A stretch of 64,000 nt of DNA from an uncultured Ignavibacteriales bacterium. Its GTDB lineage: Bacteria; Zixibacteria; MSB-5A5; GN15; FEB-12. This document shows positions 1-64,000 of this stretch, piece by piece. The DNA is taken from positions 36,939-100,938 of the forward strand of contig CAZVHP010000007.1 of assembly GCA_964627305.1 (NCBI GenBank). Reading direction: 5' to 3'. The notes under the pieces were generated by a model, which was not told where the DNA came from, searched no databases, and worked only from the letters and a program-made list of their open reading frames with translations. Each line of letters opens with the position of its first letter. Positions within the stretch are counted from its first letter, which is position 1. The translations under genes and the position numbers were made by a program.

Positions 1-2
1 AC

Positions 3-2270
3 CAGCTCAAGAAGATCGGCTGCAGTTGTGATTGGGACCGTACCCGCTTCACCCTTGACGAGGGCCTGTCCAGGGCCGTCGCCGAGGTGTTCGAGCACCT
101 GTACAAGAAGGGTTTGATCTACCGGGGACACCGCATTATCAACTGGGACCCCGTCAGCCAAACCTCGCTCTCCGACGATGAGGTCGAGCACAAGGAGCTG
201 CAGGGCCACCTGTGGTATATCAGATATAAGGTCAAGGGCTCCGATGACTACCTTACCGTCGCCACCACCCGCCCCGAAACCATGCTCGGCGACACGGCCG
301 TGGCCGTCAACCCGAGGGACAGCCGCTATAAGAAGTTCGTCGGAAAGATACTTATCCTGCCTATCCTCGAACGCGAGATTCACGTTGTCGCGGACAGTTT
401 TGTCGATCCCGAGTTCGGCACCGGCTGCGTAAAAGTCACGCCCGCCCACGACCCCAACGACTTCGAGATCGGCAAACGCCACGATCTTGAAGAGATCAAC
501 ATCCTCAATATCGACGGCACCCTGAACGAGAACGCCGGGAAATTCAAGGGACTGGACCGTTTCGAGGCCCGCAAACAAGTCGTGGCCGAACTCGAACGGA
601 AAGGTCTGCTCGAGAAAGTCGAAGACTACACTCACTCGGTCGGCACCTGCTATCGGACCAAGGCCATCATCGAACCCTACCTTTCGGAACAGTGGTTCGT
701 CAAAATGTCGGAAATGGCCCGGCCGGCGACAGAAGCCGTGAAGAGCGGCAAGATACGCTTCCACCCCGAGTACTGGTCCAAGACATATCTGCACTGGATG
801 GAGAACATTCGCGACTGGTGTATCTCGCGCCAGTTGTGGTGGGGGCATCGCATTCCGGCCTGGTATGCCGAGGACGGCACGGTATTCGTCTCCCAGGAAC
901 GGCCCACCGCCGACCAGTGCGCTCCCCACGATCCCGCGTCGCTGCTCCCCGAAGAAGATGTGCTCGATACCTGGTTCAGTTCGTGGCTCTGGCCGTTCTC
1001 GACTATGGGATGGCCCGAACAGACCGATGACCTGAAACGCTTCTACCCAACCAAGGTCCTGAGCACCGCCAGCGAGATCATCTTCTTGTGGGTGGCGCGA
1101 ATGGTCATGGCTGGCTATGAATTCATGGGCGACGCTCCCTTTTCCGATGTCTACATTCACGGCACTGTCCGCGATGCCAACGGCATCAAGATGTCCAAAT
1201 CGCTCGGCAACGGCATCGATCCGCTCGAAATCGTCGACAAGTACGGCGCCGACGCCCTCCGCATGTCGCTCGTTCTGACTACCCCCGATGGTCAGGACCC
1301 GTGCATCGGCAAGAACACCTTCGAAATCGGCCGCAATTTCGTCAACAAGCTTTATCAGGTCGCCCGCTTCGTGAAACTCCGCATGGGCGACCGCATCCCG
1401 GAAGTGACCAGGGTCGACGAGTCCGATCTGGTCATCTTCGACCGCTGGATTCTCTCGCGGCTGGATCGAACCATCGAATCAGTAGACAGATCCTTCCGCG
1501 AGTTTCGCCTGTTCGCGGCTGCCAAGACCCTCTACAGCTTCGTCTGGGATGACTACTGTTCATGGTATATCGAGCTGATCAAGCCCGATTCCCCCGATCA
1601 GCAGATTCGCGAGGGTTCGCTCAATGTCGCCTGCTACGTGCTCAGCAACATTATCCGCCTGCTCCACCCGTTTATTCCGTTCGTGACTGAGCAGATACAC
1701 TTCGATCTGATGGATCAGGACTGGGAATCCGAGGACACCGTCTGCTTCGCCCCATGGCCCACCACCGACGGGCACTTCAAAGATGACGACCTCGAGGCCA
1801 GCCTCGAACAGATTCAGGCCGTCGTCAACGGTGTGCGCTCGGTGCGTTCAGAACTCAATGTCCCGCCGGGCAAACGCTCGGATCTGTACGTGCGGGTCAA
1901 GGACACCCAGTTCGGCACGCTCCTTGAGAAACACATCGGCTACTTCCGCTCGCTGGCGCGGGTGGAGAACCTCCACGCCGGTACAAACGTCAAGAAACCA
2001 CCCCTGTCTGCCTCTGCCGTCATTTCCGGCGCCGAGATATTCGTGCCGCTGGAAGGGTTGATCGATGTTGAGGTCGAGCGACAGCGCCTCGAAAAGGAAC
2101 TGACCAACCTGAAAGATCAGCTCGAGAAGAAATCCAAGAAGTTGGGCAATGCTGATTTTCTGAAGAATGCCCCCGCCGATGTTGTCGAAAAAGAGAAGGC
2201 CAAGCGCGAGGATTTCAAAGAACGCATTGAGAAGATAAACAAGAACCTCGAGCAACTCACCGGCTGGTAG
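3..2270 (+). CDS. valS: Valine--tRNA ligase (5'-truncated by window edge)
   Basis: Frame open from base 3 (QLKKIGCSCDWDRTRFTLD). Motifs ATTRPETMLGDTAVAV, DWCISRQLWWGHRIP, DVLDTWFSS, KMSKS and the C-terminal coiled coil. Confidence 0.98.
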   Translation, partial: QLKKIGCSCDWDRTRFTLDEGLSRAVAEVFEHLYKKGLIYRGHRIINWDPVSQTSLSDDEVEHKELQGHLWYIRYKVKGSDDYLTVATTRPETMLGDTAVAVNPRDSRYKKFVGKILILPILEREIHVVADSFVDPEFGTGCVKVTPAHDPNDFEIGKRHDLEEINILNIDGTLNENAGKFKGLDRFEARKQVVAELERKGLLEKVEDYTHSVGTCYRTKAIIEPYLSEQWFVKMSEMARPATEAVKSGKIRFHPEYWSKTYLHWMENIRDWCISRQLWWGHRIPAWYAEDGTVFVSQERPTADQCAPHDPASLLPEEDVLDTWFSSWLWPFSTMGWPEQTDDLKRFYPTKVLSTASEIIFLWVARMVMAGYEFMGDAPFSDVYIHGTVRDANGIKMSKSLGNGIDPLEIVDKYGADALRMSLVLTTPDGQDPCIGKNTFEIGRNFVNKLYQVARFVKLRMGDRIPEVTRVDESDLVIFDRWILSRLDRTIESVDRSFREFRLFAAAKTLYSFVWDDYCSWYIELIKPDSPDQQIREGSLNVACYVLSNIIRLLHPFIPFVTEQIHFDLMDQDWESEDTVCFAPWPTTDGHFKDDDLEASLEQIQAVVNGVRSVRSELNVPPGKRSDLYVRVKDTQFGTLLEKHIGYFRSLARVENLHAGTNVKKPPLSASAVISGAEIFVPLEGLIDVEVERQRLEKELTNLKDQLEKKSKKLGNADFLKNAPADVVEKEKAKREDFKERIEKINKNLEQLTGW

Positions 2271-2437
2271 GGGCCATTGGCCCCCTGTATCCGCCGACAA
2301 AGCAGCATCGCGTGCTCTGAGAAAGAATACAGGAGCGGGAAGACTTGAGCCTCTGGTGGGTCCGGGTGTCCATCGGTTCCGGTAAGCACCTGCCGCTGGA
2401 AAGTGCCAAATCGGCCTGCAGTTGAGAGGAGTACCCA

Positions 2438-3280
2438 ATGACATCGGAGTCAAAAAAGCCGCCACACGAAATCACCAATCTCGTCAGAAAGGGATACGCG
2501 AAGGTTGCCAAAGAGGGCGGATCCTGCTGTGGTTCCTCCGGTTGTTGTGGCGGCCCCGACGCAAACGACATAGCAACATCCATCGGGTATAGCAACGAGG
2601 ATTTGAAAAAGTTGCCCAATGGTGCCAACCTCGGGCTTTCCTGTGGTAATCCAACAGCACTCGCGTCGCTCAGAGAAGGCGAAGTCGTTCTGGACCTCGG
2701 AAGCGGGGCAGGCTTCGATGTCTTCATCGCGGCACGCAAGGTGGGTCATTCGGGGCGCGTCATCGGCGTGGATATGACTCCGGAGATGGTCGGCAAAGCA
2801 CGCGCCAACGCACGTGCCTTTTTCGAGTCCACCGGCCTTGACAATGTGGAGTTCCGTCTCGGGGAAATCGAACATCTCCCGGTGGCTGATGCAACCATCG
2901 ACGTCATCATATCCAACTGCGTCATCAATCTGTCGCCCGACAAGCCACAGGTCTACAGAGAGATAGCGCGGGTGCTAAGACCGGGCGGACGTGTTGCCGT
3001 GTCGGATCTGGCGCTTCTGAAACCGCTTCCCGAAGAAATCCGCAAGTCGATTACGGCTCTGGTTGGTTGTATAGCGGGCGCTGCGCTCGTCGAAGACACC
3101 AGGCGGATGATCGAGGCGGCCGGATTGGCTGATCTGCTATGCAAAACCAGCTCTGAGTATATCGACAGCATGAGTGAGTGGTCGGACCCGCTCTATCGCG
3201 AGATAGCCCGCATGCTTCCGCCTGATACCAAGCCGAGCGACTACGTCACAAGCCTCAATATCACGGCGAGAAAGCCCTGA
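2438..3280 (+). CDS. arsM: Arsenite S-adenosylmethyltransferase
   Basis: Cys-rich N-terminus (SCCGSSGCC), NLGLSCGNP, VLDLGSGAGFD SAM motif, ISNCVINLSPDK, VGCIAGA. RBS GAGGAG upstream. Confidence 0.9.
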   Translation: MTSESKKPPHEITNLVRKGYAKVAKEGGSCCGSSGCCGGPDANDIATSIGYSNEDLKKLPNGANLGLSCGNPTALASLREGEVVLDLGSGAGFDVFIAARKVGHSGRVIGVDMTPEMVGKARANARAFFESTGLDNVEFRLGEIEHLPVADATIDVIISNCVINLSPDKPQVYREIARVLRPGGRVAVSDLALLKPLPEEIRKSITALVGCIAGAALVEDTRRMIEAAGLADLLCKTSSEYIDSMSEWSDPLYREIARMLPPDTKPSDYVTSLNITARKP

Positions 3281-3311
3281 CCCACCACGCCCCTCGCTTC
3301 GGGGAACTCGC

Positions 3312-3839
3312 CTACTCCTTCTTGATGAACCGCACGTTCTCCGCCACCGTCACCTCAAACGTGGCCTCCGCCGGAACCTCCGCCTGGCTCCCCTTGATGA
3401 ACAACCCGAAAATGAACAGATAGGACACCAGCTTCTTTCCCTTGCCCCTGTACTCTGGGGTGTCACCGGCAACAGGTATGGTGTTCAGCTCCTGGGGGAC
3501 AAACGGCCCCCTGGGATTGATGCTCTCAAAGCTGAGCTTCAAAGCACCCGGCTTGCCGCCCTTGCCGGCCCGCTTGCCGACAGTCACCACGGCGGTGCCC
3601 ATCGCGCCCGCTTCAACCAGCGTCACACCACCCATCACTATGGGATCGACCAGGTACACCGGCACCTTGTCACCGACCTCAAACTTCGCCGAACTGACAG
3701 TGGAGTTGGGATCAAATTGTACTTTGGCCTTGCTGCCTTTCGGCAACTGGATACCGGCCGCCATCGAGACAGCCGCCCAGGCAAGCACGAGCAGCATCGT
3801 GACCGCAAGGGTATTCCGGATAGTGCGCGAGGGCATCAT
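3312..3839 (-). CDS. Exported protein, possible VirB10/TrbI-like beta domain; last gene of the T6SS operon
   Basis: Sec signal peptide (no lipobox). Pattern LPKGS..VSSAKFEVGDKVPV..PIVMGGVTLVEAGAMGTAVV..GKGGKPGAL, then a hydrophobic stretch LVSYLFIFGLFIKG and VPAEATFEV. Starts 2 bp after the upstream stop. Confidence 0.55.
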   Translation of the reverse strand: MMPSRTIRNTLAVTMLLVLAWAAVSMAAGIQLPKGSKAKVQFDPNSTVSSAKFEVGDKVPVYLVDPIVMGGVTLVEAGAMGTAVVTVGKRAGKGGKPGALKLSFESINPRGPFVPQELNTIPVAGDTPEYRGKGKKLVSYLFIFGLFIKGSQAEVPAEATFEVTVAENVRFIKKE

Positions 3840-3841
3840 AC

Positions 3842-6067
3842 TCAGTTTCCTCCAAGCTCGAGTTCCGGCAACTTCTCTGCCGGATTGTTTAGCAACGTAA
3901 ATGAGACAACAGTGCCGCTGTTCGGGAACGTGACCTCTCCATTGAGCTTATACAGGCAGTACTTGTCCTTCAGCGGCAGCAGCGCCGTCGGATCCTTGCC
4001 CCAGGTCTCATCGGTATCGATATGCGGCAGGTCAAACGCGATATAGATGTCATGGCCCGGGCGCCAGGAAATCGTCTTGACATCGCCACCCACGAACTGC
4101 CCCATCGTCTCCCACTTTGGCGTGCCACGGTCAGGAACAACCTCAATATGCAGATGGCCGTTGTCAGGGACCACATCGACCCGGACCTGGTAGGTCTGTT
4201 CCCGGTTCATCGCACTGGCAGCACTGATGTAACGGTTGACAGCCTCTCGCTCGCGGGCATAGCGGTTGCCCGACAACTGCCCCAGAATACCCTGCAACTC
4301 CCGCACCGCGCCATCAAGCCGGTACGCCGGATCAGGGTTGCTGTTGATCTTGCGAGCGAGCTGCTTGAGCGTCTCGGCCGCCTCGGTTGCATCGACAGCC
4401 AGCACCTCCTGCGTCCTGACCCCTCCGATCACACCGGACATGGCCCGGTACAGGGCCCTTTCACCCGGCTCAAGGCTGGCAGCATTGACCTCCATATTGA
4501 ACGAAATCAGCGTATCCAGCTTCTGCCAGCAGGCGGTATTGGTACGCTCCCCGGCACACTGCGAAAACTGCGCCCACACACGGGCAGTGCGCGCGGCACT
4601 GCCAAACACACTCGTGGAAGAATCCTCCGTGAGTGATTCCAGATCATAGGTGAGCTGCCGATAGCTGTCAGACTCACTCAGTTGCCGCGTCGAGGGATCC
4701 ATCCGCGGCCATTGATCCTGCTGACGTACAACTTCCTCCATCTGCTTTTGCAGACGCGCCAGCTTGTCCGTCAGGCTCTCCGCCTGCAGATCGCGATACG
4801 TGGCCGAAAGATCCCGCGCCGGCGGCATGAACTCACGGAACACCTTCCGCACAAGCCACCTCCCCGAGTAGTGCGAATACGCATCGGCGATAGCTCGCCG
4901 GTCCGATGGCGTCGTTGCGGCCGCCTCGTGGTTATACTTGGAGAGGATATCATCCTCAAGACTGGTCGTTCGACCAAGCTGCCACCACAAGTGCCACATG
5001 AAGACGCCGGAGCAGAACACAAGCCACACGAGAACAAGATTGCGCACTACCCGGCGCACCTTCCGAAAACCCTCGAGCTGGCGGTTGCGAACCATCGACT
5101 TGAGCAGCCAATACACCGGGCGCCTCACCCCGATCGGACGAATAGGGTCCGGCGGCTTGTAGATACTTCGCCCAAGTTCGGCACCAATCTTCTCCGGCTC
5201 AGTTCCCACGCTGGAGACGAAAAAAACCTGGAAGTCCAGCGTGCGCCCCACCGTTATCTTCAAGAACGCCTTGAGTTTGATCAGCACCTCGCGCACACTG
5301 CCGGCCCACTCCGGGTCAGATTGAATGCGCGGGTTGGCCAGTATCTGCTCAACGAACTCGTCATAGTCCTCAGCAAGTACCGGCTCCTCACTGGGATGAA
5401 TCAACGACACATGCTGATCACCCTTGAAACCCGGAAGCACATCGGCCTTGGTAACAACGAGGCCGACCGGAATCGGCAGCCGCTGATCGAGCGGCCCGAG
5501 CTGCTGGATGATACTCTCAAACGCCGCCGCGTGCGACTGCCACTGCGTCGGCGAACCAAGCGTCTTCGGATCGAAGAAGAACAGCAAACCGTCGCACCCC
5601 AGAAGAAAGTCCATGACCTTCTCCGCCGAATTGTCAGCGGCGCCAATCGCGATCGCATCACCGGCGTAGTCATAGGTAACCACGGGAAGCTTTTTGGAGC
5701 GGTCAAGATTGGCCACCATCTTCATGACCGTGTCCTGCCGCGTGAGTGGCGGGAACTGCGGGTCCTGCCGTACATCGACCATCGTCCCCTGACCCGCCGC
5801 CGGGGTCAAACCCCACATCTTCCGATGGTTGGCCAGCAACTCGCCGGCCGTGACACTGTCGCTGACCGACAACTGCAGATCACGAGCCGTCTTGCAGTCA
5901 TCATGCAGCACCGACAGATACACCGTCTTGCCGCTGTTGCTGTGGCCGACAAGACCAACCCGAATACCATCCGGCCACTGGTAAGCACTGTCGCTTTTGT
6001 CCTGCTTGCTCCCGGAGGCCGCTTTCGCACCCTTCTTCCCGAATTTGAGTAGCTTTGCTATATTCAC
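3842..6067 (-). CDS. TssM/IcmF-like membrane protein with N-terminal P-loop GTPase-type domain
   Basis: GHSNSGKT (Walker A/G1), DYAG (G3), LPIPVGLVVTKADVLPGF (G4; resembles the TssM PVYxxxTKxDLLxGF motif). One TM helix (~aa 345-363), then a helical region and a beta-rich C-terminus. Lies two genes after tssK. Confidence 0.6.
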   Translation of the reverse strand: MNIAKLLKFGKKGAKAASGSKQDKSDSAYQWPDGIRVGLVGHSNSGKTVYLSVLHDDCKTARDLQLSVSDSVTAGELLANHRKMWGLTPAAGQGTMVDVRQDPQFPPLTRQDTVMKMVANLDRSKKLPVVTYDYAGDAIAIGAADNSAEKVMDFLLGCDGLLFFFDPKTLGSPTQWQSHAAAFESIIQQLGPLDQRLPIPVGLVVTKADVLPGFKGDQHVSLIHPSEEPVLAEDYDEFVEQILANPRIQSDPEWAGSVREVLIKLKAFLKITVGRTLDFQVFFVSSVGTEPEKIGAELGRSIYKPPDPIRPIGVRRPVYWLLKSMVRNRQLEGFRKVRRVVRNLVLVWLVFCSGVFMWHLWWQLGRTTSLEDDILSKYNHEAAATTPSDRRAIADAYSHYSGRWLVRKVFREFMPPARDLSATYRDLQAESLTDKLARLQKQMEEVVRQQDQWPRMDPSTRQLSESDSYRQLTYDLESLTEDSSTSVFGSAARTARVWAQFSQCAGERTNTACWQKLDTLISFNMEVNAASLEPGERALYRAMSGVIGGVRTQEVLAVDATEAAETLKQLARKINSNPDPAYRLDGAVRELQGILGQLSGNRYAREREAVNRYISAASAMNREQTYQVRVDVVPDNGHLHIEVVPDRGTPKWETMGQFVGGDVKTISWRPGHDIYIAFDLPHIDTDETWGKDPTALLPLKDKYCLYKLNGEVTFPNSGTVVSFTLLNNPAEKLPELELGGN

Positions 6068-6127
6068 GCGAGTCCTGTTCCCACAGTTGAGTTTACTCTG
6101 TCCATGATGCCACCACCACTCCTGTCA

Positions 6128-7045
6128 TCAGCGACCCCGCACGGTTGTCAGCCTCTGGTTAAGGTCCTGAAGCTTCGAATCGCTGTAACCAGACCACAAC
6201 GCGGGCACCAGAAATCCAACAGCGATCCAGACGACAATCAACAGAACCGTCGCCACATACGCCGGACGCCGCTGCCCGAACATCAGCGCCGTATACCGGT
6301 AGCTGCGGAACAACCCCTTGAACTTACCCAGTGCGTCAACAAGTGCCTTCTGCACCCGCTGCAGAAACGTGCCCGGCTTCGTGCGATAGTCCCACGTCTC
6401 AAGATACATCTCCACCAGCTTGTTCGTACGAGACCACCGTTCGAAAAAACCCACGCGCTGCAGGTGAAACTCCAGGGTCGAGCGATCCGAAAGGAGGCTG
6501 TCACCAAGCTGCAGACGCCGGCGACACAACTCCATGATGCGATGCGCATCGCCCTTCGCCTCGAACTGCTCCGGCGTCAGGTCAACCGCCAGCGGCCGAC
6601 CATAGGCGTTCATGAAGTTCGACAGCTCAATCAGAAAGAAACTGTGAAGCTGAAAGCTGTTGTTAAGCGCCCCCGCCCGAAACAGCTTCGGCAACAACTG
6701 CTCCTCAATATACGGCACGTCCTGCCTGACCTCTCGCAAACCCCGGACGTAACTATAGGCCTGGTTGGAACGGTTATCCACATCGACTTCCATCTCAAAC
6801 CACGTCACCAGCGTCTGCACCGTCAGCTCCCGCAGATCCGACGCCTTGAGCGGAGCCTTGTGGATAAAATCCAGAAGAATGTAGTCGGTCTCAACCGCCT
6901 GGTCGCGGTATTCCTGCAGGGCGCCGAACAGGGCGCGGATACCGTTGTACGTCTGCTGGAAAGCCCCGAAATCAAACGCCGAGAAGTTCGTTTCGTAGGT
7001 ACCGATATACCTGAAGAGGTCATCTATGTACTGTCTTACTTTCAT
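6128..7045 (-). CDS. Membrane protein with C-terminal anchor, TssL/DotU-like by topology and position
   Basis: About 265-aa soluble helical region followed by a single C-terminal TM (VATVLLIVVWIAVGFLVPALW). Sits between tssK and the TssM-like gene. I recognise no DotU sequence motif. Confidence 0.5.
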   Translation of the reverse strand: MKVRQYIDDLFRYIGTYETNFSAFDFGAFQQTYNGIRALFGALQEYRDQAVETDYILLDFIHKAPLKASDLRELTVQTLVTWFEMEVDVDNRSNQAYSYVRGLREVRQDVPYIEEQLLPKLFRAGALNNSFQLHSFFLIELSNFMNAYGRPLAVDLTPEQFEAKGDAHRIMELCRRRLQLGDSLLSDRSTLEFHLQRVGFFERWSRTNKLVEMYLETWDYRTKPGTFLQRVQKALVDALGKFKGLFRSYRYTALMFGQRRPAYVATVLLIVVWIAVGFLVPALWSGYSDSKLQDLNQRLTTVRGR

Positions 7046-7046
7046 A

Positions 7047-7082
7047 CTGCCAATCTCTCTGCCAGTTTCTCTGCCAATCTCT
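7047..7082. repeat. 3 x 12-bp tandem repeat filling the tssK/tssL-like spacer
   Basis: CTGCCAATCTCT CTGCCAGTTTCT CTGCCAATCTCT read directly from the sequence. Confidence 0.85.
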
Positions 7083-7086
7083 GTCC

Positions 7087-8508
7087 TTAATCAACAATGT
7101 AAAGCTTGATATCGGCCTCTGACAAGTTGTTTAGCTGCTTCGCATCCTTAAGACCCCGGAACCACAGACCGGCCCTCCCGGCCGAATCCACCCGAATCAT
7201 GTCCTGTCCCCGCAGCGCCACCTTGCTCCCGAAAGTCGTGGTATCAATCACCATGGGATTCGTCTCCCCAAGACTGACCTCGCCAAATCCGATACGAACA
7301 TTGATCGCATTCCACTGGCCCTGATCCATCAGGTCCTTCTCCATCAGAATAACACAATCGCTCACGCTGACCGGTGAGGTCAGGTTCAACGACACAATGG
7401 CAAAATCGTTCCAGTCCTCGCGCACGCACTCCTTGTGGCTGACAGCGGCGAAGGTCAACCCCTTGTAGCTGATCGTATCGCTGGCCACCGGCTCCGGCGC
7501 AATGTCCCCCTGCGCAAGAAACGCCACGAGCTGCTGCAAAGTAGTGAGCAGCTTGTCGATTTGCTCGAAGTGCCTGCCGAGATCGAGATGTGTGTATTCA
7601 GCTAATAGAAAACTGTCGATGGTTCGCGCGAAGGTGCGATACTCGGTGCGCAACTGCTTCTGGAAGAAACGGTCGGTCAGGAAGTCCTTGACACCCGGCA
7701 TGTACGCCAGCAGCGTCGTCAGCACCCGGAACAAACTCTTGTACTGATTCACTATCGTCAACGGATGCGGAGCGTTGCGCCCCAGTGAAACCGTATCGAA
7801 CCTCGCCGCCGCATGTAGTCCAAGCTGACTGACCAGATGCCTCAGATTCGAGACCAGATCAGCCCCGGCCCCGGCGGGCGTCAAACCGCTCGCCACGCGC
7901 GTAATGGCTGTCATGAGACTGTCAAGCCGGTCACGAAGCTCCCGAACCTTGCCATACAAACGCTCATGTGCCGCCACCGAAACGCACGGCGGGAAGTAAA
8001 AAGGCGACTCCACCAGGCTGTCACCACTTACCTCCAGTTGCGCGATCTGCACACACCGCGCCTGCGACACGGACGGCTGCTGCCCCACATGAACCTCGTA
8101 GGCCGGCACACAGTACGGCAGACGGGGTACCGGCTCGTTCGGATCCGCCTGCCCCACCTGCTTTTTCGCCTCAGCGGCAATCACCACCCAGACCCCGATA
8201 GCTTCTGTCACCCCCTCGGCCTCCCCGATCACCACCCCCCCCTCGCCGGGAGCGATCTCAATCAGGCTGCCATCCTCGGTGACGGCATGACAACGTGTTA
8301 CCTCAACACGGACCGCACTGCCCCGCAGACTGGCATGATACTCAAGCGCACCACCGTCACTGCTCGGGATCAGCCCGTAGTTGTCACCCACCGGCCGGCC
8401 ATACCACCGGGACAGCTCCTCGAAATATCGCTCCTGGTCGGCAAGGTGATTCCGGGATACCAGCATCCCGTCCTGCCAGTTCACTGAGCGGAGTCTGAAT
8501 TCACTCAT
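7087..8508 (-). CDS. tssK: T6SS baseplate subunit TssK (T6SS-iii-like N-terminus)
   Basis: N-terminal VNWQDGMLVSRNHL, NYGLIP, CHAVTEDGSLIEI, GQADPNEPVPRLPY, YFPPCVSV and a later EYTHLD motif match Bacteroidota-type TssK. Confidence 0.8.
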   Translation of the reverse strand: MSEFRLRSVNWQDGMLVSRNHLADQERYFEELSRWYGRPVGDNYGLIPSSDGGALEYHASLRGSAVRVEVTRCHAVTEDGSLIEIAPGEGGVVIGEAEGVTEAIGVWVVIAAEAKKQVGQADPNEPVPRLPYCVPAYEVHVGQQPSVSQARCVQIAQLEVSGDSLVESPFYFPPCVSVAAHERLYGKVRELRDRLDSLMTAITRVASGLTPAGAGADLVSNLRHLVSQLGLHAAARFDTVSLGRNAPHPLTIVNQYKSLFRVLTTLLAYMPGVKDFLTDRFFQKQLRTEYRTFARTIDSFLLAEYTHLDLGRHFEQIDKLLTTLQQLVAFLAQGDIAPEPVASDTISYKGLTFAAVSHKECVREDWNDFAIVSLNLTSPVSVSDCVILMEKDLMDQGQWNAINVRIGFGEVSLGETNPMVIDTTTFGSKVALRGQDMIRVDSAGRAGLWFRGLKDAKQLNNLSEADIKLYIVD

Positions 8509-8532
8509 GTTTCGTCTCTTCTTGCTCCATCT

Positions 8533-9513
8533 TTATCCGTTAGCCGCAGCCACCGGCTTGCTGCCGGCACTGTCCGTCCGCACTTTTACTGCGCCCCCGG
8601 TCAGACACCACGATGTCCCCAGATACGCCGCTCGCTCCTGCGTGCCGATCGAGCGACCGCATACCGGTAACCTGAATCGCAGACGCCATTGCAGGTGCCC
8701 CGGGTTGCACAAAGCCATTATCTGTTCAAGCAAGCTGCGCCGCGCCCCCCCGGGCAGCCACTCCTCTATGTGGGCGTCACCTATCTCACACAGCTCAAGC
8801 TCATAGTACGAATCAAGGTCGGTGAAACGATCACCAAGCACCCAGTCATCGCCGAGCCGGCTGAACGACGAGTTCAGACGCGACTGAATACTCCCGTCAA
8901 TTGGGTGCTCAGACGGCAGATTTTCGTGGACCTCCATCCGGCAGTCCAACAGCAAACCGAGTACCCACGCCATTCCCTGGGGATTGCCCGACCATTCATG
9001 GAAGCTCCGCATCAGGGCTGTCAATAACCCCAGCCGAGAATCGGCCGTACAGGCGCGGCGATGAGCCGGACCGAAAAGATCAATGATCCGCGCATAGTGA
9101 CTCGGCTCCGTCACCGCCTCCTCATAGCGCATGCGTTCAAACGCCATCAGCGCCGACTTCTTGACCGCATGACCGTCGATTGGCGCCATCATGCCGCGCG
9201 CCCCGGATTCCCAGTGTGAACTGACCGATGACGAATGCCCGGAAGAGGTGAAAAACTGCCAGGGCATCACGTCGACAATGCCGCTGATGCCCACATCGAG
9301 CACCACCTCCGTCTCGTCCGACAAGAGCGTGCCCGCCTCAGGATCCTGACTGCGAATCTGCCCGTCATAGTCCTCATACGCGCCAACCAACCTGACAAAA
9401 ATCCGCTCCGGGGCTACCCCCAGCCTGACAAGCTGATTGATCGCCGCGACGAAACTCGGGCGACATCGCCAATCAACCAGCCGCGGCATGACCCTGGCAG
9501 TACGCTCACTCAT
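8533..9513 (-). CDS. tssG: T6SS baseplate subunit TssG with N-terminal PASTA-like domain
   Basis: Overlaps the tssF stop (ATGA). GIVDVMPWQFF resembles the TssG G-x-YDxLPExLF motif; SRLGDDWVLGD and YLGTSWCL are TssG-like. The first ~75 aa are PASTA-like (GQIRSQDPEAGT..VVLDV). Confidence 0.72.
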   Translation of the reverse strand: MSERTARVMPRLVDWRCRPSFVAAINQLVRLGVAPERIFVRLVGAYEDYDGQIRSQDPEAGTLLSDETEVVLDVGISGIVDVMPWQFFTSSGHSSSVSSHWESGARGMMAPIDGHAVKKSALMAFERMRYEEAVTEPSHYARIIDLFGPAHRRACTADSRLGLLTALMRSFHEWSGNPQGMAWVLGLLLDCRMEVHENLPSEHPIDGSIQSRLNSSFSRLGDDWVLGDRFTDLDSYYELELCEIGDAHIEEWLPGGARRSLLEQIMALCNPGHLQWRLRFRLPVCGRSIGTQERAAYLGTSWCLTGGAVKVRTDSAGSKPVAAANG

Positions 9514-11186
9514 CGCTCACTAACCTCAATCACAAACTGCGTATTCACGACCGAGCGCTGCTTCAGAAACCGCTCCAGCCGTGACCTCAGCAGATTGACT
9601 TCCTCCGCACTTCCAAAGTCCTCAGGATTGATCGTCAGGTGCACCACGATACACCGCTGCACGCCACCGTTGATCCTGCGAGTCCCGCTGCGACACTCCG
9701 CCGCCAGAATGCGCGGGTCGAACGCCCGCGACCACATGGCAACATCGCCAAAAGTCAAAGCGCGATCGCGCTGTCGCAACCGAACGGTGACCTCCTGCAT
9801 GAGCTGCTGACGCGTCCGAGCAGGAATGGCTCCCGCCGTCGATGTCAGGTTCCGCACCTCCGACAAACCCGGATGACCTTCATACATGCGAGTGATCCGG
9901 CCCGGCTCAATCCCGTTGGCCGTAACACCATCAGTCACACTATACTCGATACTGAGCGAATTGGGCACACCCTCGGCGGCGTGCATGAAATCAAACCACA
10001 GCACGACATGACCGTCGCGCTCCGTAAAGGTGTATCTCGGCTCCGAATCGGCGCTCTCGGTACTGTCAGCCGGCAGGTACTGCCTGCCGTCGGAATCGGT
10101 GACCCGCTCGATCGTGAGCACACTGTCCGCATCCTCCGGTATCACCACATCAATCAACGGCGCCCCGCCCGTGTGACGAAACAGCGTAAGCGTATACCGG
10201 TTCGCAACAACTATAGCATTGAAAACGAAATTCACCGCTCCGCTCAACAGCTCGCGGTTGCCGCGCTCCGGCAAATCAATGCGCAACCAGTAACAGCTGT
10301 CGGCACCACTCAGAGCAGGCTGCCCCAAAGACGAAGCCGACAGCCTCTCCAGCATTGCCGTCGGCGGAGCACCCGCGCCCCAGCGGCTGGAGATATCGCC
10401 CGGAAAAACCACAAACGCATCCAGCAGATCGCTGAACAAGTCACCGCTGGTCCGCAGCCCCCCCCAGTCATCAGCACCGGCCGGAGTAATAACCCGATCG
10501 ATCCATGAGGACTTCCCCGGACAGAAACCAAAACCGTCACCAACCGCCCCGGAGGATTGACCCAGCGGGTGCCAGTACCCCCATTGAAACTGAGACCGAA
10601 GCTCGGCGGGACAATCGAGAAACACAACAGCATTGTTCAGAGCCGACGGCGGCCCGGCAAATGCGATACCGACAAACAGCTCCCAACGATCGCCATTGGC
10701 CGGCCGGCTCTCGATAGCAGCCCTCATCTCACGATCCACCGCAACGCCCGGACTTATCGGCAACACGAAATCGCCATTGCGAAGCACCATATACCGGCAC
10801 GTCGCATCAAGAACCGGCCAGTCGGTCAGAGGGGAGAAGAAGTACGTCCGGGCACCCTCGCGTGACTCACGGTAGAAAAAACGAGTGTGAGCATCGATCT
10901 CCACCACCGGATCAACCGTGCTGCACTGCAGAACACAATGGGCCGGTGTCGGCCACCGCCCGGCATGACCACAGACCGTCTTCAGAAGCGCGCTTCTGGC
11001 AACCTCCCACGTCTGCTCCAGGTCAGACTCAAGCGCCGCAAGCTCATGAGCGCTCGCCTGCAACAGCATGCGCAGAACCGGATCCGCCCGCTCAGGAGAA
11101 CCAGGCGTATCGGTTCGGAATCGGCGCAAGGTAGCATACAACTCCGTGAAGATCTGTTCCTGGGTTCGCTTTGCCGCACGTGCCAT
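9510..11186 (-). CDS. tssF: T6SS baseplate subunit TssF
   Basis: DPVLRMLLQASAHEL, PTPAHCVLQ, FFSPL and a baseplate-J-like C-terminus (TDGVTANGI..TSTAGA..LRQRDRALT..D). Lies between tssE and tssG. Confidence 0.8.
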   Translation of the reverse strand: MARAAKRTQEQIFTELYATLRRFRTDTPGSPERADPVLRMLLQASAHELAALESDLEQTWEVARSALLKTVCGHAGRWPTPAHCVLQCSTVDPVVEIDAHTRFFYRESREGARTYFFSPLTDWPVLDATCRYMVLRNGDFVLPISPGVAVDREMRAAIESRPANGDRWELFVGIAFAGPPSALNNAVVFLDCPAELRSQFQWGYWHPLGQSSGAVGDGFGFCPGKSSWIDRVITPAGADDWGGLRTSGDLFSDLLDAFVVFPGDISSRWGAGAPPTAMLERLSASSLGQPALSGADSCYWLRIDLPERGNRELLSGAVNFVFNAIVVANRYTLTLFRHTGGAPLIDVVIPEDADSVLTIERVTDSDGRQYLPADSTESADSEPRYTFTERDGHVVLWFDFMHAAEGVPNSLSIEYSVTDGVTANGIEPGRITRMYEGHPGLSEVRNLTSTAGAIPARTRQQLMQEVTVRLRQRDRALTFGDVAMWSRAFDPRILAAECRSGTRRINGGVQRCIVVHLTINPEDFGSAEEVNLLRSRLERFLKQRSVVNTQFVIEVSER

Positions 11187-11213
11187 AGTCTTTACCCGCA
11201 GGTTCCTCTGATT

Positions 11214-11597
11214 CTACTCAACAATGCAACTGACATCAAGCATCTTCTCAACGCCACCCTCACGGTACGTGGCCGTTACCTTCACGATCAGACCGATTTG
11301 CCGATGCTTCCCCACATCACCCTCCGAAAAAACAACATCGACATTATACAGCCGAGGTTCATGAATACCAATGGCAGTACGGATACTGGCCCGAACATCC
11401 GCCTTACTGGCCGTGTGCAGGTCGGTAAACTCACGTTCCCACAGCATACACCCGAACTCCGGCAGAAACGGCAACTGCCCCACGCGCGTCGAGATTATCA
11501 GCCTGACCGAGTTCACCAGGCTGTCCCTGAGATTGCACCGTGGGAAATGACCCTCTTCAAGAGTCAGGGGAAGTGAAAGGTATTCCGAGCGTTCCAT
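11214..11597 (-). CDS. tssE: GPW/gp25-family baseplate wedge protein TssE
   Basis: YLSLPL..CNLRDSL..LIISTRVGQLPFLPEFGCMLWEREF..HEPRL. Start overlaps the vgrG stop (TGATG). Confidence 0.88.
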   Translation of the reverse strand: MERSEYLSLPLTLEEGHFPRCNLRDSLVNSVRLIISTRVGQLPFLPEFGCMLWEREFTDLHTASKADVRASIRTAIGIHEPRLYNVDVVFSEGDVGKHRQIGLIVKVTATYREGGVEKMLDVSCIVE

Positions 11598-13456
11598 CAG
11601 TTGATCTTTACTATCGCACCTTTGATTTCGGTCATAGCCGAGCCTTCCACCGCCGCCTGGGTACCGGACATCTTGGCCGATACACCGCCTTTGGACTCAT
11701 GGTTCATGCCCCCCTCGCTCTTGAAGTTGGCCGAGGCCTTCAACTCAATATCAGACTGCGCCGTCCCCTTCAAAGCGCCACCCGACTTCAGCACAATGTC
11801 TCCGGAAGCAGACTCAAGCGTGATATTAGCCCCCTTCAGCGTGATATCACCCGAGGACTCGATCGCAATACACGGCCCGTCCATCGACAGCAACACCGCG
11901 TTCGTCCCATCCTTTTGCGTGATCGCTATTGTCTCCTTGCCGTCTTCATCCACGAACACGATCTGATTGCCAAGACGAGTACGAAACACCTTCTTGGAAA
12001 CCGCACCGCCGGCCAGGCACTCAGAGGAACTCAGCGGCGGCGTATCTCTCTTGTTGTACAGTGAGCCAAGCACAATGGGAGCATCGGGGTTACCCCGCTC
12101 ATAGGCGACCACCACCTCATCGTCAACCTCGGGCAAGGCGAACCACCCCCGCGTTCGGCCGCCATCAAAGGTCATGCAACGCAGAAACTCGGTTTCCTGG
12201 TCTGCACGATGCCACGACAGCCTGACCTTCACCCGACCAAGGTTCTCCGGGTCGTTGTTGTCGGTGACCACACCACACTGGATGTAGCGGAACGGATGCC
12301 TCTCCTGGCGCTGCGGCGGGAGCGCCAGCTCGGTCGGCGTGCACGTGAAGCTGTTATGGTACTGCCCACCCTCATCCACGAAATGGTCAACCGACTTGAT
12401 CCAGTAGTCGCCGTCAAGATCCCCGAGTCCCTCCAGCCTGATTCTCGAGCCGCACGATACCGCCGGCACATTGGAACTGCCATGACAGACCAGCATACCG
12501 CCCACCGAGGTCTCCACCCGACGGGTCAGCGTCTGATCGACTGCGGCCTGACTGGCGTGCCTGGCCGCCGGGGCAACGCCCACGGTCGGAAATATCAACT
12601 CCGACGCATCCAGCGAGGCCCGGGAAAGCTGCGATGTCGCCACCCGCAAGGCCGAACGATCGGCATCACCCTCCACCAGGTCCTTGTTGACCGGATCCCA
12701 GACCTGGCTCCGGAAACTCAGTGCACCCGTCTGCAAACCAAGAGTAAATGAGCCAAGCGTCTCGCGCCATTTCAACGTCTCGTTCATCTGGCTCGACTCG
12801 GCCTTGTCAATCGTGAAGGCCCTGCCGTCATAATAGGCAAAATATCCCTTCTCGGAGGCCAGACGCTGAATGAACTGGTAATCCGTTTCATAGTATTGCA
12901 CGTGCGAGTCAACTTCCGTGTTCAGGCTTCCCGAGGCACTCAGAATCGCACCCCCGCTGATCCTCCCCAGAGTAATCGAATACTCACTCAGGATCGCATT
13001 GAACACCGAGGCGGCATCCTCACCGGACCCCCAGACCCGCGTTCGAACCGACGCATCCAGGGCAATCGTCGGACTGTAAGCGACAATATGGATGACGTTG
13101 ATCTCGCTGACGGCCTGCTGCAACTCAACCGCTGTGACAACACCGATGAACTCAAGTTTCCGGGAGGAATCGACCACATCGCCCCTGGGGGTCAGACGCA
13201 GCGTAATCGACTTACCCATCAAAGCACTGTAAGTACCAACATTCTCAAATTCCTGATCACGCTCAACAACCCCACTGTGCCGCACGGTTACGCGAAGGCT
13301 GTGATGGCTGTCACACGGCTGCTCGAGCCGAACCGAGAGAACGTCATCCGTGATCTCCCGGCCGTCAACCGTCAGGGCACAGGCGACATTGATACCAATC
13401 GACTGATCCAATGCCTTCTTGCTTTTGCCTTTGTTCTGATTCCTGATAATATCCAC
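11597..13456 (-). CDS. vgrG: VgrG spike protein (gp27-gp5 like)
   Basis: VQYYETDYQFIQRLA, VVTDNNDPENLGRVKV, GWFALPEVDDEVVVAYERGNPDAPIVLGSLYN and a C-terminal beta-helix ending IKGAIVKIN. Confidence 0.93.
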   Translation of the reverse strand: MDIIRNQNKGKSKKALDQSIGINVACALTVDGREITDDVLSVRLEQPCDSHHSLRVTVRHSGVVERDQEFENVGTYSALMGKSITLRLTPRGDVVDSSRKLEFIGVVTAVELQQAVSEINVIHIVAYSPTIALDASVRTRVWGSGEDAASVFNAILSEYSITLGRISGGAILSASGSLNTEVDSHVQYYETDYQFIQRLASEKGYFAYYDGRAFTIDKAESSQMNETLKWRETLGSFTLGLQTGALSFRSQVWDPVNKDLVEGDADRSALRVATSQLSRASLDASELIFPTVGVAPAARHASQAAVDQTLTRRVETSVGGMLVCHGSSNVPAVSCGSRIRLEGLGDLDGDYWIKSVDHFVDEGGQYHNSFTCTPTELALPPQRQERHPFRYIQCGVVTDNNDPENLGRVKVRLSWHRADQETEFLRCMTFDGGRTRGWFALPEVDDEVVVAYERGNPDAPIVLGSLYNKRDTPPLSSSECLAGGAVSKKVFRTRLGNQIVFVDEDGKETIAITQKDGTNAVLLSMDGPCIAIESSGDITLKGANITLESASGDIVLKSGGALKGTAQSDIELKASANFKSEGGMNHESKGGVSAKMSGTQAAVEGSAMTEIKGAIVKIN

Positions 13457-13537
13457 CGCGCATCCTCACTGGCAGTTACGGGGAAACATACCCCGGGTTA
13501 GCATCCGACACCGTCTCGAAACCCGGGCACAGGAGCG

Positions 13538-13573
13538 CGGGGCGGCGGTACACAGGTGCACTACGCCGCCCCG
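13538..13573 (-). terminator. GC-rich hairpin between tssD and vgrG (attenuator or mRNA-stabilising stem)
   Basis: Perfect 10-bp inverted repeat CGGGGCGGCG / CGCCGCCCCG with no clear U-tract. Confidence 0.45.
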
Positions 13574-13601
13574 GGTCATCCACTGCATCTGTCACACGCG
13601 C

Positions 13602-14012
13602 TTAGTGCGCCCAGTAGTTCTCCAACTCGGCATCGGCAATCTTGATCGCATTGCACGATACATGGAAATACTGGTAGATCTGCTCGTCAGGGTTTGACTT
13701 CACGTCGGGAATGACCTCCTCGAAGTGGGTGATGAAACCATCCTTCCACTCCAGAGTCTTCATCTCAGCGCCATCCTTGTTGAAAAAGGTGACCCGGCCC
13801 GACTTCCAGTTCGTCTTACTGGTGTCAGCAGCCCAGCGAGCAATGTCGACATTGCCACCCTCGTCAGATTCCACCTTGATCTTGATCAAACCGGCGTGAG
13901 CACGATCGGTCGGACGTCCCGTCTCATCCTTATTCGTGTAAATGTGATACGATACGGCAAAGACGTGCGGGTACTCGACACCATCGATCTCGAGTTTTGG
14001 ACGGTGCGCCAT
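13602..14012 (-). CDS. tssD: T6SS tube protein TssD (Hcp, Bacteroidota type)
   Basis: MAHRPKLEIDGVEY..DETGRPT..GLIKIKVES..WKSGRVTF..MKTLEWKDGF. RBS AGGAGG at 14021-14026 supports ATG at 14012. Confidence 0.88.
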   Translation of the reverse strand: MAHRPKLEIDGVEYPHVFAVSYHIYTNKDETGRPTDRAHAGLIKIKVESDEGGNVDIARWAADTSKTNWKSGRVTFFNKDGAEMKTLEWKDGFITHFEEVIPDVKSNPDEQIYQYFHVSCNAIKIADAELENYWAH

Positions 14013-14169
14013 AATCAATACCTCCTGGGTTTTGCTTCAGTCCTGTTTATTGATCAGAAACTCTGTTTGGACTTCGTCAAATTAGTGACTATTCGGTTAT
14101 CTCGTTTTCAATCAGTAATCCGCGTGCGGCAGAGCTGCAACAACCGGGCCGACTGCCTGCTTGTACGGC

Positions 14170-15594
14170 CTACTTGTCCTTTACGTTGGTCGCGTTGTCC
14201 TCATTCCACGCCATGAACTCAATATTGAATGTCCGTGCCGGATACTTCGGATTCAGCGATACCTTGATATCTACCTCCTGACGCTTGCGCATCTCCTCAC
14301 TGGCGAAGATCTCCACCGTGTAGTCCTGCAGGATGTTGTCTCCTCCACTGATTGCCCGCATGAACTTGTCGATGTCCTTGCGAAGCGCATCGATGAACTT
14401 GCCGTCGATCACGTTGAACGTCTGCTTGTTCAGATAATTGCGCAGCGACTTGTACACGTAGTCATAGGTACGACGGATCGAATAGACGTTGAACGTCTCC
14501 TTGGAATACAATGTCGCCGCCCCCATCGCTACCGGCTGACCCTCGAAACTGACAACCGGGTTGACACCCTTTTCATTTACCTTGGAAGCGTCCGGCTGGT
14601 TGAGCCGGAAACGGACATGGTTAGCCTCGTTGATCTTGCCGTACTTGTACCCGGCCGCGGGCTGCTGCATGCCGACCGACTCATCGCCGCGATACACCAT
14701 ACCAGCGACAGCCGCCGAAGGCGGTATCCACATGTTGTCATCCTCGTACTCGTTGGCCTGTCGCGCAAGAAGCCAGTTCGCATACAATGAGACATACTGC
14801 TTGGATTCATCGACCCCCTGCAGACTGTCCATGCTTGGATCATCGAGCAGCTCCATGATATCCTCGAATGACTCGAAATTCGGCATATCCGTTATCACAT
14901 GGAGCTTGTTCGGCAGACCAATCTGCCGGGCAAAAGTGTCGATCTTGTCAGCCCCGCCAAGATAGCCGGGGACAACACACATCGAGTAACAGCGCTTGAT
15001 TCCCCACTCACGGAACTCATCCGCTATCGCCTTGGCCAGTTGCTCAAACTTCTCCTTGTCATCCGGGTCCATTAGTTGCTCGATGCCCGCATTGACAAAA
15101 AACGCATCCACCTTGTCATCCGGCTCCGCCTGCGCGTTGGCAAAAAACTTGTCAACCGCCCGATAGGTCGTTTCCAGCTCACGGCTGGCCCGATGCACCG
15201 ATTTCATGTTCTTCTGAAGGTTAGCCTCCAGCTTGGTGGCCTCCTCCGCCACAGTCTTCCGAATGGCGTCCACATTGCTGTCCGAGGAAAGCATCTCTAT
15301 CCACGCACTCAGGCGTTCGCTCAGCAACTCCCGCTGACGGGCGTGCTCGGCCTTGCTCAGGAACTCCTTACGCTGGAACTCCTTTTTGGGGTCGAGCCAC
15401 TCGACGCCGCGAACCAGGTCACCCTCTGCTGTCTTGAACGACGGCAGCAGGCTGGCCAGCTTCTTGAAGTCGGCAAAATGATCGCCAAGCAACCCGGCGA
15501 ACTCCTCCTCGGAGACTTTCTCTACCGCCTGAGCGGCGGGCTGAGCCGCACTTTGCTGCTGCGGCTGCAACTCTTGTTTCTCTTCTTCACCCAT
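14170..15594 (-). CDS. tssC: T6SS contractile sheath large subunit (DUF5458-like TssC)
   Basis: RELETTYRAVDKFF.N, YSMCVVPGYLG, ANWLLAR, IPPSAAVAG, QPAAGYKYG, YSIRRTYDYV.K and a C-terminal P.YPARTF motif fit T6SS-iii TssC. Start placed at the ATG of MGEEE. Confidence 0.88.
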   Translation of the reverse strand: MGEEEKQELQPQQQSAAQPAAQAVEKVSEEEFAGLLGDHFADFKKLASLLPSFKTAEGDLVRGVEWLDPKKEFQRKEFLSKAEHARQRELLSERLSAWIEMLSSDSNVDAIRKTVAEEATKLEANLQKNMKSVHRASRELETTYRAVDKFFANAQAEPDDKVDAFFVNAGIEQLMDPDDKEKFEQLAKAIADEFREWGIKRCYSMCVVPGYLGGADKIDTFARQIGLPNKLHVITDMPNFESFEDIMELLDDPSMDSLQGVDESKQYVSLYANWLLARQANEYEDDNMWIPPSAAVAGMVYRGDESVGMQQPAAGYKYGKINEANHVRFRLNQPDASKVNEKGVNPVVSFEGQPVAMGAATLYSKETFNVYSIRRTYDYVYKSLRNYLNKQTFNVIDGKFIDALRKDIDKFMRAISGGDNILQDYTVEIFASEEMRKRQEVDIKVSLNPKYPARTFNIEFMAWNEDNATNVKDK

Positions 15595-15609
15595 ATATCC
15601 AAACCTCAC

Positions 15610-16053
15610 TTATTCGCTTAGCAGATCAACATAGTATCGGGCCACCTTCAGCAGGGCAGCCTTGGCCTTCTCGTCCTGCAACACCTTCTTCAGCGCCGCG
15701 TTCTTCTTCAACTGCTTGTCAAGATCGTTAAGAATCTCCTTGCGGTAGTACGTCCGCCGCAAATAGTCGTTCTGCTCGATGAGCTGTTTGGACTGGAAAT
15801 CCTTCATCGACCCGACCCTGAACTCAGCCGTAGCAGACTCGCCCGTTGTCGTCTCCAACTCTGCCTCGAACGACGGGTGGAACTTCTCGAAAACGTCCTT
15901 GAGATTGTTGCACTCAACGGGTACGGCTTCGGCATCCTCGTCGTTGTTCAGCCTGGCGACGTACAAGGATCGGTTGGATGGAAGAAGCTCAACGGGAATG
16001 GAATCATCTTTGACCTTCCGCTCCCGGGCTCCCAGAAAGAACTTGTTGGACAT
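15610..16053 (-). CDS. tssB: T6SS contractile sheath small subunit (T6SS-iii TssB)
   Basis: LPSNRSLYVARL..VFEKFHPS..MKDF..QNDYL..KQLKKN. Directly upstream of tssC. Confidence 0.85.
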   Translation of the reverse strand: MSNKFFLGARERKVKDDSIPVELLPSNRSLYVARLNNDEDAEAVPVECNNLKDVFEKFHPSFEAELETTTGESATAEFRVGSMKDFQSKQLIEQNDYLRRTYYRKEILNDLDKQLKKNAALKKVLQDEKAKAALLKVARYYVDLLSE

Positions 16054-16080
16054 CTGTCGCCCTCCGATTGTGTGATATGA

Positions 16081-18624
16081 TTATGCGCCTGTTGTCTCTT
16101 GCTTGCCAATTATGTAGGCGTCATCCCTGACATCGACGTTCACCCGGTCCCCGGGGGCAAGGGTGCCGGTGATGATGTCAACAGACAGCCTGTTTATGAT
16201 ATCCCGCTCGATTATCCTCTGTATTGGCCGCGCTCCCAGCTCGAATGAATAGCCGTCCCGTGCAAGCTTCGCCAGCGCAGCCGGACTGAGTTCTGCCTCG
16301 ATATCCTGATCCTTCAGCAATACCGAAAGCTGCTCAAACTCAAGCCGCGCGATCGTCTGCGCCTGCTCCTGAGAAAAGCTGTGATAAATGATAATATCAT
16401 TGAGCCGGTTGAGAAACTCCGGCCGGAACTTCGTGAACAGGAAATTACGCACCTGATCCATGTCGACCTCGCGGCCCTCACGGTCGGCATCGAGAATCAT
16501 GTCCGCCGCGTAGTTCGAGGTCAACGCCACAATGCAGTTGGAGAAATCGACCGTCCGGTTCTGCCCGTCGGTCAGACGCCCGTCATCAAGCAACTGCAGC
16601 AGCACATTGAATACATCAGGATGCGCCTTCTCGACCTCATCGAACAACACAATCGAGAACGGCCGCCGACGGACTGACTCCGTCAAAACCCCGCCCTCCT
16701 CGTAACCCACATACCCCGGCGGTGCACCGATCATCTTGGCCACCGAATGCTTCTCCATGAACTCCGACATATCAAGACGGACCATCGCATTCTTGTCATC
16801 AAACAGAAACTCCGCCAGCAGCTTCGACAAATACGTCTTGCCCGTCCCCGTCGGCCCCAGAAAGAGGAACGAACCCACCGGACGATTGGCCGGCTTCAAT
16901 CCCGCCCTCGCCTTGCGAATGGCATTGGCAACACCCTCAATAGCCTTGTCCTGACCGACTATCTTCGAAGAAAGATACGCCTCCATATTCAGCAGCCGGT
17001 CCTTCTCCGCCGTCATCATCTTCGCAATCGGAATACCCGTACGGCGCGCGATCAGGGCCGCAATATCAGAAGCATCAATGCGCGGCTCAAGAGTCTCCAC
17101 TACGCCCTTGAGCGCCGTACACAGTTTCCGCTGCAAATCGAATCGCGGACGCAGACTGCCGCTCCTGGGCAACTCCACACTCTGCAGCTCTCCCTGGAGT
17201 TTGTGCCCCCAGTACTCGATCAGGCGCCGCGTGTTGCGGTCAAATTCACGGTACTGCAAAACCACCGGATCATCACACTCATCCGTGTCGGCCAGCACCG
17301 AATGCCCGTCGACAATCACCTTGTCCAGCTCAGCCATCTGGCTCTCGACCAGCGGCAACAGCCGGATGGCATATTCCTTCTTCACCGAAAACTCACTGGC
17401 GGCCTCGTCCATGACATCAAGCGCGATATCCGGCAGATTACGGTCGCTCAAATAGCGCTTGGAGTAGCGGGCAGCGGCTCGGATGGCCTCAGGCAATACC
17501 TTGATCTTGTGATGATCCTCATAACGGCTCGCCACGCCCGCGATGATCGCAATCGCCTCCTCGACCGGAGGGGCCTCTACCTTGATCTTCTCGAACCGTC
17601 GCAACAGCGCCTTGTCCCTCTCCAGATGCTTGGTGAACTCCTCCTCGGTCGTCGCCCCGATCAGACGAAGCTGCCCGCGAGCAAGCGCCGGCTTCAGCAG
17701 ATTGCCCGCATCGATTCCACCCCCACCCGCACCGGGAGCAATCGTGTGGATCTCGTCAATAAACAGGATGATCTGCCCGGACGACTTGACGATCTCTCCG
17801 ATCAGCGCCTTCAGCCGCTCTTCAAACTCGCCCTTGTACTTGGCGCCCGCTACCATCGCACCCAGATCGAGCTCCATCAGCCGTGCTCCCCGCAACGCGG
17901 CAGGAACCTGATCGCTGACAATCGCCTGCGCCAGACCCTCCACAATCGCCGACTTGCCCACCCCGGCACCACCAACCAGCACCGGTGAGTTCTTCCGACG
18001 GCGAAGCAGAATCTGTATGGACTGACGAAGCTCCGACTCCCGCCCGATCATGGGATCATACTCGCCGGCCGTGGCAAGGTTGGTCATGTCAATGCAGTAG
18101 CGAAGGGCCCCACTCACTCGCCGCGAGGACTTCGTCTCGCCACCGTCCTGTTCGGACTGCGCCGGGCCGGAAGTGATCTGTTCGACCGACTTGCTCTCAG
18201 CAATGGCCCGATAAATGTCTTCCTTGGCAAGCTGCAGCTTGGCGCTCACATAGTCCGCCAGCGGTGTCTGCGGATCGAAAATGGCCAGGAATATATGCTC
18301 CGGCTCCACCAGCGTGTCATACAGCTTGCCCTTCTCCTGCTGGGCACGGCTCAGTACCGACTGAACCGACGGAGAACTGGCCACATTGTCAACCGCATGC
18401 GGCGCCTTACGCTGATCCTTAAGGTACAGCTCCGTGATCGAGGCCACCATCGACGGTGACTTGTCCAACTGGTTGAGGATGGACTCCACCTCCGTACCCT
18501 CGTGTCGAACAGCCGCGAGCAACAGATGCTCGACCTCGATCTCCCGGTGCCTGAATTCAGTGGCGATCTCCCGAGCCAACTTGATTACGGCTCGCGAATC
18601 AGACGAAAAACTGGCAATATCCAT
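16081..18624 (-). CDS. tssH: ClpV/TssH AAA+ sheath-recycling ATPase (ClpB family)
   Basis: Clp N-domain, D1 GGAGVGKS / LFIDEIH, D2 GPTGTGKT / [14 protein letters not shown]. First gene of the structural operon. ATG 18624 preferred because a promoter lies inside the longer ORF. Confidence 0.85.
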
Positions 18625-18723
18625 GAAATCCCGCGCTTTGGAACCTGAGTTACATTTGAAGGATTGCACCAAGACAAGCCGAATGCGAAATATGACCCTA
18701 TGTACAACCCGGTTAAGTAAGAA

Positions 18724-18752
18724 AACATACTCTGCGCCCACAGGGGTGTCAA
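18724..18752 (-). promoter_or_regulatory. sigma70-type promoter for the clpV-tssBCD operon
   Basis: TTGACA-N17-TATGTT on the minus strand, about 100 bp upstream of the clpV ATG. Confidence 0.65.
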
Positions 18753-18935
18753 GCTAATTGTCTACCGACCCAACCCATGGCGCAGCACTACGTTCACACT
18801 GTCTGCTTATATACGATCGTTTGGACCTCTTTTTTGGTTTTCTGGCACTTCTCCCGCAAGAATCTGCCGATAACCGGCATGACCGGAGAAACCCCCGCCC
18901 GCTGCCGGCCATCTCTTTGCAGTGCACACCCCACC

Positions 18936-19367
18936 TTACCCATCAACAGGACGGAAAGACTCAATTATGCGATCCATCTCCACCCCCCGCGTCTGCAGCG
19001 TCTTCTTCGAAAAATTGCCCGAAAACGTGTAGCCGGTGCCGTCAAGAATCATGTACAGGTTCCGCTTGTATATGACCGTGTTGTCAACCGGAATCCACTT
19101 GTATATACACTCATGCGCCGCAGTGCCGTTGCCAAGCGTGATCGCCTCGTCCTTGAGAACCTCCGTTCCCTGAAGCTGCTCCAGCGCCGCGTCAATACGC
19201 ATACGGGCGAAGTCTGCCAGATCGGCCCCCGCCGTATCAGGATCAACCACCAGTTGTATCATGTGCTGTACGCCGCTGTCATCAGGTCCCATGAACACAT
19301 ACACAGTGCGATTATCCCAGCCTTTGGGCAGCTCGACCACGAAAGGCGGTATCTGCGATTTACCCAT
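18936..19367 (-). CDS. DUF1795/DcrB-like (Eag-type) T6SS adaptor
   Basis: LPKGWDNRTVYVF..DLADFAR..LEQLQGTEVL..IIESFRP, a PsbP/DcrB-like pattern. Ends the PAAR-effector cassette. Confidence 0.7.
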   Translation of the reverse strand: MGKSQIPPFVVELPKGWDNRTVYVFMGPDDSGVQHMIQLVVDPDTAGADLADFARMRIDAALEQLQGTEVLKDEAITLGNGTAAHECIYKWIPVDNTVIYKRNLYMILDGTGYTFSGNFSKKTLQTRGVEMDRIIESFRPVDG

Positions 19368-19388
19368 TACCTGTGCAGCTCCTCTCGG

Positions 19389-20159
19389 TTACTCGGTTTC
19401 CCGCAAACGCAGCCGCTCGAAAACAGCCCGCGTCTCACTACGGTTACGCGCCAACTGCCAGTCTCCGAGGAAACGGTTAACATTTGCCGTGTTCTCATCT
19501 ATTCGCTGCCGACGCTCCGCGTCGCTTTCCGCCGGCTCCGGCAGACGTATCCGGGGCGGCTCCGGCAATTTGCCAAGCCAGTCAACCGCCTCGCGACGCA
19601 GCCACGGATCGGCTGTCTCATCAGTCGCAATCCCGGCCAGAATCGGGACAGATTCCGCTCGGAACTCCACGCCAAACTCCAACACCGCCGACCTGACCTC
19701 GTGGAACTCGATATAGATACTGTGTGTCCCGGGCGAGAAACACCGATCGGGCACTATCTGATGCAAACGAAAGGACACAGCAACACTGCCGCCGGCCGGC
19801 AGATCCAGCGTCGCCGGGACCGGCCCGGTCAACTCGCCCGTCGCATCCATCGTGCTGGGGTGAACCATGTACAGGGCATCCTCTGACCCATCCCGCGCCA
19901 GCATCAAATGCAGCGCCTGCGAAACCTGCGGATCATCCATCGAAACCGCCCGCCCGCCATCGTTTGCAAACGTAACGGCCAGTTCAAGGTCCTGCCCCAT
20001 CGCGTACACCGGAATATGATCATACATGCGAACCGGAACCGGCGGATCTACCACCGCCAAAGTAATGCTCACTTCCATTGTTCCTCCATTGCATCCTGAC
20101 ACCAGGAAACAACTAAGTGTCCAAATCAACAGTGCCGTAACTGCCTGCCGCATCCTCAT
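19389..20159 (-). CDS. Lipoprotein, putative immunity protein
   Basis: Signal peptide with lipobox LVSG-C, Ig-like middle and HEAT-like C-terminal helices. Starts 5 bp after the effector stop. Confidence 0.55.
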   Translation of the reverse strand: MRMRQAVTALLIWTLSCFLVSGCNGGTMEVSITLAVVDPPVPVRMYDHIPVYAMGQDLELAVTFANDGGRAVSMDDPQVSQALHLMLARDGSEDALYMVHPSTMDATGELTGPVPATLDLPAGGSVAVSFRLHQIVPDRCFSPGTHSIYIEFHEVRSAVLEFGVEFRAESVPILAGIATDETADPWLRREAVDWLGKLPEPPRIRLPEPAESDAERRQRIDENTANVNRFLGDWQLARNRSETRAVFERLRLRETE

Positions 20160-20164
20160 ACCGA

Positions 20165-21847
20165 TCAGGTGCTGAACCCGCGCAGCTTCCTCACATCGGC
20201 GTTGCTGAATGTGTTCGACGCAGCATACGGCGTCATCAGGCCGCTGGAGGAGTGATCCCCGGTACCGAAACGCGCCCGCTCGAAAGCCGATTTGGTCCCA
20301 TGGCCAATCTCGTGCCGACAGACAATCTGAAGCCGCGCCGCCGTGCCGTAGTTCTTGAATATCACCGAAATCTGCCCGCGGTTAAACCCCTGCACATTCC
20401 TCCAACGACCATCAGGATCGCCCATCGAGGTCAGCCCCGAACCGGGATTGGCAAGGTTGATCCGAATCCCCGCCGGCCAGAAATTCGTGACGCCGTCGGC
20501 CTGGCCCGACAGCTTCGGGTGATAATACTGAACACCCAGAAGCACATTACGCCCCGACGGTATCCCGGCATCCGCAAACCAGGCATCGCACGCTGTGCCA
20601 TACTCCCTTACAATTGCCTCAAACCAGAGACGAGCCTTGTTCTCAATTGCCGTCTTGGCATTGTTCTTTTTCGTCACCAGGGTGGCATCGGTGCCGGTGT
20701 ACGCGTAGGCCGACAACTGGTCCGCCGTCGGGCGCATCTGGAAAGCTGAAGTTTCCAGCCGTTCCGGTGAAAGATCATTGGGCCACGACTTCGACCCCCC
20801 TCCGCTGGTGTACAGCCCAATATACCGGACAGTCAACGAGGCGGCCAGCGTCGTCACACTCCCGCGCGAATACATGACGAAGGCATCGGTCTCGTAAGCC
20901 GGATCGATCTGGGCCTCAGTGGTGGCGTTGTCAAGGTAGGTCTCGCCGCTCATCGTATAAATGCCGCTGAAGTGGATTTTGCGCCACACGGTCAACTCCG
21001 GACCGCGCTCCCGACGCATGACCGTCGTGCCGTCCGCCCAATACACGGTGGCAAGAATACGATACGTATCCCCACCCACGCCCGACGGCTTGAACTTCAC
21101 AAAGGCCTTACCCCGATCAGACCCCGAGGTCAGCATCTGCACCCGGCAGGACTGCCGAAAGCTGTTGTCGCTGGCCGCTGTACAACGGCTGTCTGCGTCC
21201 CAATAAACCGCATTCGCATCCCCGCCCTTTCCAAGACGAAGACTGGAACCGCTGTTATACAGGTAAGAACTCGTCGAGGACGCGTTACTGCCTCCCGCCT
21301 CGAAAGAAAACGTCACCTCCATAGCGCACTCGGCGCGCGCTTCCTCACCGTTGCTCCGTCGGATAGTCACGGTCACGGCCGTATCAAGCGCCTGCCCGGC
21401 GTTGCTCATGTCAATGCGCCGGTTGGTTGTCCGGGTCCAGATATACAGAGACTGTACCTCCACCCGCACCTGGCGCGTGCGCGTGATCGCCGTACCAACC
21501 CGCAACGTCACCGTGTAAGGCGACTTCTGAGGCGTCACCAGCCCTCCGGCCTCATCACGGCCGTTCCAGTTAAAGGTACTGCGACGGTCAGCGCCGAGTC
21601 CCAGAACACCACTGTTATGCACTGTCCGGTTGTCGCGGTCCTTGATTGTCAGGCTGACCTGCGCCCCCTGTAACGATGCCCCCCGTCGAAACTCATACGT
21701 AATAGGGCAATTCTCGGCCCCGGGCGCGAAGTACTCCGGGGCCTCAAGCGTTGCCTCGCCATCGACCGCAACCGCATCGACACGGCGGGCCGTACCCGCA
21801 CTGTGCCGCGCGCGGCGCCCCCCCGAACCTGAGTCGCCGCTTCCCAT
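20165..21847 (-). CDS. Putative T6SS effector with C-terminal zinc metallopeptidase (zincin) domain
   Basis: No signal peptide. N-terminal FlgD/Ig-like segment (FNWNGRDEAGGLV..PYTV). C-terminal HEIGH..DH..GLM (HExxH, third His, Met-turn). Lies between PAAR and the lipoprotein. Confidence 0.6.
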   Translation of the reverse strand: MGSGDSGSGGRRARHSAGTARRVDAVAVDGEATLEAPEYFAPGAENCPITYEFRRGASLQGAQVSLTIKDRDNRTVHNSGVLGLGADRRSTFNWNGRDEAGGLVTPQKSPYTVTLRVGTAITRTRQVRVEVQSLYIWTRTTNRRIDMSNAGQALDTAVTVTIRRSNGEEARAECAMEVTFSFEAGGSNASSTSSYLYNSGSSLRLGKGGDANAVYWDADSRCTAASDNSFRQSCRVQMLTSGSDRGKAFVKFKPSGVGGDTYRILATVYWADGTTVMRRERGPELTVWRKIHFSGIYTMSGETYLDNATTEAQIDPAYETDAFVMYSRGSVTTLAASLTVRYIGLYTSGGGSKSWPNDLSPERLETSAFQMRPTADQLSAYAYTGTDATLVTKKNNAKTAIENKARLWFEAIVREYGTACDAWFADAGIPSGRNVLLGVQYYHPKLSGQADGVTNFWPAGIRINLANPGSGLTSMGDPDGRWRNVQGFNRGQISVIFKNYGTAARLQIVCRHEIGHGTKSAFERARFGTGDHSSSGLMTPYAASNTFSNADVRKLRGFST

Positions 21848-21903
21848 GCTATCCGCCCTGACCGAAAACGCTCAATGTGACCTGTTTCATCGCCTGCATA
21901 GCA

Positions 21904-22998
21904 TCACGCATCCGCCCGGGTAGTTGCGCCCGAGGTCGGAAATTCGACCGACCACTGACCGGGTGGCACGTTCTCCACCTTCTTGTATCCGTTGGAATCC
22001 AGCGTGCCTTCCAGTATCTGGCCGTTGTCGAAGATCAACCGATAGGCGGCGTTCGGAACCACGTTCCCCTCACCGTCCTTCAAACTGATCTCGACATAAT
22101 CGCGGTACTCCAACAAACCCGAACGCGCCTGAGCCTGCCCAACCGTCGCCATGAAATAGTACTCCGGCATGGAATAGCCGCGCTGTAGCTCCTGCGCCGT
22201 CTGGACATCATCCGTATCCTCAGTGTACCGGTATTCCCAGTCAGCCTCGATCTTGCCACCGGACACCGTAACCTTAATGGTATCAATCAGATCGTCAGCC
22301 GAGGAGATATCCCGCTCGAAAATGCGAAACTCAGCCTCCGTACCCGACTCAAACCCCGATACATCGGCTGACAACGTTACCGTGTCGCCAACCCGCGCCT
22401 GCTTCTCCGACCACCTGGCATTGGTGATAACGAACAGCGCCAGTTCGTAATTCCCCTGCTTGACGCCCGTTTTCTCCACCTTGCCGGACAATGCCCCCTG
22501 TGATTGACTGCCGTCCGGCGCCTTCATCTCGTATTTCACACCGACAATCGGCTTACCGCCCTTGTCGACAACCTTCACATTCAGAAAATGCCCCTCGTCG
22601 GCCTCCGCGTCCTTGTCCGCGATACTCGGCGCCGCGGCATTCCCACTACCCCCGCCACCGCCGGCACCACCACCCGCGCCGCCACCACCACCGCCGGAAC
22701 CGATCAGCACAGTCGGGCAGCCGGGCGGAAGAATCGTGTCCGGCGGACCCGAGCAGGTAAGCATGTCCCCAACACAGGCTGCGGGCAGATTACCAATAAG
22801 AACCGTCGGACAGCCGGGCGGCATAATAGGCCCCCCCACATGCGGAGTCGGAGGCACCGTGGGATTCGCCATCGGACAGGTATGCATATCCCCAACACGA
22901 GCCGCCGGCATACCGCCAATCAGAACCGTAGGTTCTCCCTTGACAATAACACCACCATGAACAGTAGTATCACCCATGCGAGCCGCCGGTTTGCCCAT
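21904..22998 (-). CDS. PAAR protein with Gly linker and transthyretin-like/Ig-like extension
   Basis: PAARMGD, PAARVGD, PAACVGD repeats with His/Cys metal ligands, a poly-Gly linker, and two D..G.P.....Y......G....G.L TTR-like units. RBS AAGGAG before ATG 22998. Confidence 0.9.
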   Translation of the reverse strand: MGKPAARMGDTTVHGGVIVKGEPTVLIGGMPAARVGDMHTCPMANPTVPPTPHVGGPIMPPGCPTVLIGNLPAACVGDMLTCSGPPDTILPPGCPTVLIGSGGGGGGAGGGAGGGGGSGNAAAPSIADKDAEADEGHFLNVKVVDKGGKPIVGVKYEMKAPDGSQSQGALSGKVEKTGVKQGNYELALFVITNARWSEKQARVGDTVTLSADVSGFESGTEAEFRIFERDISSADDLIDTIKVTVSGGKIEADWEYRYTEDTDDVQTAQELQRGYSMPEYYFMATVGQAQARSGLLEYRDYVEISLKDGEGNVVPNAAYRLIFDNGQILEGTLDSNGYKKVENVPPGQWSVEFPTSGATTRADA

Positions 22999-23014
22999 TG
23001 ATATATCTCCTTGC

Positions 23015-23148
23015 ACCGATCGGTACCGATAGTCCTGAGAACGACCGCGATCTGCCCCGACCAAAACCGCGCCGCAATCTGCTCGCCGAAGGCCGGACAG
23101 CCCGCGCTCTCATCCCATGCTTGAGGATTATACGGCACACCGATCGGT
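23015..23148. promoter_or_regulatory. Divergent promoter region with two ACCGATCGGT palindromes and a TATAAT box
   Basis: ACCGATCGGT at 23015-23024 and 23139-23148; TATAAT on the minus strand at 23127-23132. Confidence 0.45.
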
Positions 23149-23246
23149 TAAACCAGTCCTTTTTTTGATTGAAACAAAGCGTTGCGGTTGCCCGCCCGGT
23201 CGTATAACTTGCGGCGAACAGGGACCGTGACAATGTGGACAAAGGC

Positions 23247-25028
23247 ATGAGCGAGCAATCAATCGGCGACTACAAAGTGATCCGCGATCTGGGCGGCGGC
23301 GGCATGGCACGCGTGTTTCTCGGCGTACACAAGGATGTGCCCAACCTCCGTGTCGTGCTCAAAATTCTCCGCGACCCCCGCATGGCCGATCGCTTCAGTC
23401 AGGAGGCCGACAAATTGGCCCTTCTGGACCGTGATCGTCATGTCTGTCAGCTCAAACACTTCTTCAAGCACGGCGATGAGACTGTCATCGCGATGGAGCA
23501 TATCGAAGGCCCCACCCTCGAACAGCGCGTCGCCGAGGCCGGTACACTGCCCGTACGTGAGGCCGTCGACATTATCGCCATCGTCCTCGATGTCCTGGCC
23601 AAAGCACACGCCCGAAACATCTGGCACCGGGACATCAAACCCAGCAACATCATGCTGGAACACGGCCTGACCAAGGCCGTCAAAGTAATCGATTTCGGCA
23701 TCGCCAAGGCCGACTCCGACCCCGCCCTCACGGCAGCCGGGTCATGCTGCGGCACACCCCTGTATATGGCCCCCGAGCAGTTTGTGCCGACCGAAAGCAC
23801 CAACTACTCCCTGGTCGATGTCTACGCTGTCGGCGTCACACTCTACAACCTGCTGACCGGCGAATTGCCCTTCAAGGGGGACAACGAATTCGCCATTCGC
23901 GATGCCAAACTCAATGAAACCCCGATCCCGCCGCGAAAGCACAATTCCGCTATTCCGGCCGAGATTGAGGCCGTTATCCTCAAAGCCATTGCGCGCGATC
24001 CGGAATCCCGTTATCAGTCGGCACCGGAGATGAAACAGGCACTGCTCGATGCCGCCGGCGTATCCGACGTGTCACAGACACTTTCAACCGGCAAAACAAC
24101 CGGCGAAACCCCCGAGCCGGTCACCTCGGGGACGCGCACCCCCGCAATAGACAAGACAACAGACACAAAGCGCCGCCCCTTCACCGCCAAGACTCTCGTT
24201 GCGGGCGCAGTCGTCATCGTCGTGGCCGCAATCGTCATCTGGCTGGCAACCCGCTCCGAGGAAACAGCCGGCCCACCTGTCGCACCGTCCACCCTCGCTC
24301 CCGGTAACGGCAGCGAAATCGAAGACCTCTCCCGGGCCGGCTTTGCCTGGGGCACAGCCACTGGAACCGATGTCAGGTACTTCCTCCAGTATGACAACAA
24401 CCCCGAATTCATCTCGCCGGTGGGAGTCTCCAATCTGGCGGACACAACTCATCCGATGGACACAACGCTCCCCCCGGGCTCGTATTTCTGGCGCGTCCGC
24501 GCCATCTCACGGGGAATCATCGGGCCCTACTCCGAGGTCGCCTCATTTGTGGTGGCCGGCCCGACGGCACCTGAGCTTACCACCGGAAGACTACTGGTGA
24601 CCAGCAACATGGCCGCAGACATCTCGGTCAACGATGACCTCGTGCGCCGCGCAGCCACTCAACTCGATACGGTGCTGCCGACCGGACGTCATCGCATTGC
24701 GGCCGTCAACCGAAACACCGCCGAACGGCAGAGAAATCAGACCGTGACAATTGGCGAAGGCGAATCAACCAACGTGGACTTCCGATTCACTCCGCGTACC
24801 GACTCGACCACCCTGCGCGTTACATCGGAACCGGCCTTCGCTGAGATCTATATCGACGGCCGGCTTCGTGAGGGTGTCCAGACCCCCCACCAGTTTGAAC
24901 TGCCGGTCGGCAGCCATGTCATTAAGGTTGTCAAAGATGGCGAGGCGACAGAACAACGGATCGACCTGCGCTCACCATCAACATACAAATTCTTTATCGA
25001 AGGCGATTCGGTCGTGCGTCGCGAGTGA
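23247..25028 (+). CDS. Hanks-type membrane Ser/Thr kinase with extracytoplasmic FN3-like and PEGA domains
   Basis: LGGGGMARV, VVLKIL, HRDIKPSN, DFG, GTPLYMAPE. TM LVAGAVVIVVAAIVIWL, YFWRVRA FN3-like motif, and two PEGA-like repeats (LRVTSEPAFAEIYIDG..TP). Alternative GTG start at 23235. Confidence 0.92.
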   Translation: MSEQSIGDYKVIRDLGGGGMARVFLGVHKDVPNLRVVLKILRDPRMADRFSQEADKLALLDRDRHVCQLKHFFKHGDETVIAMEHIEGPTLEQRVAEAGTLPVREAVDIIAIVLDVLAKAHARNIWHRDIKPSNIMLEHGLTKAVKVIDFGIAKADSDPALTAAGSCCGTPLYMAPEQFVPTESTNYSLVDVYAVGVTLYNLLTGELPFKGDNEFAIRDAKLNETPIPPRKHNSAIPAEIEAVILKAIARDPESRYQSAPEMKQALLDAAGVSDVSQTLSTGKTTGETPEPVTSGTRTPAIDKTTDTKRRPFTAKTLVAGAVVIVVAAIVIWLATRSEETAGPPVAPSTLAPGNGSEIEDLSRAGFAWGTATGTDVRYFLQYDNNPEFISPVGVSNLADTTHPMDTTLPPGSYFWRVRAISRGIIGPYSEVASFVVAGPTAPELTTGRLLVTSNMAADISVNDDLVRRAATQLDTVLPTGRHRIAAVNRNTAERQRNQTVTIGEGESTNVDFRFTPRTDSTTLRVTSEPAFAEIYIDGRLREGVQTPHQFELPVGSHVIKVVKDGEATEQRIDLRSPSTYKFFIEGDSVVRRE

Positions 25029-25151
25029 GATCGTGACACACAGCAACTGAGAAAAGTGCTTTTTCAGGGCTGCCGTGATTGCTATATTCCCGGCAGCACA
25101 CTCAGACGCACTCTATCTTGGGAAATCAGTCATTCAGAATAAGGAGCGCTT

Positions 25152-26204
25152 ATGCTTTTGTTCAGATCGAAAAACGTGTCGACCGCCGCGATGCTGCTGG
25201 TCGCCGCCATCATCATGTGGCCGGGCCCGGCGGCCACAGAGGAACTCGATGTCTCTGACCGTCTGGCCGAGGTCCGCGACCTGTACTTCGACGCCGACTT
25301 CGAGAAGGCGCTGTCACTGACCAATGAGCTGCTGCGACGGCCCGATGTGACCACCGCCGACAGCATCGCCATCCTGGAGCATCAGGGACTGATCTACTTC
25401 AGTTGGGGCAATGACTATCACAATAAGTCGGTGCAGTGTCTGGAGCGCATCTCAAAGATCGATCCCTGCCTGATCAAACTGCCCCGCAAGTACTGGCCCG
25501 CCCCCATGGCCGACTACTGGTACAAGATAGCCGATACGATGGGCGTACTCACCTGCAACCGCGGCGCTGACACCAGGGTCCAGACCATTGCCTTCTGGCC
25601 GCTCGATGCCACCGCGCAGCAGAAATCGCAGGAGCGGCTCGGAGACCTCGGCGCCGGCCTGGCCCAGATACTCGAGATTGGATTCATGAACATCGGCGGA
25701 CTCGAAGTCGTCGAGCGCCAGAAACTCGACTACCTGATCAGGGAACACCAACTGGCCCAGGGCGAACTGGTCGATCAGCAGACCGCCCTCAAGGCCGGCA
25801 AGATGCTCTCGGCACACCTGATGGTCTTCGGCAGCATCATCGAACTTGACGGATCCAAAGACATCAAGCTGGCCTTCCGCGTAACGGAGGTGGAGACCAG
25901 CCGTAACCTGATGGGCTTCCAGATCGACGGAAAGAAGGGCCAGTATTACGATCTGATCCAGAAAGCGACGGAGGAGCTGTGCAAGCGCCTGGATATCGCG
26001 CTGTCCGGTGATGCCCGCGACCTGATCAAGGAGGCCGGCACCAAGTCCGGCAGCGCCATGGAAGAATACGCTGCGGGCCTTCGTTACGAAAGACAGCACG
26101 AGTACACCAAAGCCTACAAACACTTCCAGGCAGCGGTTGAGGCCGACCCCGACTTCGGCGAGGCCCGGACGAAGCTCGATGTCTACAAACCGCTGGTCGG
26201 TTAG
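25152..26204 (+). CDS. Exported CsgG/HfaB-like (TolB-N fold) protein with TPR helices
   Basis: Signal peptide; TIAFWPL..GLAQIL..LEVVERQKLDYLIREHQL..VDQQTALKAGKML.A..MVFGS; C-terminal TPR (AYKHFQAAVEADPDF). Confidence 0.75.
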   Translation: MLLFRSKNVSTAAMLLVAAIIMWPGPAATEELDVSDRLAEVRDLYFDADFEKALSLTNELLRRPDVTTADSIAILEHQGLIYFSWGNDYHNKSVQCLERISKIDPCLIKLPRKYWPAPMADYWYKIADTMGVLTCNRGADTRVQTIAFWPLDATAQQKSQERLGDLGAGLAQILEIGFMNIGGLEVVERQKLDYLIREHQLAQGELVDQQTALKAGKMLSAHLMVFGSIIELDGSKDIKLAFRVTEVETSRNLMGFQIDGKKGQYYDLIQKATEELCKRLDIALSGDARDLIKEAGTKSGSAMEEYAAGLRYERQHEYTKAYKHFQAAVEADPDFGEARTKLDVYKPLVG

Positions 26205-26253
26205 GTGTAACAGAAGTTGACTACGGCAACCCGTTAGCAAAGAGAAACGCAGT

Positions 26254-27579
26254 ATGGTGATCCGGTTAAGGATATCTCCCGCCCTGGCCCTTGTTGCCTT
26301 CATGGCCCTGCTGATCGCAGGATGTTCAGCAGGACGAGTCGGTCAGGGCCGAAAACTGGCCGATGCCGGTCAGTATGACCAGGCAAGGAAGGTCCTGTAC
26401 CAGGAACTGGAGGCACGCCCGAAGAGCACCGAGGCATGGCGCGAGCTTGGCGCCACCTTCTACAAGGAAGGTGAATACGAACGCGCACTGGTCGCCCTCC
26501 AGAACGCGAGCGATGAGGACGCCTACGCCCTCATGTACCGCGGCCTGACGCTGGAGGGCCTCTCTCGCACTACCGAGGCGATCGACAACTACCTTGCCAC
26601 AATCTCGCACATGCCCCAGGGCAAGACACGCGCGATGGTCCGTCGCCGCCTTGACAGCCTGCTGCTCGCCGAGGCTACCATGCGCGAGGAGCGACTGGCC
26701 CGTGAAGAAAGCGAACTGGAGGCTGCCATCGTGCCGTCCAACGCCGTCGCCGTGGTGACTTTCGATGCCCGCCACCTCAGCGACGATCTGCGGCCCGTGG
26801 CCCGCGGGTTCGCCGAACTGGTGGCCACCGATCTGACCCACGTCAACGCACTGGTCACCGTTGACCGACTCCGTATCCAGACTCTCCTTCGCGAACAGGA
26901 ACTGGCCCAATCGGGACTGGTCGACGCCGCCAGCGCCCCGCGCATGGGAAAGCTCCTTGGCGCCGGTAAACTCGTCGGCGGCAGCATGTCCAGTGCGGGC
27001 GACCAACTGCTGGTCAGCGGCTCACTGATCGACCTTGTCTCCGAACAGGGAAGCCGATCGGTACCCGCCGAGCGCGAGCTGCAGGAGTTGTTCCGCCTCC
27101 AGAAGGAATTCGTCTTCAGCGTGATCGACAGCCTGGGCATTGAACTGACCAAAGCCGAACGAGACGCCATCGGGACATACCCCACAACCTCCTATGCCGC
27201 CTTCCTTGCCTACTGCCGGGGACTTGAGTATCGACAGCAGGGCTTCTTCAAATCCGCCGAAGCTGAGTTTCAGCAGGCAGCCGAACTCGACGGCGGCTTC
27301 CTGCAGGCACGTCAGGAACTCCAAACAACCCAGGACCTGATTGTCGGCGCCACCCTCCCGGACGTCAGCCCCCGGGCTTTGACCGCAGCCGCAACCGAAC
27401 TCCTCGGTGCCGGGACTGCCGCCGGCCTTGAGGCCGGCTTGTCAAACCTCGCCAATACCAGCGGCGTCGTACCACAACCGCAGACCGACCCCGACAACGG
27501 CAACAGCAACGCCGACAACAAACCCGTCGTCTCGGGGTATGGCTCGGCAACAGTGACAGGAGGGTTCGATGGCCAGTAA
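26254..27579 (+). CDS. Lipoprotein with TPR repeats and CsgG/HfaB-like domain
   Basis: Lipobox LIAG-C, N-terminal TPRs, AVAVVTF..GFAELVATDL..VDRLRIQTLLREQELAQSGLVDAASAPRMGKLLGA, then PTTSYAAFLAYCRGL TPR. Confidence 0.78.
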   Translation: MVIRLRISPALALVAFMALLIAGCSAGRVGQGRKLADAGQYDQARKVLYQELEARPKSTEAWRELGATFYKEGEYERALVALQNASDEDAYALMYRGLTLEGLSRTTEAIDNYLATISHMPQGKTRAMVRRRLDSLLLAEATMREERLAREESELEAAIVPSNAVAVVTFDARHLSDDLRPVARGFAELVATDLTHVNALVTVDRLRIQTLLREQELAQSGLVDAASAPRMGKLLGAGKLVGGSMSSAGDQLLVSGSLIDLVSEQGSRSVPAERELQELFRLQKEFVFSVIDSLGIELTKAERDAIGTYPTTSYAAFLAYCRGLEYRQQGFFKSAEAEFQQAAELDGGFLQARQELQTTQDLIVGATLPDVSPRALTAAATELLGAGTAAGLEAGLSNLANTSGVVPQPQTDPDNGNSNADNKPVVSGYGSATVTGGFDGQ

Positions 27580-28699
27580 ACCGATAGTACGGATGCTGAC
27601 AGCGGGACTCACGTTGCTCATGCTCATCGTGGCCGTGCCGCTGTCGACCAACGGACAGATTGTCACCGACCAGCCAACCTCCGGACGTGCCGGAATCACT
27701 TACACGTACTGGAAAATCAGCACCGATGCCGGCGATGCCACCCTGTCCCAGACATGGCTGCCGATGAGCGTCTTCCTGCCCATTCAGGAAAACCTCGAGG
27801 CCCAGGTGTTCTTCTCCACCACCAGCAGCAGCATTGATACCGATATCGCCGATGCCCGCGTCACCGGCCTTGGCGACCTCAGGCTGCAAGTCAGCAGGTC
27901 CGTCATGGAAGACCAGGTGCTCCTGAGCCTGGGCATGAGCCTGCCGACCGGCAAGACCGAGCTTGACCTCGGTGCCGAAAGCGAACTGCTCCAGCTTCTG
28001 GCCGAAAGCTTCCTTGATGTCCCCTCACGCCGCTGGGGCGAAGGATTCGGGCTGAACCTCCTCGTGGGCGGGGCACAGCACTGGCAGGGATGGAACCTCG
28101 CCGCCAGCGCCGCCTGGTGGTACAGCGGCGCCTATACGCCGTACGAGGGCTCCGGCGACTACAACCCCGGCGACCTTCTACGCCTGGTGGCACGGGCACA
28201 GAAACCCGGCGATGCCCTGTCCTGGTCAGGAGGTCTGAGCTACACCCACTACGCCGCCGATCAGGTCGACGGCGACAAAACCTTCCGCCAAAGCCCCTAT
28301 CTCCAGACCTATGTCGGCGCGGACTACCGCCGGAACTCAATGTATATGTCAAACCTGATTCGGTACACGCTCCGTGGCGACAACAAGCTGTTTGTCGATG
28401 ATGCCTCTTCGCAAACACTCAAGCTGTACGGCAACGAACTCCAGTTGCTGTCGCGAGTTGTCTTCGATGTCGCCCCCGACTGGTATGCCGGGCCGACTCT
28501 TTCGGTCCGACTGATCGGCGGCAATGACATGGGCTTCGACAACAGCCACACGGTGCGCATCGGCGCTCTGGTGGGCAAGTCACTGACCGAGAAACACCGG
28601 CTCCACGCCGAGGCGCGGTATATGAGGGGAAGCGCCGACGGCGGCAACATATCCCTCAGCGGTCTGCAACTAATGCTCGAATTCAAGGCGGAGTTGTGA
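27569..28699 (+). CDS. Probable outer-membrane beta-barrel protein
   Basis: Signal peptide, alternating amphipathic strands, GLGDLRLQ..LGMSLPTGKT and YNPGD motifs. Overlaps the upstream gene by 11 bp. Confidence 0.65.
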   Translation: MASKPIVRMLTAGLTLLMLIVAVPLSTNGQIVTDQPTSGRAGITYTYWKISTDAGDATLSQTWLPMSVFLPIQENLEAQVFFSTTSSSIDTDIADARVTGLGDLRLQVSRSVMEDQVLLSLGMSLPTGKTELDLGAESELLQLLAESFLDVPSRRWGEGFGLNLLVGGAQHWQGWNLAASAAWWYSGAYTPYEGSGDYNPGDLLRLVARAQKPGDALSWSGGLSYTHYAADQVDGDKTFRQSPYLQTYVGADYRRNSMYMSNLIRYTLRGDNKLFVDDASSQTLKLYGNELQLLSRVVFDVAPDWYAGPTLSVRLIGGNDMGFDNSHTVRIGALVGKSLTEKHRLHAEARYMRGSADGGNISLSGLQLMLEFKAEL

Positions 28700-28700
28700 T

Positions 28701-29621
28701 ATGAAACAGACGCCCTTCAAAGACATACGCACCGCGATCATACTGATAACGATCGCACTGACAGCACTGGTGCTCGGTTGCTCCAACTACTCCACGCAGA
28801 GCTACTCGACACAATCGGTCACGGTCTCGGTCGATCTGCAACGCCCCACGCTGCTGCTCCAGCAGTCAATCGGACGGATCGACCTGGCCGTCTACCGCGG
28901 TTCAACCATCACCGAGGAGCCTGAGGTCTACCTGATACTAACCGAGACCGGCGGCGTGGTCACGGCTGTCATCGACAGTCTCCCGGCCAGCGACCCCCTG
29001 CTGTTTGTATTGACCGCCTACGATATCGAAATGGGGGTCCCGCTGTATCAGGACCGAAGAATCATCAGACTCCTGCCGGACCGGATGAACAACGTGACCA
29101 TGACTCTCCGCCCGGCAGTGCCGATGCTCCGGGTGCGGCCACGCTTCATCTCGCGAACGACAGCAGAGACCTTTCCCCTGGACGTGCGGGTTGACAGCGT
29201 GCAGTCGCTCTACGGGCTGGCTTTCCGGGTGAACTACGAGACCACCATGCTTCACATCGACAGCGTGCAGTCAATCGCCGGCTCCGGCACCATCTTCGTC
29301 GCCGAACAGGAAGACTCACCAACCAGCGGCTTCGGCGCCTGGGCCATCGGCATCAGCTCCACCCAGCCCGGCGTTCCCCTGGTCAACAGCGCCGGCAGCG
29401 CGGGACTGGCCCGGTTATACTGCCGACCTGATCGGAACCTCTCGTGGAGTCTGATAGATACGGCTTCGATCTGGCTGCAGGTCACCGATGGAACCTACAC
29501 CGACAGCTCTCAGATATCGATGATGGATATCTTCACCGACGACTGCCTGATTGAGTTTCACACCGACGGATGGTTTGACGACTGGTACCAGGGCGATGGG
29601 GTAGGCGACAGCCTCAGATAG
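28701..29621 (+). CDS. Lipoprotein with C-terminal cohesin-like domain
   Basis: Lipobox VLG-C; FPLDVRVDSVQSLYGLAFRVNYETTMLHIDSV..GSAGLARL resembles the cohesin strand pattern. Confidence 0.55.
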   Translation: MKQTPFKDIRTAIILITIALTALVLGCSNYSTQSYSTQSVTVSVDLQRPTLLLQQSIGRIDLAVYRGSTITEEPEVYLILTETGGVVTAVIDSLPASDPLLFVLTAYDIEMGVPLYQDRRIIRLLPDRMNNVTMTLRPAVPMLRVRPRFISRTTAETFPLDVRVDSVQSLYGLAFRVNYETTMLHIDSVQSIAGSGTIFVAEQEDSPTSGFGAWAIGISSTQPGVPLVNSAGSAGLARLYCRPDRNLSWSLIDTASIWLQVTDGTYTDSSQISMMDIFTDDCLIEFHTDGWFDDWYQGDGVGDSLR

Positions 29622-29627
29622 GGGGAT

Positions 29628-29780
29628 GTCGAAACCTCGCTTCGCGACCCCTTCGGGGCAGGGGTTTCGACCTACGTCATGCGGGGCGGGGGTTGCGACC
29701 TACCTTTGGGGCACCGGGCAGGCGGGAGCCCTGCCGCGCACATGCACTTCATCTTATATGCGGCTACGGGGCAGGCCTAC
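29628..29780 (-). repeat. Cluster of GTAG-type REP-like palindromes between convergent genes
   Basis: Inverted repeat GTCGAAACC (29628-36) / GGTTTCGAC (29663-71). Minus strand reads GTAGGTCGAAACCCC, GTAGGTCGCAACCCC and GTAGGCCTGCCCC. Confidence 0.5.
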
Positions 29781-32700
29781 TTCAGCAGCATCATGCGAGC
29801 CGACAGACGGACACCGCCGTCAACCTCCAGCACATAGAAATACATACCGCTCGAAACGCTCTTCCCGCTACGATCGGTAGCATCCCACTCGACCGACTGC
29901 GAACCCTGAGGGCAGTAGCCCTCATACAGCGTGGCCACATCCTGACCAAGCAGGTTGTATACTCTCAGCGACACCTGGGCCGACTGCGGCAGATAGAACC
30001 CGATCGTCGTGGTCGGATTGAACGGGTTCGGGTAGTTCTGGTGCAATTGCGGCGATCTCGGCAACTCACCGGCGGCGTGCTCGATCTGCGCCGCCAGCAT
30101 CGCACGAAGGTCCTCCCGTCCCGGACTCTCCGGACAGTTGCAGACCGCTTCGTGCAAAGCCTCCAGTACCGTGTGACTGAACCCGCCGAAAACGCTCTCG
30201 GCTGTCACCAGCGGTTCATTCCCGCGCTGCGGGGCACCCACCGATTGCGCTCCCCAGTTATCCGTGATAGCGCAGACATCGTCAGCATCAACCACCCCGG
30301 AACCGTCGGCGTCGGCATACACCGCCCGGTATGGCTGCCAGTGACTGGTGGTGCCATGAGCCAGTCCGTAGTGCGGCCCCCATTCCATGCCGGTCGATTG
30401 CCGCGCCGGACCGCTCGCCCCGAAGAACAGCCCGATCGGCAGAATGTCGCGCTCGTCGACAACCCCGTCAGCGTTGCCATCCCCCGGCCAGACAACCGCC
30501 CCCGTCACGAAAACCAGTTGCGGTCCCGGAGGCGTCAGGTACGGTGTGCCGTTGACATCTGCAAGCGTGCCGCTGCCCCCAACCACAATCTCCTGAAGCG
30601 GCGGGAACGGTGACTCATCGGCCGGATACAGGCAGATGACCGAAACCGAGTCCCCATCGAGCATATCGAACGAGTGCTCCCAGTACAATTCCTGCGTCGC
30701 GCCCGAAATCACCAGTCCGCTCGGAAGAGTCTCTTCATTGAGCACGCCATTGAACATGACACAAAGCGGATCATAGACCTGCACACCCTGACGGCCGGTG
30801 GTAAGATTCCAAAGCGGCACCGACATTGCCAGACGCACATTAAGCACATGCTCACCGTTGGCCCGCACTCGCAGACGATCCGGGTAGGCTCCCGTATGCA
30901 GACTGGAACGGTCGACATCAACTGTCACATCCCGGCACTGCCCGGCGCTGAGCGTTCCCGAGGACGGGCTGACCGCCACCCAGGCCGGCAGATCGATCGC
31001 CTCCCAGCTTACCGACGCTCCCGAAATATTGCACAGGTTGAACTTCAGCGAGGCATCGGCATTGCCGTAATCCAGCAGCGACGGCGTAATCGTGATCACC
31101 GTATGGCGCGGCTCGATATCGACTGCCACCCAGACGGTGTCAGTCTCGGAGGCGATAGTCAGCCAGCCGGTTTGTGGCCCCGGTTCAAGCGATCCCCGAT
31201 CGGCAATAACCAGCACCGTCTGGGCATTGTCGGTCACACTCCCGGAGGCGGGCGACGCTGTTAGCCAGTGAGGAGCATCGGTAACACGCCACAAGAGCGT
31301 ACCATCGCCCGCGTTTTGAATCAGAACAACCAGCGTATCAAACTCGGTGCCGAAATCGAGTGACTGGGGAGAAACCGAAAGCATCGGCGGATCCTCGACC
31401 GCTATCTCAATGACGGATGCACAGGCGGTATCGCGGGCATCGACCACATGGAGAGTCGCCGTATACAACCCGCGACCCTCGTAGGTGTGGATCGGCGAGA
31501 TGGTCTGAGAGCTGTCCACCGACCCGTCTCCGAAGTCCCAGTAGAACCGGTACGGTGGCTCGCCCCCGGAGGCCTCGGCGGCAAAGGCGATCTCCAGCGG
31601 CGCGGTGCCGCTGTCGGGCGCGGCCCACACCAGGCAATTCAACTCCGGTCCCACCATGATCTCAACCATCGACAGGCACTCTGCGTCGGTAGCATCGGTA
31701 ACCGTCAACGTGGCCGTATACTCCCCGCCGGCGGCGTACACATGCGCCGGATTAGCTTCTGTCGACGTGCTGTCATCGCCAAAGGTCCACAGGTATGAGT
31801 ACGGCTCCGTACCACCGGAAACCTCGGCAGCAAAGGCGACCGCCAGCGGTGCAGCTCCCGAGTCCGGCTCAGCGACAACCTCACAGAAGAACTCGGGAGA
31901 AACTGTGATCTCGACTGATGTCTGGCATTGCTGCTCCCGGGCGTCCCAGATAGTGAGATTGGCGGTGTAGACTCCGGCCGTGTCGAATACCTTCGTGTAT
32001 GTCGAATCCTCGGATCCGAACCAGTCATAAAGGTCCGAAAACGTCCATTCATAGTAATACGGCGGCTGGCCCCCCATGGCAATACCGGTGAACGTCACCT
32101 CCAGCGGCGCCGGACCGGCTGTCGTGCTGACCGCCAGCGAACATGACAGCCCGGCGGTCACGGTAATGTCGATGGTGCGCGTACACGTTTGGTCTATACG
32201 GTCGGATACCGTGAACCTGACAGTGTACTCGCCCTCCTCTTCAAACAGGTGCGAAGGGTTGGCCACATACGCGGTATCGCCGTCACCGAAATCCCACTCG
32301 TAACTCAGCGGCGGCACCCCCCCCGAGACATTGGACTGGAAAGACACCCACAGCGGCGCCGGACCTTCTCGCTCCGTCTCTGTGAAGGCCGCGCAGGCAA
32401 GCGAAGGAGTGCACCCCAGATCATATCGCCCCATCAGCCCGCACGAGTTGTTCTCGGCAAGACATGGCGATGCCATCGACAGTGAATAGTCCCGTGCCCC
32501 CGGGGCACAGAATAGCGGGTCCAGCTCAATATTGCCCGAATGGCCGCCCAGAGCGGAGACGGCCCGGCCCATCCAGTTGCCGCCGGCATTGCCATAGGAA
32601 TCGGTACAACTGACACTGATGTCGTAATATTCATCATACCACTCTATCCCCGGACCGCTGGTTGAATGGGCAAAAATACACTGATCAATCGTCACTCGTG

Positions 32701-34612
32701 CGTATTCATACCCCCCGACAATATGAATCCCCCCGCTGTTGTAGGCGAATGTGGAACGGCTGATAGTTATGTTGTTGCCCTCGCGGATGGATATCGCGCC
32801 GGTTTCCTTGCCGGAGTTGTAATCGAACAGGCAGGAATCAACGAGGACCTCGTCCCAGCTCACAACGAGTATGCCTCCGGCCGTGTTACCGGAAGTATTG
32901 TTGTAGAAGGTGCATCCGGTGACCTTCGCCGCGGCATACTCGACATCAAGAGCGGTACCGGCGTTACCCTGAAAGATGCAGTCGGTGAAGATATTGCTGC
33001 CGCCGTCTTCCAACACGACCCCACCCCCCCGGTTGTTCTCAATGGTGGCACCGTTGACGGTAACCGACCCGCCGGAGGCACGGATGCCCAAATAGGCGCT
33101 GCCTCGTATTATCGTATTGGTGATCGTGCCATGACCCTCACCGGTAACATAGATGCCGTTTCCTCCGGAATTCTCAATGATGCAGTCCTCGACAGTCCCT
33201 GTGGCCGACCAGATAGTAACCGCCGCAGCCGGAACATCGCCGCCATCAGCCGCATTGCGGATCGTGAACCCCTTGATCTTCGGGTTGCCCACCGTGTACC
33301 AGTCGTAGTAGAAACCCGGGTACTTGTACTCACAATCAATGATGGTCTGGGACGGATTGCTCGAGGACGCAATGATATCCACCGGCTTTTCCCCCCCCAT
33401 GCTGATGTCGCAATTGTCCGGGCCGGTGTACGTACCGGGACGGACGAGTACCGTGCCCCCGATATACAACGGGAAGGCAGCCCGGGCGGCCTGTATGGTC
33501 GGGAACTCGGTCGGGACCTCGTGAGGACCGGTCGTGATCAGGGTCCAGACATCCGACCACGGGCCCGGTTCACCGGCAGAATAGTGCGCCCGAACACGCC
33601 AGTAGTAATTCGGGTCATGCGATCCGCCACCGGGATTGAAGGTATAGTCCGAAAACGGCAGAGGTGTCGTAATCGTGCAACTGCCACCGACAAGCGAGGT
33701 GGTGTCCACGATGATATTCCGAAACAGCGGATCAGTAGCAATCTGCAGGGAGTAGAAGACACCATTACCGGTCCAGACGAAAGTCGGCAGGTTGTTCTCC
33801 GTAACCGTGCCGCTCAGCGGCGATACCAGGGTGGGGGCCGTGGCGGCGTCCTTGATCCCTCGGACATAGTCGACATACACAGATTCCTGTGTATCATACG
33901 CCCCGGCAAGAATCGAAACAGCCTCAAGATTGTCAAAAGCGCCCGGAGATGGCTCATTCAATACGATCGTGTGCCATTGACCCGATGAAAGCGGTGCGCC
34001 CCAGCCGTAATACGTAAACATGCTGGAGCCGGCGGTCTTCGCACCGATCATCACATACTGCAACGTTGTGTCCGTAATGTATATCCGCGCCTCGATCCGG
34101 AACACACCGTTCCAGTCACCGGAATTCGGAGATACGCAGGACTTGATCCACCATTCGTAATCACAGGAGTGTTCGTAGTAGCCGTTGAAGTTGGCGTAGT
34201 ACTGAAGCGTGCTCTGGCCGCCAAACATGGCCGCGCTCAGGCCGCTGGAATAGACTGTCGTATCGACTCGATAGACTTCCTGGCAATCCACGTCCGGGTA
34301 GTATATCTGGACGACATTGGCGGGATTCAAAAATGACCAGCCCTGGGTGCCGGTGGAGAAGTCGTACCAGACTGTATCCAGATCGTTGGCGTCAGCCTTT
34401 AGGGCCGGGAACTCACTCGGCTTGCTGGTCCGGTCCGCCGGTCCGGAGGTTGCCAGAGGATCCTCGATCACAGAGGCGGCCAGCCCCGGCGTTGCCACCA
34501 GAAAGAGAAGGAACGCAACCATGACGAACGGCCACAGATGAGTGAGTATCCGCGGAAGCCCTACACTGTCTTCACTTCGGGCGGTCACTAAGAATCGATA
34601 ATGACGGGGCAT
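29777..34612 (-). CDS. Large secreted/surface protein: FN3-like, right-handed beta-helix, ~4 PKD repeats, BACON-like repeats, dockerin-like, FlgD/T9SS-type CTD
   Basis: Signal-like N-terminus; VPTEFPTIQAA beta-helix start; repeated G.APL.V.F..GG.PPY.Y.WDFGDG; GDGNADGVVDERDI / ADADGSGVVDADDV; C-terminal QNYPNPFNPTTTIGF..YNLLGQ..SSGMYFY..MMLLK. Confidence 0.88.
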   Translation of the reverse strand: MPRHYRFLVTARSEDSVGLPRILTHLWPFVMVAFLLFLVATPGLAASVIEDPLATSGPADRTSKPSEFPALKADANDLDTVWYDFSTGTQGWSFLNPANVVQIYYPDVDCQEVYRVDTTVYSSGLSAAMFGGQSTLQYYANFNGYYEHSCDYEWWIKSCVSPNSGDWNGVFRIEARIYITDTTLQYVMIGAKTAGSSMFTYYGWGAPLSSGQWHTIVLNEPSPGAFDNLEAVSILAGAYDTQESVYVDYVRGIKDAATAPTLVSPLSGTVTENNLPTFVWTGNGVFYSLQIATDPLFRNIIVDTTSLVGGSCTITTPLPFSDYTFNPGGGSHDPNYYWRVRAHYSAGEPGPWSDVWTLITTGPHEVPTEFPTIQAARAAFPLYIGGTVLVRPGTYTGPDNCDISMGGEKPVDIIASSSNPSQTIIDCEYKYPGFYYDWYTVGNPKIKGFTIRNAADGGDVPAAAVTIWSATGTVEDCIIENSGGNGIYVTGEGHGTITNTIIRGSAYLGIRASGGSVTVNGATIENNRGGGVVLEDGGSNIFTDCIFQGNAGTALDVEYAAAKVTGCTFYNNTSGNTAGGILVVSWDEVLVDSCLFDYNSGKETGAISIREGNNITISRSTFAYNSGGIHIVGGYEYARVTIDQCIFAHSTSGPGIEWYDEYYDISVSCTDSYGNAGGNWMGRAVSALGGHSGNIELDPLFCAPGARDYSLSMASPCLAENNSCGLMGRYDLGCTPSLACAAFTETEREGPAPLWVSFQSNVSGGVPPLSYEWDFGDGDTAYVANPSHLFEEEGEYTVRFTVSDRIDQTCTRTIDITVTAGLSCSLAVSTTAGPAPLEVTFTGIAMGGQPPYYYEWTFSDLYDWFGSEDSTYTKVFDTAGVYTANLTIWDAREQQCQTSVEITVSPEFFCEVVAEPDSGAAPLAVAFAAEVSGGTEPYSYLWTFGDDSTSTEANPAHVYAAGGEYTATLTVTDATDAECLSMVEIMVGPELNCLVWAAPDSGTAPLEIAFAAEASGGEPPYRFYWDFGDGSVDSSQTISPIHTYEGRGLYTATLHVVDARDTACASVIEIAVEDPPMLSVSPQSLDFGTEFDTLVVLIQNAGDGTLLWRVTDAPHWLTASPASGSVTDNAQTVLVIADRGSLEPGPQTGWLTIASETDTVWVAVDIEPRHTVITITPSLLDYGNADASLKFNLCNISGASVSWEAIDLPAWVAVSPSSGTLSAGQCRDVTVDVDRSSLHTGAYPDRLRVRANGEHVLNVRLAMSVPLWNLTTGRQGVQVYDPLCVMFNGVLNEETLPSGLVISGATQELYWEHSFDMLDGDSVSVICLYPADESPFPPLQEIVVGGSGTLADVNGTPYLTPPGPQLVFVTGAVVWPGDGNADGVVDERDILPIGLFFGASGPARQSTGMEWGPHYGLAHGTTSHWQPYRAVYADADGSGVVDADDVCAITDNWGAQSVGAPQRGNEPLVTAESVFGGFSHTVLEALHEAVCNCPESPGREDLRAMLAAQIEHAAGELPRSPQLHQNYPNPFNPTTTIGFYLPQSAQVSLRVYNLLGQDVATLYEGYCPQGSQSVEWDATDRSGKSVSSGMYFYVLEVDGGVRLSARMMLLK

Positions 34613-35023
34613 ACTTGACCTCAGACATAAGATTTTGGCGGAGCCGGAAAGCCGAGCGGCGCGACCGTAAAGGGTACAAACTCCCCTGTACTCATTGATT
34701 TACGCGTCAAACGACACCACCGTAGCACTAAAATGCACTGATAGATGCACTAAAATATAGTCACTTATCACGAATAGTCAATCGGGGAATTGGATTGGAG
34801 CACCCGGCAGGGCCGCCAGCAGCTCATTCTGTCCAGCTTCTGCACAACCCACGCCAGGACCACTACACAAAGAGAGTACCTCAGCGGATAACCAATATCC
34901 GTTGCCTTACCGCAAACATCGTAATGTCTCAAGTAAACCCCTTGCACGCAAGGGGCTTGCCGCAAAGGGCCTGCCGGCCATGAGGCGGCTTTCCGCCGAA
35001 CCTGCCTGCCGGGCCGCCAGTGG

Positions 35024-36553
35024 CTATGCCAGGTTCAGGCGGGCGGAGTCAAGGAGGTAGAGCCTCTCGCCTACCTTCTCGACGAAGCGTCGGTCATGGC
35101 TGACTATGAGGCAGCCGCCGGGGAACTCTGAGAGGATGTGCTCGATGACCTCGATCGATTCGACATCGAGGTGCGAGGTGGGTTCATCGAGCAACAGGAA
35201 CTCCGAGCGCATCAACAGGCACTTGACGACGGCGGAGCGCATAAGCTCGCCATAGGAGAGAGTGGCCACCTGTTGCTGCGGTTTGTCCTTTCGAATCAGC
35301 GCCTGGCCGAGCCATATGCGGACGGTGGTTTCATCGGCAGGACAGTCGGCGAAGTTGTCAAGGAGGGTGCCGGGATGGAAGAATCCGCGCAGTCCCTGCT
35401 GGAGGTATGAGAAGCGGACCTCGGGATGGCGTCGGCATGAACCGCTTTGGGGCAGCAGTTCGCCCATGATCAGGCGCAGGAGGGTGGTCTTGCCGGAGCC
35501 GTTGCGGCCCATGAGGCAGAGTTTGTCGCGGGTGGAAGCGACGAGGGAGGCCTCCTGCAGGCAGGGCGGGTCCTGATCGGGGTAGGCGAAGGTGACGTCA
35601 TGGAGGGTGAAGGCCTCGCGGTGGGGGATTTGATAGTCGGGCGCGGTCAGGGTGATATGTTTGGGGACGAAGGGTTTGGTATGCTCAAGGCGTTCCTTTT
35701 CGCGCAGGACGCGTTGCTGGACGGCTTGGGATCGTCTGGCCATTTTGGCGGCGCGGTGGCTGATGAAGCCCTTGCCCAGTTTGGCGCCGGACTTGGTGCG
35801 TTCTTTCTGTGCGGCCCAGTTCATGCGGCGGCGAGCGTCCTCTTCGAGTTTGCTGATCTGGCGGCGGATGGCTGTTGAGCGCTCGCGGCGGCTTCGCATG
35901 TCGTCGCAGCGAACGGACCAGGCGGCGGAGTAGCCGCCGGGGGTGGTGTAGATATCATGGGGGGTGATGAGGATAGTGTGGTCAGCCAGAGCGTCGGAGA
36001 GGGCGCGGTCGTGGGTGACGAGGATGACGCCGCAGCCCTGGTGCCTGAGTCGCTGGAGGTGTTGTTCGAACGCCAGCAGGCCGTCGATATCGAGGTAGTT
36101 GGTGGGCTCATCAAGGAGCAGCAGGTTGGCTTCGCCAGTGAGGATGTGGGCCAGGGCACGTTTCTGGCGCTGGCCATCGGACAGCAGCGTTGCTGCTTCG
36201 GTCTTCTCGCGCTCGATACCCAGATCAACAAGGAGCCGTCGGGTGCGGCCGAGATGCCTGGGATCGCCGGCAGTCGCTGATTCGGTGGCGTAATCGGGGG
36301 ATGTGAGCAGTTGCGGCAGGAGGGCCGGGGCGGTATCGGGAGCGAGTTGCAGGGTGCCCTCGAGGGTGTAGTCCGCCGTGGATAGCGGCATGCCGGCAAT
36401 GAGCCCAAGGAGGGTGGACTTGCCGCAGCCGTTGGCGCCGGCCAGTGCGAGGATTTCGCCGGGGGCCAGGCTGAATGACAGATGTGAGAACAGACGGTGA
36501 CCGGCGATTTCGACAGACAGGTTCTTGACGGTAAGTAAGGGAACAGATGACAT
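35024..36553 (-). CDS. ABC-F family ATPase (tandem ABC domains, no TM)
   Basis: GANGCGKS / LSDGQ / LLLDEPTNYLD, a basic helical linker, then GRNGSGKT / LSYGE / LLLDEPTSHLD / VSHDR. Confidence 0.88.
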   Translation of the reverse strand: MSSVPLLTVKNLSVEIAGHRLFSHLSFSLAPGEILALAGANGCGKSTLLGLIAGMPLSTADYTLEGTLQLAPDTAPALLPQLLTSPDYATESATAGDPRHLGRTRRLLVDLGIEREKTEAATLLSDGQRQKRALAHILTGEANLLLLDEPTNYLDIDGLLAFEQHLQRLRHQGCGVILVTHDRALSDALADHTILITPHDIYTTPGGYSAAWSVRCDDMRSRRERSTAIRRQISKLEEDARRRMNWAAQKERTKSGAKLGKGFISHRAAKMARRSQAVQQRVLREKERLEHTKPFVPKHITLTAPDYQIPHREAFTLHDVTFAYPDQDPPCLQEASLVASTRDKLCLMGRNGSGKTTLLRLIMGELLPQSGSCRRHPEVRFSYLQQGLRGFFHPGTLLDNFADCPADETTVRIWLGQALIRKDKPQQQVATLSYGELMRSAVVKCLLMRSEFLLLDEPTSHLDVESIEVIEHILSEFPGGCLIVSHDRRFVEKVGERLYLLDSARLNLA

Positions 36554-36922
36554 ACGTTTCTCCACAGAGCAATGGTCTTGCCGGGCGATTTGCATTGAGT
36601 GCAATTCGCGGCGATGTTCGAGCGCTTCTTCGCAGGAAGAGCAGTGGCTTGCTTCAGATGGTGGAGAAGAATCTCACCTGATGACTCCGGTCGGGGTTCC
36701 TGTTGGCCCGCAGTGGGGCGGTGTTGTGTGTAAGATACGACAAACGGCGTGTTGTGGCTATGGGAAAGTGCGAGAGCGGGCGGGAAAAGCCGGCGTGATA
36801 TGGACGGAACTGACGCGGAAAGGCTGATATTTTTGTTTCCAATGGCTGGTTGATTTGCTTCGTTAGATGTGAAACAGGGTTTGAAAGAACTGCCCACGTA
36901 CAACAATGCTAAGGAGGAAAGA

Positions 36923-37471
36923 GTGAAGAAGGCAATTTTGATCACCTGTGTCCTTTTGCTGGGGGTTGCGGGCGTGTCCGCAGATGATCTGACGGGTCGC
37001 ATGACGGTTAGTGGCTATGTGGGTTACGCACTGGGGTTCGGTGACGCGTTTGAGGATTATGAGGGCTTCGGCACCGAGGTTTCGGTAGGGCCGACGATCA
37101 ACTTCGGCGGTCAGTTTTCATACGGTGTCAAAGAGAACCTCATGGTGGGTGGCGAATTGTATTTCCAGAGTATCAAATCGGAGGTGAAGTCTGATTTCGG
37201 AGGGTCTGCCTCGGAATCGGACATGAACACCAATGTTCTGGGCAATGTCCTTTATGCTTTCAATCACACCAGCGAGAAGGCGCTTTTTGGAATCGCCGGT
37301 CTGGGTCTGTATGATGGTGACCTTGGCCTTCATGCCGGCATCATCTACCAGACGGCAGTGTCTGAGAGCATCACGCTGTTCGGCATGCCGCGTCTGCATG
37401 CGCTGTTTACTGATCCTTCGGGATTCATGCTGCAGCTTTCGGTAGGCGCAACCTTCCCAATCGGCAATTGA
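36923..37471 (+). CDS. Small outer-membrane beta-barrel protein (OmpA-TM/OmpW-like)
   Basis: RBS AAGGAGG then GTG; signal peptide KKAILITCVLLLGVAGVSA; about 8 amphipathic strands ending LSVGATFPIGN. Confidence 0.72.
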   Translation: MKKAILITCVLLLGVAGVSADDLTGRMTVSGYVGYALGFGDAFEDYEGFGTEVSVGPTINFGGQFSYGVKENLMVGGELYFQSIKSEVKSDFGGSASESDMNTNVLGNVLYAFNHTSEKALFGIAGLGLYDGDLGLHAGIIYQTAVSESITLFGMPRLHALFTDPSGFMLQLSVGATFPIGN

Positions 37472-37558
37472 GCAAAGTATCGTATTCATAAGGCAGTTCT
37501 CGTGCTATCGGGGGCTGCCTTTTGGCGTTGCGGGGGGTAGAGGGGATGTCGGAACATT

Positions 37559-37964
37559 GGAGGAACCCGCCCCGCCGGAGGCGGGATGGGGCATTGCGGG
37601 CTGTGGGGCACCGGGGCCAAGAGTTCCCCGACGCAAGGGGCTTGTTGAAAAAGCCACCCGTACTGTTCCGTGGGGTCTTGATGCGCCAACGGCGGATTGT
37701 GACCCGACGGTCTTGCAACTACTTAAGTGCAAGCAGTCAGGTCACACGCTCGTCTCTGACGACCGCAAGACCTGACTGAACAGGGTTTCGCAACAAGCCC
37801 CAAGCGTCGGGGCACCCCATTCTTTGTGCCCGAGTTGAGTGTGGTTTTGATATTGTGTTCGTTGAGGTTGCTTAGTTTCTGTGTGGCGGTTCTCGCAATG
37901 ACGGGGCAGGGGGGACGCCTGCCGCGCACGGAGGAACCCACCCCGCCTGAGGCGGGATGGGGCA
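37559..37964 (+). repeat. Two copies of a 35-bp palindromic repeat
   Basis: GGAGGAACCC(G/A)CCCCGCC(G/T)GAGGCGGGATGGGGCA at 37559-37593 and 37930-37964, 33/35 identical. Confidence 0.85.
37638..37800. mobile_element. 163-bp MITE-like element with terminal inverted repeats and 4-bp target duplication
   Basis: Ends GGGCTTGTTGAAAAAGCC / GGGTTTCGCAACAAGCCC (15/18; outer 10 bp perfect). CAAG duplicated at 37634-37637 and 37801-37804. Removal restores the hairpin CCCCGACG-CAAG-CGTCGGGG. Confidence 0.75.
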
Positions 37965-38134
37965 CCGCGTGCAGGCAACACCACCCACAGTTGTGGGGTA
38001 TCTGGCACAGGCATGGACACGGCAGGAGTACAGGGTGATGGGAAGCAGGGGGCGAGCAATAAAAAGGAAGAAGGCCGTCCGGAGGGGTCAGACAACCTTC
38101 TTTGAGAATGGGAGGTAAAGATAAAACGGGAATG

Positions 38135-38584
38135 CTAAGACGATAGCGTTCCGATCTTTTTGAGGAATTCCTTGATGGTACCCGTGCCGGAGCTGTCAGG
38201 GAATGAGGCCATAGTCAGGGGGATGAAATCATCGACGGACTGCCGGGTGATATCGGCGAGGCGTCGCCTGACAACCTCGGTCATGCGGTTGATGGCGACC
38301 TCGGCGCCCTGCCGGGAGGTCTCTGGTAACAGGAAGGCCAGTCGGCGGTCGTCCAGAGCGGTCACGGAATCGACTTCTCGGATGTTACGCCGGACGTGTT
38401 CGCGGACAGCATCGATGAGCTCCCCGGGGTTGATCTTGTGATTCTCGGCGATCGTCCCCAACTCGAGGATTCCACACGAAAGGAAGGTGCTGTAACGCTC
38501 GGCGCGTTTGAGCTCCTGCAGTACCGCGTGGGTGAAGGCAAAGCCACTGGTCGGTTTGTCCTGCACCTGAATTGATCCTCGCAT
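38135..38584 (-). CDS. Stand-alone degenerate GGDEF-domain protein
   Basis: ELKRAERYSTFLS..IREVD..LAFLLPETSRQGA is the GGDEF scaffold, but the catalytic motif reads LDDRR. Confidence 0.72.
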   Translation of the reverse strand: MRGSIQVQDKPTSGFAFTHAVLQELKRAERYSTFLSCGILELGTIAENHKINPGELIDAVREHVRRNIREVDSVTALDDRRLAFLLPETSRQGAEVAINRMTEVVRRRLADITRQSVDDFIPLTMASFPDSSGTGTIKEFLKKIGTLSS

Positions 38585-38625
38585 AGCAATGTCCCAGCAC
38601 GTTAAGGTCTGACCAATTATTGAGC

Positions 38626-38642
38626 AGCAATATTCGTTCCTT
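38626..38642 (-). promoter_or_regulatory. Putative sigma54 (-24/-12) promoter of the GGDEF-like gene
   Basis: AAGGAACGAATATTGCT has GG-N10-GC spacing with TTGC. An IHF-like TTACAATAACTTA lies at 38712-38724 and an NtrC-family gene is directly upstream. Confidence 0.5.
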
Positions 38643-38874
38643 GCAGGAGAAACGGCGATTATTGGGTAACCTTTTCCCTGTTCAGAGCGGCTGGAGTCGA
38701 TTTGTTTTTGTTAAGTTATTGTAATGCAACAGAGCCGTTGATCGATACAGGATGAGCGAATTAGCTACGGGTCATACGGAATGTGATCTGCATTGCCTAA
38801 AAATGTTCAATTGATGCACAGATATAAAACTGTTTTACTGAGGTTTGTGGGTGAGCTGGTGCTAGCGGGAGTGG

Positions 38875-38906
38875 TTATCAACATGAGCGGTATTGATTGT
38901 GGATAA
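38875..38906. promoter_or_regulatory. Pair of DnaA-box-like sites
   Basis: TTATCAACA (38875-83, 1 mismatch) and TGTGGATAA (38898-906, perfect reverse complement of TTATCCACA). Confidence 0.35.
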
Positions 38907-38932
38907 GTGCGTGATGGGGGTTGGGAGGGCGG

Positions 38933-40357
38933 CTACTTGGTGGCGTTGAGATTGTAGTCTTTGATCTTGTAGAGGAGTGATCGGTAGCTTATCTCGAGCA
39001 TGTCGGCAGCTTTGCGTCGGTTCCAGTTGGTTTTTCCGAGTACCTCGGCTATGAGGCGTTTTTCTTCGCGGGCGACGATGCGGCCGATGCGGTCTTTGAG
39101 GGAGTAGTTGTCGGCCGGCAGGGGGTCTTCGACATCGTCGGGGCTGCCGGAGGGACCGCGTTGCTGTGGGACGCCGGGCAGGGGGCGCGTTCCGGCGGCG
39201 GAGAGCAGTTCGGTGACGATGGTGTCATCGTTACGCACGACGACCTGTTTGATCATGTTCTCGAGCTGGCGAACATTGCCGGGCCAGGCGAAGTCGGCGA
39301 GGCGCTCGATGGTGTCAGCGGATATCTGGCCGAACTGTTTTTCGTAGAGCTTATTGTACTTGTCTATGAAGAAGTTGATCAGCAGGGGGATATCTTCAGG
39401 CCGTTGCCGCAGGGGTGGCAGGCCGAGGGTGATCTCGTTGAGGCGATAGAACAGGTCATCGCGGAATCCCTGTTGGGCGATGGCGTCCTCGAGATTGCGA
39501 TTGGTGGCGCAGATGATTCTGGTGTCGACGTTGATGGTGTGGATTCCGCCGACGCGAACGAATTCCTGCTGTTCGAGCACCTGGAGCAGTTTTGATTGCA
39601 GTTCGAGGGGCATGTCGCCAATTTCATCGAGGAACATAGTACCCTTGTGGGCGAGTTCGAATCGGCCCTGCTTGGTTTTGTGGGCGCCGGTGAAGGCGCC
39701 TTTTTCGTAGCCGAACAGTTCGGCCTCGAGCAGGTCGCGCGGGATGGCGGCGCAGTTGACCTTGATGAAGGGGTTTTTCTTGCGGCTGGAGAGCTGGTGC
39801 AGTGAGCGGGCGACGATCTCTTTGCCGGTGCCGGACTCGCCTCTGATCAGGACAGTGAGTTCGGAGTCGGCGACCTGTTCGATGAGTTCCTTGACCTTGC
39901 GCATGGCGTCGGAGTCGCCGATGAAGTCAGCGTAGACGCTTCGGCTTTCGAGTTCGCCCTTGAGTTCGTGGACTTCGCGTTTGAGTCGGCTTCGTTCGAG
40001 GACGCCGTTGATGTGGATTTCGATCTCCTGCACATCGAAGGGCTTGTTGACGAATTCGGCGGCTCCGAGTTTGATGGATTCGACGACGTAGTTGGTGTCG
40101 CCGTGGCCGGAGACCATGATGACGTCGGGGCGTTCGCCGGCCTTGTTGAGTTTTTCGAGGACTTCGAGGCCATTCATGCCGGGCATTTTGATGTCGAGCA
40201 GGATGAGGTCGGGTTTCTCGGTGGAGACCATCTGCAGTCCGGTCATGCCATCGCGGGCGGTGACGAACTCGAACTTGTTGGATAGTCCTTCGCTGAGAAT
40301 CCAGGCGACTTTGGGGTCGTCATCGATAACGAGTATTTTGGTCTTCGTTTTGGGCAT
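38933..40357 (-). CDS. sigma54-dependent response regulator (NtrC/AtoC family)
   Basis: REC domain (VIDDD, LLDIKMP), GESGTGKE, ELFGYEKGAFTGA, FLDEIG, WPGNVRQL and a Fis-type HTH. Confidence 0.95.
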   Translation of the reverse strand: MPKTKTKILVIDDDPKVAWILSEGLSNKFEFVTARDGMTGLQMVSTEKPDLILLDIKMPGMNGLEVLEKLNKAGERPDVIMVSGHGDTNYVVESIKLGAAEFVNKPFDVQEIEIHINGVLERSRLKREVHELKGELESRSVYADFIGDSDAMRKVKELIEQVADSELTVLIRGESGTGKEIVARSLHQLSSRKKNPFIKVNCAAIPRDLLEAELFGYEKGAFTGAHKTKQGRFELAHKGTMFLDEIGDMPLELQSKLLQVLEQQEFVRVGGIHTINVDTRIICATNRNLEDAIAQQGFRDDLFYRLNEITLGLPPLRQRPEDIPLLINFFIDKYNKLYEKQFGQISADTIERLADFAWPGNVRQLENMIKQVVVRNDDTIVTELLSAAGTRPLPGVPQQRGPSGSPDDVEDPLPADNYSLKDRIGRIVAREEKRLIAEVLGKTNWNRRKAADMLEISYRSLLYKIKDYNLNATK

Positions 40358-40511
40358 GATCTGGTTCCTGTTGACGTAATTATCGGCAGTTGGGCGACAA
40401 AATCAAGCGGGAACTTGGCCCTTTTTGCTTAATTACGGCAAGTTTCTGCATACGTGATATTGATTTCGCACGTGTGCAGAGGCGGGTGCCGGTGAGTGAC
40501 TGTGAGGTTGG

Positions 40512-42656
40512 TTACCGGGGCAGAGGGAAATAGAGGGTGAAGCAGGTTCCGTGTCCCGGCTCGGATTCGACGGAGATGGTGCCGGAGTGGGCCGAGACAA
40601 TGCGTTCGACGACCGACAGGCCGAGGCCGGTGCCGGTGTCTTTGGTAGTGTAGTAGCGTTCGAAGATGCGGCTGAGGTTGTCTTTGCTGATGCCTTTGCC
40701 GGTATCGCTTATCCTGAGGGCGAGGTACTTCTCTTTTTTGTGTGCCGGTTGTTCGATCAGGCCCTTGACGGTCAGTGAGCCGTTGTCGTCGGTAGCATCG
40801 GCGGCATTGAGAAACAGGTTCAGGAAGGCCTCGAGGATCTGGTTTTTGTTCACGATGCACTCCCAGTCGAGGTCGTCGTACTCGGCTGAGAAGTTGATGT
40901 TTTTGCGACGCAGGTCGGGTCCGACGAGATCGGCGGCGCGTTCGACGAGGTGGCGCAGGTCGACTTTTTCGGTCTGGTACTTATTGGGGTTGGAGAAGTC
41001 GACGAGTTCGCGAACGAGTTCGTTCATGCGATGGACTTCCTCGTTGGCCAGTTTGAAGGCCTCGAGGTGTTCGATTTCGGCCATTTTTTGGCGCATGATC
41101 TGAAGGCCTCCTTTGATGGAGGTCAGGGGTTTGCGCAGGTCGTGTGATATCTCGGAGATCATGTTACCCATAGTGAGAAGGCGGGTAGCGTTGAGCAGCG
41201 AGCGCTCGCGCTCGAACAGGACGGCGGCCTGGGAGACGACCAGTCGGGCCAGGGAGCGATCGTCATCGGAGTAGGCGTTGATGCTGCTTGCGGACAGATA
41301 GAGGACGTAGGCAAGCTCGCCCTGGCGGATGACGGGTATGGCCATGCGGGCGGTACCGGGATCGGGTAGGTTGGGGTTGGCATGGATCTGTTCGGCGAGG
41401 TATTCTGACACGGCGGGGATATCGTGCAGATCGAAGTGTTCGAATTCGAGGTCGGGCAGGCTGATGGCCTCGCGGCTGACTTTGTTGAGATCGATGCCGC
41501 CGCTGTCGGTGAGCGGGAGATTGGCGTCGCCGGAGACGCCGGCGGCGGTCAGTCGACACTGGGCGGGATTCCAGTCGAGCCAGAGGGAGTAGTCGATGGG
41601 AAAGACGAGGGCGAGTTTTTCGATCAGCAGTTTTCGGAAGTCGTTGATTGAGCGCATGTTGGTCAGTTCGCGGGTGACCTCATGGAGGATTTCGAATTCG
41701 ATGAGGCGTCGTCGGTTGCGTTCGAACTGGTGAGCATCATCGACGGCGACAGCGGCCTGTGAAGCGAAGGTGGTGAGCAGTCGGAGGTCGGCCTTGTTGA
41801 AGCTTCCGCCGCCGACCTTTCGGGCCATGTTGATGACGCCGATGACTTTGTTTTTGATTTTCATGGGGGCGCACAGCAGAGAACTGGAGCGGTACTTTTC
41901 TTTGTTGCGCCGCTGGAACTGGGGGTGGGTTTCGACATCCTCGATGATGAGGGGTTCGCCGGTTTTGGCGACATAGCCGGAAATGGAGTCGCCGACCACG
42001 AGGCGGGTGGCACGAACGATGGATGTGTCCAGACCGATGGCGGCGGCAATGGTGAGGGTTTCGCCTTTTTCGTCGAGCAGCATGATAGAGCCGATTTCGG
42101 CATCGGAGACGGTTGAGGCGAGGGTGACAATCTGGCGGAGCAGTTCCGGGAGGTTGGCCGCGGATCCGATGGATTTGCCGGCCTCGTAGAGGGCGTTGAG
42201 TTCGCTTATGCGCCGTTGCTGGAGCATATTGGCGAGTTTGAGTTCCTCCAGAAGCTGGAGGCGTTCCAGGTCGGAGCGGCGTTTTTCGAGGGCGCGTTTG
42301 ACGGTGAGTTCAAGATGGGTGAACTCGACCGGCTTGAGCAGGTAGTCGTAGGCGCCCTGACCGATAGCCTGCACGGCGGAGTCCAGCGAGGCGTTGCCGG
42401 TCATCAGGACAACGGGGATGTCGTCATCGACGGCCTTGACGGCCTTGAGGACCTGGAGGCCGTCCATATCGGGCATGACGATGTCGGTGATGACGAGGTC
42501 GATCCGTTGCTGGCGGATGGCCTCGACGGCCCTGGTAGAGACCTGGAAGGCCATGACGCGATAGCCGTCGCCGGAGAGCAGGGCGGTGAGTGAATCACAC
42601 ATGCGCTTTTCGTCATCGATGACGACTATGGTAGCTGGTGTGGTTTGCTTGGTCAT
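40512..42656 (-). CDS. Cytoplasmic hybrid sensor kinase (REC-GAF-GAF-HisKA-HATPase)
   Basis: N-terminal REC, GAF (SLLCAPMKIKNKVIGVIN), EISHDLRKPL, NLFLNAADA, DTGKGI, GTGLGL. Confidence 0.92.
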   Translation of the reverse strand: MTKQTTPATIVVIDDEKRMCDSLTALLSGDGYRVMAFQVSTRAVEAIRQQRIDLVITDIVMPDMDGLQVLKAVKAVDDDIPVVLMTGNASLDSAVQAIGQGAYDYLLKPVEFTHLELTVKRALEKRRSDLERLQLLEELKLANMLQQRRISELNALYEAGKSIGSAANLPELLRQIVTLASTVSDAEIGSIMLLDEKGETLTIAAAIGLDTSIVRATRLVVGDSISGYVAKTGEPLIIEDVETHPQFQRRNKEKYRSSSLLCAPMKIKNKVIGVINMARKVGGGSFNKADLRLLTTFASQAAVAVDDAHQFERNRRRLIEFEILHEVTRELTNMRSINDFRKLLIEKLALVFPIDYSLWLDWNPAQCRLTAAGVSGDANLPLTDSGGIDLNKVSREAISLPDLEFEHFDLHDIPAVSEYLAEQIHANPNLPDPGTARMAIPVIRQGELAYVLYLSASSINAYSDDDRSLARLVVSQAAVLFERERSLLNATRLLTMGNMISEISHDLRKPLTSIKGGLQIMRQKMAEIEHLEAFKLANEEVHRMNELVRELVDFSNPNKYQTEKVDLRHLVERAADLVGPDLRRKNINFSAEYDDLDWECIVNKNQILEAFLNLFLNAADATDDNGSLTVKGLIEQPAHKKEKYLALRISDTGKGISKDNLSRIFERYYTTKDTGTGLGLSVVERIVSAHSGTISVESEPGHGTCFTLYFPLPR

Positions 42657-42730
42657 GGCTTGGTTTCCAGTGTATCCTGTGTGTGTTTCACGCTATATGA
42701 ACGAGACAACCTGCGTTGAATCGTGGGGGT

Positions 42731-44128
42731 CTATGGCTGCTGTTCGACCTGCGGCAGGCGGATCTCGAACAGCCCCCCGTTGTTTGTGTTTCTGTAGGTT
42801 ATCGACCCGCCGTGCCGTTTTATTATGCCATAGCAGACAGAGAGTCCCAGTCCGGTGCCCTTGCCGGGTTCTTTGGTGGTGAAGAACGGTTCGAAGATGT
42901 GCGGGATGTGTGAGGGGTCGATGCCGGGCCCGGTATCGGCGAAGGACAGGACGACGTGACCGTCGTCTGAGTGGCAGGCGACGCTCAGGGTGCCACCATC
43001 GGGCTGCATGGCGTCGACGCCGTTGATAATGAGATTGAGGAAGACCTGTTTGAGGTTTTCCGGGGAAGCTTTGACAAGGGGGCAGTCGTTCGGGTAGTCA
43101 CGGTTAAGCTCGATGCCGGCGTTTTCCAGCTTGCGGTCCATCAGTCGCAGGACATCATCGAGGACCTGAGTGACGGGCAAGGGGATCAGTTTTGGTGGCT
43201 GGGGACGGTGGAAGTCGAGCAGTTCGCGTACGATGGCGGCGATGCGGTCGATTTCCTCACCGGCGATTTTGAGGTAGTTGCCGGTATCCTTGTTGCCGGA
43301 GACGGTTCGAAGGGCGAGCAGGAGGTAGTTTTTGACGATCCCGAGGGGATTGTTGACCTCGTGGGCGACCTTGGCGGACATTTCTCCGAGGGCGGCGAGT
43401 CGTTCGGCCTGGACCAGTTGTTCCTGGGCGCTGCGAAGCTGCTGGGCGGCGGCTGTTTCGGATTCATAGAGGCGGGCGTTTTCGATGGCGACGGAGATCT
43501 GGTTGCCAAGGATGGAGAGGAACTCGACATCATCGACGGCGAACTCGCGGCCGGCCATTTTGTCGGTGATGCAGAAGACGCCACGCAGACCGGACTGGTA
43601 GATCAGCGGCACAATAAGTCCGGGATGGAAGATGCGGACGATGCGGGTTTCATCTTCGTCGGCGATGTCCTTTGACAGATCGCCGGTGCGGACGGGTCGG
43701 TTGAGCCCGGCGAGATGTTTGCCGAGATCGGAATCTATTTTGAAGCAGCAGTCCTTGTCGGGGAATGGTCCGGCGCCGCGCTGTTTGGCCAGATGGAGGA
43801 GGTTGGAAGTGCGGTCGCGGCGGAGAAAAATGGCGGCCTTGGAGGAGCCGACCTGGGCGAGCGAAGTGAGGATGAAGGTGTCGAGTAGTTGCTGGTAATT
43901 CAGGACGGAGTTGAAGTTGCGGCTGATTTCGAAGATCGTGTACAGGTCGAAGATTTTGCGTTTGAGCTGGCGGTTGGTTTCGGTAAGGATGGTGACCTTC
44001 TGATGCAGCTCATTGGTCAGCAGCTTGTGGGTATCGCCGCTTGTGGTCGTGGGTCGTTTCGAGGCACGGTTGGTATCGGGTGTCTGGGGCGGCCCTGAGT
44101 TTCCTGCTGTGTGTTTGCGTTTAGTCAT
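42731..44128 (-). CDS. GAF-domain sensor histidine kinase
   Basis: GAF ending NQISVAIENARLY; VAHEVNNPL; NLIINGVDAM; DTGPGI; FEPFFTTKEPGKGTGLGL. Confidence 0.92.
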   Translation of the reverse strand: MTKRKHTAGNSGPPQTPDTNRASKRPTTTSGDTHKLLTNELHQKVTILTETNRQLKRKIFDLYTIFEISRNFNSVLNYQQLLDTFILTSLAQVGSSKAAIFLRRDRTSNLLHLAKQRGAGPFPDKDCCFKIDSDLGKHLAGLNRPVRTGDLSKDIADEDETRIVRIFHPGLIVPLIYQSGLRGVFCITDKMAGREFAVDDVEFLSILGNQISVAIENARLYESETAAAQQLRSAQEQLVQAERLAALGEMSAKVAHEVNNPLGIVKNYLLLALRTVSGNKDTGNYLKIAGEEIDRIAAIVRELLDFHRPQPPKLIPLPVTQVLDDVLRLMDRKLENAGIELNRDYPNDCPLVKASPENLKQVFLNLIINGVDAMQPDGGTLSVACHSDDGHVVLSFADTGPGIDPSHIPHIFEPFFTTKEPGKGTGLGLSVCYGIIKRHGGSITYRNTNNGGLFEIRLPQVEQQP

Positions 44129-45402
44129 CGGATACCGTACGCCTGGAAGAATTCGCCTACCAGATAATGTGATCCCACTACAGCTATAATATCGTCATGG
44201 GAGCAGGCCTTGGCCAGTTTGTTATAGGCGGACCTGAGGCCGGCACATCGCCGGATTGGGACGGCGCGCCAGTTGATCTGCGAGATGAGCTGGTCGACAT
44301 CGGTGGAGCGGTGGGTCTTCAGGGGGACGAGGTGATACTCGCGGGTGATGTGACGGAGGGCGTCGAACATTTTCTGGTGTTCTTTGCGTTTGACAAAGCC
44401 GGTGATGACGTGGGCCTTGCGGCCGGGGTAGTGGTTTTGGAAGGCTTTGACAAAGGCGGCAATGCCTCCGGCGTTGTGGCCGACGTCGAACAGCAGGTCC
44501 GGCTGGTTTGGGCGCCGTATGATCTGGAAGCGGCCGGGCCAGCGGGTGTTGGCCAGGCCGTTGCGAATGGCTCGCATGGAGACGGGCCAACCGTTCTGAC
44601 GGAGGACGCTGAGAGCCTTGAGGGCGACGGCGCAGTTGCGGAGCTGGTGCTCGCCGTAGAGGCCGGGTTGGAACGGTGCGATTGAGAAGCCGTTGGAAGC
44701 GAAGCCGAGCTTCATCTCATGGACAAACGGTTGAAACTCCTTGCTGAGCAGGCGATGGTAGGGTGCGCCGCGTTCACGGCAGGCGCGCCGGATGACTTTT
44801 TCGGCCGATTCGGGCAAGAAGCCGGAGACATGGGGTACGCCGGTTTTGATGATGCCGGCTTTTTCGAAAGCGATTTTGGGCAGGGTGTTGCCGAGGATTT
44901 CCATGTGATCGCGGCTGATGTCGGTGGTGATGGTCACGAGCGGTGTAAGGACATTGGTGGCATCGAAACGCCCGCCGAGTCCGGTTTCGATGATGGCAAT
45001 ATCGGCTCCGACCCGGGCGAAGTGTTCGAAGGCCATGGCGGTGACGACCTCGAAGAAGGAGAGCTTGCGTCTGACCAGTTCAGGGCGGTGGCGGTCGACG
45101 AAGGAGACGAGGGAGCGCCCTGGGATGGGGCGGCCGTCGACCTGAACGCGTTCGCGGAAGGAGACCAGATGGGGTGAGGTGAACAGGCCGGTTTTGTGGC
45201 CCTGGGTGCGCATGACGTAAGCGAGCATGGCGGCAACGGAGCCTTTGCCGTTGGTTCCGGCGATATGGATGGTGGGGTAGCGTTGCTGGGGAGCGCCTAT
45301 GGAGTGCAGGAACTCGGTGATATTCTCCAGGCCGAGTTTGAGTCCGAAGAATTCACGAGACAGAAGGAAGCGCTCTGCGGAGGCATAGTCATGCCGCTGC
45401 AT
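44125..45402 (-). CDS. folC: Folylpolyglutamate synthase/dihydrofolate synthase
   Basis: IHIAGTNGKGS, TSPHL, ETGLGGRFDATN, EKAGIIK, WPGRFQ, GSHYLVGE. Confidence 0.96.
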   Translation of the reverse strand: MQRHDYASAERFLLSREFFGLKLGLENITEFLHSIGAPQQRYPTIHIAGTNGKGSVAAMLAYVMRTQGHKTGLFTSPHLVSFRERVQVDGRPIPGRSLVSFVDRHRPELVRRKLSFFEVVTAMAFEHFARVGADIAIIETGLGGRFDATNVLTPLVTITTDISRDHMEILGNTLPKIAFEKAGIIKTGVPHVSGFLPESAEKVIRRACRERGAPYHRLLSKEFQPFVHEMKLGFASNGFSIAPFQPGLYGEHQLRNCAVALKALSVLRQNGWPVSMRAIRNGLANTRWPGRFQIIRRPNQPDLLFDVGHNAGGIAAFVKAFQNHYPGRKAHVITGFVKRKEHQKMFDALRHITREYHLVPLKTHRSTDVDQLISQINWRAVPIRRCAGLRSAYNKLAKACSHDDIIAVVGSHYLVGEFFQAYGIR

Positions 45403-46245
45403 TTACTTTCTCCACATGAACTTCAGCAGTTTGGAGACGGTATCTCGCAGATCAGCCCGGTTGACGACACGATCAAGGAAGCCTTTGTCGAGGAAGAACT
45501 GGGAGGACTGGAAGCCCTCGGGGAGATCCTGACCGATGGTCTGTTTGATGACGCGCGGTCCGGCGAAGCCGAGCAAGGCTCCGGGTTCGGCGATGATGAC
45601 ATCGCCGAGGGAGGCGTAGGAAGCCATGACGCCGGCGGTAGTCGGGTTGATGAGGATGGAGATGTACGGCAGGCGCTTTTCGGCGAGTCTGGCCAGCAGG
45701 CCTGAGGTTTTTGCCATCTGCATAAGCGAGAGGATACCTTCCTGCATGCGGGCGCCGCCGGAGCAGGAGACGATGATCAGGGGGCATTCGGCCTGCATGG
45801 CGCGCTCGATAGTGCGGGCGATCTTCTCCCCCACCACACTGCCCATAGAGCCGCCGATGAAGGCGAAGTCCATGATGGCGAAGGAGACCTTGATGCCATC
45901 GATTTCGCCATAGCCGCAGATGACGCCATCCTTCTTGCCGGTTTTTTGCTGGGCGGCGCGGATACGGTCGGGGTAGCGCTTGGAGTCCTTGAACTTAAGG
46001 GGATCGCGGGAGGCGAGGTTCTGGTCGTATTCCTCGAGTCGGCCGCCATCGAGCAGGAGCTGGATATACTTCTGGCTGGAGATGCGGAAGTGGTAGCTGC
46101 AGTTGGGACAGACCCAGAGCAGTTGTTCCAATTTCCTGGAGTAGACGATTTCGCCGCAGGAGGGGCACTTGGTCCAGAGTCCCTCGGGGATGTTTTTCTT
46201 TTCAGTTGTGGCCAGGCCTCGTTTGGCCTTGCGAAACCATTCCAT
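45403..46245 (-). CDS. accD: Acetyl-CoA carboxylase carboxyltransferase beta subunit
   Basis: LWTKCPSC..CPNC zinc finger, FIGGSMGSVVGEKI, SGGARMQEG, FAGPRVIKQT. Confidence 0.97.
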   Translation of the reverse strand: MEWFRKAKRGLATTEKKNIPEGLWTKCPSCGEIVYSRKLEQLLWVCPNCSYHFRISSQKYIQLLLDGGRLEEYDQNLASRDPLKFKDSKRYPDRIRAAQQKTGKKDGVICGYGEIDGIKVSFAIMDFAFIGGSMGSVVGEKIARTIERAMQAECPLIIVSCSGGARMQEGILSLMQMAKTSGLLARLAEKRLPYISILINPTTAGVMASYASLGDVIIAEPGALLGFAGPRVIKQTIGQDLPEGFQSSQFFLDKGFLDRVVNRADLRDTVSKLLKFMWRK

Positions 46246-46247
46246 GT

Positions 46248-46733
46248 TCAGTCGCCAGTTTGTTTAATCGCCAAGTAACGCACCATCACGAGAGCATCTT
46301 CGGGCGGACGGCGATAGTAGTTTGGCCTTTGGTACAGGACCGAAAAACCGTGTTTCTCATAAAACACAATGGCGCCGCGATTGCTCGGGCGCACTTCCAG
46401 CAGAAGATATTCACACCCGGCCCGCGAGGCAACCATTAAGATACGGTCCAGCAGTATCCGGGCAACAGATTTCCGGCGGTATTCCGGGGCGACGGCGATG
46501 TTGGTGAGGTGGGCTTCGACATCGGCGATCATCCAGCACGCGTAACCGATTATGGTGTTGTTGGTTTCGGCGACGATGGTGCCCCAGTTGTCGTCGTCGA
46601 GTTGTTCCAGGAAGGCAGACTCCGGCCAGGGGTCGGCGAAAATGGCGTGTTCGAGCCGGAGAATGCGGGGTATATCGGAGCTGAGGGCAGGTCTGATACT
46701 GATGTCGAGCTCAGTTTTTGGTGTCTGTTCCAT
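46248..46733 (-). CDS. rimI: Ribosomal-protein-alanine N-acetyltransferase
   Basis: HLTNIAVAPEYRRK, LEVRPSN..AIVFYEKHGF, RPNYY..EDALVM. Follows tsaB. Confidence 0.9.
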   Translation of the reverse strand: MEQTPKTELDISIRPALSSDIPRILRLEHAIFADPWPESAFLEQLDDDNWGTIVAETNNTIIGYACWMIADVEAHLTNIAVAPEYRRKSVARILLDRILMVASRAGCEYLLLEVRPSNRGAIVFYEKHGFSVLYQRPNYYRRPPEDALVMVRYLAIKQTGD

Positions 46734-47406
46734 GTCTTTGGGCCCATCGCAGTTCGGCCTGTGATCGGCGTATGTAGAGAGGTTCGAGGGTGTTAAGGTC
46801 CGGAATGCGGTCCTCGTGGAAGTGTTGCAGGCCAAGAGCGAGCAACTGGGCGGCATCGTAGGTGAGTTGTGAGGACATATCGGGGATGCCGGCGGATTGG
46901 AGATCCTGGGTGATAGTGTCGCCGAATCCGGCGGCAGGGAGTGTTCCGATGAGGGTGGGCAGGTCGCGATTCATGACGGGGACAGCCTGAGACAGGTCGA
47001 ACCGGTTGTGATTAAGACGGAGTGCGAAGTACTCGTCTTTGCGGGCGGGTGTAAGCAGCCAGAGGTCGGGGCAATCGGGGCCGAGCAGGTACGCGGCCAG
47101 TTCGAAGAGGTGGACTCCGATGACGGGGATATGATTGACGGCAGCGATACCCTTGGCGGCGGCCAGACCGATGCGCAGACCGGTGAACGATCCGGGGCCG
47201 GTGCAGACAGTGATGGCCTGAATGTCGGCCGGGGTGAGCGACGCGGAACCGAGGAGTTCGTCGATCTTTTTGATGATGAACTGGCCGTGGGAGCGCTCGA
47301 TGCGTTCGCTGGATTTGACGAGGCGGTCACCGGCGAACTGGATACCGAGGATGAGGTTGGCGGTGGAGGTGTCGATGGCCAGCATGTTGGGGGTTGAGCT
47401 GCTCAT
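46711..47406 (-). CDS. tsaB: t6A biosynthesis protein TsaB
   Basis: LAIDTST, GPGSFTGLRIGLAAAKG, LEPLYIR. Start at MSSST overlaps the tsaE stop. Confidence 0.94.
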   Translation of the reverse strand: MSSSTPNMLAIDTSTANLILGIQFAGDRLVKSSERIERSHGQFIIKKIDELLGSASLTPADIQAITVCTGPGSFTGLRIGLAAAKGIAAVNHIPVIGVHLFELAAYLLGPDCPDLWLLTPARKDEYFALRLNHNRFDLSQAVPVMNRDLPTLIGTLPAAGFGDTITQDLQSAGIPDMSSQLTYDAAQLLALGLQHFHEDRIPDLNTLEPLYIRRSQAELRWAQRHGTDTKN

Positions 47407-47840
47407 TGGGGATTGATGACCTCTATTTCGATGTGGCGGTCGGTCTGGCCGGTGATGGTGAAGGTGATGCGGTAGTACTGGTTTTCGAGCAGGTGTTCGA
47501 GCCGTTCTCCCCATTCGACGGCGACGATGCCATTGCGGGAGAGGTACTCCTCCCAGCCGATCTCCTGCAGTTCGGTTGTGTCGGATAGTCGGTACAGGTC
47601 GAAGTGGTACAGGGGGGGCTCGGCGGGGTATTCGTTGACGAGTGTGAAAGAGGGCGAGGTGACCTTGTCCTCGGCGATGCCGAGGGCTTTGGCCAGTCCG
47701 CGGGTGAAGGCGGTCTTGCCGGAGCCGAGCTGGCCGACGAGGATGAGAACATCACCGGGCCGGAATGTGGCGGCGAGTTTGGCGGCGAGTCCTTCGGTTT
47801 CCAACTCGCCATGAGATGTGACCTGAAGTGCGAGGCCCAC
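47403..47840 (-). CDS. tsaE: t6A biosynthesis ATPase TsaE
   Basis: GQLGSGKT, VTSPSFTLVNEY, HFDLYRL, VEWGE. Confidence 0.96.
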   Translation of the reverse strand: MGLALQVTSHGELETEGLAAKLAATFRPGDVLILVGQLGSGKTAFTRGLAKALGIAEDKVTSPSFTLVNEYPAEPPLYHFDLYRLSDTTELQEIGWEEYLSRNGIVAVEWGERLEHLLENQYYRITFTITGQTDRHIEIEVINPQ

Positions 47841-47842
47841 AG

Positions 47843-49399
47843 TTACCTCGGAGTCATGATGGCCAGGGGGACGATCATTTCCTCCAGAGAGATGCCACCG
47901 TGCTGGAAGGAGTTCTGGAACTGGCGGACCATTTCGTTATAGTTGTTAGGATAGACGAAGTAGAAGTCTTCCTTGGCAATGATGAAGGTGGTCGCCAGGG
48001 TGAGCATGGGCAATCGCCACTGGTCGGGCTTTTTTATGAGGATGGATTCTTTGGGGTCGGAATTGAGGTTGTCACCGTACTTGTAGCGCAGGTTTGTGGA
48101 GGTGCTGCGCTTACCGTGGGCCATGGTGCCTCGTTGGCAGAGGACGGAGCCATGATCGGAGGTGACGACGACAGTGAAGTCGCGTTCGGCGAAGGCCCTG
48201 AGGATGGTGAACAGGGGGCTGTGAGTGAACCAGCTTCTCATGAGGGAGTGGAAGGCGGCCTCGGTGCCGGCGATTTCGCGCAGGATAACGTTGTTGGAGC
48301 GTCCGTGGGCGAGGATATCGAGGAAGTTGAAGACGAAGGTAACAAGGTTGCTGTCGTAGAAATCGGCAATGCGCCTGGCGAGGGCCTCGCCGTCGCCGTT
48401 GGTGTTGATCTTCTGATAGCGGGGCTTGTTGGGCAGACGGACGCCGTTGCGGGCGAGGTTGTCCTCGAGGAACCTGCCTTCGTTGCGATTCAGGGAGCCC
48501 TCGTCGGCGTTGTAGGTATCCGGGTAGGTCTGGTGGATCTGGTCGGGGAACAGTCCTGAGAACAGGGCGTTGCGGGCAAACGGGGTGGCGCTGGGCAGCA
48601 GGGAGTAGTAGTAGGAGCGGTCGATGGTGTAGAAATCGGCCAGCATAGGCTCGACGAGTAGCCACTGGTCGAGCCGCATGCAGTCTACGACGATCAGCAG
48701 CACCTTGTCTTTCTGTTTCAGGCGGGGGAAGACGTGGGTGCGCAGTACATCGGGTGAGAGCATGGGGCGGCGGTCATCGAAGAGCCATCTCTGGTAACTG
48801 GATTCGATGTACTTGGTGAATTCGACATTCCACTCCCTGCGGGTGCCGTCGAGCATCTCCTGCAGGCCGACATCCTCGTTTTCGTCAAGCTCGAGTCCCC
48901 AGGTGGCCAGAATGCGGGCGGCCTCGTGCCAGTCTTCGGGCTCAAGGGGGCCATAGAGGCGCTGGTTGAAGCGGTTGGTTTCGGAGATGTAGCGCTGGAC
49001 GGAGCTGCCGCTGATGATCTTGCGTGATTCGAGCAGACGCTTGATAACGAGAAGGACCTGAGAGGGGTTGACGGGTTTGACGAGGTAGTCATCGATCTTC
49101 TGGCCGATGGCCTGATCCATGAGCGACTCCTCCTCGCTCTTGGTGACCATGACGACGGGGAGGTGGGGTCGTTTCTCCTTGATTTCCTCGAGGGTGGTCA
49201 GGCCGTCCTTGCCGGGCATCATTTCATCGAGAAGGACGAGGTCGTAGTTTTGCTGGTCGATGCGTTCCAGGGCGTCATCGCCGGACATGGCTCCCTGGAC
49301 GATGAAGCCTCGCTTTTCGAGGAAAATGAAGTGTGCTTTGAGGGAGTCGATTTCATCGTCGACCCAGAGTATTTTTCGTGCGTCCTGCTTTTGTGTCAT
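47843..49399 (-). CDS. porX: PorX-like response regulator (REC + PglZ/alkaline-phosphatase domain)
   Basis: ILWVDDEID.LK.H, VVMVTKSEEE, KPVNPSQ, DCMRLDQW, LPSATPFARNALFSG, TSDHG, FQHGGISLEEMIVP. Adjacent to tsaE. Confidence 0.88.
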   Translation of the reverse strand: MTQKQDARKILWVDDEIDSLKAHFIFLEKRGFIVQGAMSGDDALERIDQQNYDLVLLDEMMPGKDGLTTLEEIKEKRPHLPVVMVTKSEEESLMDQAIGQKIDDYLVKPVNPSQVLLVIKRLLESRKIISGSSVQRYISETNRFNQRLYGPLEPEDWHEAARILATWGLELDENEDVGLQEMLDGTRREWNVEFTKYIESSYQRWLFDDRRPMLSPDVLRTHVFPRLKQKDKVLLIVVDCMRLDQWLLVEPMLADFYTIDRSYYYSLLPSATPFARNALFSGLFPDQIHQTYPDTYNADEGSLNRNEGRFLEDNLARNGVRLPNKPRYQKINTNGDGEALARRIADFYDSNLVTFVFNFLDILAHGRSNNVILREIAGTEAAFHSLMRSWFTHSPLFTILRAFAERDFTVVVTSDHGSVLCQRGTMAHGKRSTSTNLRYKYGDNLNSDPKESILIKKPDQWRLPMLTLATTFIIAKEDFYFVYPNNYNEMVRQFQNSFQHGGISLEEMIVPLAIMTPR

Positions 49400-50664
49400 C
49401 GGGCGTTCCTGTTTTCGGGCGAGACGGGGAGAATGATCTCAAAGAGGGTTTCGCCGGGTTTTGATTTCACCAGATGGATCTGTCCGCGGTGGTACTCCGT
49501 GATGATCCTCTTGACGAGGGTCAGTCCGAGGCCCCATCCGCGTTTCTTGGTGGTGAAACCGGGGCGGAAGATTTTGCGGGCGGCGCCGGGAGGGATGCCC
49601 TTACCGTTGTCTTCTATATTGATTCTGACTAACCCGGTGCGGTTAAGTTCCTCCGTACTGATCTGCAGCCGTCCGGTTCGGGAATCAACTGCCTGTAGGG
49701 CGTTCTTGATAAGGTTCTCGAGTGCCCAGGTGAAAAGCTCGGCGTTGAGCGCCACCGGCGGGATTGATCCGGCGGTGAATTCGATGGTGATACCGTTGCC
49801 CTCGAAGGGGAGGCGGCGGCGGAAGTATTCGACAGTCTCGTGCATGAGGTCGTTGAGGTCGTGTGTGGTCAGTTCGGGCACGGAGCCGATCAGCCCGAAG
49901 CGGTTGGCGACGCGCTGGAGCCGGGCGACATCGACTTTCATATTGTCGACGGTATCGGGAATGCTGATGCGCTCGTCATCGGTCTTGTGATCGGTGGGGT
50001 AATCAGTTCCGAGGACTTCCAGCCATCCCATGAGCGAGGAGATGGGTGTGCCGAGTTGGTGGGCGGTTTCCTTGGCCATGCCTACCCATATGTGGCGCTC
50101 CTCGGAGCGTCGCAGGTTCTGAAAGCCGATGATGGCTACCATGAAGAAGGCGAGGACCAGGCCGAGTTCGACAAAGGGCATCATTTTGAGCTGGTTGATG
50201 GCCTCGGAGTCGCCGTAGCAGAAGTAGTTGACGATGCGATCGGAGTAGACCAGTGGGAACTGGCCGTTCTGGGCGATCATATCGGCGGCAATCTGACGTA
50301 GTTTCTGTCGGGATGATGCGGTGGTGTCCTCGGGGGGGATATTTTCGATATTGCGCCAGTGGAGCGGTTCACCGTCGGCATCGAGGACGATAATGGGGAA
50401 GTTGGCCTTGACGATGATTTCCTCGAAGATGAACTGGAGTTCGCTGCCGGAGGTGGGTGAGTTGGCGGCCATCTGCCACATTTTGACGTACTTGTCGACC
50501 TGGCTTCGGGTGTCCTGTTTGAGTTTTTCGATAACGGAGAAGGTGTACCAAATGAAGACGGCGGCAATGATGGCGACACCGCCGAGCAGGAAGAGCTTGA
50601 ACAGTGAGGAGAGGCCGAGGTGGAGGCCGGTGGTGTTCTCGGTTATGCGGGTGAGTCGTGACAT
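49396..50664 (-). CDS. Membrane sensor histidine kinase
   Basis: Two TM segments, WVGMAKETAHQLGTPISSL, ENLIKNA, DNGKGI, GFTTKKRGWGLGL. Stop overlaps the porX start. Confidence 0.92.
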   Translation of the reverse strand: MSRLTRITENTTGLHLGLSSLFKLFLLGGVAIIAAVFIWYTFSVIEKLKQDTRSQVDKYVKMWQMAANSPTSGSELQFIFEEIIVKANFPIIVLDADGEPLHWRNIENIPPEDTTASSRQKLRQIAADMIAQNGQFPLVYSDRIVNYFCYGDSEAINQLKMMPFVELGLVLAFFMVAIIGFQNLRRSEERHIWVGMAKETAHQLGTPISSLMGWLEVLGTDYPTDHKTDDERISIPDTVDNMKVDVARLQRVANRFGLIGSVPELTTHDLNDLMHETVEYFRRRLPFEGNGITIEFTAGSIPPVALNAELFTWALENLIKNALQAVDSRTGRLQISTEELNRTGLVRINIEDNGKGIPPGAARKIFRPGFTTKKRGWGLGLTLVKRIITEYHRGQIHLVKSKPGETLFEIILPVSPENRNAR

Positions 50665-51926
50665 CAGCCGATACGCTCGATTCCGTTCATGTAGGGTCTG
50701 AGTACCTCGGGGACGGTGATGGTACCGTCGGCGTTCTGATAGTTCTCAAGGATGGCCGGGATCAGGCGGGCGAGCGCCAGTCCGGAGCCGTTGAGGGTGT
50801 GCACGAACAGGTTTCTTTTGTCTTCATCGCGGAAGCGGCATTTCATGCGCCTTGCCTGGAAGTCCTCGAAGTTTGAGATGGACGATATTTCCAGCCAGTT
50901 TTTCACGCCGGCAGACCAGACCTCGAGGTCGTAGGTCTTGGCGGAGGCGAATGACAGGTCGCCGGTGGCGAGAGTCAGGACGCGATAGGGTAGTTTGAGC
51001 AGCTCGAGGATTTTCGCGGCCTGGCGCACAAGGGCCTCCAGTTCATTATACGACTGCTCGGGGCGAACGATCTTGACGAGTTCGACTTTGAGGAACTGGT
51101 GGACGCGCAGCATGCCGCGGGTATCCTTGCCGGCGGCTCCGGCCTCCCGGCGGAAGCACGGGGAGACAGCCACGAGGCTTACGGGGAGGTCCTGATAGCT
51201 GAGAATGGAATCGCGGCAGAGATTGGTCAGCGAGACCTCGGCGGTGGGGATGAGGTACATGTTGTCGGGGTCGGTGTGGTACATGTCCTCGTCCATCTTG
51301 GGTAGCTGGCCGGTGCCGAACATGGTGTCCCAGTTGACGAGGAACGGTATGCTTGTTTCCTGGAAGCCATCGGCGGTGTGAGTGTCGAGCATGAAGTTGA
51401 TCAGGGCGCGTTCCATGGCGGCCCCGAGGCCGCGCAGGACGTAGAAGCCGGAGCCGGAGAGTCGGGTGGCTGCCTCCTGATCGAAGATGGCGAGCTGCTG
51501 ACCGATTTCCCAGTGGGGTTTGACGGTGAAGTCGAAGGTGGGGATGCTCCCCCATTCGCGGACGAGTTGGTTGTTGGATTCGTCGCCGACGGGGACGGAG
51601 TCGTGGGGGATATTGGGAATCCAGATCATCAGGTCGTTGAGTTTCCGGTCGATTTCGCGCAGGTCGTTGTCGAGTTGGGCGATCCTCTCCCCTACTTCTT
51701 TCATGGCGGCGATAGCGTGCTCGGCCGGCTCTTTGGCCTTTTTCTTACGGGCGATTTCAGCGGAGACGGTGTTGCGTTCGGATTTGAGGGATTCGACCTG
51801 CCGGATGATTTCGCGCCGTTGTTCGTCGAGGGCGAGCAGGTGGTCTATGTCGGTGGTGTCTTTCTTTTTGGCAATACCGGTCTTGACGAGGTCCGGGTTC
51901 TCCCTGATGAGACGAATGTCGAGCAT
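50664..51926 (-). CDS. serS: Serine--tRNA ligase
   Basis: MLDIRLIRENP, YLIPTAEV, CFRREAGAAGKDTRGMLRVHQF, EISS.SN..DFQARR, HTLNGSGLA. Confidence 0.98.
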   Translation of the reverse strand: MLDIRLIRENPDLVKTGIAKKKDTTDIDHLLALDEQRREIIRQVESLKSERNTVSAEIARKKKAKEPAEHAIAAMKEVGERIAQLDNDLREIDRKLNDLMIWIPNIPHDSVPVGDESNNQLVREWGSIPTFDFTVKPHWEIGQQLAIFDQEAATRLSGSGFYVLRGLGAAMERALINFMLDTHTADGFQETSIPFLVNWDTMFGTGQLPKMDEDMYHTDPDNMYLIPTAEVSLTNLCRDSILSYQDLPVSLVAVSPCFRREAGAAGKDTRGMLRVHQFLKVELVKIVRPEQSYNELEALVRQAAKILELLKLPYRVLTLATGDLSFASAKTYDLEVWSAGVKNWLEISSISNFEDFQARRMKCRFRDEDKRNLFVHTLNGSGLALARLIPAILENYQNADGTITVPEVLRPYMNGIERIG

Positions 51927-51985
51927 GTTCTTTCTCGTATTGGCTGTTCTGGTGTATTCTGGCGTGAAGTTACAGCGCTGGAAGC

Positions 51986-52014
51986 AATATGGCAACCGTT
52001 AAGCAGGATGTCAA
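51986..52014 (-). promoter_or_regulatory. sigma70-type promoter of serS
   Basis: TTGACA-N17-CATATT. Confidence 0.55.
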
Positions 52015-52019
52015 AGCGA

Positions 52020-52050
52020 ACCCCTTCGGGGCGAAGGGTCCCGAAGGGGT
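52020..52050 (-). terminator. Hairpin downstream of rpsD
   Basis: 11-bp inverted repeat ACCCCTTCGGG / CCCGAAGGGGT. Confidence 0.5.
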
Positions 52051-52098
52051 CTTGTATTCGAGTTGGCTTCGGTCAGAGCAAGCCGAGGCGTCGTCGTA

Positions 52099-52737
52099 TC
52101 AGAGCGAAATACGTCCGAAGTGCTCGATGAAGTAGCGTTTTTCGAACGGGAACGGGATAGCCTCGGACCCTGGGATTTCGTTGACGATGCCGACGGGGTT
52201 GCCGGATTCGACGATTTTGCCGAGGTGGTTGGGCATCTCCATACGCGGGTTGGATCGCGCCTGCAGGAAGGGAGCGCTCTTGTATCCGGTGGGTGTCAGG
52301 GAGACACGGTCACCGACTCTGAGGACCATCGATGGGATTGTCCGTTTCTGGCCATTGACGAGCACATTGCGATGCACGACCAACTGGCGGGCGGCGGCCA
52401 TACTGGGGGCAAAGCCGAGGCGGAAGACAACGCTGTCGAGGCGCAGTTCGAGCATACCGGCCATAACCTCGATCCACTCTTTGGTGCGGTCACGTTTGGA
52501 GCGCTTGACGATTAGTCGAAGCTGCCGTTCGCGGAGGCCGTAGTTGTAGAGGATTTTCTGTTTTTCGCGCAGACGGATGGCGAAGTCGGAGAGCTTTCGG
52601 CGCATGCCCTGACCGTGCTGGCCGGGACCGTAATCGCGACGATCCAGCGCGCCGGGTTTTCCGAGTCCGGGTAGTTCCACACCGAGCCGGCGCTGGATTT
52701 TGAACCGTGACTTGTGGCCCATAGTCACTTTAGACAT
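52099..52737 (-). CDS. rpsD: 30S ribosomal protein S4 (stand-alone, no Zn-finger cysteines)
   Basis: YGPGQHG, LSDFAIRLREKQK, LELRLDSVVFRLGFA, ARQLVVH..VNG..PS. Confidence 0.95.
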   Translation of the reverse strand: MSKVTMGHKSRFKIQRRLGVELPGLGKPGALDRRDYGPGQHGQGMRRKLSDFAIRLREKQKILYNYGLRERQLRLIVKRSKRDRTKEWIEVMAGMLELRLDSVVFRLGFAPSMAAARQLVVHRNVLVNGQKRTIPSMVLRVGDRVSLTPTGYKSAPFLQARSNPRMEMPNHLGKIVESGNPVGIVNEIPGSEAIPFPFEKRYFIEHFGRISL

Positions 52738-52791
52738 CTACATATTCTCCATTCTTTGCTGCCGGCGTATGTCGGCAGATAGACACACAGC

Positions 52792-52819
52792 ATCATACTT
52801 TCAGTACATATATAGTCAA
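52792..52819 (-). promoter_or_regulatory. Proximal sigma70-type promoter of rpsD
   Basis: TTGACT-N16-TATGAT. Confidence 0.55.
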
Positions 52820-52980
52820 CAGACCCTCGGCCGTGTTGTCTGCTCGGTGCCCCTTCCCTTCCGTGCCAGCAGAATCGGGAGAAGCGAGGTCGGCAAAGAG
52901 GGCATGTGCGGCCGGCCCGGCTTTGGGGCGCCTTAAGCGAAATGTCGGTTACGGCAAGGCGTCTGTCATCGTAGCCGCCT

Positions 52981-53009
52981 ATTGTACAGCAATTTGGCGG
53001 ATTTGTCAA
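52981..53009 (-). promoter_or_regulatory. Distal sigma70-type promoter upstream of rpsD
   Basis: TTGACA-N17-TACAAT, near consensus. Confidence 0.65.
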
Positions 53010-53123
53010 GCGCGGTCTGGGATTGTTTCTGTTGCTTCGTTCACTGAAGGTATCGTCACGAAGGGTAGTAATGTTAGTGGTTGTCGGGGGCTGATGATTG
53101 TTGGTGTAGTCTGTGAATGGATA

Positions 53124-53159
53124 TAGAAAGGCCGCCGGGGGGAGCCGGACCCGGCGGCC
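53124..53159 (-). terminator. Rho-independent terminator of the flagellin gene
   Basis: 10-bp stem GGCCGCCGGG / CCCGGCGGCC followed by TTTCTAT on the minus strand. Confidence 0.6.
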
Positions 53160-53227
53160 GTCAGGCGGTGGCTATCCGATAGCCGAATTCATCCGATGTG
53201 CAGGGGGAGGGAGAGTAGTCTGGTCGT

Positions 53228-54010
53228 TTATCTGGATGGTCCCATAGCGTTGAGGAGACTGAGGACGGTGCCGGAATTGCTCGTAGAGTGAGCCATTATC
53301 GAGGAGGCGAAGCGAGCCTGAATCATGAACTGGATGGATTTGGACAGCTCGATGGCCATATCAGCATCGCGGAGCTGTGATTCGGCGGCAACGAGGTTCT
53401 CGCGGGTGACCTGAAGCGAGTTGTGGGTTGACTGGAGCTCATTTTTGACTTTGGCTCCGATTTCTGCCTGGACGGAGTCAAGCTCGGCGAGGCGCTCGTC
53501 GATGGTGGCAATTGTCTGCTGGGCGGCCTCGGCACTGGAGAGGTCGACACCTTCGAGGGCAGCGACCTCGGCGACGGAGCCTTCATGACCATCGAAGAGG
53601 TTGCGGTTGTTGAAGTCGGCGGTATCGATGGTGCGATTGTAGGATTCCTGGAGGTATTGGGCGCTGGAATCGAGCGCGGCGAGGGCGTCATCATCGTAGA
53701 AGCCCTCGTTGGAGGCGGCAACGGCGAGGGAGCGGATTTCGTTGAGCTGGCGCCGGGCTTCCTGCAGGGTTGAGTCGGCAGTTTCGTACTTGGTGATGAG
53801 ATTACGGGTGTTCTCGATTTCCTGCTCGAGCGAACCGATTTGCGAGCGCAGTTGTTCGGAAATGACAAGTGCAGCGGGGCCATCTTTGGCCCTGTTGATT
53901 TTGAGGCCGGAGGACAGTTTTTCGGCCTGTTTTTGCCAGAGCGACATGGCAGAGCCAAGGCTCAGGGCGAGAGCTGAGAGGCCGAGATTGCGGTTGATAC
54001 TCAGCGACAT
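53228..54010 (-). CDS. fliC: Minimal flagellin (N- and C-terminal helical domains only)
   Basis: EKLSSGLKINRAKDGPAALVISEQLRSQI, TADFN..LFDG, ENLVAAESQLRDADMA, VLSLL. Confidence 0.85.
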   Translation of the reverse strand: MSLSINRNLGLSALALSLGSAMSLWQKQAEKLSSGLKINRAKDGPAALVISEQLRSQIGSLEQEIENTRNLITKYETADSTLQEARRQLNEIRSLAVAASNEGFYDDDALAALDSSAQYLQESYNRTIDTADFNNRNLFDGHEGSVAEVAALEGVDLSSAEAAQQTIATIDERLAELDSVQAEIGAKVKNELQSTHNSLQVTRENLVAAESQLRDADMAIELSKSIQFMIQARFASSIMAHSTSNSGTVLSLLNAMGPSR

Positions 54011-54080
54011 GATTGCTAACCCTCCCTTCCTTCGGAATCAGGCCGACTGGATGCGATCCAGCCTGCCTGATCGCAGTGGT

Positions 54081-54097
54081 TGCAGACGGCGTGCCAA
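54081..54097 (-). promoter_or_regulatory. sigma54 promoter of the flagellin gene
   Basis: TTGGCACGCCGTCTGCA is close to TGGCAC-N5-TTGCA, 70 bp upstream of the ATG. Confidence 0.75.
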
Positions 54098-54338
54098 TCG
54101 GGTTGGTGTAAATAAGTGACTGAGGGGTGGGGGGTTATGCTGTCGTCCTGATTTGGGGGCGGCATTTGGGCGGGGAAACTGTTGGATGATGTCGACACTG
54201 TGGGGCGGATGTTCAGCTTTGAAACGGAAGATGACGATGCCGCCGGCAGGGTAGGACCGGCGGCATCCTGGAGGAACCGACAATGGAACGTCGATTGAAT
54301 CAGCTATATGTTTGTGTAAGAGTCAGTTAGTTCTTGTA

Positions 54339-55781
54339 TCAGTTATCGGTCAGTCTCCTTATGTAGGCAGGGATTTCCCGATCATCCTCGGAAAAGAGGG
54401 GGATGCGGAAGCCACCTCTTTTCTGTTCACCATTGCCGCTATCGGTGTGGTGATGGTGGGGTGGTTCAGGGGGCCGCTGGTGGACGGACGGCTCAGGCAC
54501 AAAATCTTCTTCGAGCGGCACCGGATCGGAGACACTGCCCATTCTCAGTTCAGAGGCGGTGAAATAGCGTCGCGATTCGCCGCTTTCGGATGGGCGCTGG
54601 ACCGGTTGCTCGGGCCGCGCGGTCCTCGGCGGGGGTACGTCGGCGGGCACCGGCCGTGGAGGTGGTGTCGTCGGGTGTGTGGGCGCGGACTGGTGCGGCT
54701 GATCGACTGGTGTCTGGCGGGGTGCCGGCTCCGGAAAGAGCGAAATGGGTGTCGCGGGGCGGGCGGCGGTCTGGTGTTTGTGGTCTCTGTCGGCTGGTCG
54801 GTCCTCAAGTTCGCCGATTCCGGTAGCGATGACGGTTACGCGCATCTGGTCTTCCATGGCGGGATCGATGACGGCGCCGAAGATGATATTGGCCTCAGAA
54901 CCGGCGGCTTCATAGATGAGCGAGGTGGCAGTGTTGACATCAAGGAGGCTCATATCCTCGCCGCCGGTGACGTTGATGAGGACGCCGCGGGCGCCGCTGA
55001 TGGAGATATCCTCCAGGAGAGGCGAGGAGATAGCCTGGCTGGCGGCGTCGACAGCTCGTTCCTCGCCGGTGCCATAGCCGGTGCCCATGAGGGCATCGCC
55101 CTTTTCGAGCATGACGGTGCGGACGTCGGCGAAGTCGCAGTTGATCAGGCCGGGGATGGTGATCAGTTCCGAGATGCCTTTGGTGGCCTGATGGAGGATT
55201 TCGTCGGCGACTTTGAAGGCATCTTTGAGCGAGGTGCGTTTGTCGACGAGTTGGAGGAGTCGCTCATTGGGGATGGTGATGAGGGTATCGACCTTGCTTT
55301 TGAGTTCGGCGAGTCCGGTTTCGGCGCGTTCGGTACGTTTGCCGCCTTCAAAGCGGAAGGGGCGGGTGACAATGGCGACGGTCAGGGCGCCGGCGGCCTT
55401 GGCGATGTCGGCTACAACAGGTGCGGCTCCGGTGCCGGTGCCGCCGCCCATGCCGGCGGTGATGAAGACCATATTGGGGTTGCCGAGGGCTTCAGCGACG
55501 TGTTTTCGGCTTTCCTCGACGGCACGTCGGCCGACCTCGGGATTGGCTCCGGCGCCGAGGCCGTTGGTGATTTCGCGGCCGATTTGTACTTTGGTTTCGG
55601 CCAGAGACTTGCGCAACACCTGGGCATCGGTGTTGATGGCCAGGAACTCGACGCCTTTGAGCCCGGCCTCGATCATGCGGTCGACGGCGTTACCCCCGCC
55701 GCCACCGACGCCGATGACCTTGATGTTGGCCGGGCCACTGAAGTCATCGGCGAACGTGAACTTGTGCTTGTCAGCTACCAT
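54339..55781 (-). CDS. ftsZ: Cell division protein FtsZ
   Basis: [31 protein letters not shown], long Pro-rich linker, C-terminal EIPAYIRR. Confidence 0.98.
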
Positions 55782-55806
55782 TGGTTCCTCCTATATCCCA
55801 TTGTCC

Positions 55807-57030
55807 TCAGAATTGTCTCGATATCCAGTTTTCAAACCGCTTGAGCAGTCGGCCCATCCCTCCCTTGCGTCGTCGGGTGACCGGTTCGTTGGAGAAGGCG
55901 TAGACGAGCAGGCCGTGGGCGGTAGCGTAGCGGTTGTTGTTCAGTTCATCCGGTGTTGTTTCGATATTGGTGATGGTGCCCTCGCGGACGGGCAGATCGA
56001 AGATCTGCTCGGCGAGTTCGATGGTACCATCGAGCAGGGCGCCTCCGCCGGTAAGCACCATGCCGTTGGCGGGGGCCTCGGAAACGCCGGCGCGTTTGAT
56101 TTCGCGGGCGACCAGGGAGAAGATTTCCTCCATGCGTGGTTCGATGATGGAGGCCAGCACATGGCGCGAGACTTCTTTGGCGGGGCGTCCGGCGGCGCCG
56201 TGGACGGTCACCATGTCCTCGGGGTCGACCATCGAGGCGAGGGCAGCGCCCTGGTTGAGTTTGAGTGATTCGGCGCGGTCGACGGGAGTGCGCAGGCCGA
56301 TGGCGATATCGTTGGTGACGTTTTTGCCGCCGAGGGGGACGACGGCGGTATGGCGGATGGCGTTGTCGTAGTAGATGGCAACATTGGTGATATCGCCGCC
56401 GATGTCGGTGACGACGACGCCGGTTTCGATTTCCTCGTCACTGAGCAGTGAGCAGGATTGCGCGAGGGCTTCAAGGACGATGTGGTCGGCATCGAGGCGG
56501 CATCGTTCGAGGGCGCGAAAGATATTTTTGGCGGTGGTGACGGATGCGGTGACGATGTGCGCCTGGACCTCGAGGCGGACGCCGGTCATGCCGACGGGGT
56601 CTTTGATGCCGGCCTGATCATCGACGGAGTATGTCTGGGGGATGACGTGGATGATTTCGCGGTCAACGGGGATGGCGACGGCCTTGGCAGCATCGATGGC
56701 CTTATTGACATCGCTGACGGTGATTTCTTTGTCGGTGCCGCCGACGGCGATAACGCCATGGCTGTTGATGGAGCGGATGTGCTCTCCGGCAATGCCGATG
56801 GTGATGCGATCGATTTCTGTCCCGGAGACCAGTTGGGCGTCATCGACGGCCTTGCGGATGGAGCGGACGGTTTTTTCCATATCGACGACGACGCCGCGCC
56901 TGAGCCCCTCGGCGGGGGATTCACCGTGGCCGAGGACGTAGATGCGTCCCTGATCATCGACTTCACCGACGAGAACGGTAATCTTGGTGGTTCCGATATC
57001 GAGTGCTGCCTGTATGTTTTCGGTTGCCAT
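55807..57030 (-). CDS. ftsA: Cell division protein FtsA
   Basis: LDIGTTKI, PVGMTGVRLE, DIGG, VLTGGGALL, YATAHGL. Confidence 0.97.
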   Translation of the reverse strand: MATENIQAALDIGTTKITVLVGEVDDQGRIYVLGHGESPAEGLRRGVVVDMEKTVRSIRKAVDDAQLVSGTEIDRITIGIAGEHIRSINSHGVIAVGGTDKEITVSDVNKAIDAAKAVAIPVDREIIHVIPQTYSVDDQAGIKDPVGMTGVRLEVQAHIVTASVTTAKNIFRALERCRLDADHIVLEALAQSCSLLSDEEIETGVVVTDIGGDITNVAIYYDNAIRHTAVVPLGGKNVTNDIAIGLRTPVDRAESLKLNQGAALASMVDPEDMVTVHGAAGRPAKEVSRHVLASIIEPRMEEIFSLVAREIKRAGVSEAPANGMVLTGGGALLDGTIELAEQIFDLPVREGTITNIETTPDELNNNRYATAHGLLVYAFSNEPVTRRRKGGMGRLLKRFENWISRQF

Positions 57031-57032
57031 GA

Positions 57033-57755
57033 TCAGCCCTTTTGTGCCGTGATGATCAGGTTATCAAATCGCAGGTCAATGGTGCGGACACTGTCGAGGG
57101 GGGGCGCGTAGTGCGTGATAAACGCGACGAAGCGATCGAGGTCGCAGGCCAGCATTTCGGCGCGAAGGCGGACAGTGTATGGCAAGCCCGCAATGTTGAC
57201 ACGCACCTCCCGTTGTTGGGACAGGTCGATTTGCTCGATGAGGCGGTAGAGGGAGGGGTTGGTGTTGCGGAGTTGTTCGAGTTGTTCGACGACGACGATG
57301 GTACGGATGTCGTCCATGTATCGATACAGCCCGCGGGTTTTGGCGCCGGTGATGACGGGGCGTTCCCAGTCGGGGACGGGGCGTGACAGTTCAGTGACAC
57401 GGGCTTTGTGGTTGAGGCCGTACATTTTGCCGGAGGCGTCATCAAGGGCGAAGCATACCGGAGTGAAGGCGTTGGTGGTCAGCGCGATGCCGTGAGGGAT
57501 CTGGAAGCTGATGTCCACGCGGAAGACGCCCTTTTTGTCGAGCAGTTTTGCGGCGAGGCGCTCGACGGGCTGGCGCACCAGCGGCTTGTGGGGTTTGAGG
57601 CCGAGTTCGGCCTTGATGTCGGTGATAGGCCGGTCATCGAGGGTGACAGCCTGCAGGGTGCAGACGGAGGAGAACTCGATCAGGGCGATCACTGACAGCC
57701 CGGCGACGAGGCTGAGCGCCAGGAGAATGCGGGTTTTTCGGCTGAAAGCCTTCAC
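57033..57755 (-). CDS. ftsQ: FtsQ/DivIB-like cell division protein
   Basis: Single N-terminal TM, C-terminal IDLRFDN motif, position between murC and ftsA. Confidence 0.75.
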   Translation of the reverse strand: MKAFSRKTRILLALSLVAGLSVIALIEFSSVCTLQAVTLDDRPITDIKAELGLKPHKPLVRQPVERLAAKLLDKKGVFRVDISFQIPHGIALTTNAFTPVCFALDDASGKMYGLNHKARVTELSRPVPDWERPVITGAKTRGLYRYMDDIRTIVVVEQLEQLRNTNPSLYRLIEQIDLSQQREVRVNIAGLPYTVRLRAEMLACDLDRFVAFITHYAPPLDSVRTIDLRFDNLIITAQKG

Positions 57756-59125
57756 AGCGACTTGATTGCCTCCAGTAGTTCGTGTTTGTGAAGGGTTATG
57801 GACCCGGCTCCCATGGTGATGACCAGGTCACCCCTGCGGATATGCTTCATGGCTTCGGCGACGCACTGCTGGCGTGGTCCGGCATAGACGAATTTTGTGA
57901 ATCCCCGACTGTGGGCGTTGCTGACGAGGGCCTCGGAGGTGACTCCGGGGAGGGGTTCTTCGCGGGCCGGGTAGATGTCGACCAGCAGGGGGACATCGGC
58001 GGTCGAGAGGACATCGATGAAGTCGTCCATGAAATCGCGGGTGCGGCTGAACAGGTGGGGCTGGTAGAGGACGACGACACGACGCTTGTAGACCTCGCGG
58101 GCCATTTCGAGGGTGGCTTTGACCTCGGTGGGGTGGTGGGCGTAGTCGTCGACGACCATGATGTCGTTGGCTTCGCCGATCAGTTCGAAACGTCGTCCGA
58201 CGCCGGTGAAATGCAACAGGCCGTCGACGATGGTTTCGAAGGGCACCTCAAGCTCGGTGCAGGTGGCGATGGCGGCCAGAGCATTGGCGATGTTGTGTTT
58301 GCCCGGGACATGCAGGATGACCTCACCGAGCAGATCGCCGCGGTTGTAGACGGCGAAGGAGCTGCGTCCGGGTTCGAGGTTGACGTTGAGGGCGCGGAAG
58401 TCAGCATCGGTGTTGAAGCCGAAGGTGACATAGGTCCTGGTTAGCTTGTGTTTGAGGCGGCCCAGGTTGTCGTCATCGGCGCTGATGATGACCTCACCGT
58501 AGAACGGGACGCGGTTCATGTAGGTGAGGAAGGAGTTGAGCAGATCGTCCATACCGTCGTAGCAGTCGAGATGATCGGGTTCGATGTTGGTGACGACGGC
58601 CATGGTGGGAAACATGGAGAGGAAGGAGCGGTCGTACTCATCGGCTTCGCAGATGAGGTGGTCTCCCTCACCGAGGGCGGCGCCGGTGCCCATTTCGGTG
58701 ACGACGCCACCGACAATGATAGTGGGGCGGTAGTTGCCGATGCGCATGATGCGTCCGATCATCGAGGTGGTGGTGGTTTTGCCGTGGGTGCCGGCGACGC
58801 CGACGGAGAACTTGAGGCGCATGAGTTCGCCGAGCATTTCGGCCCGTTTGATGACGGGGATCCCCTGGCGCCGGGCCTCGACCACCTCGGGGTTGGATTC
58901 GCCGACGGCGGAGGAGATCACGACGACATCGACATCGGTGAGATTGGCGGCCTGGTGGGTGGTGTGAACGGTGATGCCGAGGGACTGCAGGTAATCGGTG
59001 ACCTCGGAGGGGGTGTGATCGGAGCCCTTGATCTGGTAGCCGAGGTTGGACAAGATTTCCGCGATGCCGGACATACCGGCGCCGCCGATGCCGACGAAGT
59101 AGAGTCGTTTGACTTTCCCAAACAT
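57752..59125 (-). CDS. murC: UDP-N-acetylmuramate--L-alanine ligase
   Basis: FVGIGGAGMSGIA, AGTHGKTTTT, EADEYD, DDYAHHPTE, QPHLFSRT. Alternative GTG start at 59179. Confidence 0.97.
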   Translation of the reverse strand: MFGKVKRLYFVGIGGAGMSGIAEILSNLGYQIKGSDHTPSEVTDYLQSLGITVHTTHQAANLTDVDVVVISSAVGESNPEVVEARRQGIPVIKRAEMLGELMRLKFSVGVAGTHGKTTTTSMIGRIMRIGNYRPTIIVGGVVTEMGTGAALGEGDHLICEADEYDRSFLSMFPTMAVVTNIEPDHLDCYDGMDDLLNSFLTYMNRVPFYGEVIISADDDNLGRLKHKLTRTYVTFGFNTDADFRALNVNLEPGRSSFAVYNRGDLLGEVILHVPGKHNIANALAAIATCTELEVPFETIVDGLLHFTGVGRRFELIGEANDIMVVDDYAHHPTEVKATLEMAREVYKRRVVVLYQPHLFSRTRDFMDDFIDVLSTADVPLLVDIYPAREEPLPGVTSEALVSNAHSRGFTKFVYAGPRQQCVAEAMKHIRRGDLVITMGAGSITLHKHELLEAIKSL

Positions 59126-59175
59126 GATTCGTCCTGTACTAAACCGTTCAATGGTCTGCGTCGCTGTTGGCGTTT

Positions 59176-60321
59176 TCACGGATGCGTGGTGTCCTTTCGT
59201 GTCGTTTCGATCAGGTTGATGATATCCTCGGCGATGACGTCGACGGCGGGACGTCGTCCTGCGCTCATGGCGCGGACAGCCTGCTGCATCTGCAGGAGGC
59301 GATCGGAGCGGACGATGTTTGCGGCCTCGGCGAGGATATCGCGGGTGTTGAATTCCTCTTCGTTGACGACGATGGCCGCGTTGGCCTTGACGAAGGCCTG
59401 AGCATTTTTTCGCTGGTGGTCGCCGGCGGCAAAGCGGTAGGGAATCAGCAGGGCGGGCAGTCCGCATGCTTCCAGTTCGGCCAGAGTGAGGGCGCCGGCA
59501 CGGGCGACAGCGAAATCGGCGGCGGCATAGATACCGGCCATATCATTGGCAAAGGGGAAAAGGGACAGACCGAAGCCCTGGTCCTCCACCTGCGCGGCTA
59601 CATCCTTGTAGTCCCTTTCCCCCGTTTGCCATATCAGTTGCACGTCATCGGGAAGGCCACCGGTGGTGAGGCTTCTGAGGATGGCCTGATTGACGGCGTG
59701 TGCTCCCTGGGATCCTCCCAGGATGAGAATTGTTTTTCGGTCGTGTGACAACCCGAGACTGGTGATGGCGCGGTGACGATCGCCGCGCGTGATTTCGTGG
59801 CGGACGGGGTTGCCGGTGGCCATGATGTGGGCCTCTGTTTTCAGGTACTGCCGGGCCTGTTCGAATCCGAGATAGATGCGTTGGACGTGCGGCGCCAGCC
59901 TGCGGGTGGTCATGCCCGGGAAGGAGTTTTGCTCCTGGAGGACGGCGGGGATACCGCGCCAGGCGGCAGCACGAAGCACGGGCCAGGCAACGTAGCCGCC
60001 GGTGCCGACGACAACGTGGGGGCGGAGGCGTTTGATCATGAGCCAGCACTTTATCAGCGAGCCGATCATCAGGAACGGGACGAGCAGGTTGGCGGGTGTG
60101 AGCGAGCGCGCGAGTCCGCGAATGTTGATCAGTTCCAGGGGGAAGCCGATGCTGTCGCGGCGGGCGTATTCGATCCCGCGTCTTGTGCCGACGAAGCGGA
60201 TGTCGACGCGCATGCGCTCCATGAGCAGTTCCTGAACGCGGTTGGCGATGGCGATGGCGGGATAGAGGTGTCCGCCGGTGCCGCCGCCGGCAAAGATGAG
60301 TCTGGCGACCTGCTCAGGCAT
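59176..60321 (-). CDS. murG: Undecaprenyl-PP-MurNAc-pentapeptide GlcNAc transferase
   Basis: AGGGTGGHLYP, GTGGYV, EQNSFPG, GNPVR, GGSQGA, RAGALT, HQRKNA. Confidence 0.97.
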   Translation of the reverse strand: MPEQVARLIFAGGGTGGHLYPAIAIANRVQELLMERMRVDIRFVGTRRGIEYARRDSIGFPLELINIRGLARSLTPANLLVPFLMIGSLIKCWLMIKRLRPHVVVGTGGYVAWPVLRAAAWRGIPAVLQEQNSFPGMTTRRLAPHVQRIYLGFEQARQYLKTEAHIMATGNPVRHEITRGDRHRAITSLGLSHDRKTILILGGSQGAHAVNQAILRSLTTGGLPDDVQLIWQTGERDYKDVAAQVEDQGFGLSLFPFANDMAGIYAAADFAVARAGALTLAELEACGLPALLIPYRFAAGDHQRKNAQAFVKANAAIVVNEEEFNTRDILAEAANIVRSDRLLQMQQAVRAMSAGRRPAVDVIAEDIINLIETTRKDTTHP

Positions 60322-61438
60322 GGTTCGGGACCTCCCGTCGAGACAGGTTCAGCAGCAGGCCGACGGCGGCGCTGGAGATCAGCAGCGAGGAGCCGCCGTA
60401 GGAGATGAATGGCAGGGGCAGGCCAGTGACCGGCATGATGGCGGTGACGACGGCTATATTCAGGGCGATGTTGACGAACAGCAGCAGAGTCAGTCCGGAG
60501 GCAAGCAGGAAGCCGAAGCGGTCGGGCTGGTCCATAGCGATGGCGAGGCCGCGTTTTAGCAGGTAGAAGTAGGCACCGAGCAATGCGAAGAGACCCACGA
60601 GGCCGAGTTCTTCGCCGACGGCGGCGAAGGCGAAGTCGGTGTGCGGGTAGGGCAAAAAGAACAGTTTTTGGCGTCCTTCGCCGAGGCCGGTGCCGAGGAT
60701 GCCTCCGGAGCCGAGGGTGAGCGCGGCCTGTTTGACCTGATAGCTTCCCTGGAGGGGATCGAGGACCGAGTCGAGCCAGGTGGTGACGCGAGCTTTCTTG
60801 TATCCGAGTCCGAACACGAGGGCGCAGCCGCCGGCGATCATGGGGAGCACGAGCGTGGCCAGGTGAGTGATGCGTGCCCCGGCAAGGAAGAACATGCCCA
60901 GAGCAGTGGCGCCGATGACCATGGCGGTGCCGAGGTCCGGTTGGAGGATGATAAGTATCATACCGAGGCTGATGAGCACGGCGTACGGGAAGATGAGTTG
61001 TTTCCATCGGGTGATGTCGCGGCGTGCGTTGGACAGAGAGAAGGCCAAAAAGATGACCATCATGAGTTTGAAGAACTCGGATGGTTGTATGGACAGCCCG
61101 GCCAGGAGGATCCAGCGATGGGAGGCATTGCGGGCGGGCATGAGGAAGACCATGCCGAGCATGACCAGGATGATGATCAGGGCGGGCACAGAATAGACGG
61201 CCAGTTTGCGGATGTCCAGACGCGTGATGAGGTAGACGGCTGCGAGGGACAGGATGGTCCAGAGGAACTGGCTTTTCATGAAGAACCACTGCGAGCCGTG
61301 TCGGCTTTCGGCGAGGATGGACGAGTTGGAATAGACCATGATCAGCCCGCCAACCAGCAGGAAGAGGAAGACCAGCAGCAGTCTCTCGTCGACGCGCTCT
61401 TTTTTAGAAGAGGAGCGCAGTGTGGTTCGTCTTACCAT
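60314..61438 (-). CDS. ftsW: SEDS peptidoglycan glycosyltransferase FtsW
   Basis: RWI..IQPSEF.K, QPDLGT, GYQ-like GSYQ, LPYPHTDF, PVTGLPLPFISYGGSS. Confidence 0.96.
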   Translation of the reverse strand: MVRRTTLRSSSKKERVDERLLLVFLFLLVGGLIMVYSNSSILAESRHGSQWFFMKSQFLWTILSLAAVYLITRLDIRKLAVYSVPALIIILVMLGMVFLMPARNASHRWILLAGLSIQPSEFFKLMMVIFLAFSLSNARRDITRWKQLIFPYAVLISLGMILIILQPDLGTAMVIGATALGMFFLAGARITHLATLVLPMIAGGCALVFGLGYKKARVTTWLDSVLDPLQGSYQVKQAALTLGSGGILGTGLGEGRQKLFFLPYPHTDFAFAAVGEELGLVGLFALLGAYFYLLKRGLAIAMDQPDRFGFLLASGLTLLLFVNIALNIAVVTAIMPVTGLPLPFISYGGSSLLISSAAVGLLLNLSRREVPNHA

Positions 61439-62795
61439 TTTTCAATCCTGCCACGATCTCTTTGAAGACGCGGCCTCGTTGTTCGAAGTTCTCAAACATG
61501 TCAAAGCTGGCACAGGCGGGTGAGAGTAGCACGGTCTCGCCGGGGTGGGCGAGTGCGAAGGCCCGATGCACGGCCTGTTCCAGGGTGTCGACCATCTCGA
61601 CCGGGAACTCCTTGCCGAGCTGGTGGAAGATTTTTTCTTTGGCTTCGCCGATGGCGATGATGCCCTTGATGCGGCCGGCGCCGTGTTTGATCAGGGGTTC
61701 ATAGCCGGCGCCCTTGTCGCGACCGCCGGCGATGAGGTACAGCGGGGTGTCGACGGAGCGGAGGGCATAGCAGACGCTGTCGACATTGGTGGCCTTGGAG
61801 TCATTGATGAAGGTCACACCGGCGACCTTGCCGACCAGTTCGAGGCGGTGTTCGACGCCGGTGAAGGTGCTTAGGACCTCGGCCATGGCGTTCGGGGGCA
61901 CCTCGTAGCGCATGCCGATGGCGACGGCAGCGGCGGCGTTTTGCAGGTTGTGGGGTCCGGGGATACGAATGTCGCCGGTGGCAATAATGCGTTGCGGCTC
62001 GCGGTCGAAAATGCCCCAGAGGAATCCCTCGCGCACGAAAGCGCCCAGAGGAACGGCCTGCGTGGTGGAGAACCAGACGGCGGTGGCTTTTTGGTTGATG
62101 GTGGCGGTTGCGAGGATGGGATCATCCTGGTTGAGGACGAGGTAGTCCTCGCGGGTGAGGTTCTCGGCGACGCGATATTTGAGATTGACGTAGGCCTCGA
62201 AACTGCCGTGACGGTCCAGGTGATCGAGGCTGAGATTGAGGATGGCGGCAGTTTCGGGGTGGAAGGTTTCGATGGACTCGAGCTGGAAGGTGGATACTTC
62301 GACGACAGCGAGACCATCATGGGGGATGTCGGGGGCGATCTCGGAGAAGGGCAGACCGATGTTACCGCAGGCGGTTGCCTCGAGACCGCCGGCGCGGAGG
62401 ATTTCGCCGGTGAGGGTGGTGGTGGTGGTTTTGCCGTTGGAGCCGGTAATGGCGACGATACCGCCTTGGCAGACCCATGCGGCCAGTTCGATTTCGCTGA
62501 AGCAGGGGATTCCCTTTTCGCGGGCGCGCCTGAGGATATCGATGGAGAGGGGCACTCCCGGTGAGAGGACGAGGAAATCGCAGGCGAGCAGTTTTTCGGA
62601 GTGGGCGCCGGTTTCGTACGGGATGGCGGCGAGTTTGAGTTGTCTGATCGGTTCGGCCAGTTTGTCGGTCGGGGCGGAGTCGGAGACGAATGGGCGACCG
62701 CCGTTGGTCTTGACGAGGAAGGCGGCGGCGATACCGGAGCGGGCCATGCCGATGATGCCGATGTTGCGGCCGTGTATTTTGTCGCTTAGTGTCAT
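61404..62795 (-). CDS. murD: UDP-N-acetylmuramoyl-L-alanine--D-glutamate ligase
   Basis: SPGVP, ITGSNGKTTTT, DHLDRH, NDSKATN, LLSPACASFDMF. Confidence 0.97.
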   Translation of the reverse strand: MTLSDKIHGRNIGIIGMARSGIAAAFLVKTNGGRPFVSDSAPTDKLAEPIRQLKLAAIPYETGAHSEKLLACDFLVLSPGVPLSIDILRRAREKGIPCFSEIELAAWVCQGGIVAITGSNGKTTTTTLTGEILRAGGLEATACGNIGLPFSEIAPDIPHDGLAVVEVSTFQLESIETFHPETAAILNLSLDHLDRHGSFEAYVNLKYRVAENLTREDYLVLNQDDPILATATINQKATAVWFSTTQAVPLGAFVREGFLWGIFDREPQRIIATGDIRIPGPHNLQNAAAAVAIGMRYEVPPNAMAEVLSTFTGVEHRLELVGKVAGVTFINDSKATNVDSVCYALRSVDTPLYLIAGGRDKGAGYEPLIKHGAGRIKGIIAIGEAKEKIFHQLGKEFPVEMVDTLEQAVHRAFALAHPGETVLLSPACASFDMFENFEQRGRVFKEIVAGLKNGKTNHTALLF

Positions 62796-63877
62796 CGTAT
62801 CTTCAGGGTTGACAGGGTTAGCAGCGCACACATGGCGCCGATGATCCAGAACCGGATAACCACTTTTTGTTCAGCCCATCCTGCCAGTTCGAAGTGGTGG
62901 TGGATAGGCGCCATGCGGAAGATGCGTTTTCCGCGCAGTTTGTATGAGCCTACCTGGAGAATGACGGAGAGGGCCTCGATAACGAAGACACCGCCGACGA
63001 TCACCAGCAGGAGTTCTTTTTTGAGCAGGATGGCGATGGCGCCGAGTGCGCCGCCGAGGGCGAGAGCGCCGGTGTCGCCCATGAAGACCTGGGCGGGGTT
63101 GGCGTTGAACCACAGGAACCCGAGGGCAGCTCCGATGGCGGCGGCGCAGAAGACGGTCATTTCGCCGGTTCCGGGCAGGTAGTTGATCTGCAGGTAGGAG
63201 CTGAAGTCGGTGCGTCCGGTGACGTAGGCCAGGCCGGCGAAGGCAACGAAGCAGAACATGCACAGGCCGATGGCGAGGCCATCGAGGCCATCGGTGAGAT
63301 TGACGGCGTTGGAGGCCCCGGTGATGACCAGCACGATGAAGGGGATATACAGGGCACCGAGGACGAGGACGTAGTTTTTGACGAACGGAATGGAGGTAGA
63401 GCCATCGTAATGTCCCTCGGGGGCGACATACAGCAGGAGGAGTCCGAAGACGAGGCCGAGGACGATTTGTCCGGCGAACTTGGTCCGGGCGACCATACCT
63501 TTGGGGTTGTGTTTGACGGCCTTGAGGTAGTCGTCGATGTACCCGATGAGTCCGAGCCAGAGGGTGACCAGGAGGACCATGAGGACATGATAGTTGCTCA
63601 GGTCAGCCCAGAGCAGGGTGGGGATGACGATGGCGGCGAGGATAATCAGTCCGCCCATAGTGGGAGTTCCGGCCTTGCTCTGGTGGCTGGCGGGTCCGTC
63701 CTGACGGATCTTTTCTTTGATCTGGTACTTTTTGAGCAGTTTGATGAACAGCGGGCCGAGTATCAGGGCGATGATCAGGGCGGTAATGGCCGCTGCGGCC
63801 GAGCGGAAGGTGATATAGCGGATCAGGTTGAGTCCCGGGATCACATCTTTGAGGGGCAGCAGCAGGAAGTAGAGCAT
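62792..63877 (-). CDS. mraY: Phospho-N-acetylmuramoyl-pentapeptide transferase
   Basis: KAGTPTMGG, DDYLK, SNAVNLTDGLDGLA, FMGDTGAL, MAPIHHHFE. Real start at MLYFLL. Confidence 0.97.
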   Translation of the reverse strand: MLYFLLLPLKDVIPGLNLIRYITFRSAAAAITALIIALILGPLFIKLLKKYQIKEKIRQDGPASHQSKAGTPTMGGLIILAAIVIPTLLWADLSNYHVLMVLLVTLWLGLIGYIDDYLKAVKHNPKGMVARTKFAGQIVLGLVFGLLLLYVAPEGHYDGSTSIPFVKNYVLVLGALYIPFIVLVITGASNAVNLTDGLDGLAIGLCMFCFVAFAGLAYVTGRTDFSSYLQINYLPGTGEMTVFCAAAIGAALGFLWFNANPAQVFMGDTGALALGGALGAIAILLKKELLLVIVGGVFVIEALSVILQVGSYKLRGKRIFRMAPIHHHFELAGWAEQKVVIRFWIIGAMCALLTLSTLKIR

Positions 63878-63999
63878 CAGCGGTTCTCCTCGGGGGCGAT
63901 GGTTTTCAGTACCTTGTCCAGCCCGGTACCGCGCGAGGCCTTGATAAAGATGTGGTCGCCGTCTTTGATGATGTTGCGGATGTCGGCGGCGCACTGCTC
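63877..63999 (-). CDS. murF: MurF C-terminal end (truncated by window edge)
   Basis: Minus frame reads ..IKDGDHIFIKASRGTGLDKVL..stop (KASRG motif); TGA overlaps the mraY ATG. Confidence 0.85.
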   Translation of the reverse strand, partial: EQCAADIRNIIKDGDHIFIKASRGTGLDKVLKTIAPEENR

Positions 64000-64000
64000 G

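Follow-up and report, generated by a model that had tools for sequence, protein, structure and literature searches.

In the Bacteroidota subtype of type VI secretion system, T6SS-iii, TssN and TssP are nearly ubiquitous (PMC10781749), and TssO, TssQ, and TssR often fail to be identified by sequence even in Bacteroidota (Bongiovanni et al., PMC10781749). In T6SS-i, the C-terminal head of TssK contacts the membrane complex (PMC10781749). DO-type GTPases with GAP1 partners have been described as switches of conflict systems (PMC7159879). The locus presented here, assessed through genes, sequence comparison, and predicted structures from an uncultured lineage, probably represents a complete, chromosomal, cell-anchored T6SS of a new subtype, in which the genes after tssK encode a membrane complex of a third kind. 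The subtype is previously undescribed, in that no published description was found.

The window, i.e., the whole 64,000-nucleotide stretch analyzed, contains a 16-gene locus at positions 3312-22998, for which the preliminary description had proposed a single, co-oriented, and tight arrangement. This is borne out, coordinates included: all 16 open reading frames lie on the minus strand, with intergenic distances of -4 to 194 bases, the largest separating clpV from the DcrB-family gene. In gene order, the features are as follows, with a neighboring cluster given last.

21904-22998, minus: PAAR spike-tip protein with C-terminal prealbumin-like domains (PF05488 PAAR_motif, 87.9 bits, 3 stretches; weak SpaA and CarboxypepD_reg)
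20165-21847, minus: orf560, putative cargo effector (C-terminal HEIGH, i.e., HExxH, motif in the translation; no Pfam family above cut-off)
19389-20159, minus: orf256, predicted lipoprotein and candidate immunity protein (hydrophobic segment 5-24 ending LVSGC; no Pfam family)
18936-19367, minus: DcrB-family protein, candidate effector adaptor/chaperone (PF08786, 40.4 bits, cut-off 27.2)
16081-18741, minus: clpV/tssH, sheath-recycling AAA+ ATPase (AAA_2, 216.8 bits, with Clp_N and ClpB_D2-small)
15610-16053, minus: tssB, small sheath subunit (PF05591, 37.3 bits)
14170-15609, minus: tssC, large sheath subunit of the Bacteroidota-like kind (PF17541, 249.9 bits)
13602-14018, minus: tssD (Hcp), tube protein (PF17642, 70.6 bits)
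11597-13456, minus: vgrG, spike (Phage_base_V, 81.9 bits; Phage_GPD, 53.9 bits)
11214-11597, minus: tssE, gp25-like baseplate wedge (PF04965, 51.9 bits)
9510-11186, minus: tssF, baseplate (PF05947, 21.7 bits, below the cut-off of 25; match to Bacteroides finegoldii TssF, E 1.2e-9; conserved position)
8533-9513, minus: tssG, baseplate (PF06996, 59.3 bits)
7087-8508, minus: tssK, baseplate connector (PF05936, 28.6 bits; TIGR03353, E 5.5e-14, below cut-off)
6128-7045, minus: orf305, tail-anchored inner-membrane protein, proposed baseplate dock (topology, AlphaFold model, conserved position, predicted TssK binding)
3842-6067, minus: orf741, DO-type GTPase membrane protein, proposed envelope-spanning core (PF19993, 31.2 bits, cut-off 27)
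3312-3839, minus: orf175, Sec-secreted, non-lipidated small periplasmic protein, proposed periplasmic partner (signal peptide; place after orf741)
23235-29621, plus: neighboring five-gene cluster, possibly associated (Pfam; Ser/Thr kinase with PEGA domain, two CsgG-like TPR proteins, 376-aa and 306-aa proteins)

The PAAR frame is open to a TTG at 23064, and the conserved N-terminus MGKPAARMGD begins at the ATG at 22998. A Pfam scan listed a family for 13 of the 16 proteins, 11 of them above the curated cut-off (PAAR_motif, DcrB, AAA_2/ClpB_D2-small in ClpV, T6SS_VipA in TssB, the TssC and TssD families, Phage_GPD and Phage_base_V in VgrG, GPW_gp25 in TssE, T6SS_TssG, T6SS_VasE in TssK, and DO-GTPase2 in orf741) and two below it (TssF and, through FlgD_ig, orf560); it gave none for orf175, orf305, and orf256. 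The PAAR, HExxH, lipoprotein, and DcrB-family genes would form an effector cassette loaded on the spike, and PAAR-to-DcrB cassettes were found again in related loci. The HEIGH motif makes orf560 a putative metallopeptidase, and orf256 is a candidate immunity protein solely by gene position; the DcrB family presumably includes Eag-type T6SS adaptors.

Among the 12 conserved core genes, hydrophobic segments are confined to orf305, orf741, and orf175, and examination of related loci showed that these three genes are conserved beside tssK. Among species loci, orf305 lies immediately 5' of orf741 in 70 of 71, and among metagenome loci in 59 of 62; orf175 lies immediately 3' of full-length orf741 in all 71 and in 44/44, respectively, and the order from tssB to orf741 is fully colinear in 46/48 and 24/28. 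The orf305-like and orf741-like pair is kept even in lineages with a TssC just 36-39% identical to that of the window. In lineage f17 and 3 metagenome loci, orf741-like genes lie away from tssK, adjoining a PAAR gene, and in one genome orf741 and orf175 are 420 kb distant from tssC. Occurrence of the system was established within Zixibacteria, the host lineage, where 145 of 285 genomes carry orf741 relatives and likewise 145 carry TssC of PF17541; the two coincide in 143 of the 147 positive genomes, the 4 discordant ones being 58-77% complete. The system is present in about half of Zixibacteria species. Canonical TssM was found in 22 of the 285 genomes, together with a full T6SS-i (TssJ, K, L, M, A, and VipB), and none of these 22 carries the orf741 system.

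orf305, whose 100 relatives are each ~300 aa long, has one C-terminal hydrophobic helix (260-288) and an all-helical AlphaFold model (pLDDT 88.6) without a match in the PDB at E <= 0.001; it belongs to no Pfam or NCBIfam family. When residues 1-260 were modeled in complex with TssK, the median score was 0.61 (runs of 0.60, 0.61, and 0.65), with the best control at 0.00; of 80 solved complexes, 58 attain the mark used for docking, as do 2 of 110 mismatched pairs, counts that are approximate here because our own alignments were used. The runs share at least 97% of contacts, with a partner pLDDT of at least 81, and since orf305 has no counterpart among solved structures, the predictor is unlikely to have passed the pair by reproducing a known one. 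On TssK, the C-terminal GLGETDP region forms the predicted interface, and 14 of the 20 interface residues are at least 90% conserved, compared to 23% overall, a concentration equaled by 0 of 10,000 random residue sets; on the orf305 side, conservation is 33%, versus 31% in the rest of the protein. The predicted binding site of orf305 is thus the C-terminal head of TssK, which is conserved; in T6SS-i, this very region touches the membrane complex (PMC10781749).

The model of orf741 (pLDDT 82.5) comprises a DO-type GTPase at about 35-310 with the P-loop GHSNSGKT, a helix at 339-362, a helical domain at 387-620, and a beta domain at 624-730. Basic residues precede the membrane helix, which places the GTPase in the cytoplasm. 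In Foldseek searches, YcjX, atlastin, and G-alpha were matched by the N-terminal domain only. DO-GTPase2 is the closest Pfam family, matched by 37/37 core and 22/22 variant members, and free-standing DO-like GTPases align with orf741 at 99.9-100% hhalign probability. This kinship raises the possibility that the trio is an accessory GTP-dependent switch: a domesticated DO-GTPase module that, together with its membrane partners, would detect signals from the envelope and permit T6SS assembly, the true anchor being unrecognised or encoded elsewhere. In its favor, orf175 is not universal: in variant lineages its place is taken by a cytoplasmic GAP1-N2-like protein (5/5 scanned, 1 above cut-off), as in the conflict systems described in PMC7159879, a precedent that fits a regulatory as well as a structural role of orf741. 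One place for such an anchor would be the neighboring kinase/CsgG-like cluster, a homologue of which adjoins 36-40 of 50 related loci, just past orf175 and convergent (here it lies on the other side). Its 376-aa family is, however, missing from the T6SS-positive families f16 and f17 and present in families with T6SS-i only or without any T6SS. Furthermore, a cell-anchored T6SS requires membrane parts, which the rest of the core, devoid of hydrophobic segments, does not offer, and the predicted orf305 site on TssK is the membrane-complex contact region of T6SS-i. We consider a purely accessory switch unlikely, and note that regulatory and structural roles are compatible with each other.

A second possibility is that the trio is orthologous to TssL, TssM, and TssJ (orf305, orf741, and orf175, respectively) but has diverged to an extreme degree, making the system a true hybrid by descent; in that case, an ancestral TssJLM would have been replaced in Bacteroidota. 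The gene order agrees (tssK, a tail-anchored protein, an NTPase membrane protein), and beyond the second helix of TssM the domain order is that of orf741 (NTPase, helix, periplasmic helical, beta). IcmF-related_N is the second commonest Pfam match of orf741 members (22/37 core, 13/22 variant, all below cut-off). Against Zixibacteria TssM, hhalign gave 21% for whole proteins of the core family, 56% for their GTPase part, 82.5% for the combined set, and 92.9% for the variant family, with the P-loop, TKxD..GF, and FFxS motifs aligned and controls below 1%; the C-terminal beta domain is colinear with the IcmF_C region (17%, E 1.4e-3). Judged by these profiles, the orf741 GTPase is a distant cousin of the TssM NTPase. 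Nevertheless, free-standing DO-like GTPases match the TssM NTPase equally or better (94-97%) and orf741 far better, so that the likeness is a trait of the entire GTPase clade and no proof of descent from TssM; canonical TssM has no DO-GTPase match at E <= 1. orf741 also lacks the N-terminal helix pair and the IcmF-related domain of TssM, and no alignment was obtained between the helical periplasmic domains of the two (0.6%).

orf305 shares only topology with TssL (hhalign 0.4-0.8%), none of its family members matches DotU, and its fold has no match. orf175 carries a signal peptide whose AxA cleavage site precedes a conserved (K/T)(V/I)QLPxG, and it is no lipoprotein, a lipobox-like string occurring in only 4 of 124 homologues; it has no Pfam or NCBIfam family and reaches 0.1% against a TssJ profile of 2 sequences. 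We therefore regard orthology with TssJLM as distinctly improbable. The preliminary description had proposed a hybrid, with a Bacteroidota-type tail on an apparently different membrane complex, pointing to TssL topology and TssM-like P-loop motifs after tssK. The C-terminal helix of orf305 and the P-loop with its real likeness to TssM stand; the resemblance to TssL ends at topology, the P-loop domain is a DO-type GTPase, and neither likeness establishes a hybrid in the sense of a T6SS-i membrane complex.

The system has homologues of the T6SS contractile tail, tube, spike, baseplate, and ClpV ATPase, and by sequence these are nearest to those of Bacteroidota T6SS-iii. ClpV, TssB, C, D, E, F, K, and VgrG match the T6SS-iii locus of B. 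finegoldii at E 1e-9 to 1e-120 (TssB at 28% identity, E 1.5e-13), whereas the T6SS-i loci of other Zixibacteria yield just TssE (1.5e-5), TssG (3e-6), and TssB (0.007); eight tail and baseplate parts are thus nearer to the T6SS-iii of a Bacteroides than to the T6SS-i that other Zixibacteria carry. TssC and TssD match Bacteroidota-type Pfam models (PF17541, PF17642); VipB (PF05943) is absent from the families listed for TssC at E <= 0.01, and TssC is 27-32% identical to Bacteroidota DUF5458 proteins. ClpV scores 669 bits with TIGR03345 ClpV1 and 856 bits with ClpB, each under its own cut-off. In the sheath tree, Bacteroidota T6SS-iii form one clade (support 90/92), outside of which the window TssC falls. 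A released or free contractile injection system (eCIS or T6SS-iv-like) could be suspected because in that tree (its root is not fixed) the eCIS outgroup falls with Zixibacteria and Bacteroidota rather than on the T6SS-i side, and because a plain sequence search of solved structures with the window TssC brings up phage and eCIS sheaths only (11 sequences at E <= 1, best 2.9e-6). This is highly improbable, however, given that clpV immediately precedes tssB here and in related loci, TssB and TssC are separate sheath subunits, TssK and TssG are present, the core includes three membrane or periplasmic proteins, and the 16 genes, all accounted for, include no tape-measure, tail-fiber, or cap gene.

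The host genome, 95.7% complete, gave zero matches to DotU, IcmF-related, T6SS-SciN, and ImpA_N, all four of which were positive in the E. coli control. TssN PF17555 likewise had no match there, the control for this model being silent. As a positive control, B. finegoldii T6SS-iii proteins recovered VgrG, TssK, ClpV, TssF, TssE, TssB, and TssC in the window; TssN, both TssO-annotated genes, and TssR found nothing in the genome, and TssP just generic PKD domains on other contigs. An ordinary Bacteroidota-type T6SS-iii with tssNOPQR overlooked through gaps or divergence is scarcely credible and largely refuted: the genome is a 33-contig draft and TssO, TssQ, and TssR frequently escape sequence identification (PMC10781749), but TssN, near-ubiquitous in T6SS-iii (PMC10781749), does not exceed its cut-off in any of the 285 Zixibacteria genomes (198 of high quality; 2 weak matches, E 3-5e-4), orf305 fills the slot after tssK without matching TssN, and TssC lies outside the Bacteroidota clade. 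The absence of TssNOPQR, TssJ, and TssA claimed at the outset thus holds for this genome, in which TssN/O/R, TssJ, TssL, TssM, and TssA were not found; with canonical tssNOPQR found nowhere else in it, TssC not nested within T6SS-iii, and the trio conserved beside tssK, the claim of a distinct subtype is supported.

For the preferred reading, a T6SS with its own membrane complex, we infer that the trio replaces TssNOPQR or TssJLM as anchor. orf305, tail-anchored in the inner membrane, would dock the TssK C-terminal head through its helical cytoplasmic domain. orf741 would be a single-pass inner-membrane protein with its GTPase on the cytoplasmic side and a periplasmic arm (helical plus beta-sandwich) extending toward the outer membrane, and orf175 a secreted subunit completing the periplasmic part. 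Against this reading, the periplasmic part of orf741 (about 380 aa) has half the length of that of TssM, and neither a lipoprotein of the outer membrane nor a secretin-like component was found in the locus. GTP binding or hydrolysis by orf741 probably switches, or gates, assembly or baseplate docking. If the trio is indeed the anchor, Zixibacteria would carry a new subtype of the type VI secretion weapon, in which a Bacteroidota-type tail is mounted on an undescribed three-protein anchor.

The secretion locus comprises 16 co-oriented ORFs on the minus strand at 3312-22998 of the window, separated by intergenic gaps of -4 to 194 bases and transcribed in the order PAAR, orf560, orf256, DcrB-family gene, clpV, tssB, tssC, tssD, vgrG, tssE, tssF, tssG, tssK, orf305, orf741 and orf175. 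Its first gene and the three genes that come after tssK are as follows.

21904-22998, minus strand: PAAR gene, with the frame open up to 23064
6128-7045, minus strand: orf305
3842-6067, minus strand: orf741
3312-3839, minus strand: orf175

A Pfam family is listed for 13 of the 16 proteins, and 11 of the 16 score above the curated cut-off. The sheath, tube and spike proteins (PF05591 for TssB, PF17541 for TssC, PF17642 for TssD, PF05954 and PF04717 for VgrG) are all above it, as are the baseplate proteins TssE (gp25), TssG and TssK (VasE). TssF scores 21.7 bits against a cut-off of 25, yet it matches the TssF of Bacteroides finegoldii (E 1.2e-9) and lies at the conserved position. The ClpV candidate, encoded directly 5' of tssB, is a double AAA+ Clp protein that reaches 669 bits with the ClpV-specific model, below the cut-off of 885. 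The T6SS genes for tail, baseplate, spike and recycling are all present, and since the ORF positions and the Pfam matches agree with them, the gene list and gene order of the preliminary description are correct. No family was found for orf305, orf175 and orf256 in Pfam or NCBIfam, even at relaxed thresholds. A search for RNA runs covering 3312-9513 listed none, a result that is neutral as to expression. At the 5' end of the operon, the PAAR protein carries prealbumin-like domains at its C-terminus, orf560 has a HEIGH motif close to its C-terminus, orf256 begins with a lipoprotein signal (LVSGC), and the fourth gene encodes a DcrB-family protein (PF08786), a family that includes the Eag-type adaptors of T6SS effectors. 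Such PAAR-to-DcrB cassettes recur in related loci with variable content between the two genes. Reading the four genes as PAAR, effector, immunity protein and adaptor is reasonable, with orf560 and orf256 as the putative effector and immunity genes.

The tail resembles that of T6SS-iii, the TssNOPQR-anchored system of Bacteroidota. TssC matches PF17541 with 249.9 bits and TssD matches PF17642 with 70.6 bits, both models being built on the Bacteroidota kind, and the matches of TssB, TssE, TssG, TssK, VgrG, PAAR and the Clp ATPase are to general T6SS or phage models. Compared with the T6SS-iii locus of B. finegoldii, significant matches were obtained for ClpV (E 2e-120), TssC (1e-61), VgrG (8e-46), TssB (2e-13), TssD (1e-12), TssE (4e-12), TssK (8e-12) and TssF (1e-9), at 22-33% identity. 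Against four canonical loci of T6SS-i, the TssJLM-anchored type, from other Zixibacteria, only TssE (1.5e-5), TssG (3e-6) and TssB (0.007) matched, TssG being the sole part that seems nearer to T6SS-i; for ClpV and VgrG this comparison is one-sided, because the T6SS-i stretches used may not all include clpV or vgrG. A Ralstonia megaplasmid tried as T6SS-i reference was unannotated and unlike a T6SS-i locus, and the Zixibacteria T6SS-i loci were used instead. VipB (PF05943) is absent among the families listed for the window TssC at E <= 0.01. Among PDB sequences, TssC matches phage sheaths and those of extracellular contractile injection systems (eCIS) only, and TssK has no match.

In a maximum-likelihood tree of 41 TssC and sheath rows, which does not include T6SS-ii and T6SS-iv references, T6SS-i TssC is set off by a branch with 100/100 support and a length of about 8 changes per column. 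Six TssC of Bacteroidota, representing three classes, group together in a single clade (90/92; 88% of bootstrap trees), and all Zixibacteria rows fall outside it, so that the sheath is not nested inside Bacteroidota T6SS-iii, a placement that would have spoken against the preliminary description. The backbone joining Bacteroidota and three Zixibacteria lineages has supports of 49-65, with long branches flagged and the eCIS outgroup placed with family f5 at 65/1; neither the quick nor the careful tree settles root and backbone, or whether Bacteroidota are sister to the Zixibacteria lineages or nested among them. The model matches and the tree placement together argue for a T6SS-iii-like tail that lies outside the Bacteroidota clade.

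The host genome (3.28 Mb in 33 contigs, 95.7% complete, 0.7% contamination, with the window on contig 7) contains a single T6SS locus, and the anchors of the named systems were sought throughout it. The DotU, IcmF-related, T6SS-SciN and ImpA_N models found no match, whereas E. coli controls were positive for all four and T6SS-i loci in other Zixibacteria reach 33-378 bits with these models. TssN (PF17555) had no match either, the control for this model being silent. As a working control, the 17 proteins of a B. finegoldii T6SS-iii locus from the plasmid collection were searched against the whole host genome: VgrG, TssK, ClpV, TssF, TssE, TssB and TssC led to the window locus, whereas no match at E <= 0.05 was returned for TssN, TssR or either of the two genes annotated as TssO, and TssP, a PKD protein, matched only generic PKD domains on other contigs. 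TssN is also above cut-off in none of 285 Zixibacteria genomes. The reported lack of TssJ and TssA, and of the TssNOPQR complex, therefore extends from the locus to the genome.

The genes following tssK equal the tail genes in conservation and in the tightness of their linkage. The GTDB set, with one genome per species, yielded 111 stretches with an orf741 relative, of which 80 loci were retained, and a second scan with an alignment of variant orf741-like genes yielded 80 metagenome loci. Among loci with enough upstream DNA, orf305 lies directly 5' of orf741 in 70 of 71 species loci (the exception is L011, in whose genome orf741 and orf175 are 420 kb from tssC) and in 59 of 62 metagenome loci; tssK precedes orf305 in 63/64 and 45/47, and orf175 directly follows full-length orf741 in 71/71 and 44/44, respectively. 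The entire order from tssB to orf741 is colinear in 46 of 48 species loci and 24 of 28 metagenome loci. The three genes are thus kept beside tssK in related loci, which the preliminary description had made a test of its reading, and among the 12 conserved core genes they are the only ones whose products have a hydrophobic segment.

The same association holds across the phylum. Among 285 Zixibacteria species genomes, 198 of them of high quality, the orf741 profile and TssC PF17541 each match 145 (107 of the high-quality ones). Both are found in 143 genomes; two have TssC only and two have orf741 fragments only, and these four are 58-77% complete. The trio hence accompanies the T6SS-iii-like tail with hardly an exception. 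The orf741 family is both small and specific: of 1.84 billion representative proteins, its profile retrieves only 175 at E <= 0.001 and 70 at E <= 1e-30. Of the orf741 and orf305 relatives with a name, nearly all bear the label Zixibacteria or candidate division GN15. Labels of Ignavibacteriales, Krumholzibacteriia, Latescibacterota, Calditrichota, Deferrimicrobium and Saccharimonadales on some relatives' records are not counted as spread beyond Zixibacteria, because their binning is unchecked. We also observed orf741 variants of 780-841 aa on metagenome contigs without a taxon (L083, L084 and proteins P0256, P0260, P0262, P0269 and P0274), where they sit after tssK and an orf305-like gene; no open frame above 780 aa occurs among the listed phylum matches, and these variants may point to the system in an unsampled lineage or another phylum.

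Other members of the phylum carry T6SS-i. The TssM domain PF06761 occurs in 22 of the 285 genomes, concentrated in families f7, f19 and f20, and none of the 22 has the orf741 system. Their loci encode SciN, VasE (378 bits), DotU (199), VipB (434) and ImpA_N/VasJ, with a TssM part composed of IcmF-related_N (278 bits), IcmF-related and IcmF_C.

T6SS-i loci of Zixibacteria: L163-L173, in genomes G276, G281, G274, G267, G025, G269, G284, G280, G201, G119 and G114

Since the two never share a genome, Zixibacteria use two kinds of T6SS in a mutually exclusive pattern.

The first gene after tssK had been described as having TssL topology, and this is borne out by prediction. The orf305 model (pLDDT 88.6) consists of an all-helical domain followed by a long C-terminal helix with the only hydrophobic segment, at 260-288; because basic residues precede this segment, the helical domain would be cytoplasmic, with about 20 residues in the periplasm. 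Membership in the TssL/DotU family does not follow: DotU matches 0 of 40 orf305 family members, hhalign against TssL profiles, including Zixibacteria TssL, gives 0.4-0.8%, Foldseek against PDB returns nothing at E <= 0.001 (the top matches being generic helical repeats), and the ESM Atlas holds no usable feature match, with low TM-scores only. A complex of TssK (41-row alignment) with orf305 residues 1-260 (40-row alignment) was modelled with a median score of 0.61 (runs 0.60, 0.61 and 0.65) against 0.00 for the best control; the runs share at least 97% of contacts, with a partner pLDDT of at least 81. Of 80 solved complexes, 58 attain the score mark, as do 2 of 110 mismatched pairs; these figures hold only roughly here because our own alignments were used. 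As orf305 resembles no solved structure, the score is unlikely to reflect a complex memorised by the predictor, and the model supports a binding of orf305 to TssK. The predicted interface on TssK is C-terminal (residues 368, 400-404, 412-418, 421, 435-438 and 451-452), tying the family-less orf305 to the part of TssK that, according to PMC10781749, faces the membrane complex in studied systems. Across the family, conservation comes to 90% or more at 14 of these 20 residues (23% overall), and no set among 10000 random ones attains 14; the orf305 side (85-111 and 148-151) is no more conserved than the rest (33% vs 31%). By topology, conservation and the TssK-orf305 model, orf305, orf741 and orf175 are the candidates for an envelope-spanning complex that docks the baseplate.

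The product of orf741 is modelled (pLDDT 82.5) as a GTPase at about 35-310 with the P-loop GHSNSGKT, a single hydrophobic segment (339-362) within a long helix, a helical domain (387-620) and a beta-sandwich (624-730). The GTPase matches DO-GTPase2 (PF19993) with 31.2 bits against a cut-off of 27, and the same match is found in all 59 family members scanned (37/37 from the core family to which the window protein belongs and 22/22 from the diverged variants). Foldseek gave 22 matches at E <= 0.001, all of them GTPases (YcjX, atlastin, G-alpha); these run only through the N-terminal domain, so the periplasmic domains remain unplaced, and for residues 380-741 the ESM Atlas likewise offers no usable feature match and low TM-scores only. 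The layout parallels that of TssM after its second helix, with an NTPase, a helix, a periplasmic helical part and a C-terminal beta domain, but orf741 crosses the membrane with a single helix where the TssM family has three, its periplasmic part is half as long, and it lacks the IcmF-related and IcmF_C domains. IcmF-related_N is the second most frequent Pfam match, always below cut-off (22/37 core and 13/22 variant proteins; 13.8 bits against 25 for the window protein). Profile comparisons with ten Zixibacteria TssM are listed below.

hhalign comparisons of orf741 with TssM
Core family, whole proteins vs TssM: 21%, E 1e-3
Core GTPase part vs TssM NTPase part: 56%
Core and variant families combined vs TssM NTPase part: 82.5%
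Variant family alone vs TssM: 92.9%, E 4e-7
C-terminal beta domain vs IcmF_C region: 17%, E 1.4e-3, colinear
Helical periplasmic parts vs TssM helical part: 0.6%
Controls TssL and TssK: < 1%

The GTPase alignments bring the P-loop, a TK(A/C)D..GF motif and an FFxS motif into register. Two control sets of free-standing small GTPases (17 and 13 sequences), taken from lower-ranking hits of the representative search, match the orf741 GTPase at 99.9-100% (E 1e-33 to 1e-45) and also the TssM NTPase at 94-97% (E 1e-8 to 1e-11), and the likeness to TssM therefore belongs to the entire DO-type GTPase clade. The TssM-like P-loop motifs noted previously are real as motifs; they are common to free-standing DO-like GTPases and not specific to TssM. 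We conclude that orf741 is TssM-like in layout and fails the test for TssM membership. These alignments place orf741 inside the DO-type GTPase clade, with TssM apparently at its edge, and suggest that the TssM NTPase belongs to or borders on that clade. A shared origin of the two anchors is possible but unproven.

The third gene, orf175, and its 123 homologues begin with a Sec signal peptide that has an AxA site, after which comes a conserved (K/T)(V/I)QLPxG. Because a lipobox-like string occurs in only 4 of these 124 proteins, orf175 is best regarded as a soluble periplasmic protein rather than a TssJ-like lipoprotein; it has no SciN match and reaches 0.1% in hhalign against a TssJ profile of 2 sequences only. 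In families f5, f16 and f17 and on some metagenome contigs, the same operon is present with a TssC only 36-39% identical to that of the window. In these variant lineages, tssK is followed by a gene for a tail-anchored protein of 302-332 aa that is an orf305 homologue (hhalign 97.9-100%, against < 1% for TssL), the orf741-like protein has 617-832 aa and one membrane helix, and the position of orf175 is taken by a cytoplasmic protein of about 275 aa. GAP1-N2 (PF20013) was matched in 5 of the 5 such proteins scanned, at E 2.6e-7 to 0.018, with only 1 of the 5 above cut-off.

GAP1-N2-like genes in variant loci
L183: 6213-7049
L189: 8942-9835
L096: 11783-12616
L150: 10216-11043
L182: 6089-6898

As the GAP1-N2-like gene comes after the orf741-like gene, these operons would contain a DO-GTPase/GAP1 pair; no GAP1-like gene occurs in the window. 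In f17 (L184-L187; genomes G252 and G253) and in metagenome loci L125, L156 and L158, the orf741-like gene is apart from the tssK-orf305 operon, about 0.6 Mb away in two closed genomes, and lies directly before a PAAR gene. Given that orf175 is exchanged for the GAP1-like protein in the variants, the constant pair is the orf305-like dock and the orf741-like GTPase, with a third partner that varies.

Next to the window locus, divergent from the PAAR gene, is a cluster of five genes.

23235-29621, plus strand: five-gene cluster encoding a Ser/Thr kinase with PEGA, two CsgG-like/TPR proteins, and proteins of 376 aa and 306 aa

In 36-40 of 50 related loci, the homologous cluster is found at the opposite end of the operon, immediately beyond orf175 and in convergent orientation; unlike in most of these, the window operon ends against a class I methyltransferase gene (2438-3280, plus strand) and a valyl-tRNA synthetase fragment or gene (87-2270, plus strand). 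The 376-aa family is found in 160 of the 285 genomes, some of them from families that have only T6SS-i or lack any T6SS, but not in the T6SS-positive f16 and f17. Because this pattern departs from that of T6SS, we regard the linkage as frequent but not obligatory, and the cluster was rejected as a missing outer-membrane part of the machine. Further along lies a gene for a large protein that is likely a type IX secretion substrate.

29777-34612, minus strand: 1611-aa protein with a beta-helix, four PKD domains, BACON domains and a C-terminal Por_Secre_tail/CHU_C sorting domain

GC skew switches sign at about 34000-35000, going from about -0.1 to about +0.2, a value kept to the window end, and the cumulative skew has its minimum here, despite mostly minus-strand genes on both sides. 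The shift may mark a replication origin or terminus; the ORFs near it encode an ABC ATPase, a sigma-54 activator and histidine kinases, and no replication gene is among them.

Among the named systems, T6SS-iii shares with the window system the same sequence kind of sheath, tube, spike, baseplate and ClpV, the lack of TssA, and a TssK-docking membrane protein encoded beside tssK (here a predicted dock). It differs in possessing TssNOPQR, with tssN beside tssK, whereas the window system lacks TssN, TssO, TssP, TssQ and TssR and has a GTPase in its proposed anchor; in its scattered loci, as opposed to one strict operon; and in its Bacteroidota hosts, as opposed to Zixibacteria. According to Bongiovanni et al. 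2024 (PMC10781749), who defined the Bacteroidota membrane complex, T6SS-iii was found in 443 Bacteroidota loci and in 0 of > 20,000 other genomes. With T6SS-i, the window system shares the order of tssK, a tail-anchored inner-membrane protein and a large inner-membrane NTPase protein, the last with a distantly related P-loop domain; in T6SS-i, too, the dock contacts the C-terminal head of TssK, as predicted for orf305. It differs in having no DotU, IcmF-related or SciN signatures, in the non-lipidated orf175, and in a tail that is not of the T6SS-i kind. The DO-GTPase/GAP1 conflict systems combine a DO-GTPase with an adjoining GAP1; the window system has the DO-GTPase, and a GAP1-N2-like gene follows it in variant lineages only. 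In the text of Kaur et al. 2020 available to us (PMC7159879), this pair forms a constant core with variable effectors, some DO-GTPases are membrane-anchored, a GTP-driven switch is proposed, and no T6SS context is mentioned. In orf741, by contrast, a membrane helix and a periplasmic arm are joined to the GTPase, and the protein is a constant member of a T6SS operon. T6SS-iv of Amoebophilus and eCIS are contractile sheath-tube machines, as the window system would be, and the window sheath is nearer to eCIS and phage sheaths than the T6SS-i sheath is. The window system differs from both in ClpV, the split TssB/TssC, TssK and dedicated membrane proteins; T6SS-iv is not known to have ClpV.

On computational evidence throughout, we propose that orf305 and orf741 reside in the inner membrane, where orf305 would hold the baseplate through TssK, and that the helical and beta domains of orf741, with orf175, would bridge the periplasm. 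The DO-type GTPase, together with GAP1 in older lineages, may act as a nucleotide switch for assembly or firing. ClpV would recycle the contracted sheath, and the machine would thus stay in the cell. The window system would then be a new subtype of T6SS whose membrane complex is of a third type. In a joint reading, which we offer tentatively and rate slightly below even, T6SS tails acquired new anchors on three or more occasions. The membrane complex of Zixibacteria would be a third kind, with no recognisable part in common with TssNOPQR and with TssJLM no more than a distantly related NTPase domain. It would consist of a tail-anchored dock for TssK, with a new fold, and a DO-type GTPase that spans the membrane, joined in older lineages by a GAP1-like partner; a GTP switch would gate firing or assembly, and the kinship of DO-type GTPases with the TssM NTPase would mean that the TssM motor domain itself stems from this switch family. 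A 2026 review recognises four T6SS classes, with T6SS-iii restricted to Bacteroidota (PMC13584744), and PMC10781749 does not decide whether the membrane complex of the ancestral T6SS was of the TssJLM or the TssNOPQR type, or absent altogether. Our literature search, which did not extend to subscription journals and supplements (e.g., of PMC10781749 and PMC7159879), found no description of a Zixibacteria T6SS or of a T6SS with a DO-type GTPase.

Zixibacteria would be the second phylum with a T6SS-iii-like tail, present in about half of its species together with a third set of anchoring proteins. A phylum that harbors both T6SS kinds, in mutually exclusive fashion, offers a natural comparison for the questions of how a conserved baseplate adapts to different anchors, what the enigmatic TssM NTPase does and how T6SS machines evolve. 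Finally, TXSScan-type models would miss the T6SS of Zixibacteria, a lineage widespread in sediment and sludge, and contact-dependent antagonism there would therefore be under-counted.

Follow-up and report, generated by a model that had tools for sequence, protein, structure and literature searches.

Which proteins hold the T6SS of a Zixibacteria-lineage bacterium in its envelope? In known T6SS, the baseplate docks on the membrane complex through its subunit TssK. The membrane complexes characterised so far are TssJLM and, since 2024, TssNQOPR of Bacteroidota, and the origin of both is a stated open question (Bongiovanni et al. 2024, PMC10781749). The locus analysed here lies on contig CAZVHP010000007.1 of an uncultured Ignavibacteriales bacterium (GTDB Zixibacteria); the whole stretch of 64,000 nt that was analysed is called the window, and all positions are window-based. 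A first-pass annotation had read two ORFs, of 741 aa (P0001) and 305 aa (P0002), as a shortened TssM-like GTPase and a TssL-like protein. Both ORFs are present as claimed and, together with P0004, are encoded after tssK in the order P0002, P0001, P0004 within a complete T6SS operon. The features of the locus are:

3842..6067, minus strand: P0001, 741-aa protein with GTPase domain, membrane helix and exported domain, proposed TssM equivalent (ORF, GTG start)
5132..5986, minus strand: cytoplasmic G domain of P0001, residues 28-312 (G1 41-48, DYAG 133-136, TKAD 206-209, FFVSS 282-286)
4982..5053, minus strand: single membrane helix of P0001, residues 339-362 (hydropathy, AF2)
3845..4981, minus strand: exported part of P0001, residues 363-741 (AF2 secondary structure)
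6128..7045, minus strand: P0002, 305-aa tail-anchored all-helical protein at the tssL position (ORF, AF2)
6182..6268, minus strand: membrane helix of P0002, residues 260-288, then about 17 exported residues (hydropathy, AF2)
3312..3839, minus strand: P0004, 175-aa exported protein, possible periplasmic partner (start 2 bases past the P0001 stop)
7087..8508, minus strand: tssK (PF05936 28.6 bits vs a cut-off of 23.4; TIGR03353 E 5.5e-14)
8533..18741, minus strand: T6SS core, tssG to clpV (Pfam and NCBIfam matches), comprising
8533..9513, minus strand: tssG
9510..11186, minus strand: tssF
11214..11597, minus strand: tssE
11597..13456, minus strand: vgrG
13602..14018, minus strand: hcp
14170..15609, minus strand: tssC
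15610..16053, minus strand: tssB
16081..18741, minus strand: clpV
21904..23064, minus strand: spike-tip protein with a PAAR domain, heading the cluster (PF05488, E 5.1e-25)

The sheath and tube genes match the T6SS-iii Pfam models PF17541 and PF17642, the former being silent in the E. coli control. No TssM was found in the genome of the window at E ≤ 0.01, and TIGR03348 had no match genome-wide. The T6SS-iii membrane-complex models searched were those of TssN, TssO and TssR: TssN and TssO (PF17555, PF17561) gave no match at E ≤ 0.1 in this genome, which is 95.7% complete, and the TssR model PF17643 gave none either, being also silent in its control. DotU and TssJ gave sub-threshold matches only, on other contigs (E 0.061 and 0.031). 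The interval between the PAAR and clpV genes holds two ORFs, orf256 and orf560 (19389-21847), which were considered as membrane-module genes and rejected, as tblastn gave no match at the same position in a related genome (G225). No RNA run was listed among the 24 sequencing runs containing the stretch.

The full set of small-GTPase motifs noticed in P0001 at first pass was located in its entirety: GHSNSGKT at residues 41-48, VVTYDYAG at 129-136 (DYAG 133-136), TKAD at 206-209 within PVGLVVTKADVLPGF (residues 200-214), and VSS at 284-286. In an alignment of 39 relatives with 38-78% identity, residues G41, N44, G46, K47, D133, Y134, G136, K207, D209 and S285 were invariant, and such conservation of ten motif residues is not expected by chance. 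A lone hydrophobic segment (339-362, hydropathy peak 1.87) lies inside the AF2 helix 315-376. Its flanks carry net charges of +6 on the N-terminal and -2 on the C-terminal side, indicating an inside N-terminus and export of residues 363-741 (379 aa). The absence of an N-terminal hairpin was also borne out by hydropathy and AF2, the N-terminus being a basic, non-hydrophobic helix with a net charge of +5. In the AF2 model (pLDDT 83.4), the exported part is helical up to about residue 620 and ends in a beta domain (624-725). Residues 377-741 matched no Pfam family at E ≤ 10 except for a chance-level HalX match and had no usable structural neighbour in the Atlas, every TM by query being below 0.3. 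This part is the most variable region of the family, with 35-44% identity vs 63% in the G domain. Altogether, 210 relatives of P0001 were found at E ≤ 0.001 among 7997 candidates scored, with lengths of 716-744 aa among the 120 listed.

The kinship of the G domain was examined from two sides, the first being its suspected link to TRAFAC GTPases of conflict systems. Indeed, P0001 exceeded the Pfam cut-off of 27 bits for DO-GTPase2 (PF19993) with 31.2 bits, and the G-domain piece reached 33.7 bits, with the match covering profile positions 2-174 of 226. In hhalign, the match to DO-GTPase2 had a probability of 97% and a score of 83, above that to TssM (63), while the DO-GTPase1 (PF19975) score of 63.6 was level with TssM; both DO-GTPase alignments (96-97%) start at the P-loop and reach G4, spanning 167-168 columns. 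With phmmer, 1.84 billion representatives were searched exhaustively, giving 80 matches. Among the 36 of these relatives that were scanned, 29 carried DO-GTPase2 or DO-GTPase1 and none a TssM Pfam domain; every scanned remote relative having a Pfam family is a DO-GTPase; an 821-aa subgroup of the remote relatives was found in neither the genome nor the metagenome contigs searched. The Atlas neighbours were DO-GTPase clusters as well (features 0.92; structure TM 0.65-0.72 in 9 of the 10 listed). TssM and DO-GTPase2 themselves aligned at the P-loop only. Pfam cut-off, hhalign, Atlas and phmmer agree, and we conclude that the sequence of the G domain groups it with the DO-GTPase2 conflict-system GTPases and not with TssM.

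P0001 nevertheless differs from these proteins. The paper describing them (Kaur et al. 2020, PMC7159879) presents a conserved Walker-B glutamate as a defining feature of DO-GTPases, which are encoded with GAP1 and often with a second GTPase; 13% have N-terminal membrane segments, and they are predicted to be switches relaying conformational change in conflict systems. Whereas three bona fide DO-GTPase2 members read D(L/S)(P/S)GE, the glutamate is not conserved in the P0001 family, where DYxG is followed by D, K, E, R, N, Q or S. The P0001 locus lacks both a GAP1 partner and a paralogous second GTPase, the membrane helix of P0001 lies C-terminal to the G domain, with a large exported domain after it, and its gene is fixed in T6SS operons, whereas DO-GTPases occur in variable effector neighbourhoods.

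The second side is TssM. An E. coli TssM query yielded only enterobacterial relatives (72-99% identity; at least 54% in the locus search with their alignment), and the comparison set of 22 diverse TssM proteins (1131-1374 aa) was gathered by genome search. GxxxxGK[ST] is kept in all 22, so that the degenerate P-loop initially said to be frequent in TssM was not seen in this sample. By cut-off, P0001 is not in the TssM family: neither TIGR03348 nor any other NCBIfam model matched at E ≤ 0.01, PF06761 and PF06744 gave no match, and PF14331 reached 14.8 bits vs a cut-off of 25 (E 0.018) over profile positions 26-82 only. Of 24,736 Pfam families, IcmF-related_N ranked third (E 0.018). Profile comparison of the G domain with the 22 TssM cytoplasmic domains gave an hhalign probability of 91.9% (P 6.8e-7, score 54.3), and a G-domain profile of 62 sequences raised this to 94% and a score of 63 over 157 collinear columns, whereas reversed and 20 shuffled controls scored 12-23. 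The match avoids the P-loop; it pairs DYxG with DTAG, TKADxLxGF with TKxDLxGF and FQVFFVS with RGVYFTS, forming a block that lies past Walker B and takes in the FFxS strand as well as an unusual extension of G4, xLxGF, and it places the membrane helix of P0001 in register with TM3 of TssM. In 101 Pseudomonadota genomes, the P0001-family HMM gave 18 weak matches, five of them inside TssM ORFs and each of these five at the shared motif, and two of six TssM N-terminal pieces gave weak reciprocal DO-GTPase2 matches at the same region. These profile matches link the G domain remotely to the TssM NTPase as well as to DO-GTPases.

Beyond this domain, the likeness is one of layout. P0001 shares with proteobacterial (T6SS-i) TssM a cytoplasmic P-loop domain carrying GxxxxGK[ST], hhhhDxxG and a TKxD that leads into LxGF, a membrane helix directly after the NTPase and then a helical and a beta-rich exported part, and its gene likewise follows tssK and the gene of a tail-anchored protein. 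It differs from TssM in its length of 741 aa, in having one membrane helix where TssM has three and carries its NTPase between the second and the third, in lacking profile likeness in the exported part, and in having DO-GTPases as its nearest sequence relatives. The exported part scored 18.2 in hhalign against the periplasmic part of the 22 TssM vs 21.5 for the reversed control, and its beta domain and helical part, each compared alone, stayed at control level. HMM-to-sequence search of PDB chains showed no TssM likeness, and PDB-chain sequence searches with P0001 and with the P0001, P0002 and P0004 family alignments returned nothing relevant. Foldseek and VIA-align with the full P0001 model gave GTPases only and no TssM chain, in lists filled by the G domain that barely probe the exported part. 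The reading of P0001 as TssM-like thus stands for the T6SS locus, the position after tssK, the layout and the collinear profile match (92-94%, score 54-63 vs 12-23), but not for family membership, the helix number or the exported part. In PMC3346141, A. tumefaciens TssM is described with three membrane helices, hhhhDXXG and (N/T)KXD motifs, hydrolysis of ATP and reportedly GTP, a change of conformation on NTP binding, and a need for hydrolysis to recruit Hcp to TssM-TssL. In proteobacterial gene clusters, tssL and tssM come after tssK (PMC10781749).

P0002 has one hydrophobic segment (260-288, hydropathy peak 2.66) inside the AF2 helix 259-304, preceded by residues 1-245, which are all-helical (pLDDT 87.6); since the segment is near the C-terminus and follows a helical N-terminal domain, the protein is tail-anchored, as first proposed by comparison with TssL. 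The accompanying remark that it shows no DotU motif was likewise correct: P0002 matched no Pfam family even at E 10 and no NCBIfam family, and hhalign against 30 DotU domains (PF09850) gave 13.9 with the P0002 family and 16.1 with a broader profile, vs 10-24 for controls. With TssL/DotU it shares only the tail-anchored topology with a helical cytoplasmic domain and the gene position; its 100 relatives measure 272-315 aa. P0004 has a signal-peptide-like segment (residues 9-33), and its 66 homologues found at full length, about 175 aa, have signal peptides; it gave no Pfam match at E ≤ 10 and no PDB sequence match. No conserved lipobox Cys was seen in 40 N-termini inspected or in 19 aligned homologues, and P0004 differs from TssJ in being no lipoprotein. 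A complex of P0001 (residues 28-385) with P0002 was predicted with a score of 0.45 (runs 0.45, 0.50 and 0.41), the best of three controls reaching 0.01; agreement between runs is 82% of contacts or more, and the partner has a pLDDT of 76 or higher. Of 80 solved complexes, 58 reached the mark for this score, as did 2 of 110 mismatched pairs; at scores ≤ 0.60, it was reached by just 7 of those 80 complexes and by both mismatches, and these counts apply only roughly here, as the run used custom alignments. The prediction lends weak support to a P0001-P0002 pairing.

Homologues of P0001 are found within T6SS loci and not mostly outside them. In 80 loci retained from 122 species genomes encoding a P0001 relative, the order tssK, P0002, GTPase, P0004 is kept in 75, and tblastn detected a homologue of P0002 in 75, of P0004 in 75 and of TssK in 72. 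Where upstream DNA exists, the full order is clpV-tssB-C-hcp-vgrG-tssE-F-G-K-P0002-GTPase-P0004. Four of the five loci missing P0002 (L060, L069, L078 and L079) are contigs beginning at the GTPase gene, and the fifth (L007, genome G342) is a split locus with tssC about 420 kb away. Among 251 genomes of the phylum, 130 encode the GTPase family and 129 TssC (PF17541); the per-family tallies are identical save for one genome, G276, whose locus contains fragmented hcp and tssC. Canonical TssM (PF14331) is present in 22 of these 251, chiefly in families f6, f7 and f15, which are without the GTPase, and only G262 has both. The GTPase and canonical TssM are therefore nearly exclusive in their distribution in the phylum. 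Divergent relatives of P0001, of 617-1053 aa and 27-36% identity, have for the most part the same layout: a G domain, a single helix near residue 325-380 (in 18 of 23 by hydropathy) and a variable exported part. Adjacent tssK, GTPase and tail-anchored P0002 homologue (303-322 aa) also occur in the loci L192, L193 and L195 of the phylum and in L197 and L198 elsewhere. The P0002-family profile matched the homologues of these divergent loci with an hhalign probability of 99.1%, or 94.9% for L197 and L198 alone, and P0004 is replaced in them by an unrelated cytoplasmic-looking gene.

A close parallel at the level of the module is TssNQOPR of Bacteroidota T6SS-iii, which goes with the same sheath and tube Pfam models and is likewise a lineage-specific substitute for TssJLM coded beside tssK. 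The Zixibacteria module differs in having three genes vs five and an NTPase, and in lacking both a lipoprotein and the five-helix TssN encoded between tssK and tssG. Among complete genomes, T6SS-iii has been found in Bacteroidota only (PMC10781749). Our literature search found no paper on the present system; a T6SS-linked DO-GTPase could be listed in the supplementary data on DO-GTPase contexts of PMC7159879 (source data for Figure 1) or in those of PMC10781749.

We consider it probable (roughly 60%) that P0002, P0001 and P0004 form the envelope module of a T6SS type without the known membrane-complex genes, with P0001 as a GTP-switched mini-TssM equivalent. We infer physical anchoring, a contact with TssK, control by GTP and the role of P0004 in the following way. 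P0001 would be a reduced equivalent of TssM, in which one membrane helix joins a cytoplasmic TRAFAC GTPase domain of the DO-GTPase2 kind to a helical stalk in the periplasm, with a beta domain at the C-terminus. P0002 would be an inner-membrane protein placing its helical cytoplasmic domain beside the G domain, where TssL works in Proteobacteria, and P0004, as a soluble exported protein, may cap the periplasmic end. GTP binding and hydrolysis by the G domain would make the P0001-P0002 assembly change conformation or oligomeric state and, by analogy with the effect of NTP binding and hydrolysis on Agrobacterium TssM-TssL, would gate TssK baseplate docking and firing.

The relation of P0001 to TssM allows a different account, in which a DO-GTPase was recruited independently to the T6SS and became a TssM analogue through shared TRAFAC ancestry and convergence, without being a reduced or ancestral form. 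The DO-GTPase2 cut-off passed by P0001, the Atlas neighbours and Pfam-assigned phmmer relatives, the P-loop-only alignment of TssM with DO-GTPase2 and the exported part without TssM likeness all fit this account. We regard it as possible but doubtful, in view of the 157-column collinear TssM block beyond Walker B with the membrane helix in register, the TssM score of 63 on a par with the 63.6 of DO-GTPase1, the two of six weakly reciprocal TssM pieces and a gene position that is the same as that of tssM. A DO-GTPase2 match could also mean that P0001 and P0002 make up a GTPase-centric conflict (defence) cassette that just happens to sit beside the T6SS. This reading is hardly credible, as it is contradicted by the linkage to T6SS genes, fixed in order and co-occurrence across 130 genomes and other lineages, by the missing GAP1 and second GTPase, and by the unconserved Walker-B glutamate; the neighbours, moreover, have no Pfam family.

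P0001 might instead be a transmembrane signalling switch and not a structural anchor, with the exported domain sensing an envelope or neighbour-cell cue, the G domain controlling T6SS assembly, and the apparatus held by other proteins or unanchored. Control by threonine phosphorylation or TagQRST in other T6SS would provide a parallel. The exported part is the most variable one and is swapped wholesale in divergent relatives, as for a sensor, and the prediction of DO-GTPases as conformational relays (PMC7159879) points the same way. This is unlikely, however, because the operon has no other conserved membrane protein, the two PAAR-clpV ORFs not being conserved in G225, the GTPase gene is linked to the T6SS as strictly as core genes, and P0001, near-exclusive with canonical TssM in the phylum, keeps the TssM position after tssK and a tail-anchored protein. 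Signalling and anchoring roles of P0001 are compatible and not mutually exclusive.

On the evolutionary side, we put forward as a speculative and rather improbable suggestion that the P0001 family has survived from an intermediate stage between the single-domain DO-type TRAFAC GTPases of conflict systems and TssM. The T6SS membrane complex would then have begun as a single-pass GTPase with a tail-anchored partner after tssK, to be elaborated by Proteobacteria to TssL-TssM-TssJ and replaced by TssNQOPR in Bacteroidota. If so, the Zixibacteria-type would be a distinct T6SS subtype bridging i and iii, combining a core like that of T6SS-iii with a GTPase anchor related to TssM, and GTP, not ATP, would be the native nucleotide of the T6SS anchor.

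To summarize, a T6SS with a T6SS-iii-like sheath and tube but a different, simpler envelope module is present in about half of the sampled genomes of the phylum and in at least one further lineage. Its principal protein, P0001, is demonstrably a GTPase, tied by profiles to TssM as well as to conflict-system GTPases. If the role proposed for P0002, P0001 and P0004 is confirmed, they would represent a third anchoring solution for the T6SS, a minimal system for asking what purpose the TssM nucleotide cycle serves, and a concrete hypothesis on the origin of TssM.

A complete type VI secretion operon lies on the minus strand of the window (3312-23064), in the order PAAR, two unassigned ORFs, clpV, tssB, tssC, hcp, vgrG, tssE, tssF, tssG, tssK, P0002, P0001 and P0004. 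The features that bear on the envelope module and the variable part of the operon are:

21904-23064, minus strand: PAAR gene, head of the operon
19389-21847, minus strand: two unassigned ORFs (256 and 560 aa), flanked by PAAR and clpV
7087-8508, minus strand: tssK, the last core gene, followed by P0002
6128-7045, minus strand: P0002, 305 aa, in tssL position, without NCBIfam assignment
3842-6067, minus strand: P0001, 741 aa, proposed TssM equivalent, without NCBIfam assignment
3312-3839, minus strand: P0004, 175 aa, without NCBIfam assignment

The sheath protein matched the Pfam family PF17541 (249.9 bits) and the tube protein PF17642 (70.6 bits), two models presumably built on Bacteroidales T6SS-iii. 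Since PF17541 was silent in 14 of 14 control genomes, including E. coli, which was positive for TssM, DotU and TssJ, we concluded that the core is not of the proteobacterial type. The window's own genome (95.7% complete) gave no match to TssM, TssN or TssO, and only sub-threshold matches to DotU and TssJ, on other contigs; TssR gave no match either, but with a model whose control was also silent. Homologues of P0001 and P0002 bear names such as candidate division Zixibacteria and GN15. The 256- and 560-aa ORFs showed no confident Pfam family (weak HEAT and FlgD_ig hints) and no tblastn match at the equivalent place in the related genome G225 (locus L196), where a second PAAR gene stands instead; both are more likely variable cargo (effector, immunity or adaptor) than core parts.

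Divergent from the PAAR gene lies a gene for a Ser/Thr protein kinase that ends in a PEGA domain (23235-25028, plus strand), followed by two genes for CsgG-like proteins (25152-26204 and 26254-27579, plus strand), the second with TPR repeats. Phosphorylation-type T6SS control exists in some Proteobacteria, and the genes at 23235-27579 may represent such control or be unrelated. A 1611-aa protein (29777-34612, minus strand) combines a beta-helix, three PKD domains and BACON domains with a FlgD_ig-like domain at its C-terminus; this large protein is probably secreted or exposed on the surface. Near 34 kb the GC skew flips sign, from about -0.1 to about +0.2, with the cumulative skew minimum there, and the large genes on both sides (T6SS operon and dcw cluster) are on the minus strand; this point may mark an origin or terminus of replication, or a join made in assembly. 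Past it, after SerRS and several two-component regulators, comes a cell-division/cell-wall cluster (44125-63994, minus strand) with Mur ligases, an MraY-like glycosyl transferase family 4 gene and the following two genes:

55807-57030, minus strand: ftsA
54339-55781, minus strand: ftsZ

P0001 indeed has the small-GTPase motif set ascribed to it in the first-pass annotation: GHSNSGKT (41-48), DYAG (133-136), TKAD (206-209, within PVGLVVTKADVLPGF) and VSS (284-286), with key residues invariant across 39 relatives whose overall identity is 38-78%. Its AF2 model (pLDDT 83.4) consists of:

N-terminus: basic helix, net charge +5
residues ~30-310: G domain
residues 315-376: long helix, holding the sole hydrophobic segment (339-362)
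to about residue 620: helical region
residues 624-725: beta domain

The single transmembrane segment claimed earlier is thus borne out, as is the tail anchor of P0002: its AF2 model is all-helical (pLDDT 87.6), and the segment at 260-288 is its only hydrophobic one, so that the protein is tail-anchored. Residues 1-27 of P0001 (window 5987-6067, minus strand), modelled as a low-confidence helix, form a conserved lysine-rich segment (consensus like K.FK.FKKGAKAA.K.KGKK, net charge +5), which might be an amphipathic membrane-binding element in place of TssM's missing N-terminal hairpin. P0004 starts 2 bases past the P0001 stop and has a signal-peptide-like N-terminus; no conserved lipobox cysteine was seen among the homologues inspected.

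The G domain passed the Pfam cut-off of 27 for DO-GTPase2, a conflict-system TRAFAC GTPase family (31.2 bits with the whole protein, 33.7 bits with the domain piece). Its ESM Atlas neighbours were DO-GTPase clusters (features 0.92; TM 0.65-0.72 for 9 of the 10 structural neighbours listed, 0.60 for one). A phmmer search with residues 28-385, exhaustive over 1.84 billion representatives, returned only 80 matches at E ≤ 0.001, 35 of them at E ≤ 1e-30; among 36 matches scanned with Pfam, 29 carried DO-GTPase2 and/or DO-GTPase1, 7 no family and none a TssM domain. DO-GTPases, predicted to act as dimeric switches, are defined in the parts of Kaur et al. considered here (PMC7159879) by features from which the P0001 family departs: the Walker-B glutamate is not conserved (checked against three bona fide members), GAP1 partner and second GTPase are missing, and the context is a fixed operon.

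For comparison with TssM we used 22 proteins (22-100% mutual identity) from E. coli Sakai and 101 sampled Pseudomonadota genomes.

Table. Profile comparisons with hhalign (probability; score; aligned columns). P-values refer to single pairs, without calibration against a database.
P0001 G domain vs TssM cytoplasmic domains: 91.9%, P 6.8e-7; 54.3; 54
P0001 G domain and membrane helix vs TssM: 91.1%; 54.5; 186
62-sequence profile (divergent relatives added) vs TssM: 94%; 63; 157
62-sequence profile vs DO-GTPase2: 97%; 83; 168
62-sequence profile vs DO-GTPase1: 95%; 63.6; 204
TssM vs DO-GTPase2: 33%; 34.7; 15, P-loop only
Reversed controls: score 15.6-17.3
20 shuffled controls: score 12-23

The helix-inclusive alignment paired FQVFFVS with RGVYFTS, PVYWLL with the YF..LF stretch and the membrane helix with TM3, and the 62-sequence match to TssM spanned Walker B, TKADxLxGF and the FFVS strand. 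IcmF-related_N ranked third among Pfam families for the G-domain piece (E 0.018, under the cut-off), matching at the G4 block and not at the P-loop. When the family HMM was run against the 101 Pseudomonadota genomes, five of its 18 matches at E ≤ 1 fell within TssM ORFs, all at profile positions 176/187-216, and two of six TssM N-terminal pieces gave weak DO-GTPase2 matches at the G4 block. The exported part of P0001 had no Pfam family and no Atlas neighbour, and scored 18.2 against the periplasmic part of TssM (reversed control 21.5); the modelled helical stalk followed by a beta domain gives the impression of a broad resemblance to TssM. The proposed TssM likeness therefore holds for the G domain (92-94%, with negative controls) and not for the exported part, and the suggested link to conflict GTPases is strengthened by a G-domain profile that matches both TssM and DO-GTPase2. 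From these profiles we put the chance near two in three that the kinship with TssM is real but remote, and that the P0001 family bridges DO-GTPases and the TssM NTPase.

Scanning one genome per species gave P0001 relatives in 122 genomes, from which 80 loci were kept. Searched by tblastn with the window proteins, these contained P0002 (75/80), P0004 (75/80), TssK (72/80), TssG (65/80), TssF (64/80), VgrG and TssE (58 each), TssC and Hcp (54 each), TssB (51) and ClpV (44), always in the gene order of the window; the counts fall toward ClpV because of the 10-kb flank and contig ends. Of the five loci without P0002, four are contigs starting at the GTPase gene; L007, on a complete chromosome, has tssC ~420 kb away and is therefore a split locus. 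Four of the five P0004 misses are likewise contig ends, the fifth being locus L050. In the phylum sample of 251 genomes, where plain counts of related, non-independent genomes are no statistical test, the GTPase family occurred in 130 and TssC (PF17541) in 129, with identical per-family tallies. This synteny and co-occurrence place P0001 and P0002 in T6SS loci. The single discordant genome, G276, has a GTPase-type locus (L195, G276:C3:695000-714999) where matches to hcp and tssC are confined to several out-of-frame fragments, hence the missing TssC match; the locus is either decaying or affected by assembly indel errors. Canonical TssM (PF14331, ORFs of ~1120-1160 aa) occurred in 22 of the 251 genomes (e.g. 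G156:C18:40529-41302), concentrated in families f6 (3/3), f7 (12/14) and f15 (3/3), families in which both the GTPase and PF17541 are absent. Canonical TssM and the GTPase coincide only in G262, on separate contigs.

A divergent subfamily within the phylum (620-690 aa) matches the family model only at positions 3-411/484, so its exported part differs; in L192, L193 and L195 its gene again comes after tssK and a gene for a 303-322-aa tail-anchored protein. At 27-36% identity, representatives (617-1053 aa) mostly have the G domain and one helix near residue 325-380, detected by hydropathy in 18 of 23. One such group is represented by two genome loci, L197 and L198, both under uncultured-bacterium labels; each has tssK, a tail-anchored protein of 311-312 aa and a GTPase of 819-837 aa in a row, and L198 has clpV, tssC and hcp nearby as well. 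The tail-anchored proteins are homologous to P0002 (hhalign 99.1% for all five loci, 94.9% for L197 and L198 alone). In P0004's place stands a 144-289-aa protein without signal peptide, encoded at:

L192: 7213-8049, minus strand
L193: 12868-13302, plus strand
L195: 8399-9268, minus strand
L197: 12473-13327, plus strand
L198: 12511-13380, plus strand

This protein has an N-terminal motif like (I/V/L)YG(T/S)F.D.PG(S/G)Q, conserved across two lineages. Because P0004 is swapped in these loci, the conserved pair is P0002 and the GTPase, with P0004 restricted to the main Zixibacteria branch.

The prior for contact between P0001 and P0002 is fair, since their adjacency is fixed across lineages. Complex prediction with P0001 residues 28-385, P0002 and both alignments scored 0.45 (runs 0.45, 0.50 and 0.41; best of three controls 0.01), with contact agreement of at least 82% and partner pLDDT of at least 76. 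Of 80 solved complexes, 58 reached the mark used, as did 2 of 110 mismatched pairs; the scores were ≤0.60 in only 7 of those 80 and in both mismatches. These counts hold only roughly, as we supplied our own alignments. The predicted contact is thus weakly supported; it nudges the odds up and proves nothing.

We found no description of a GTPase-type T6SS in a literature search mostly at listing level, with supplements outside its scope. The parts of Bongiovanni et al. considered here (PMC10781749) place T6SS-iii only in Bacteroidota, with none in >20,000 other complete genomes, and describe TssNQOPR as its membrane complex, of unknown origin. The window's T6SS has a T6SS-iii-like core, whereas its envelope module is different, comprising three genes whose main protein is related to the TssM NTPase and DO-GTPases.

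As to mechanism, the sections of Ma et al. considered here (PMC3346141) report GTPase-type motifs and ATP hydrolysis for A. tumefaciens TssM, and mention GTP as an unpublished observation. The main rival to an envelope anchor is that P0001 is a sensing or regulatory protein, a role which its variable exported domain suits and which could coexist with a structural one. As an anchor, by analogy, P0001 and P0002 would form the inner-membrane base for docking of the TssK baseplate, the exported stalk of P0001 would span the periplasm, possibly with P0004, and the GTP cycle would control either oligomerisation or docking.
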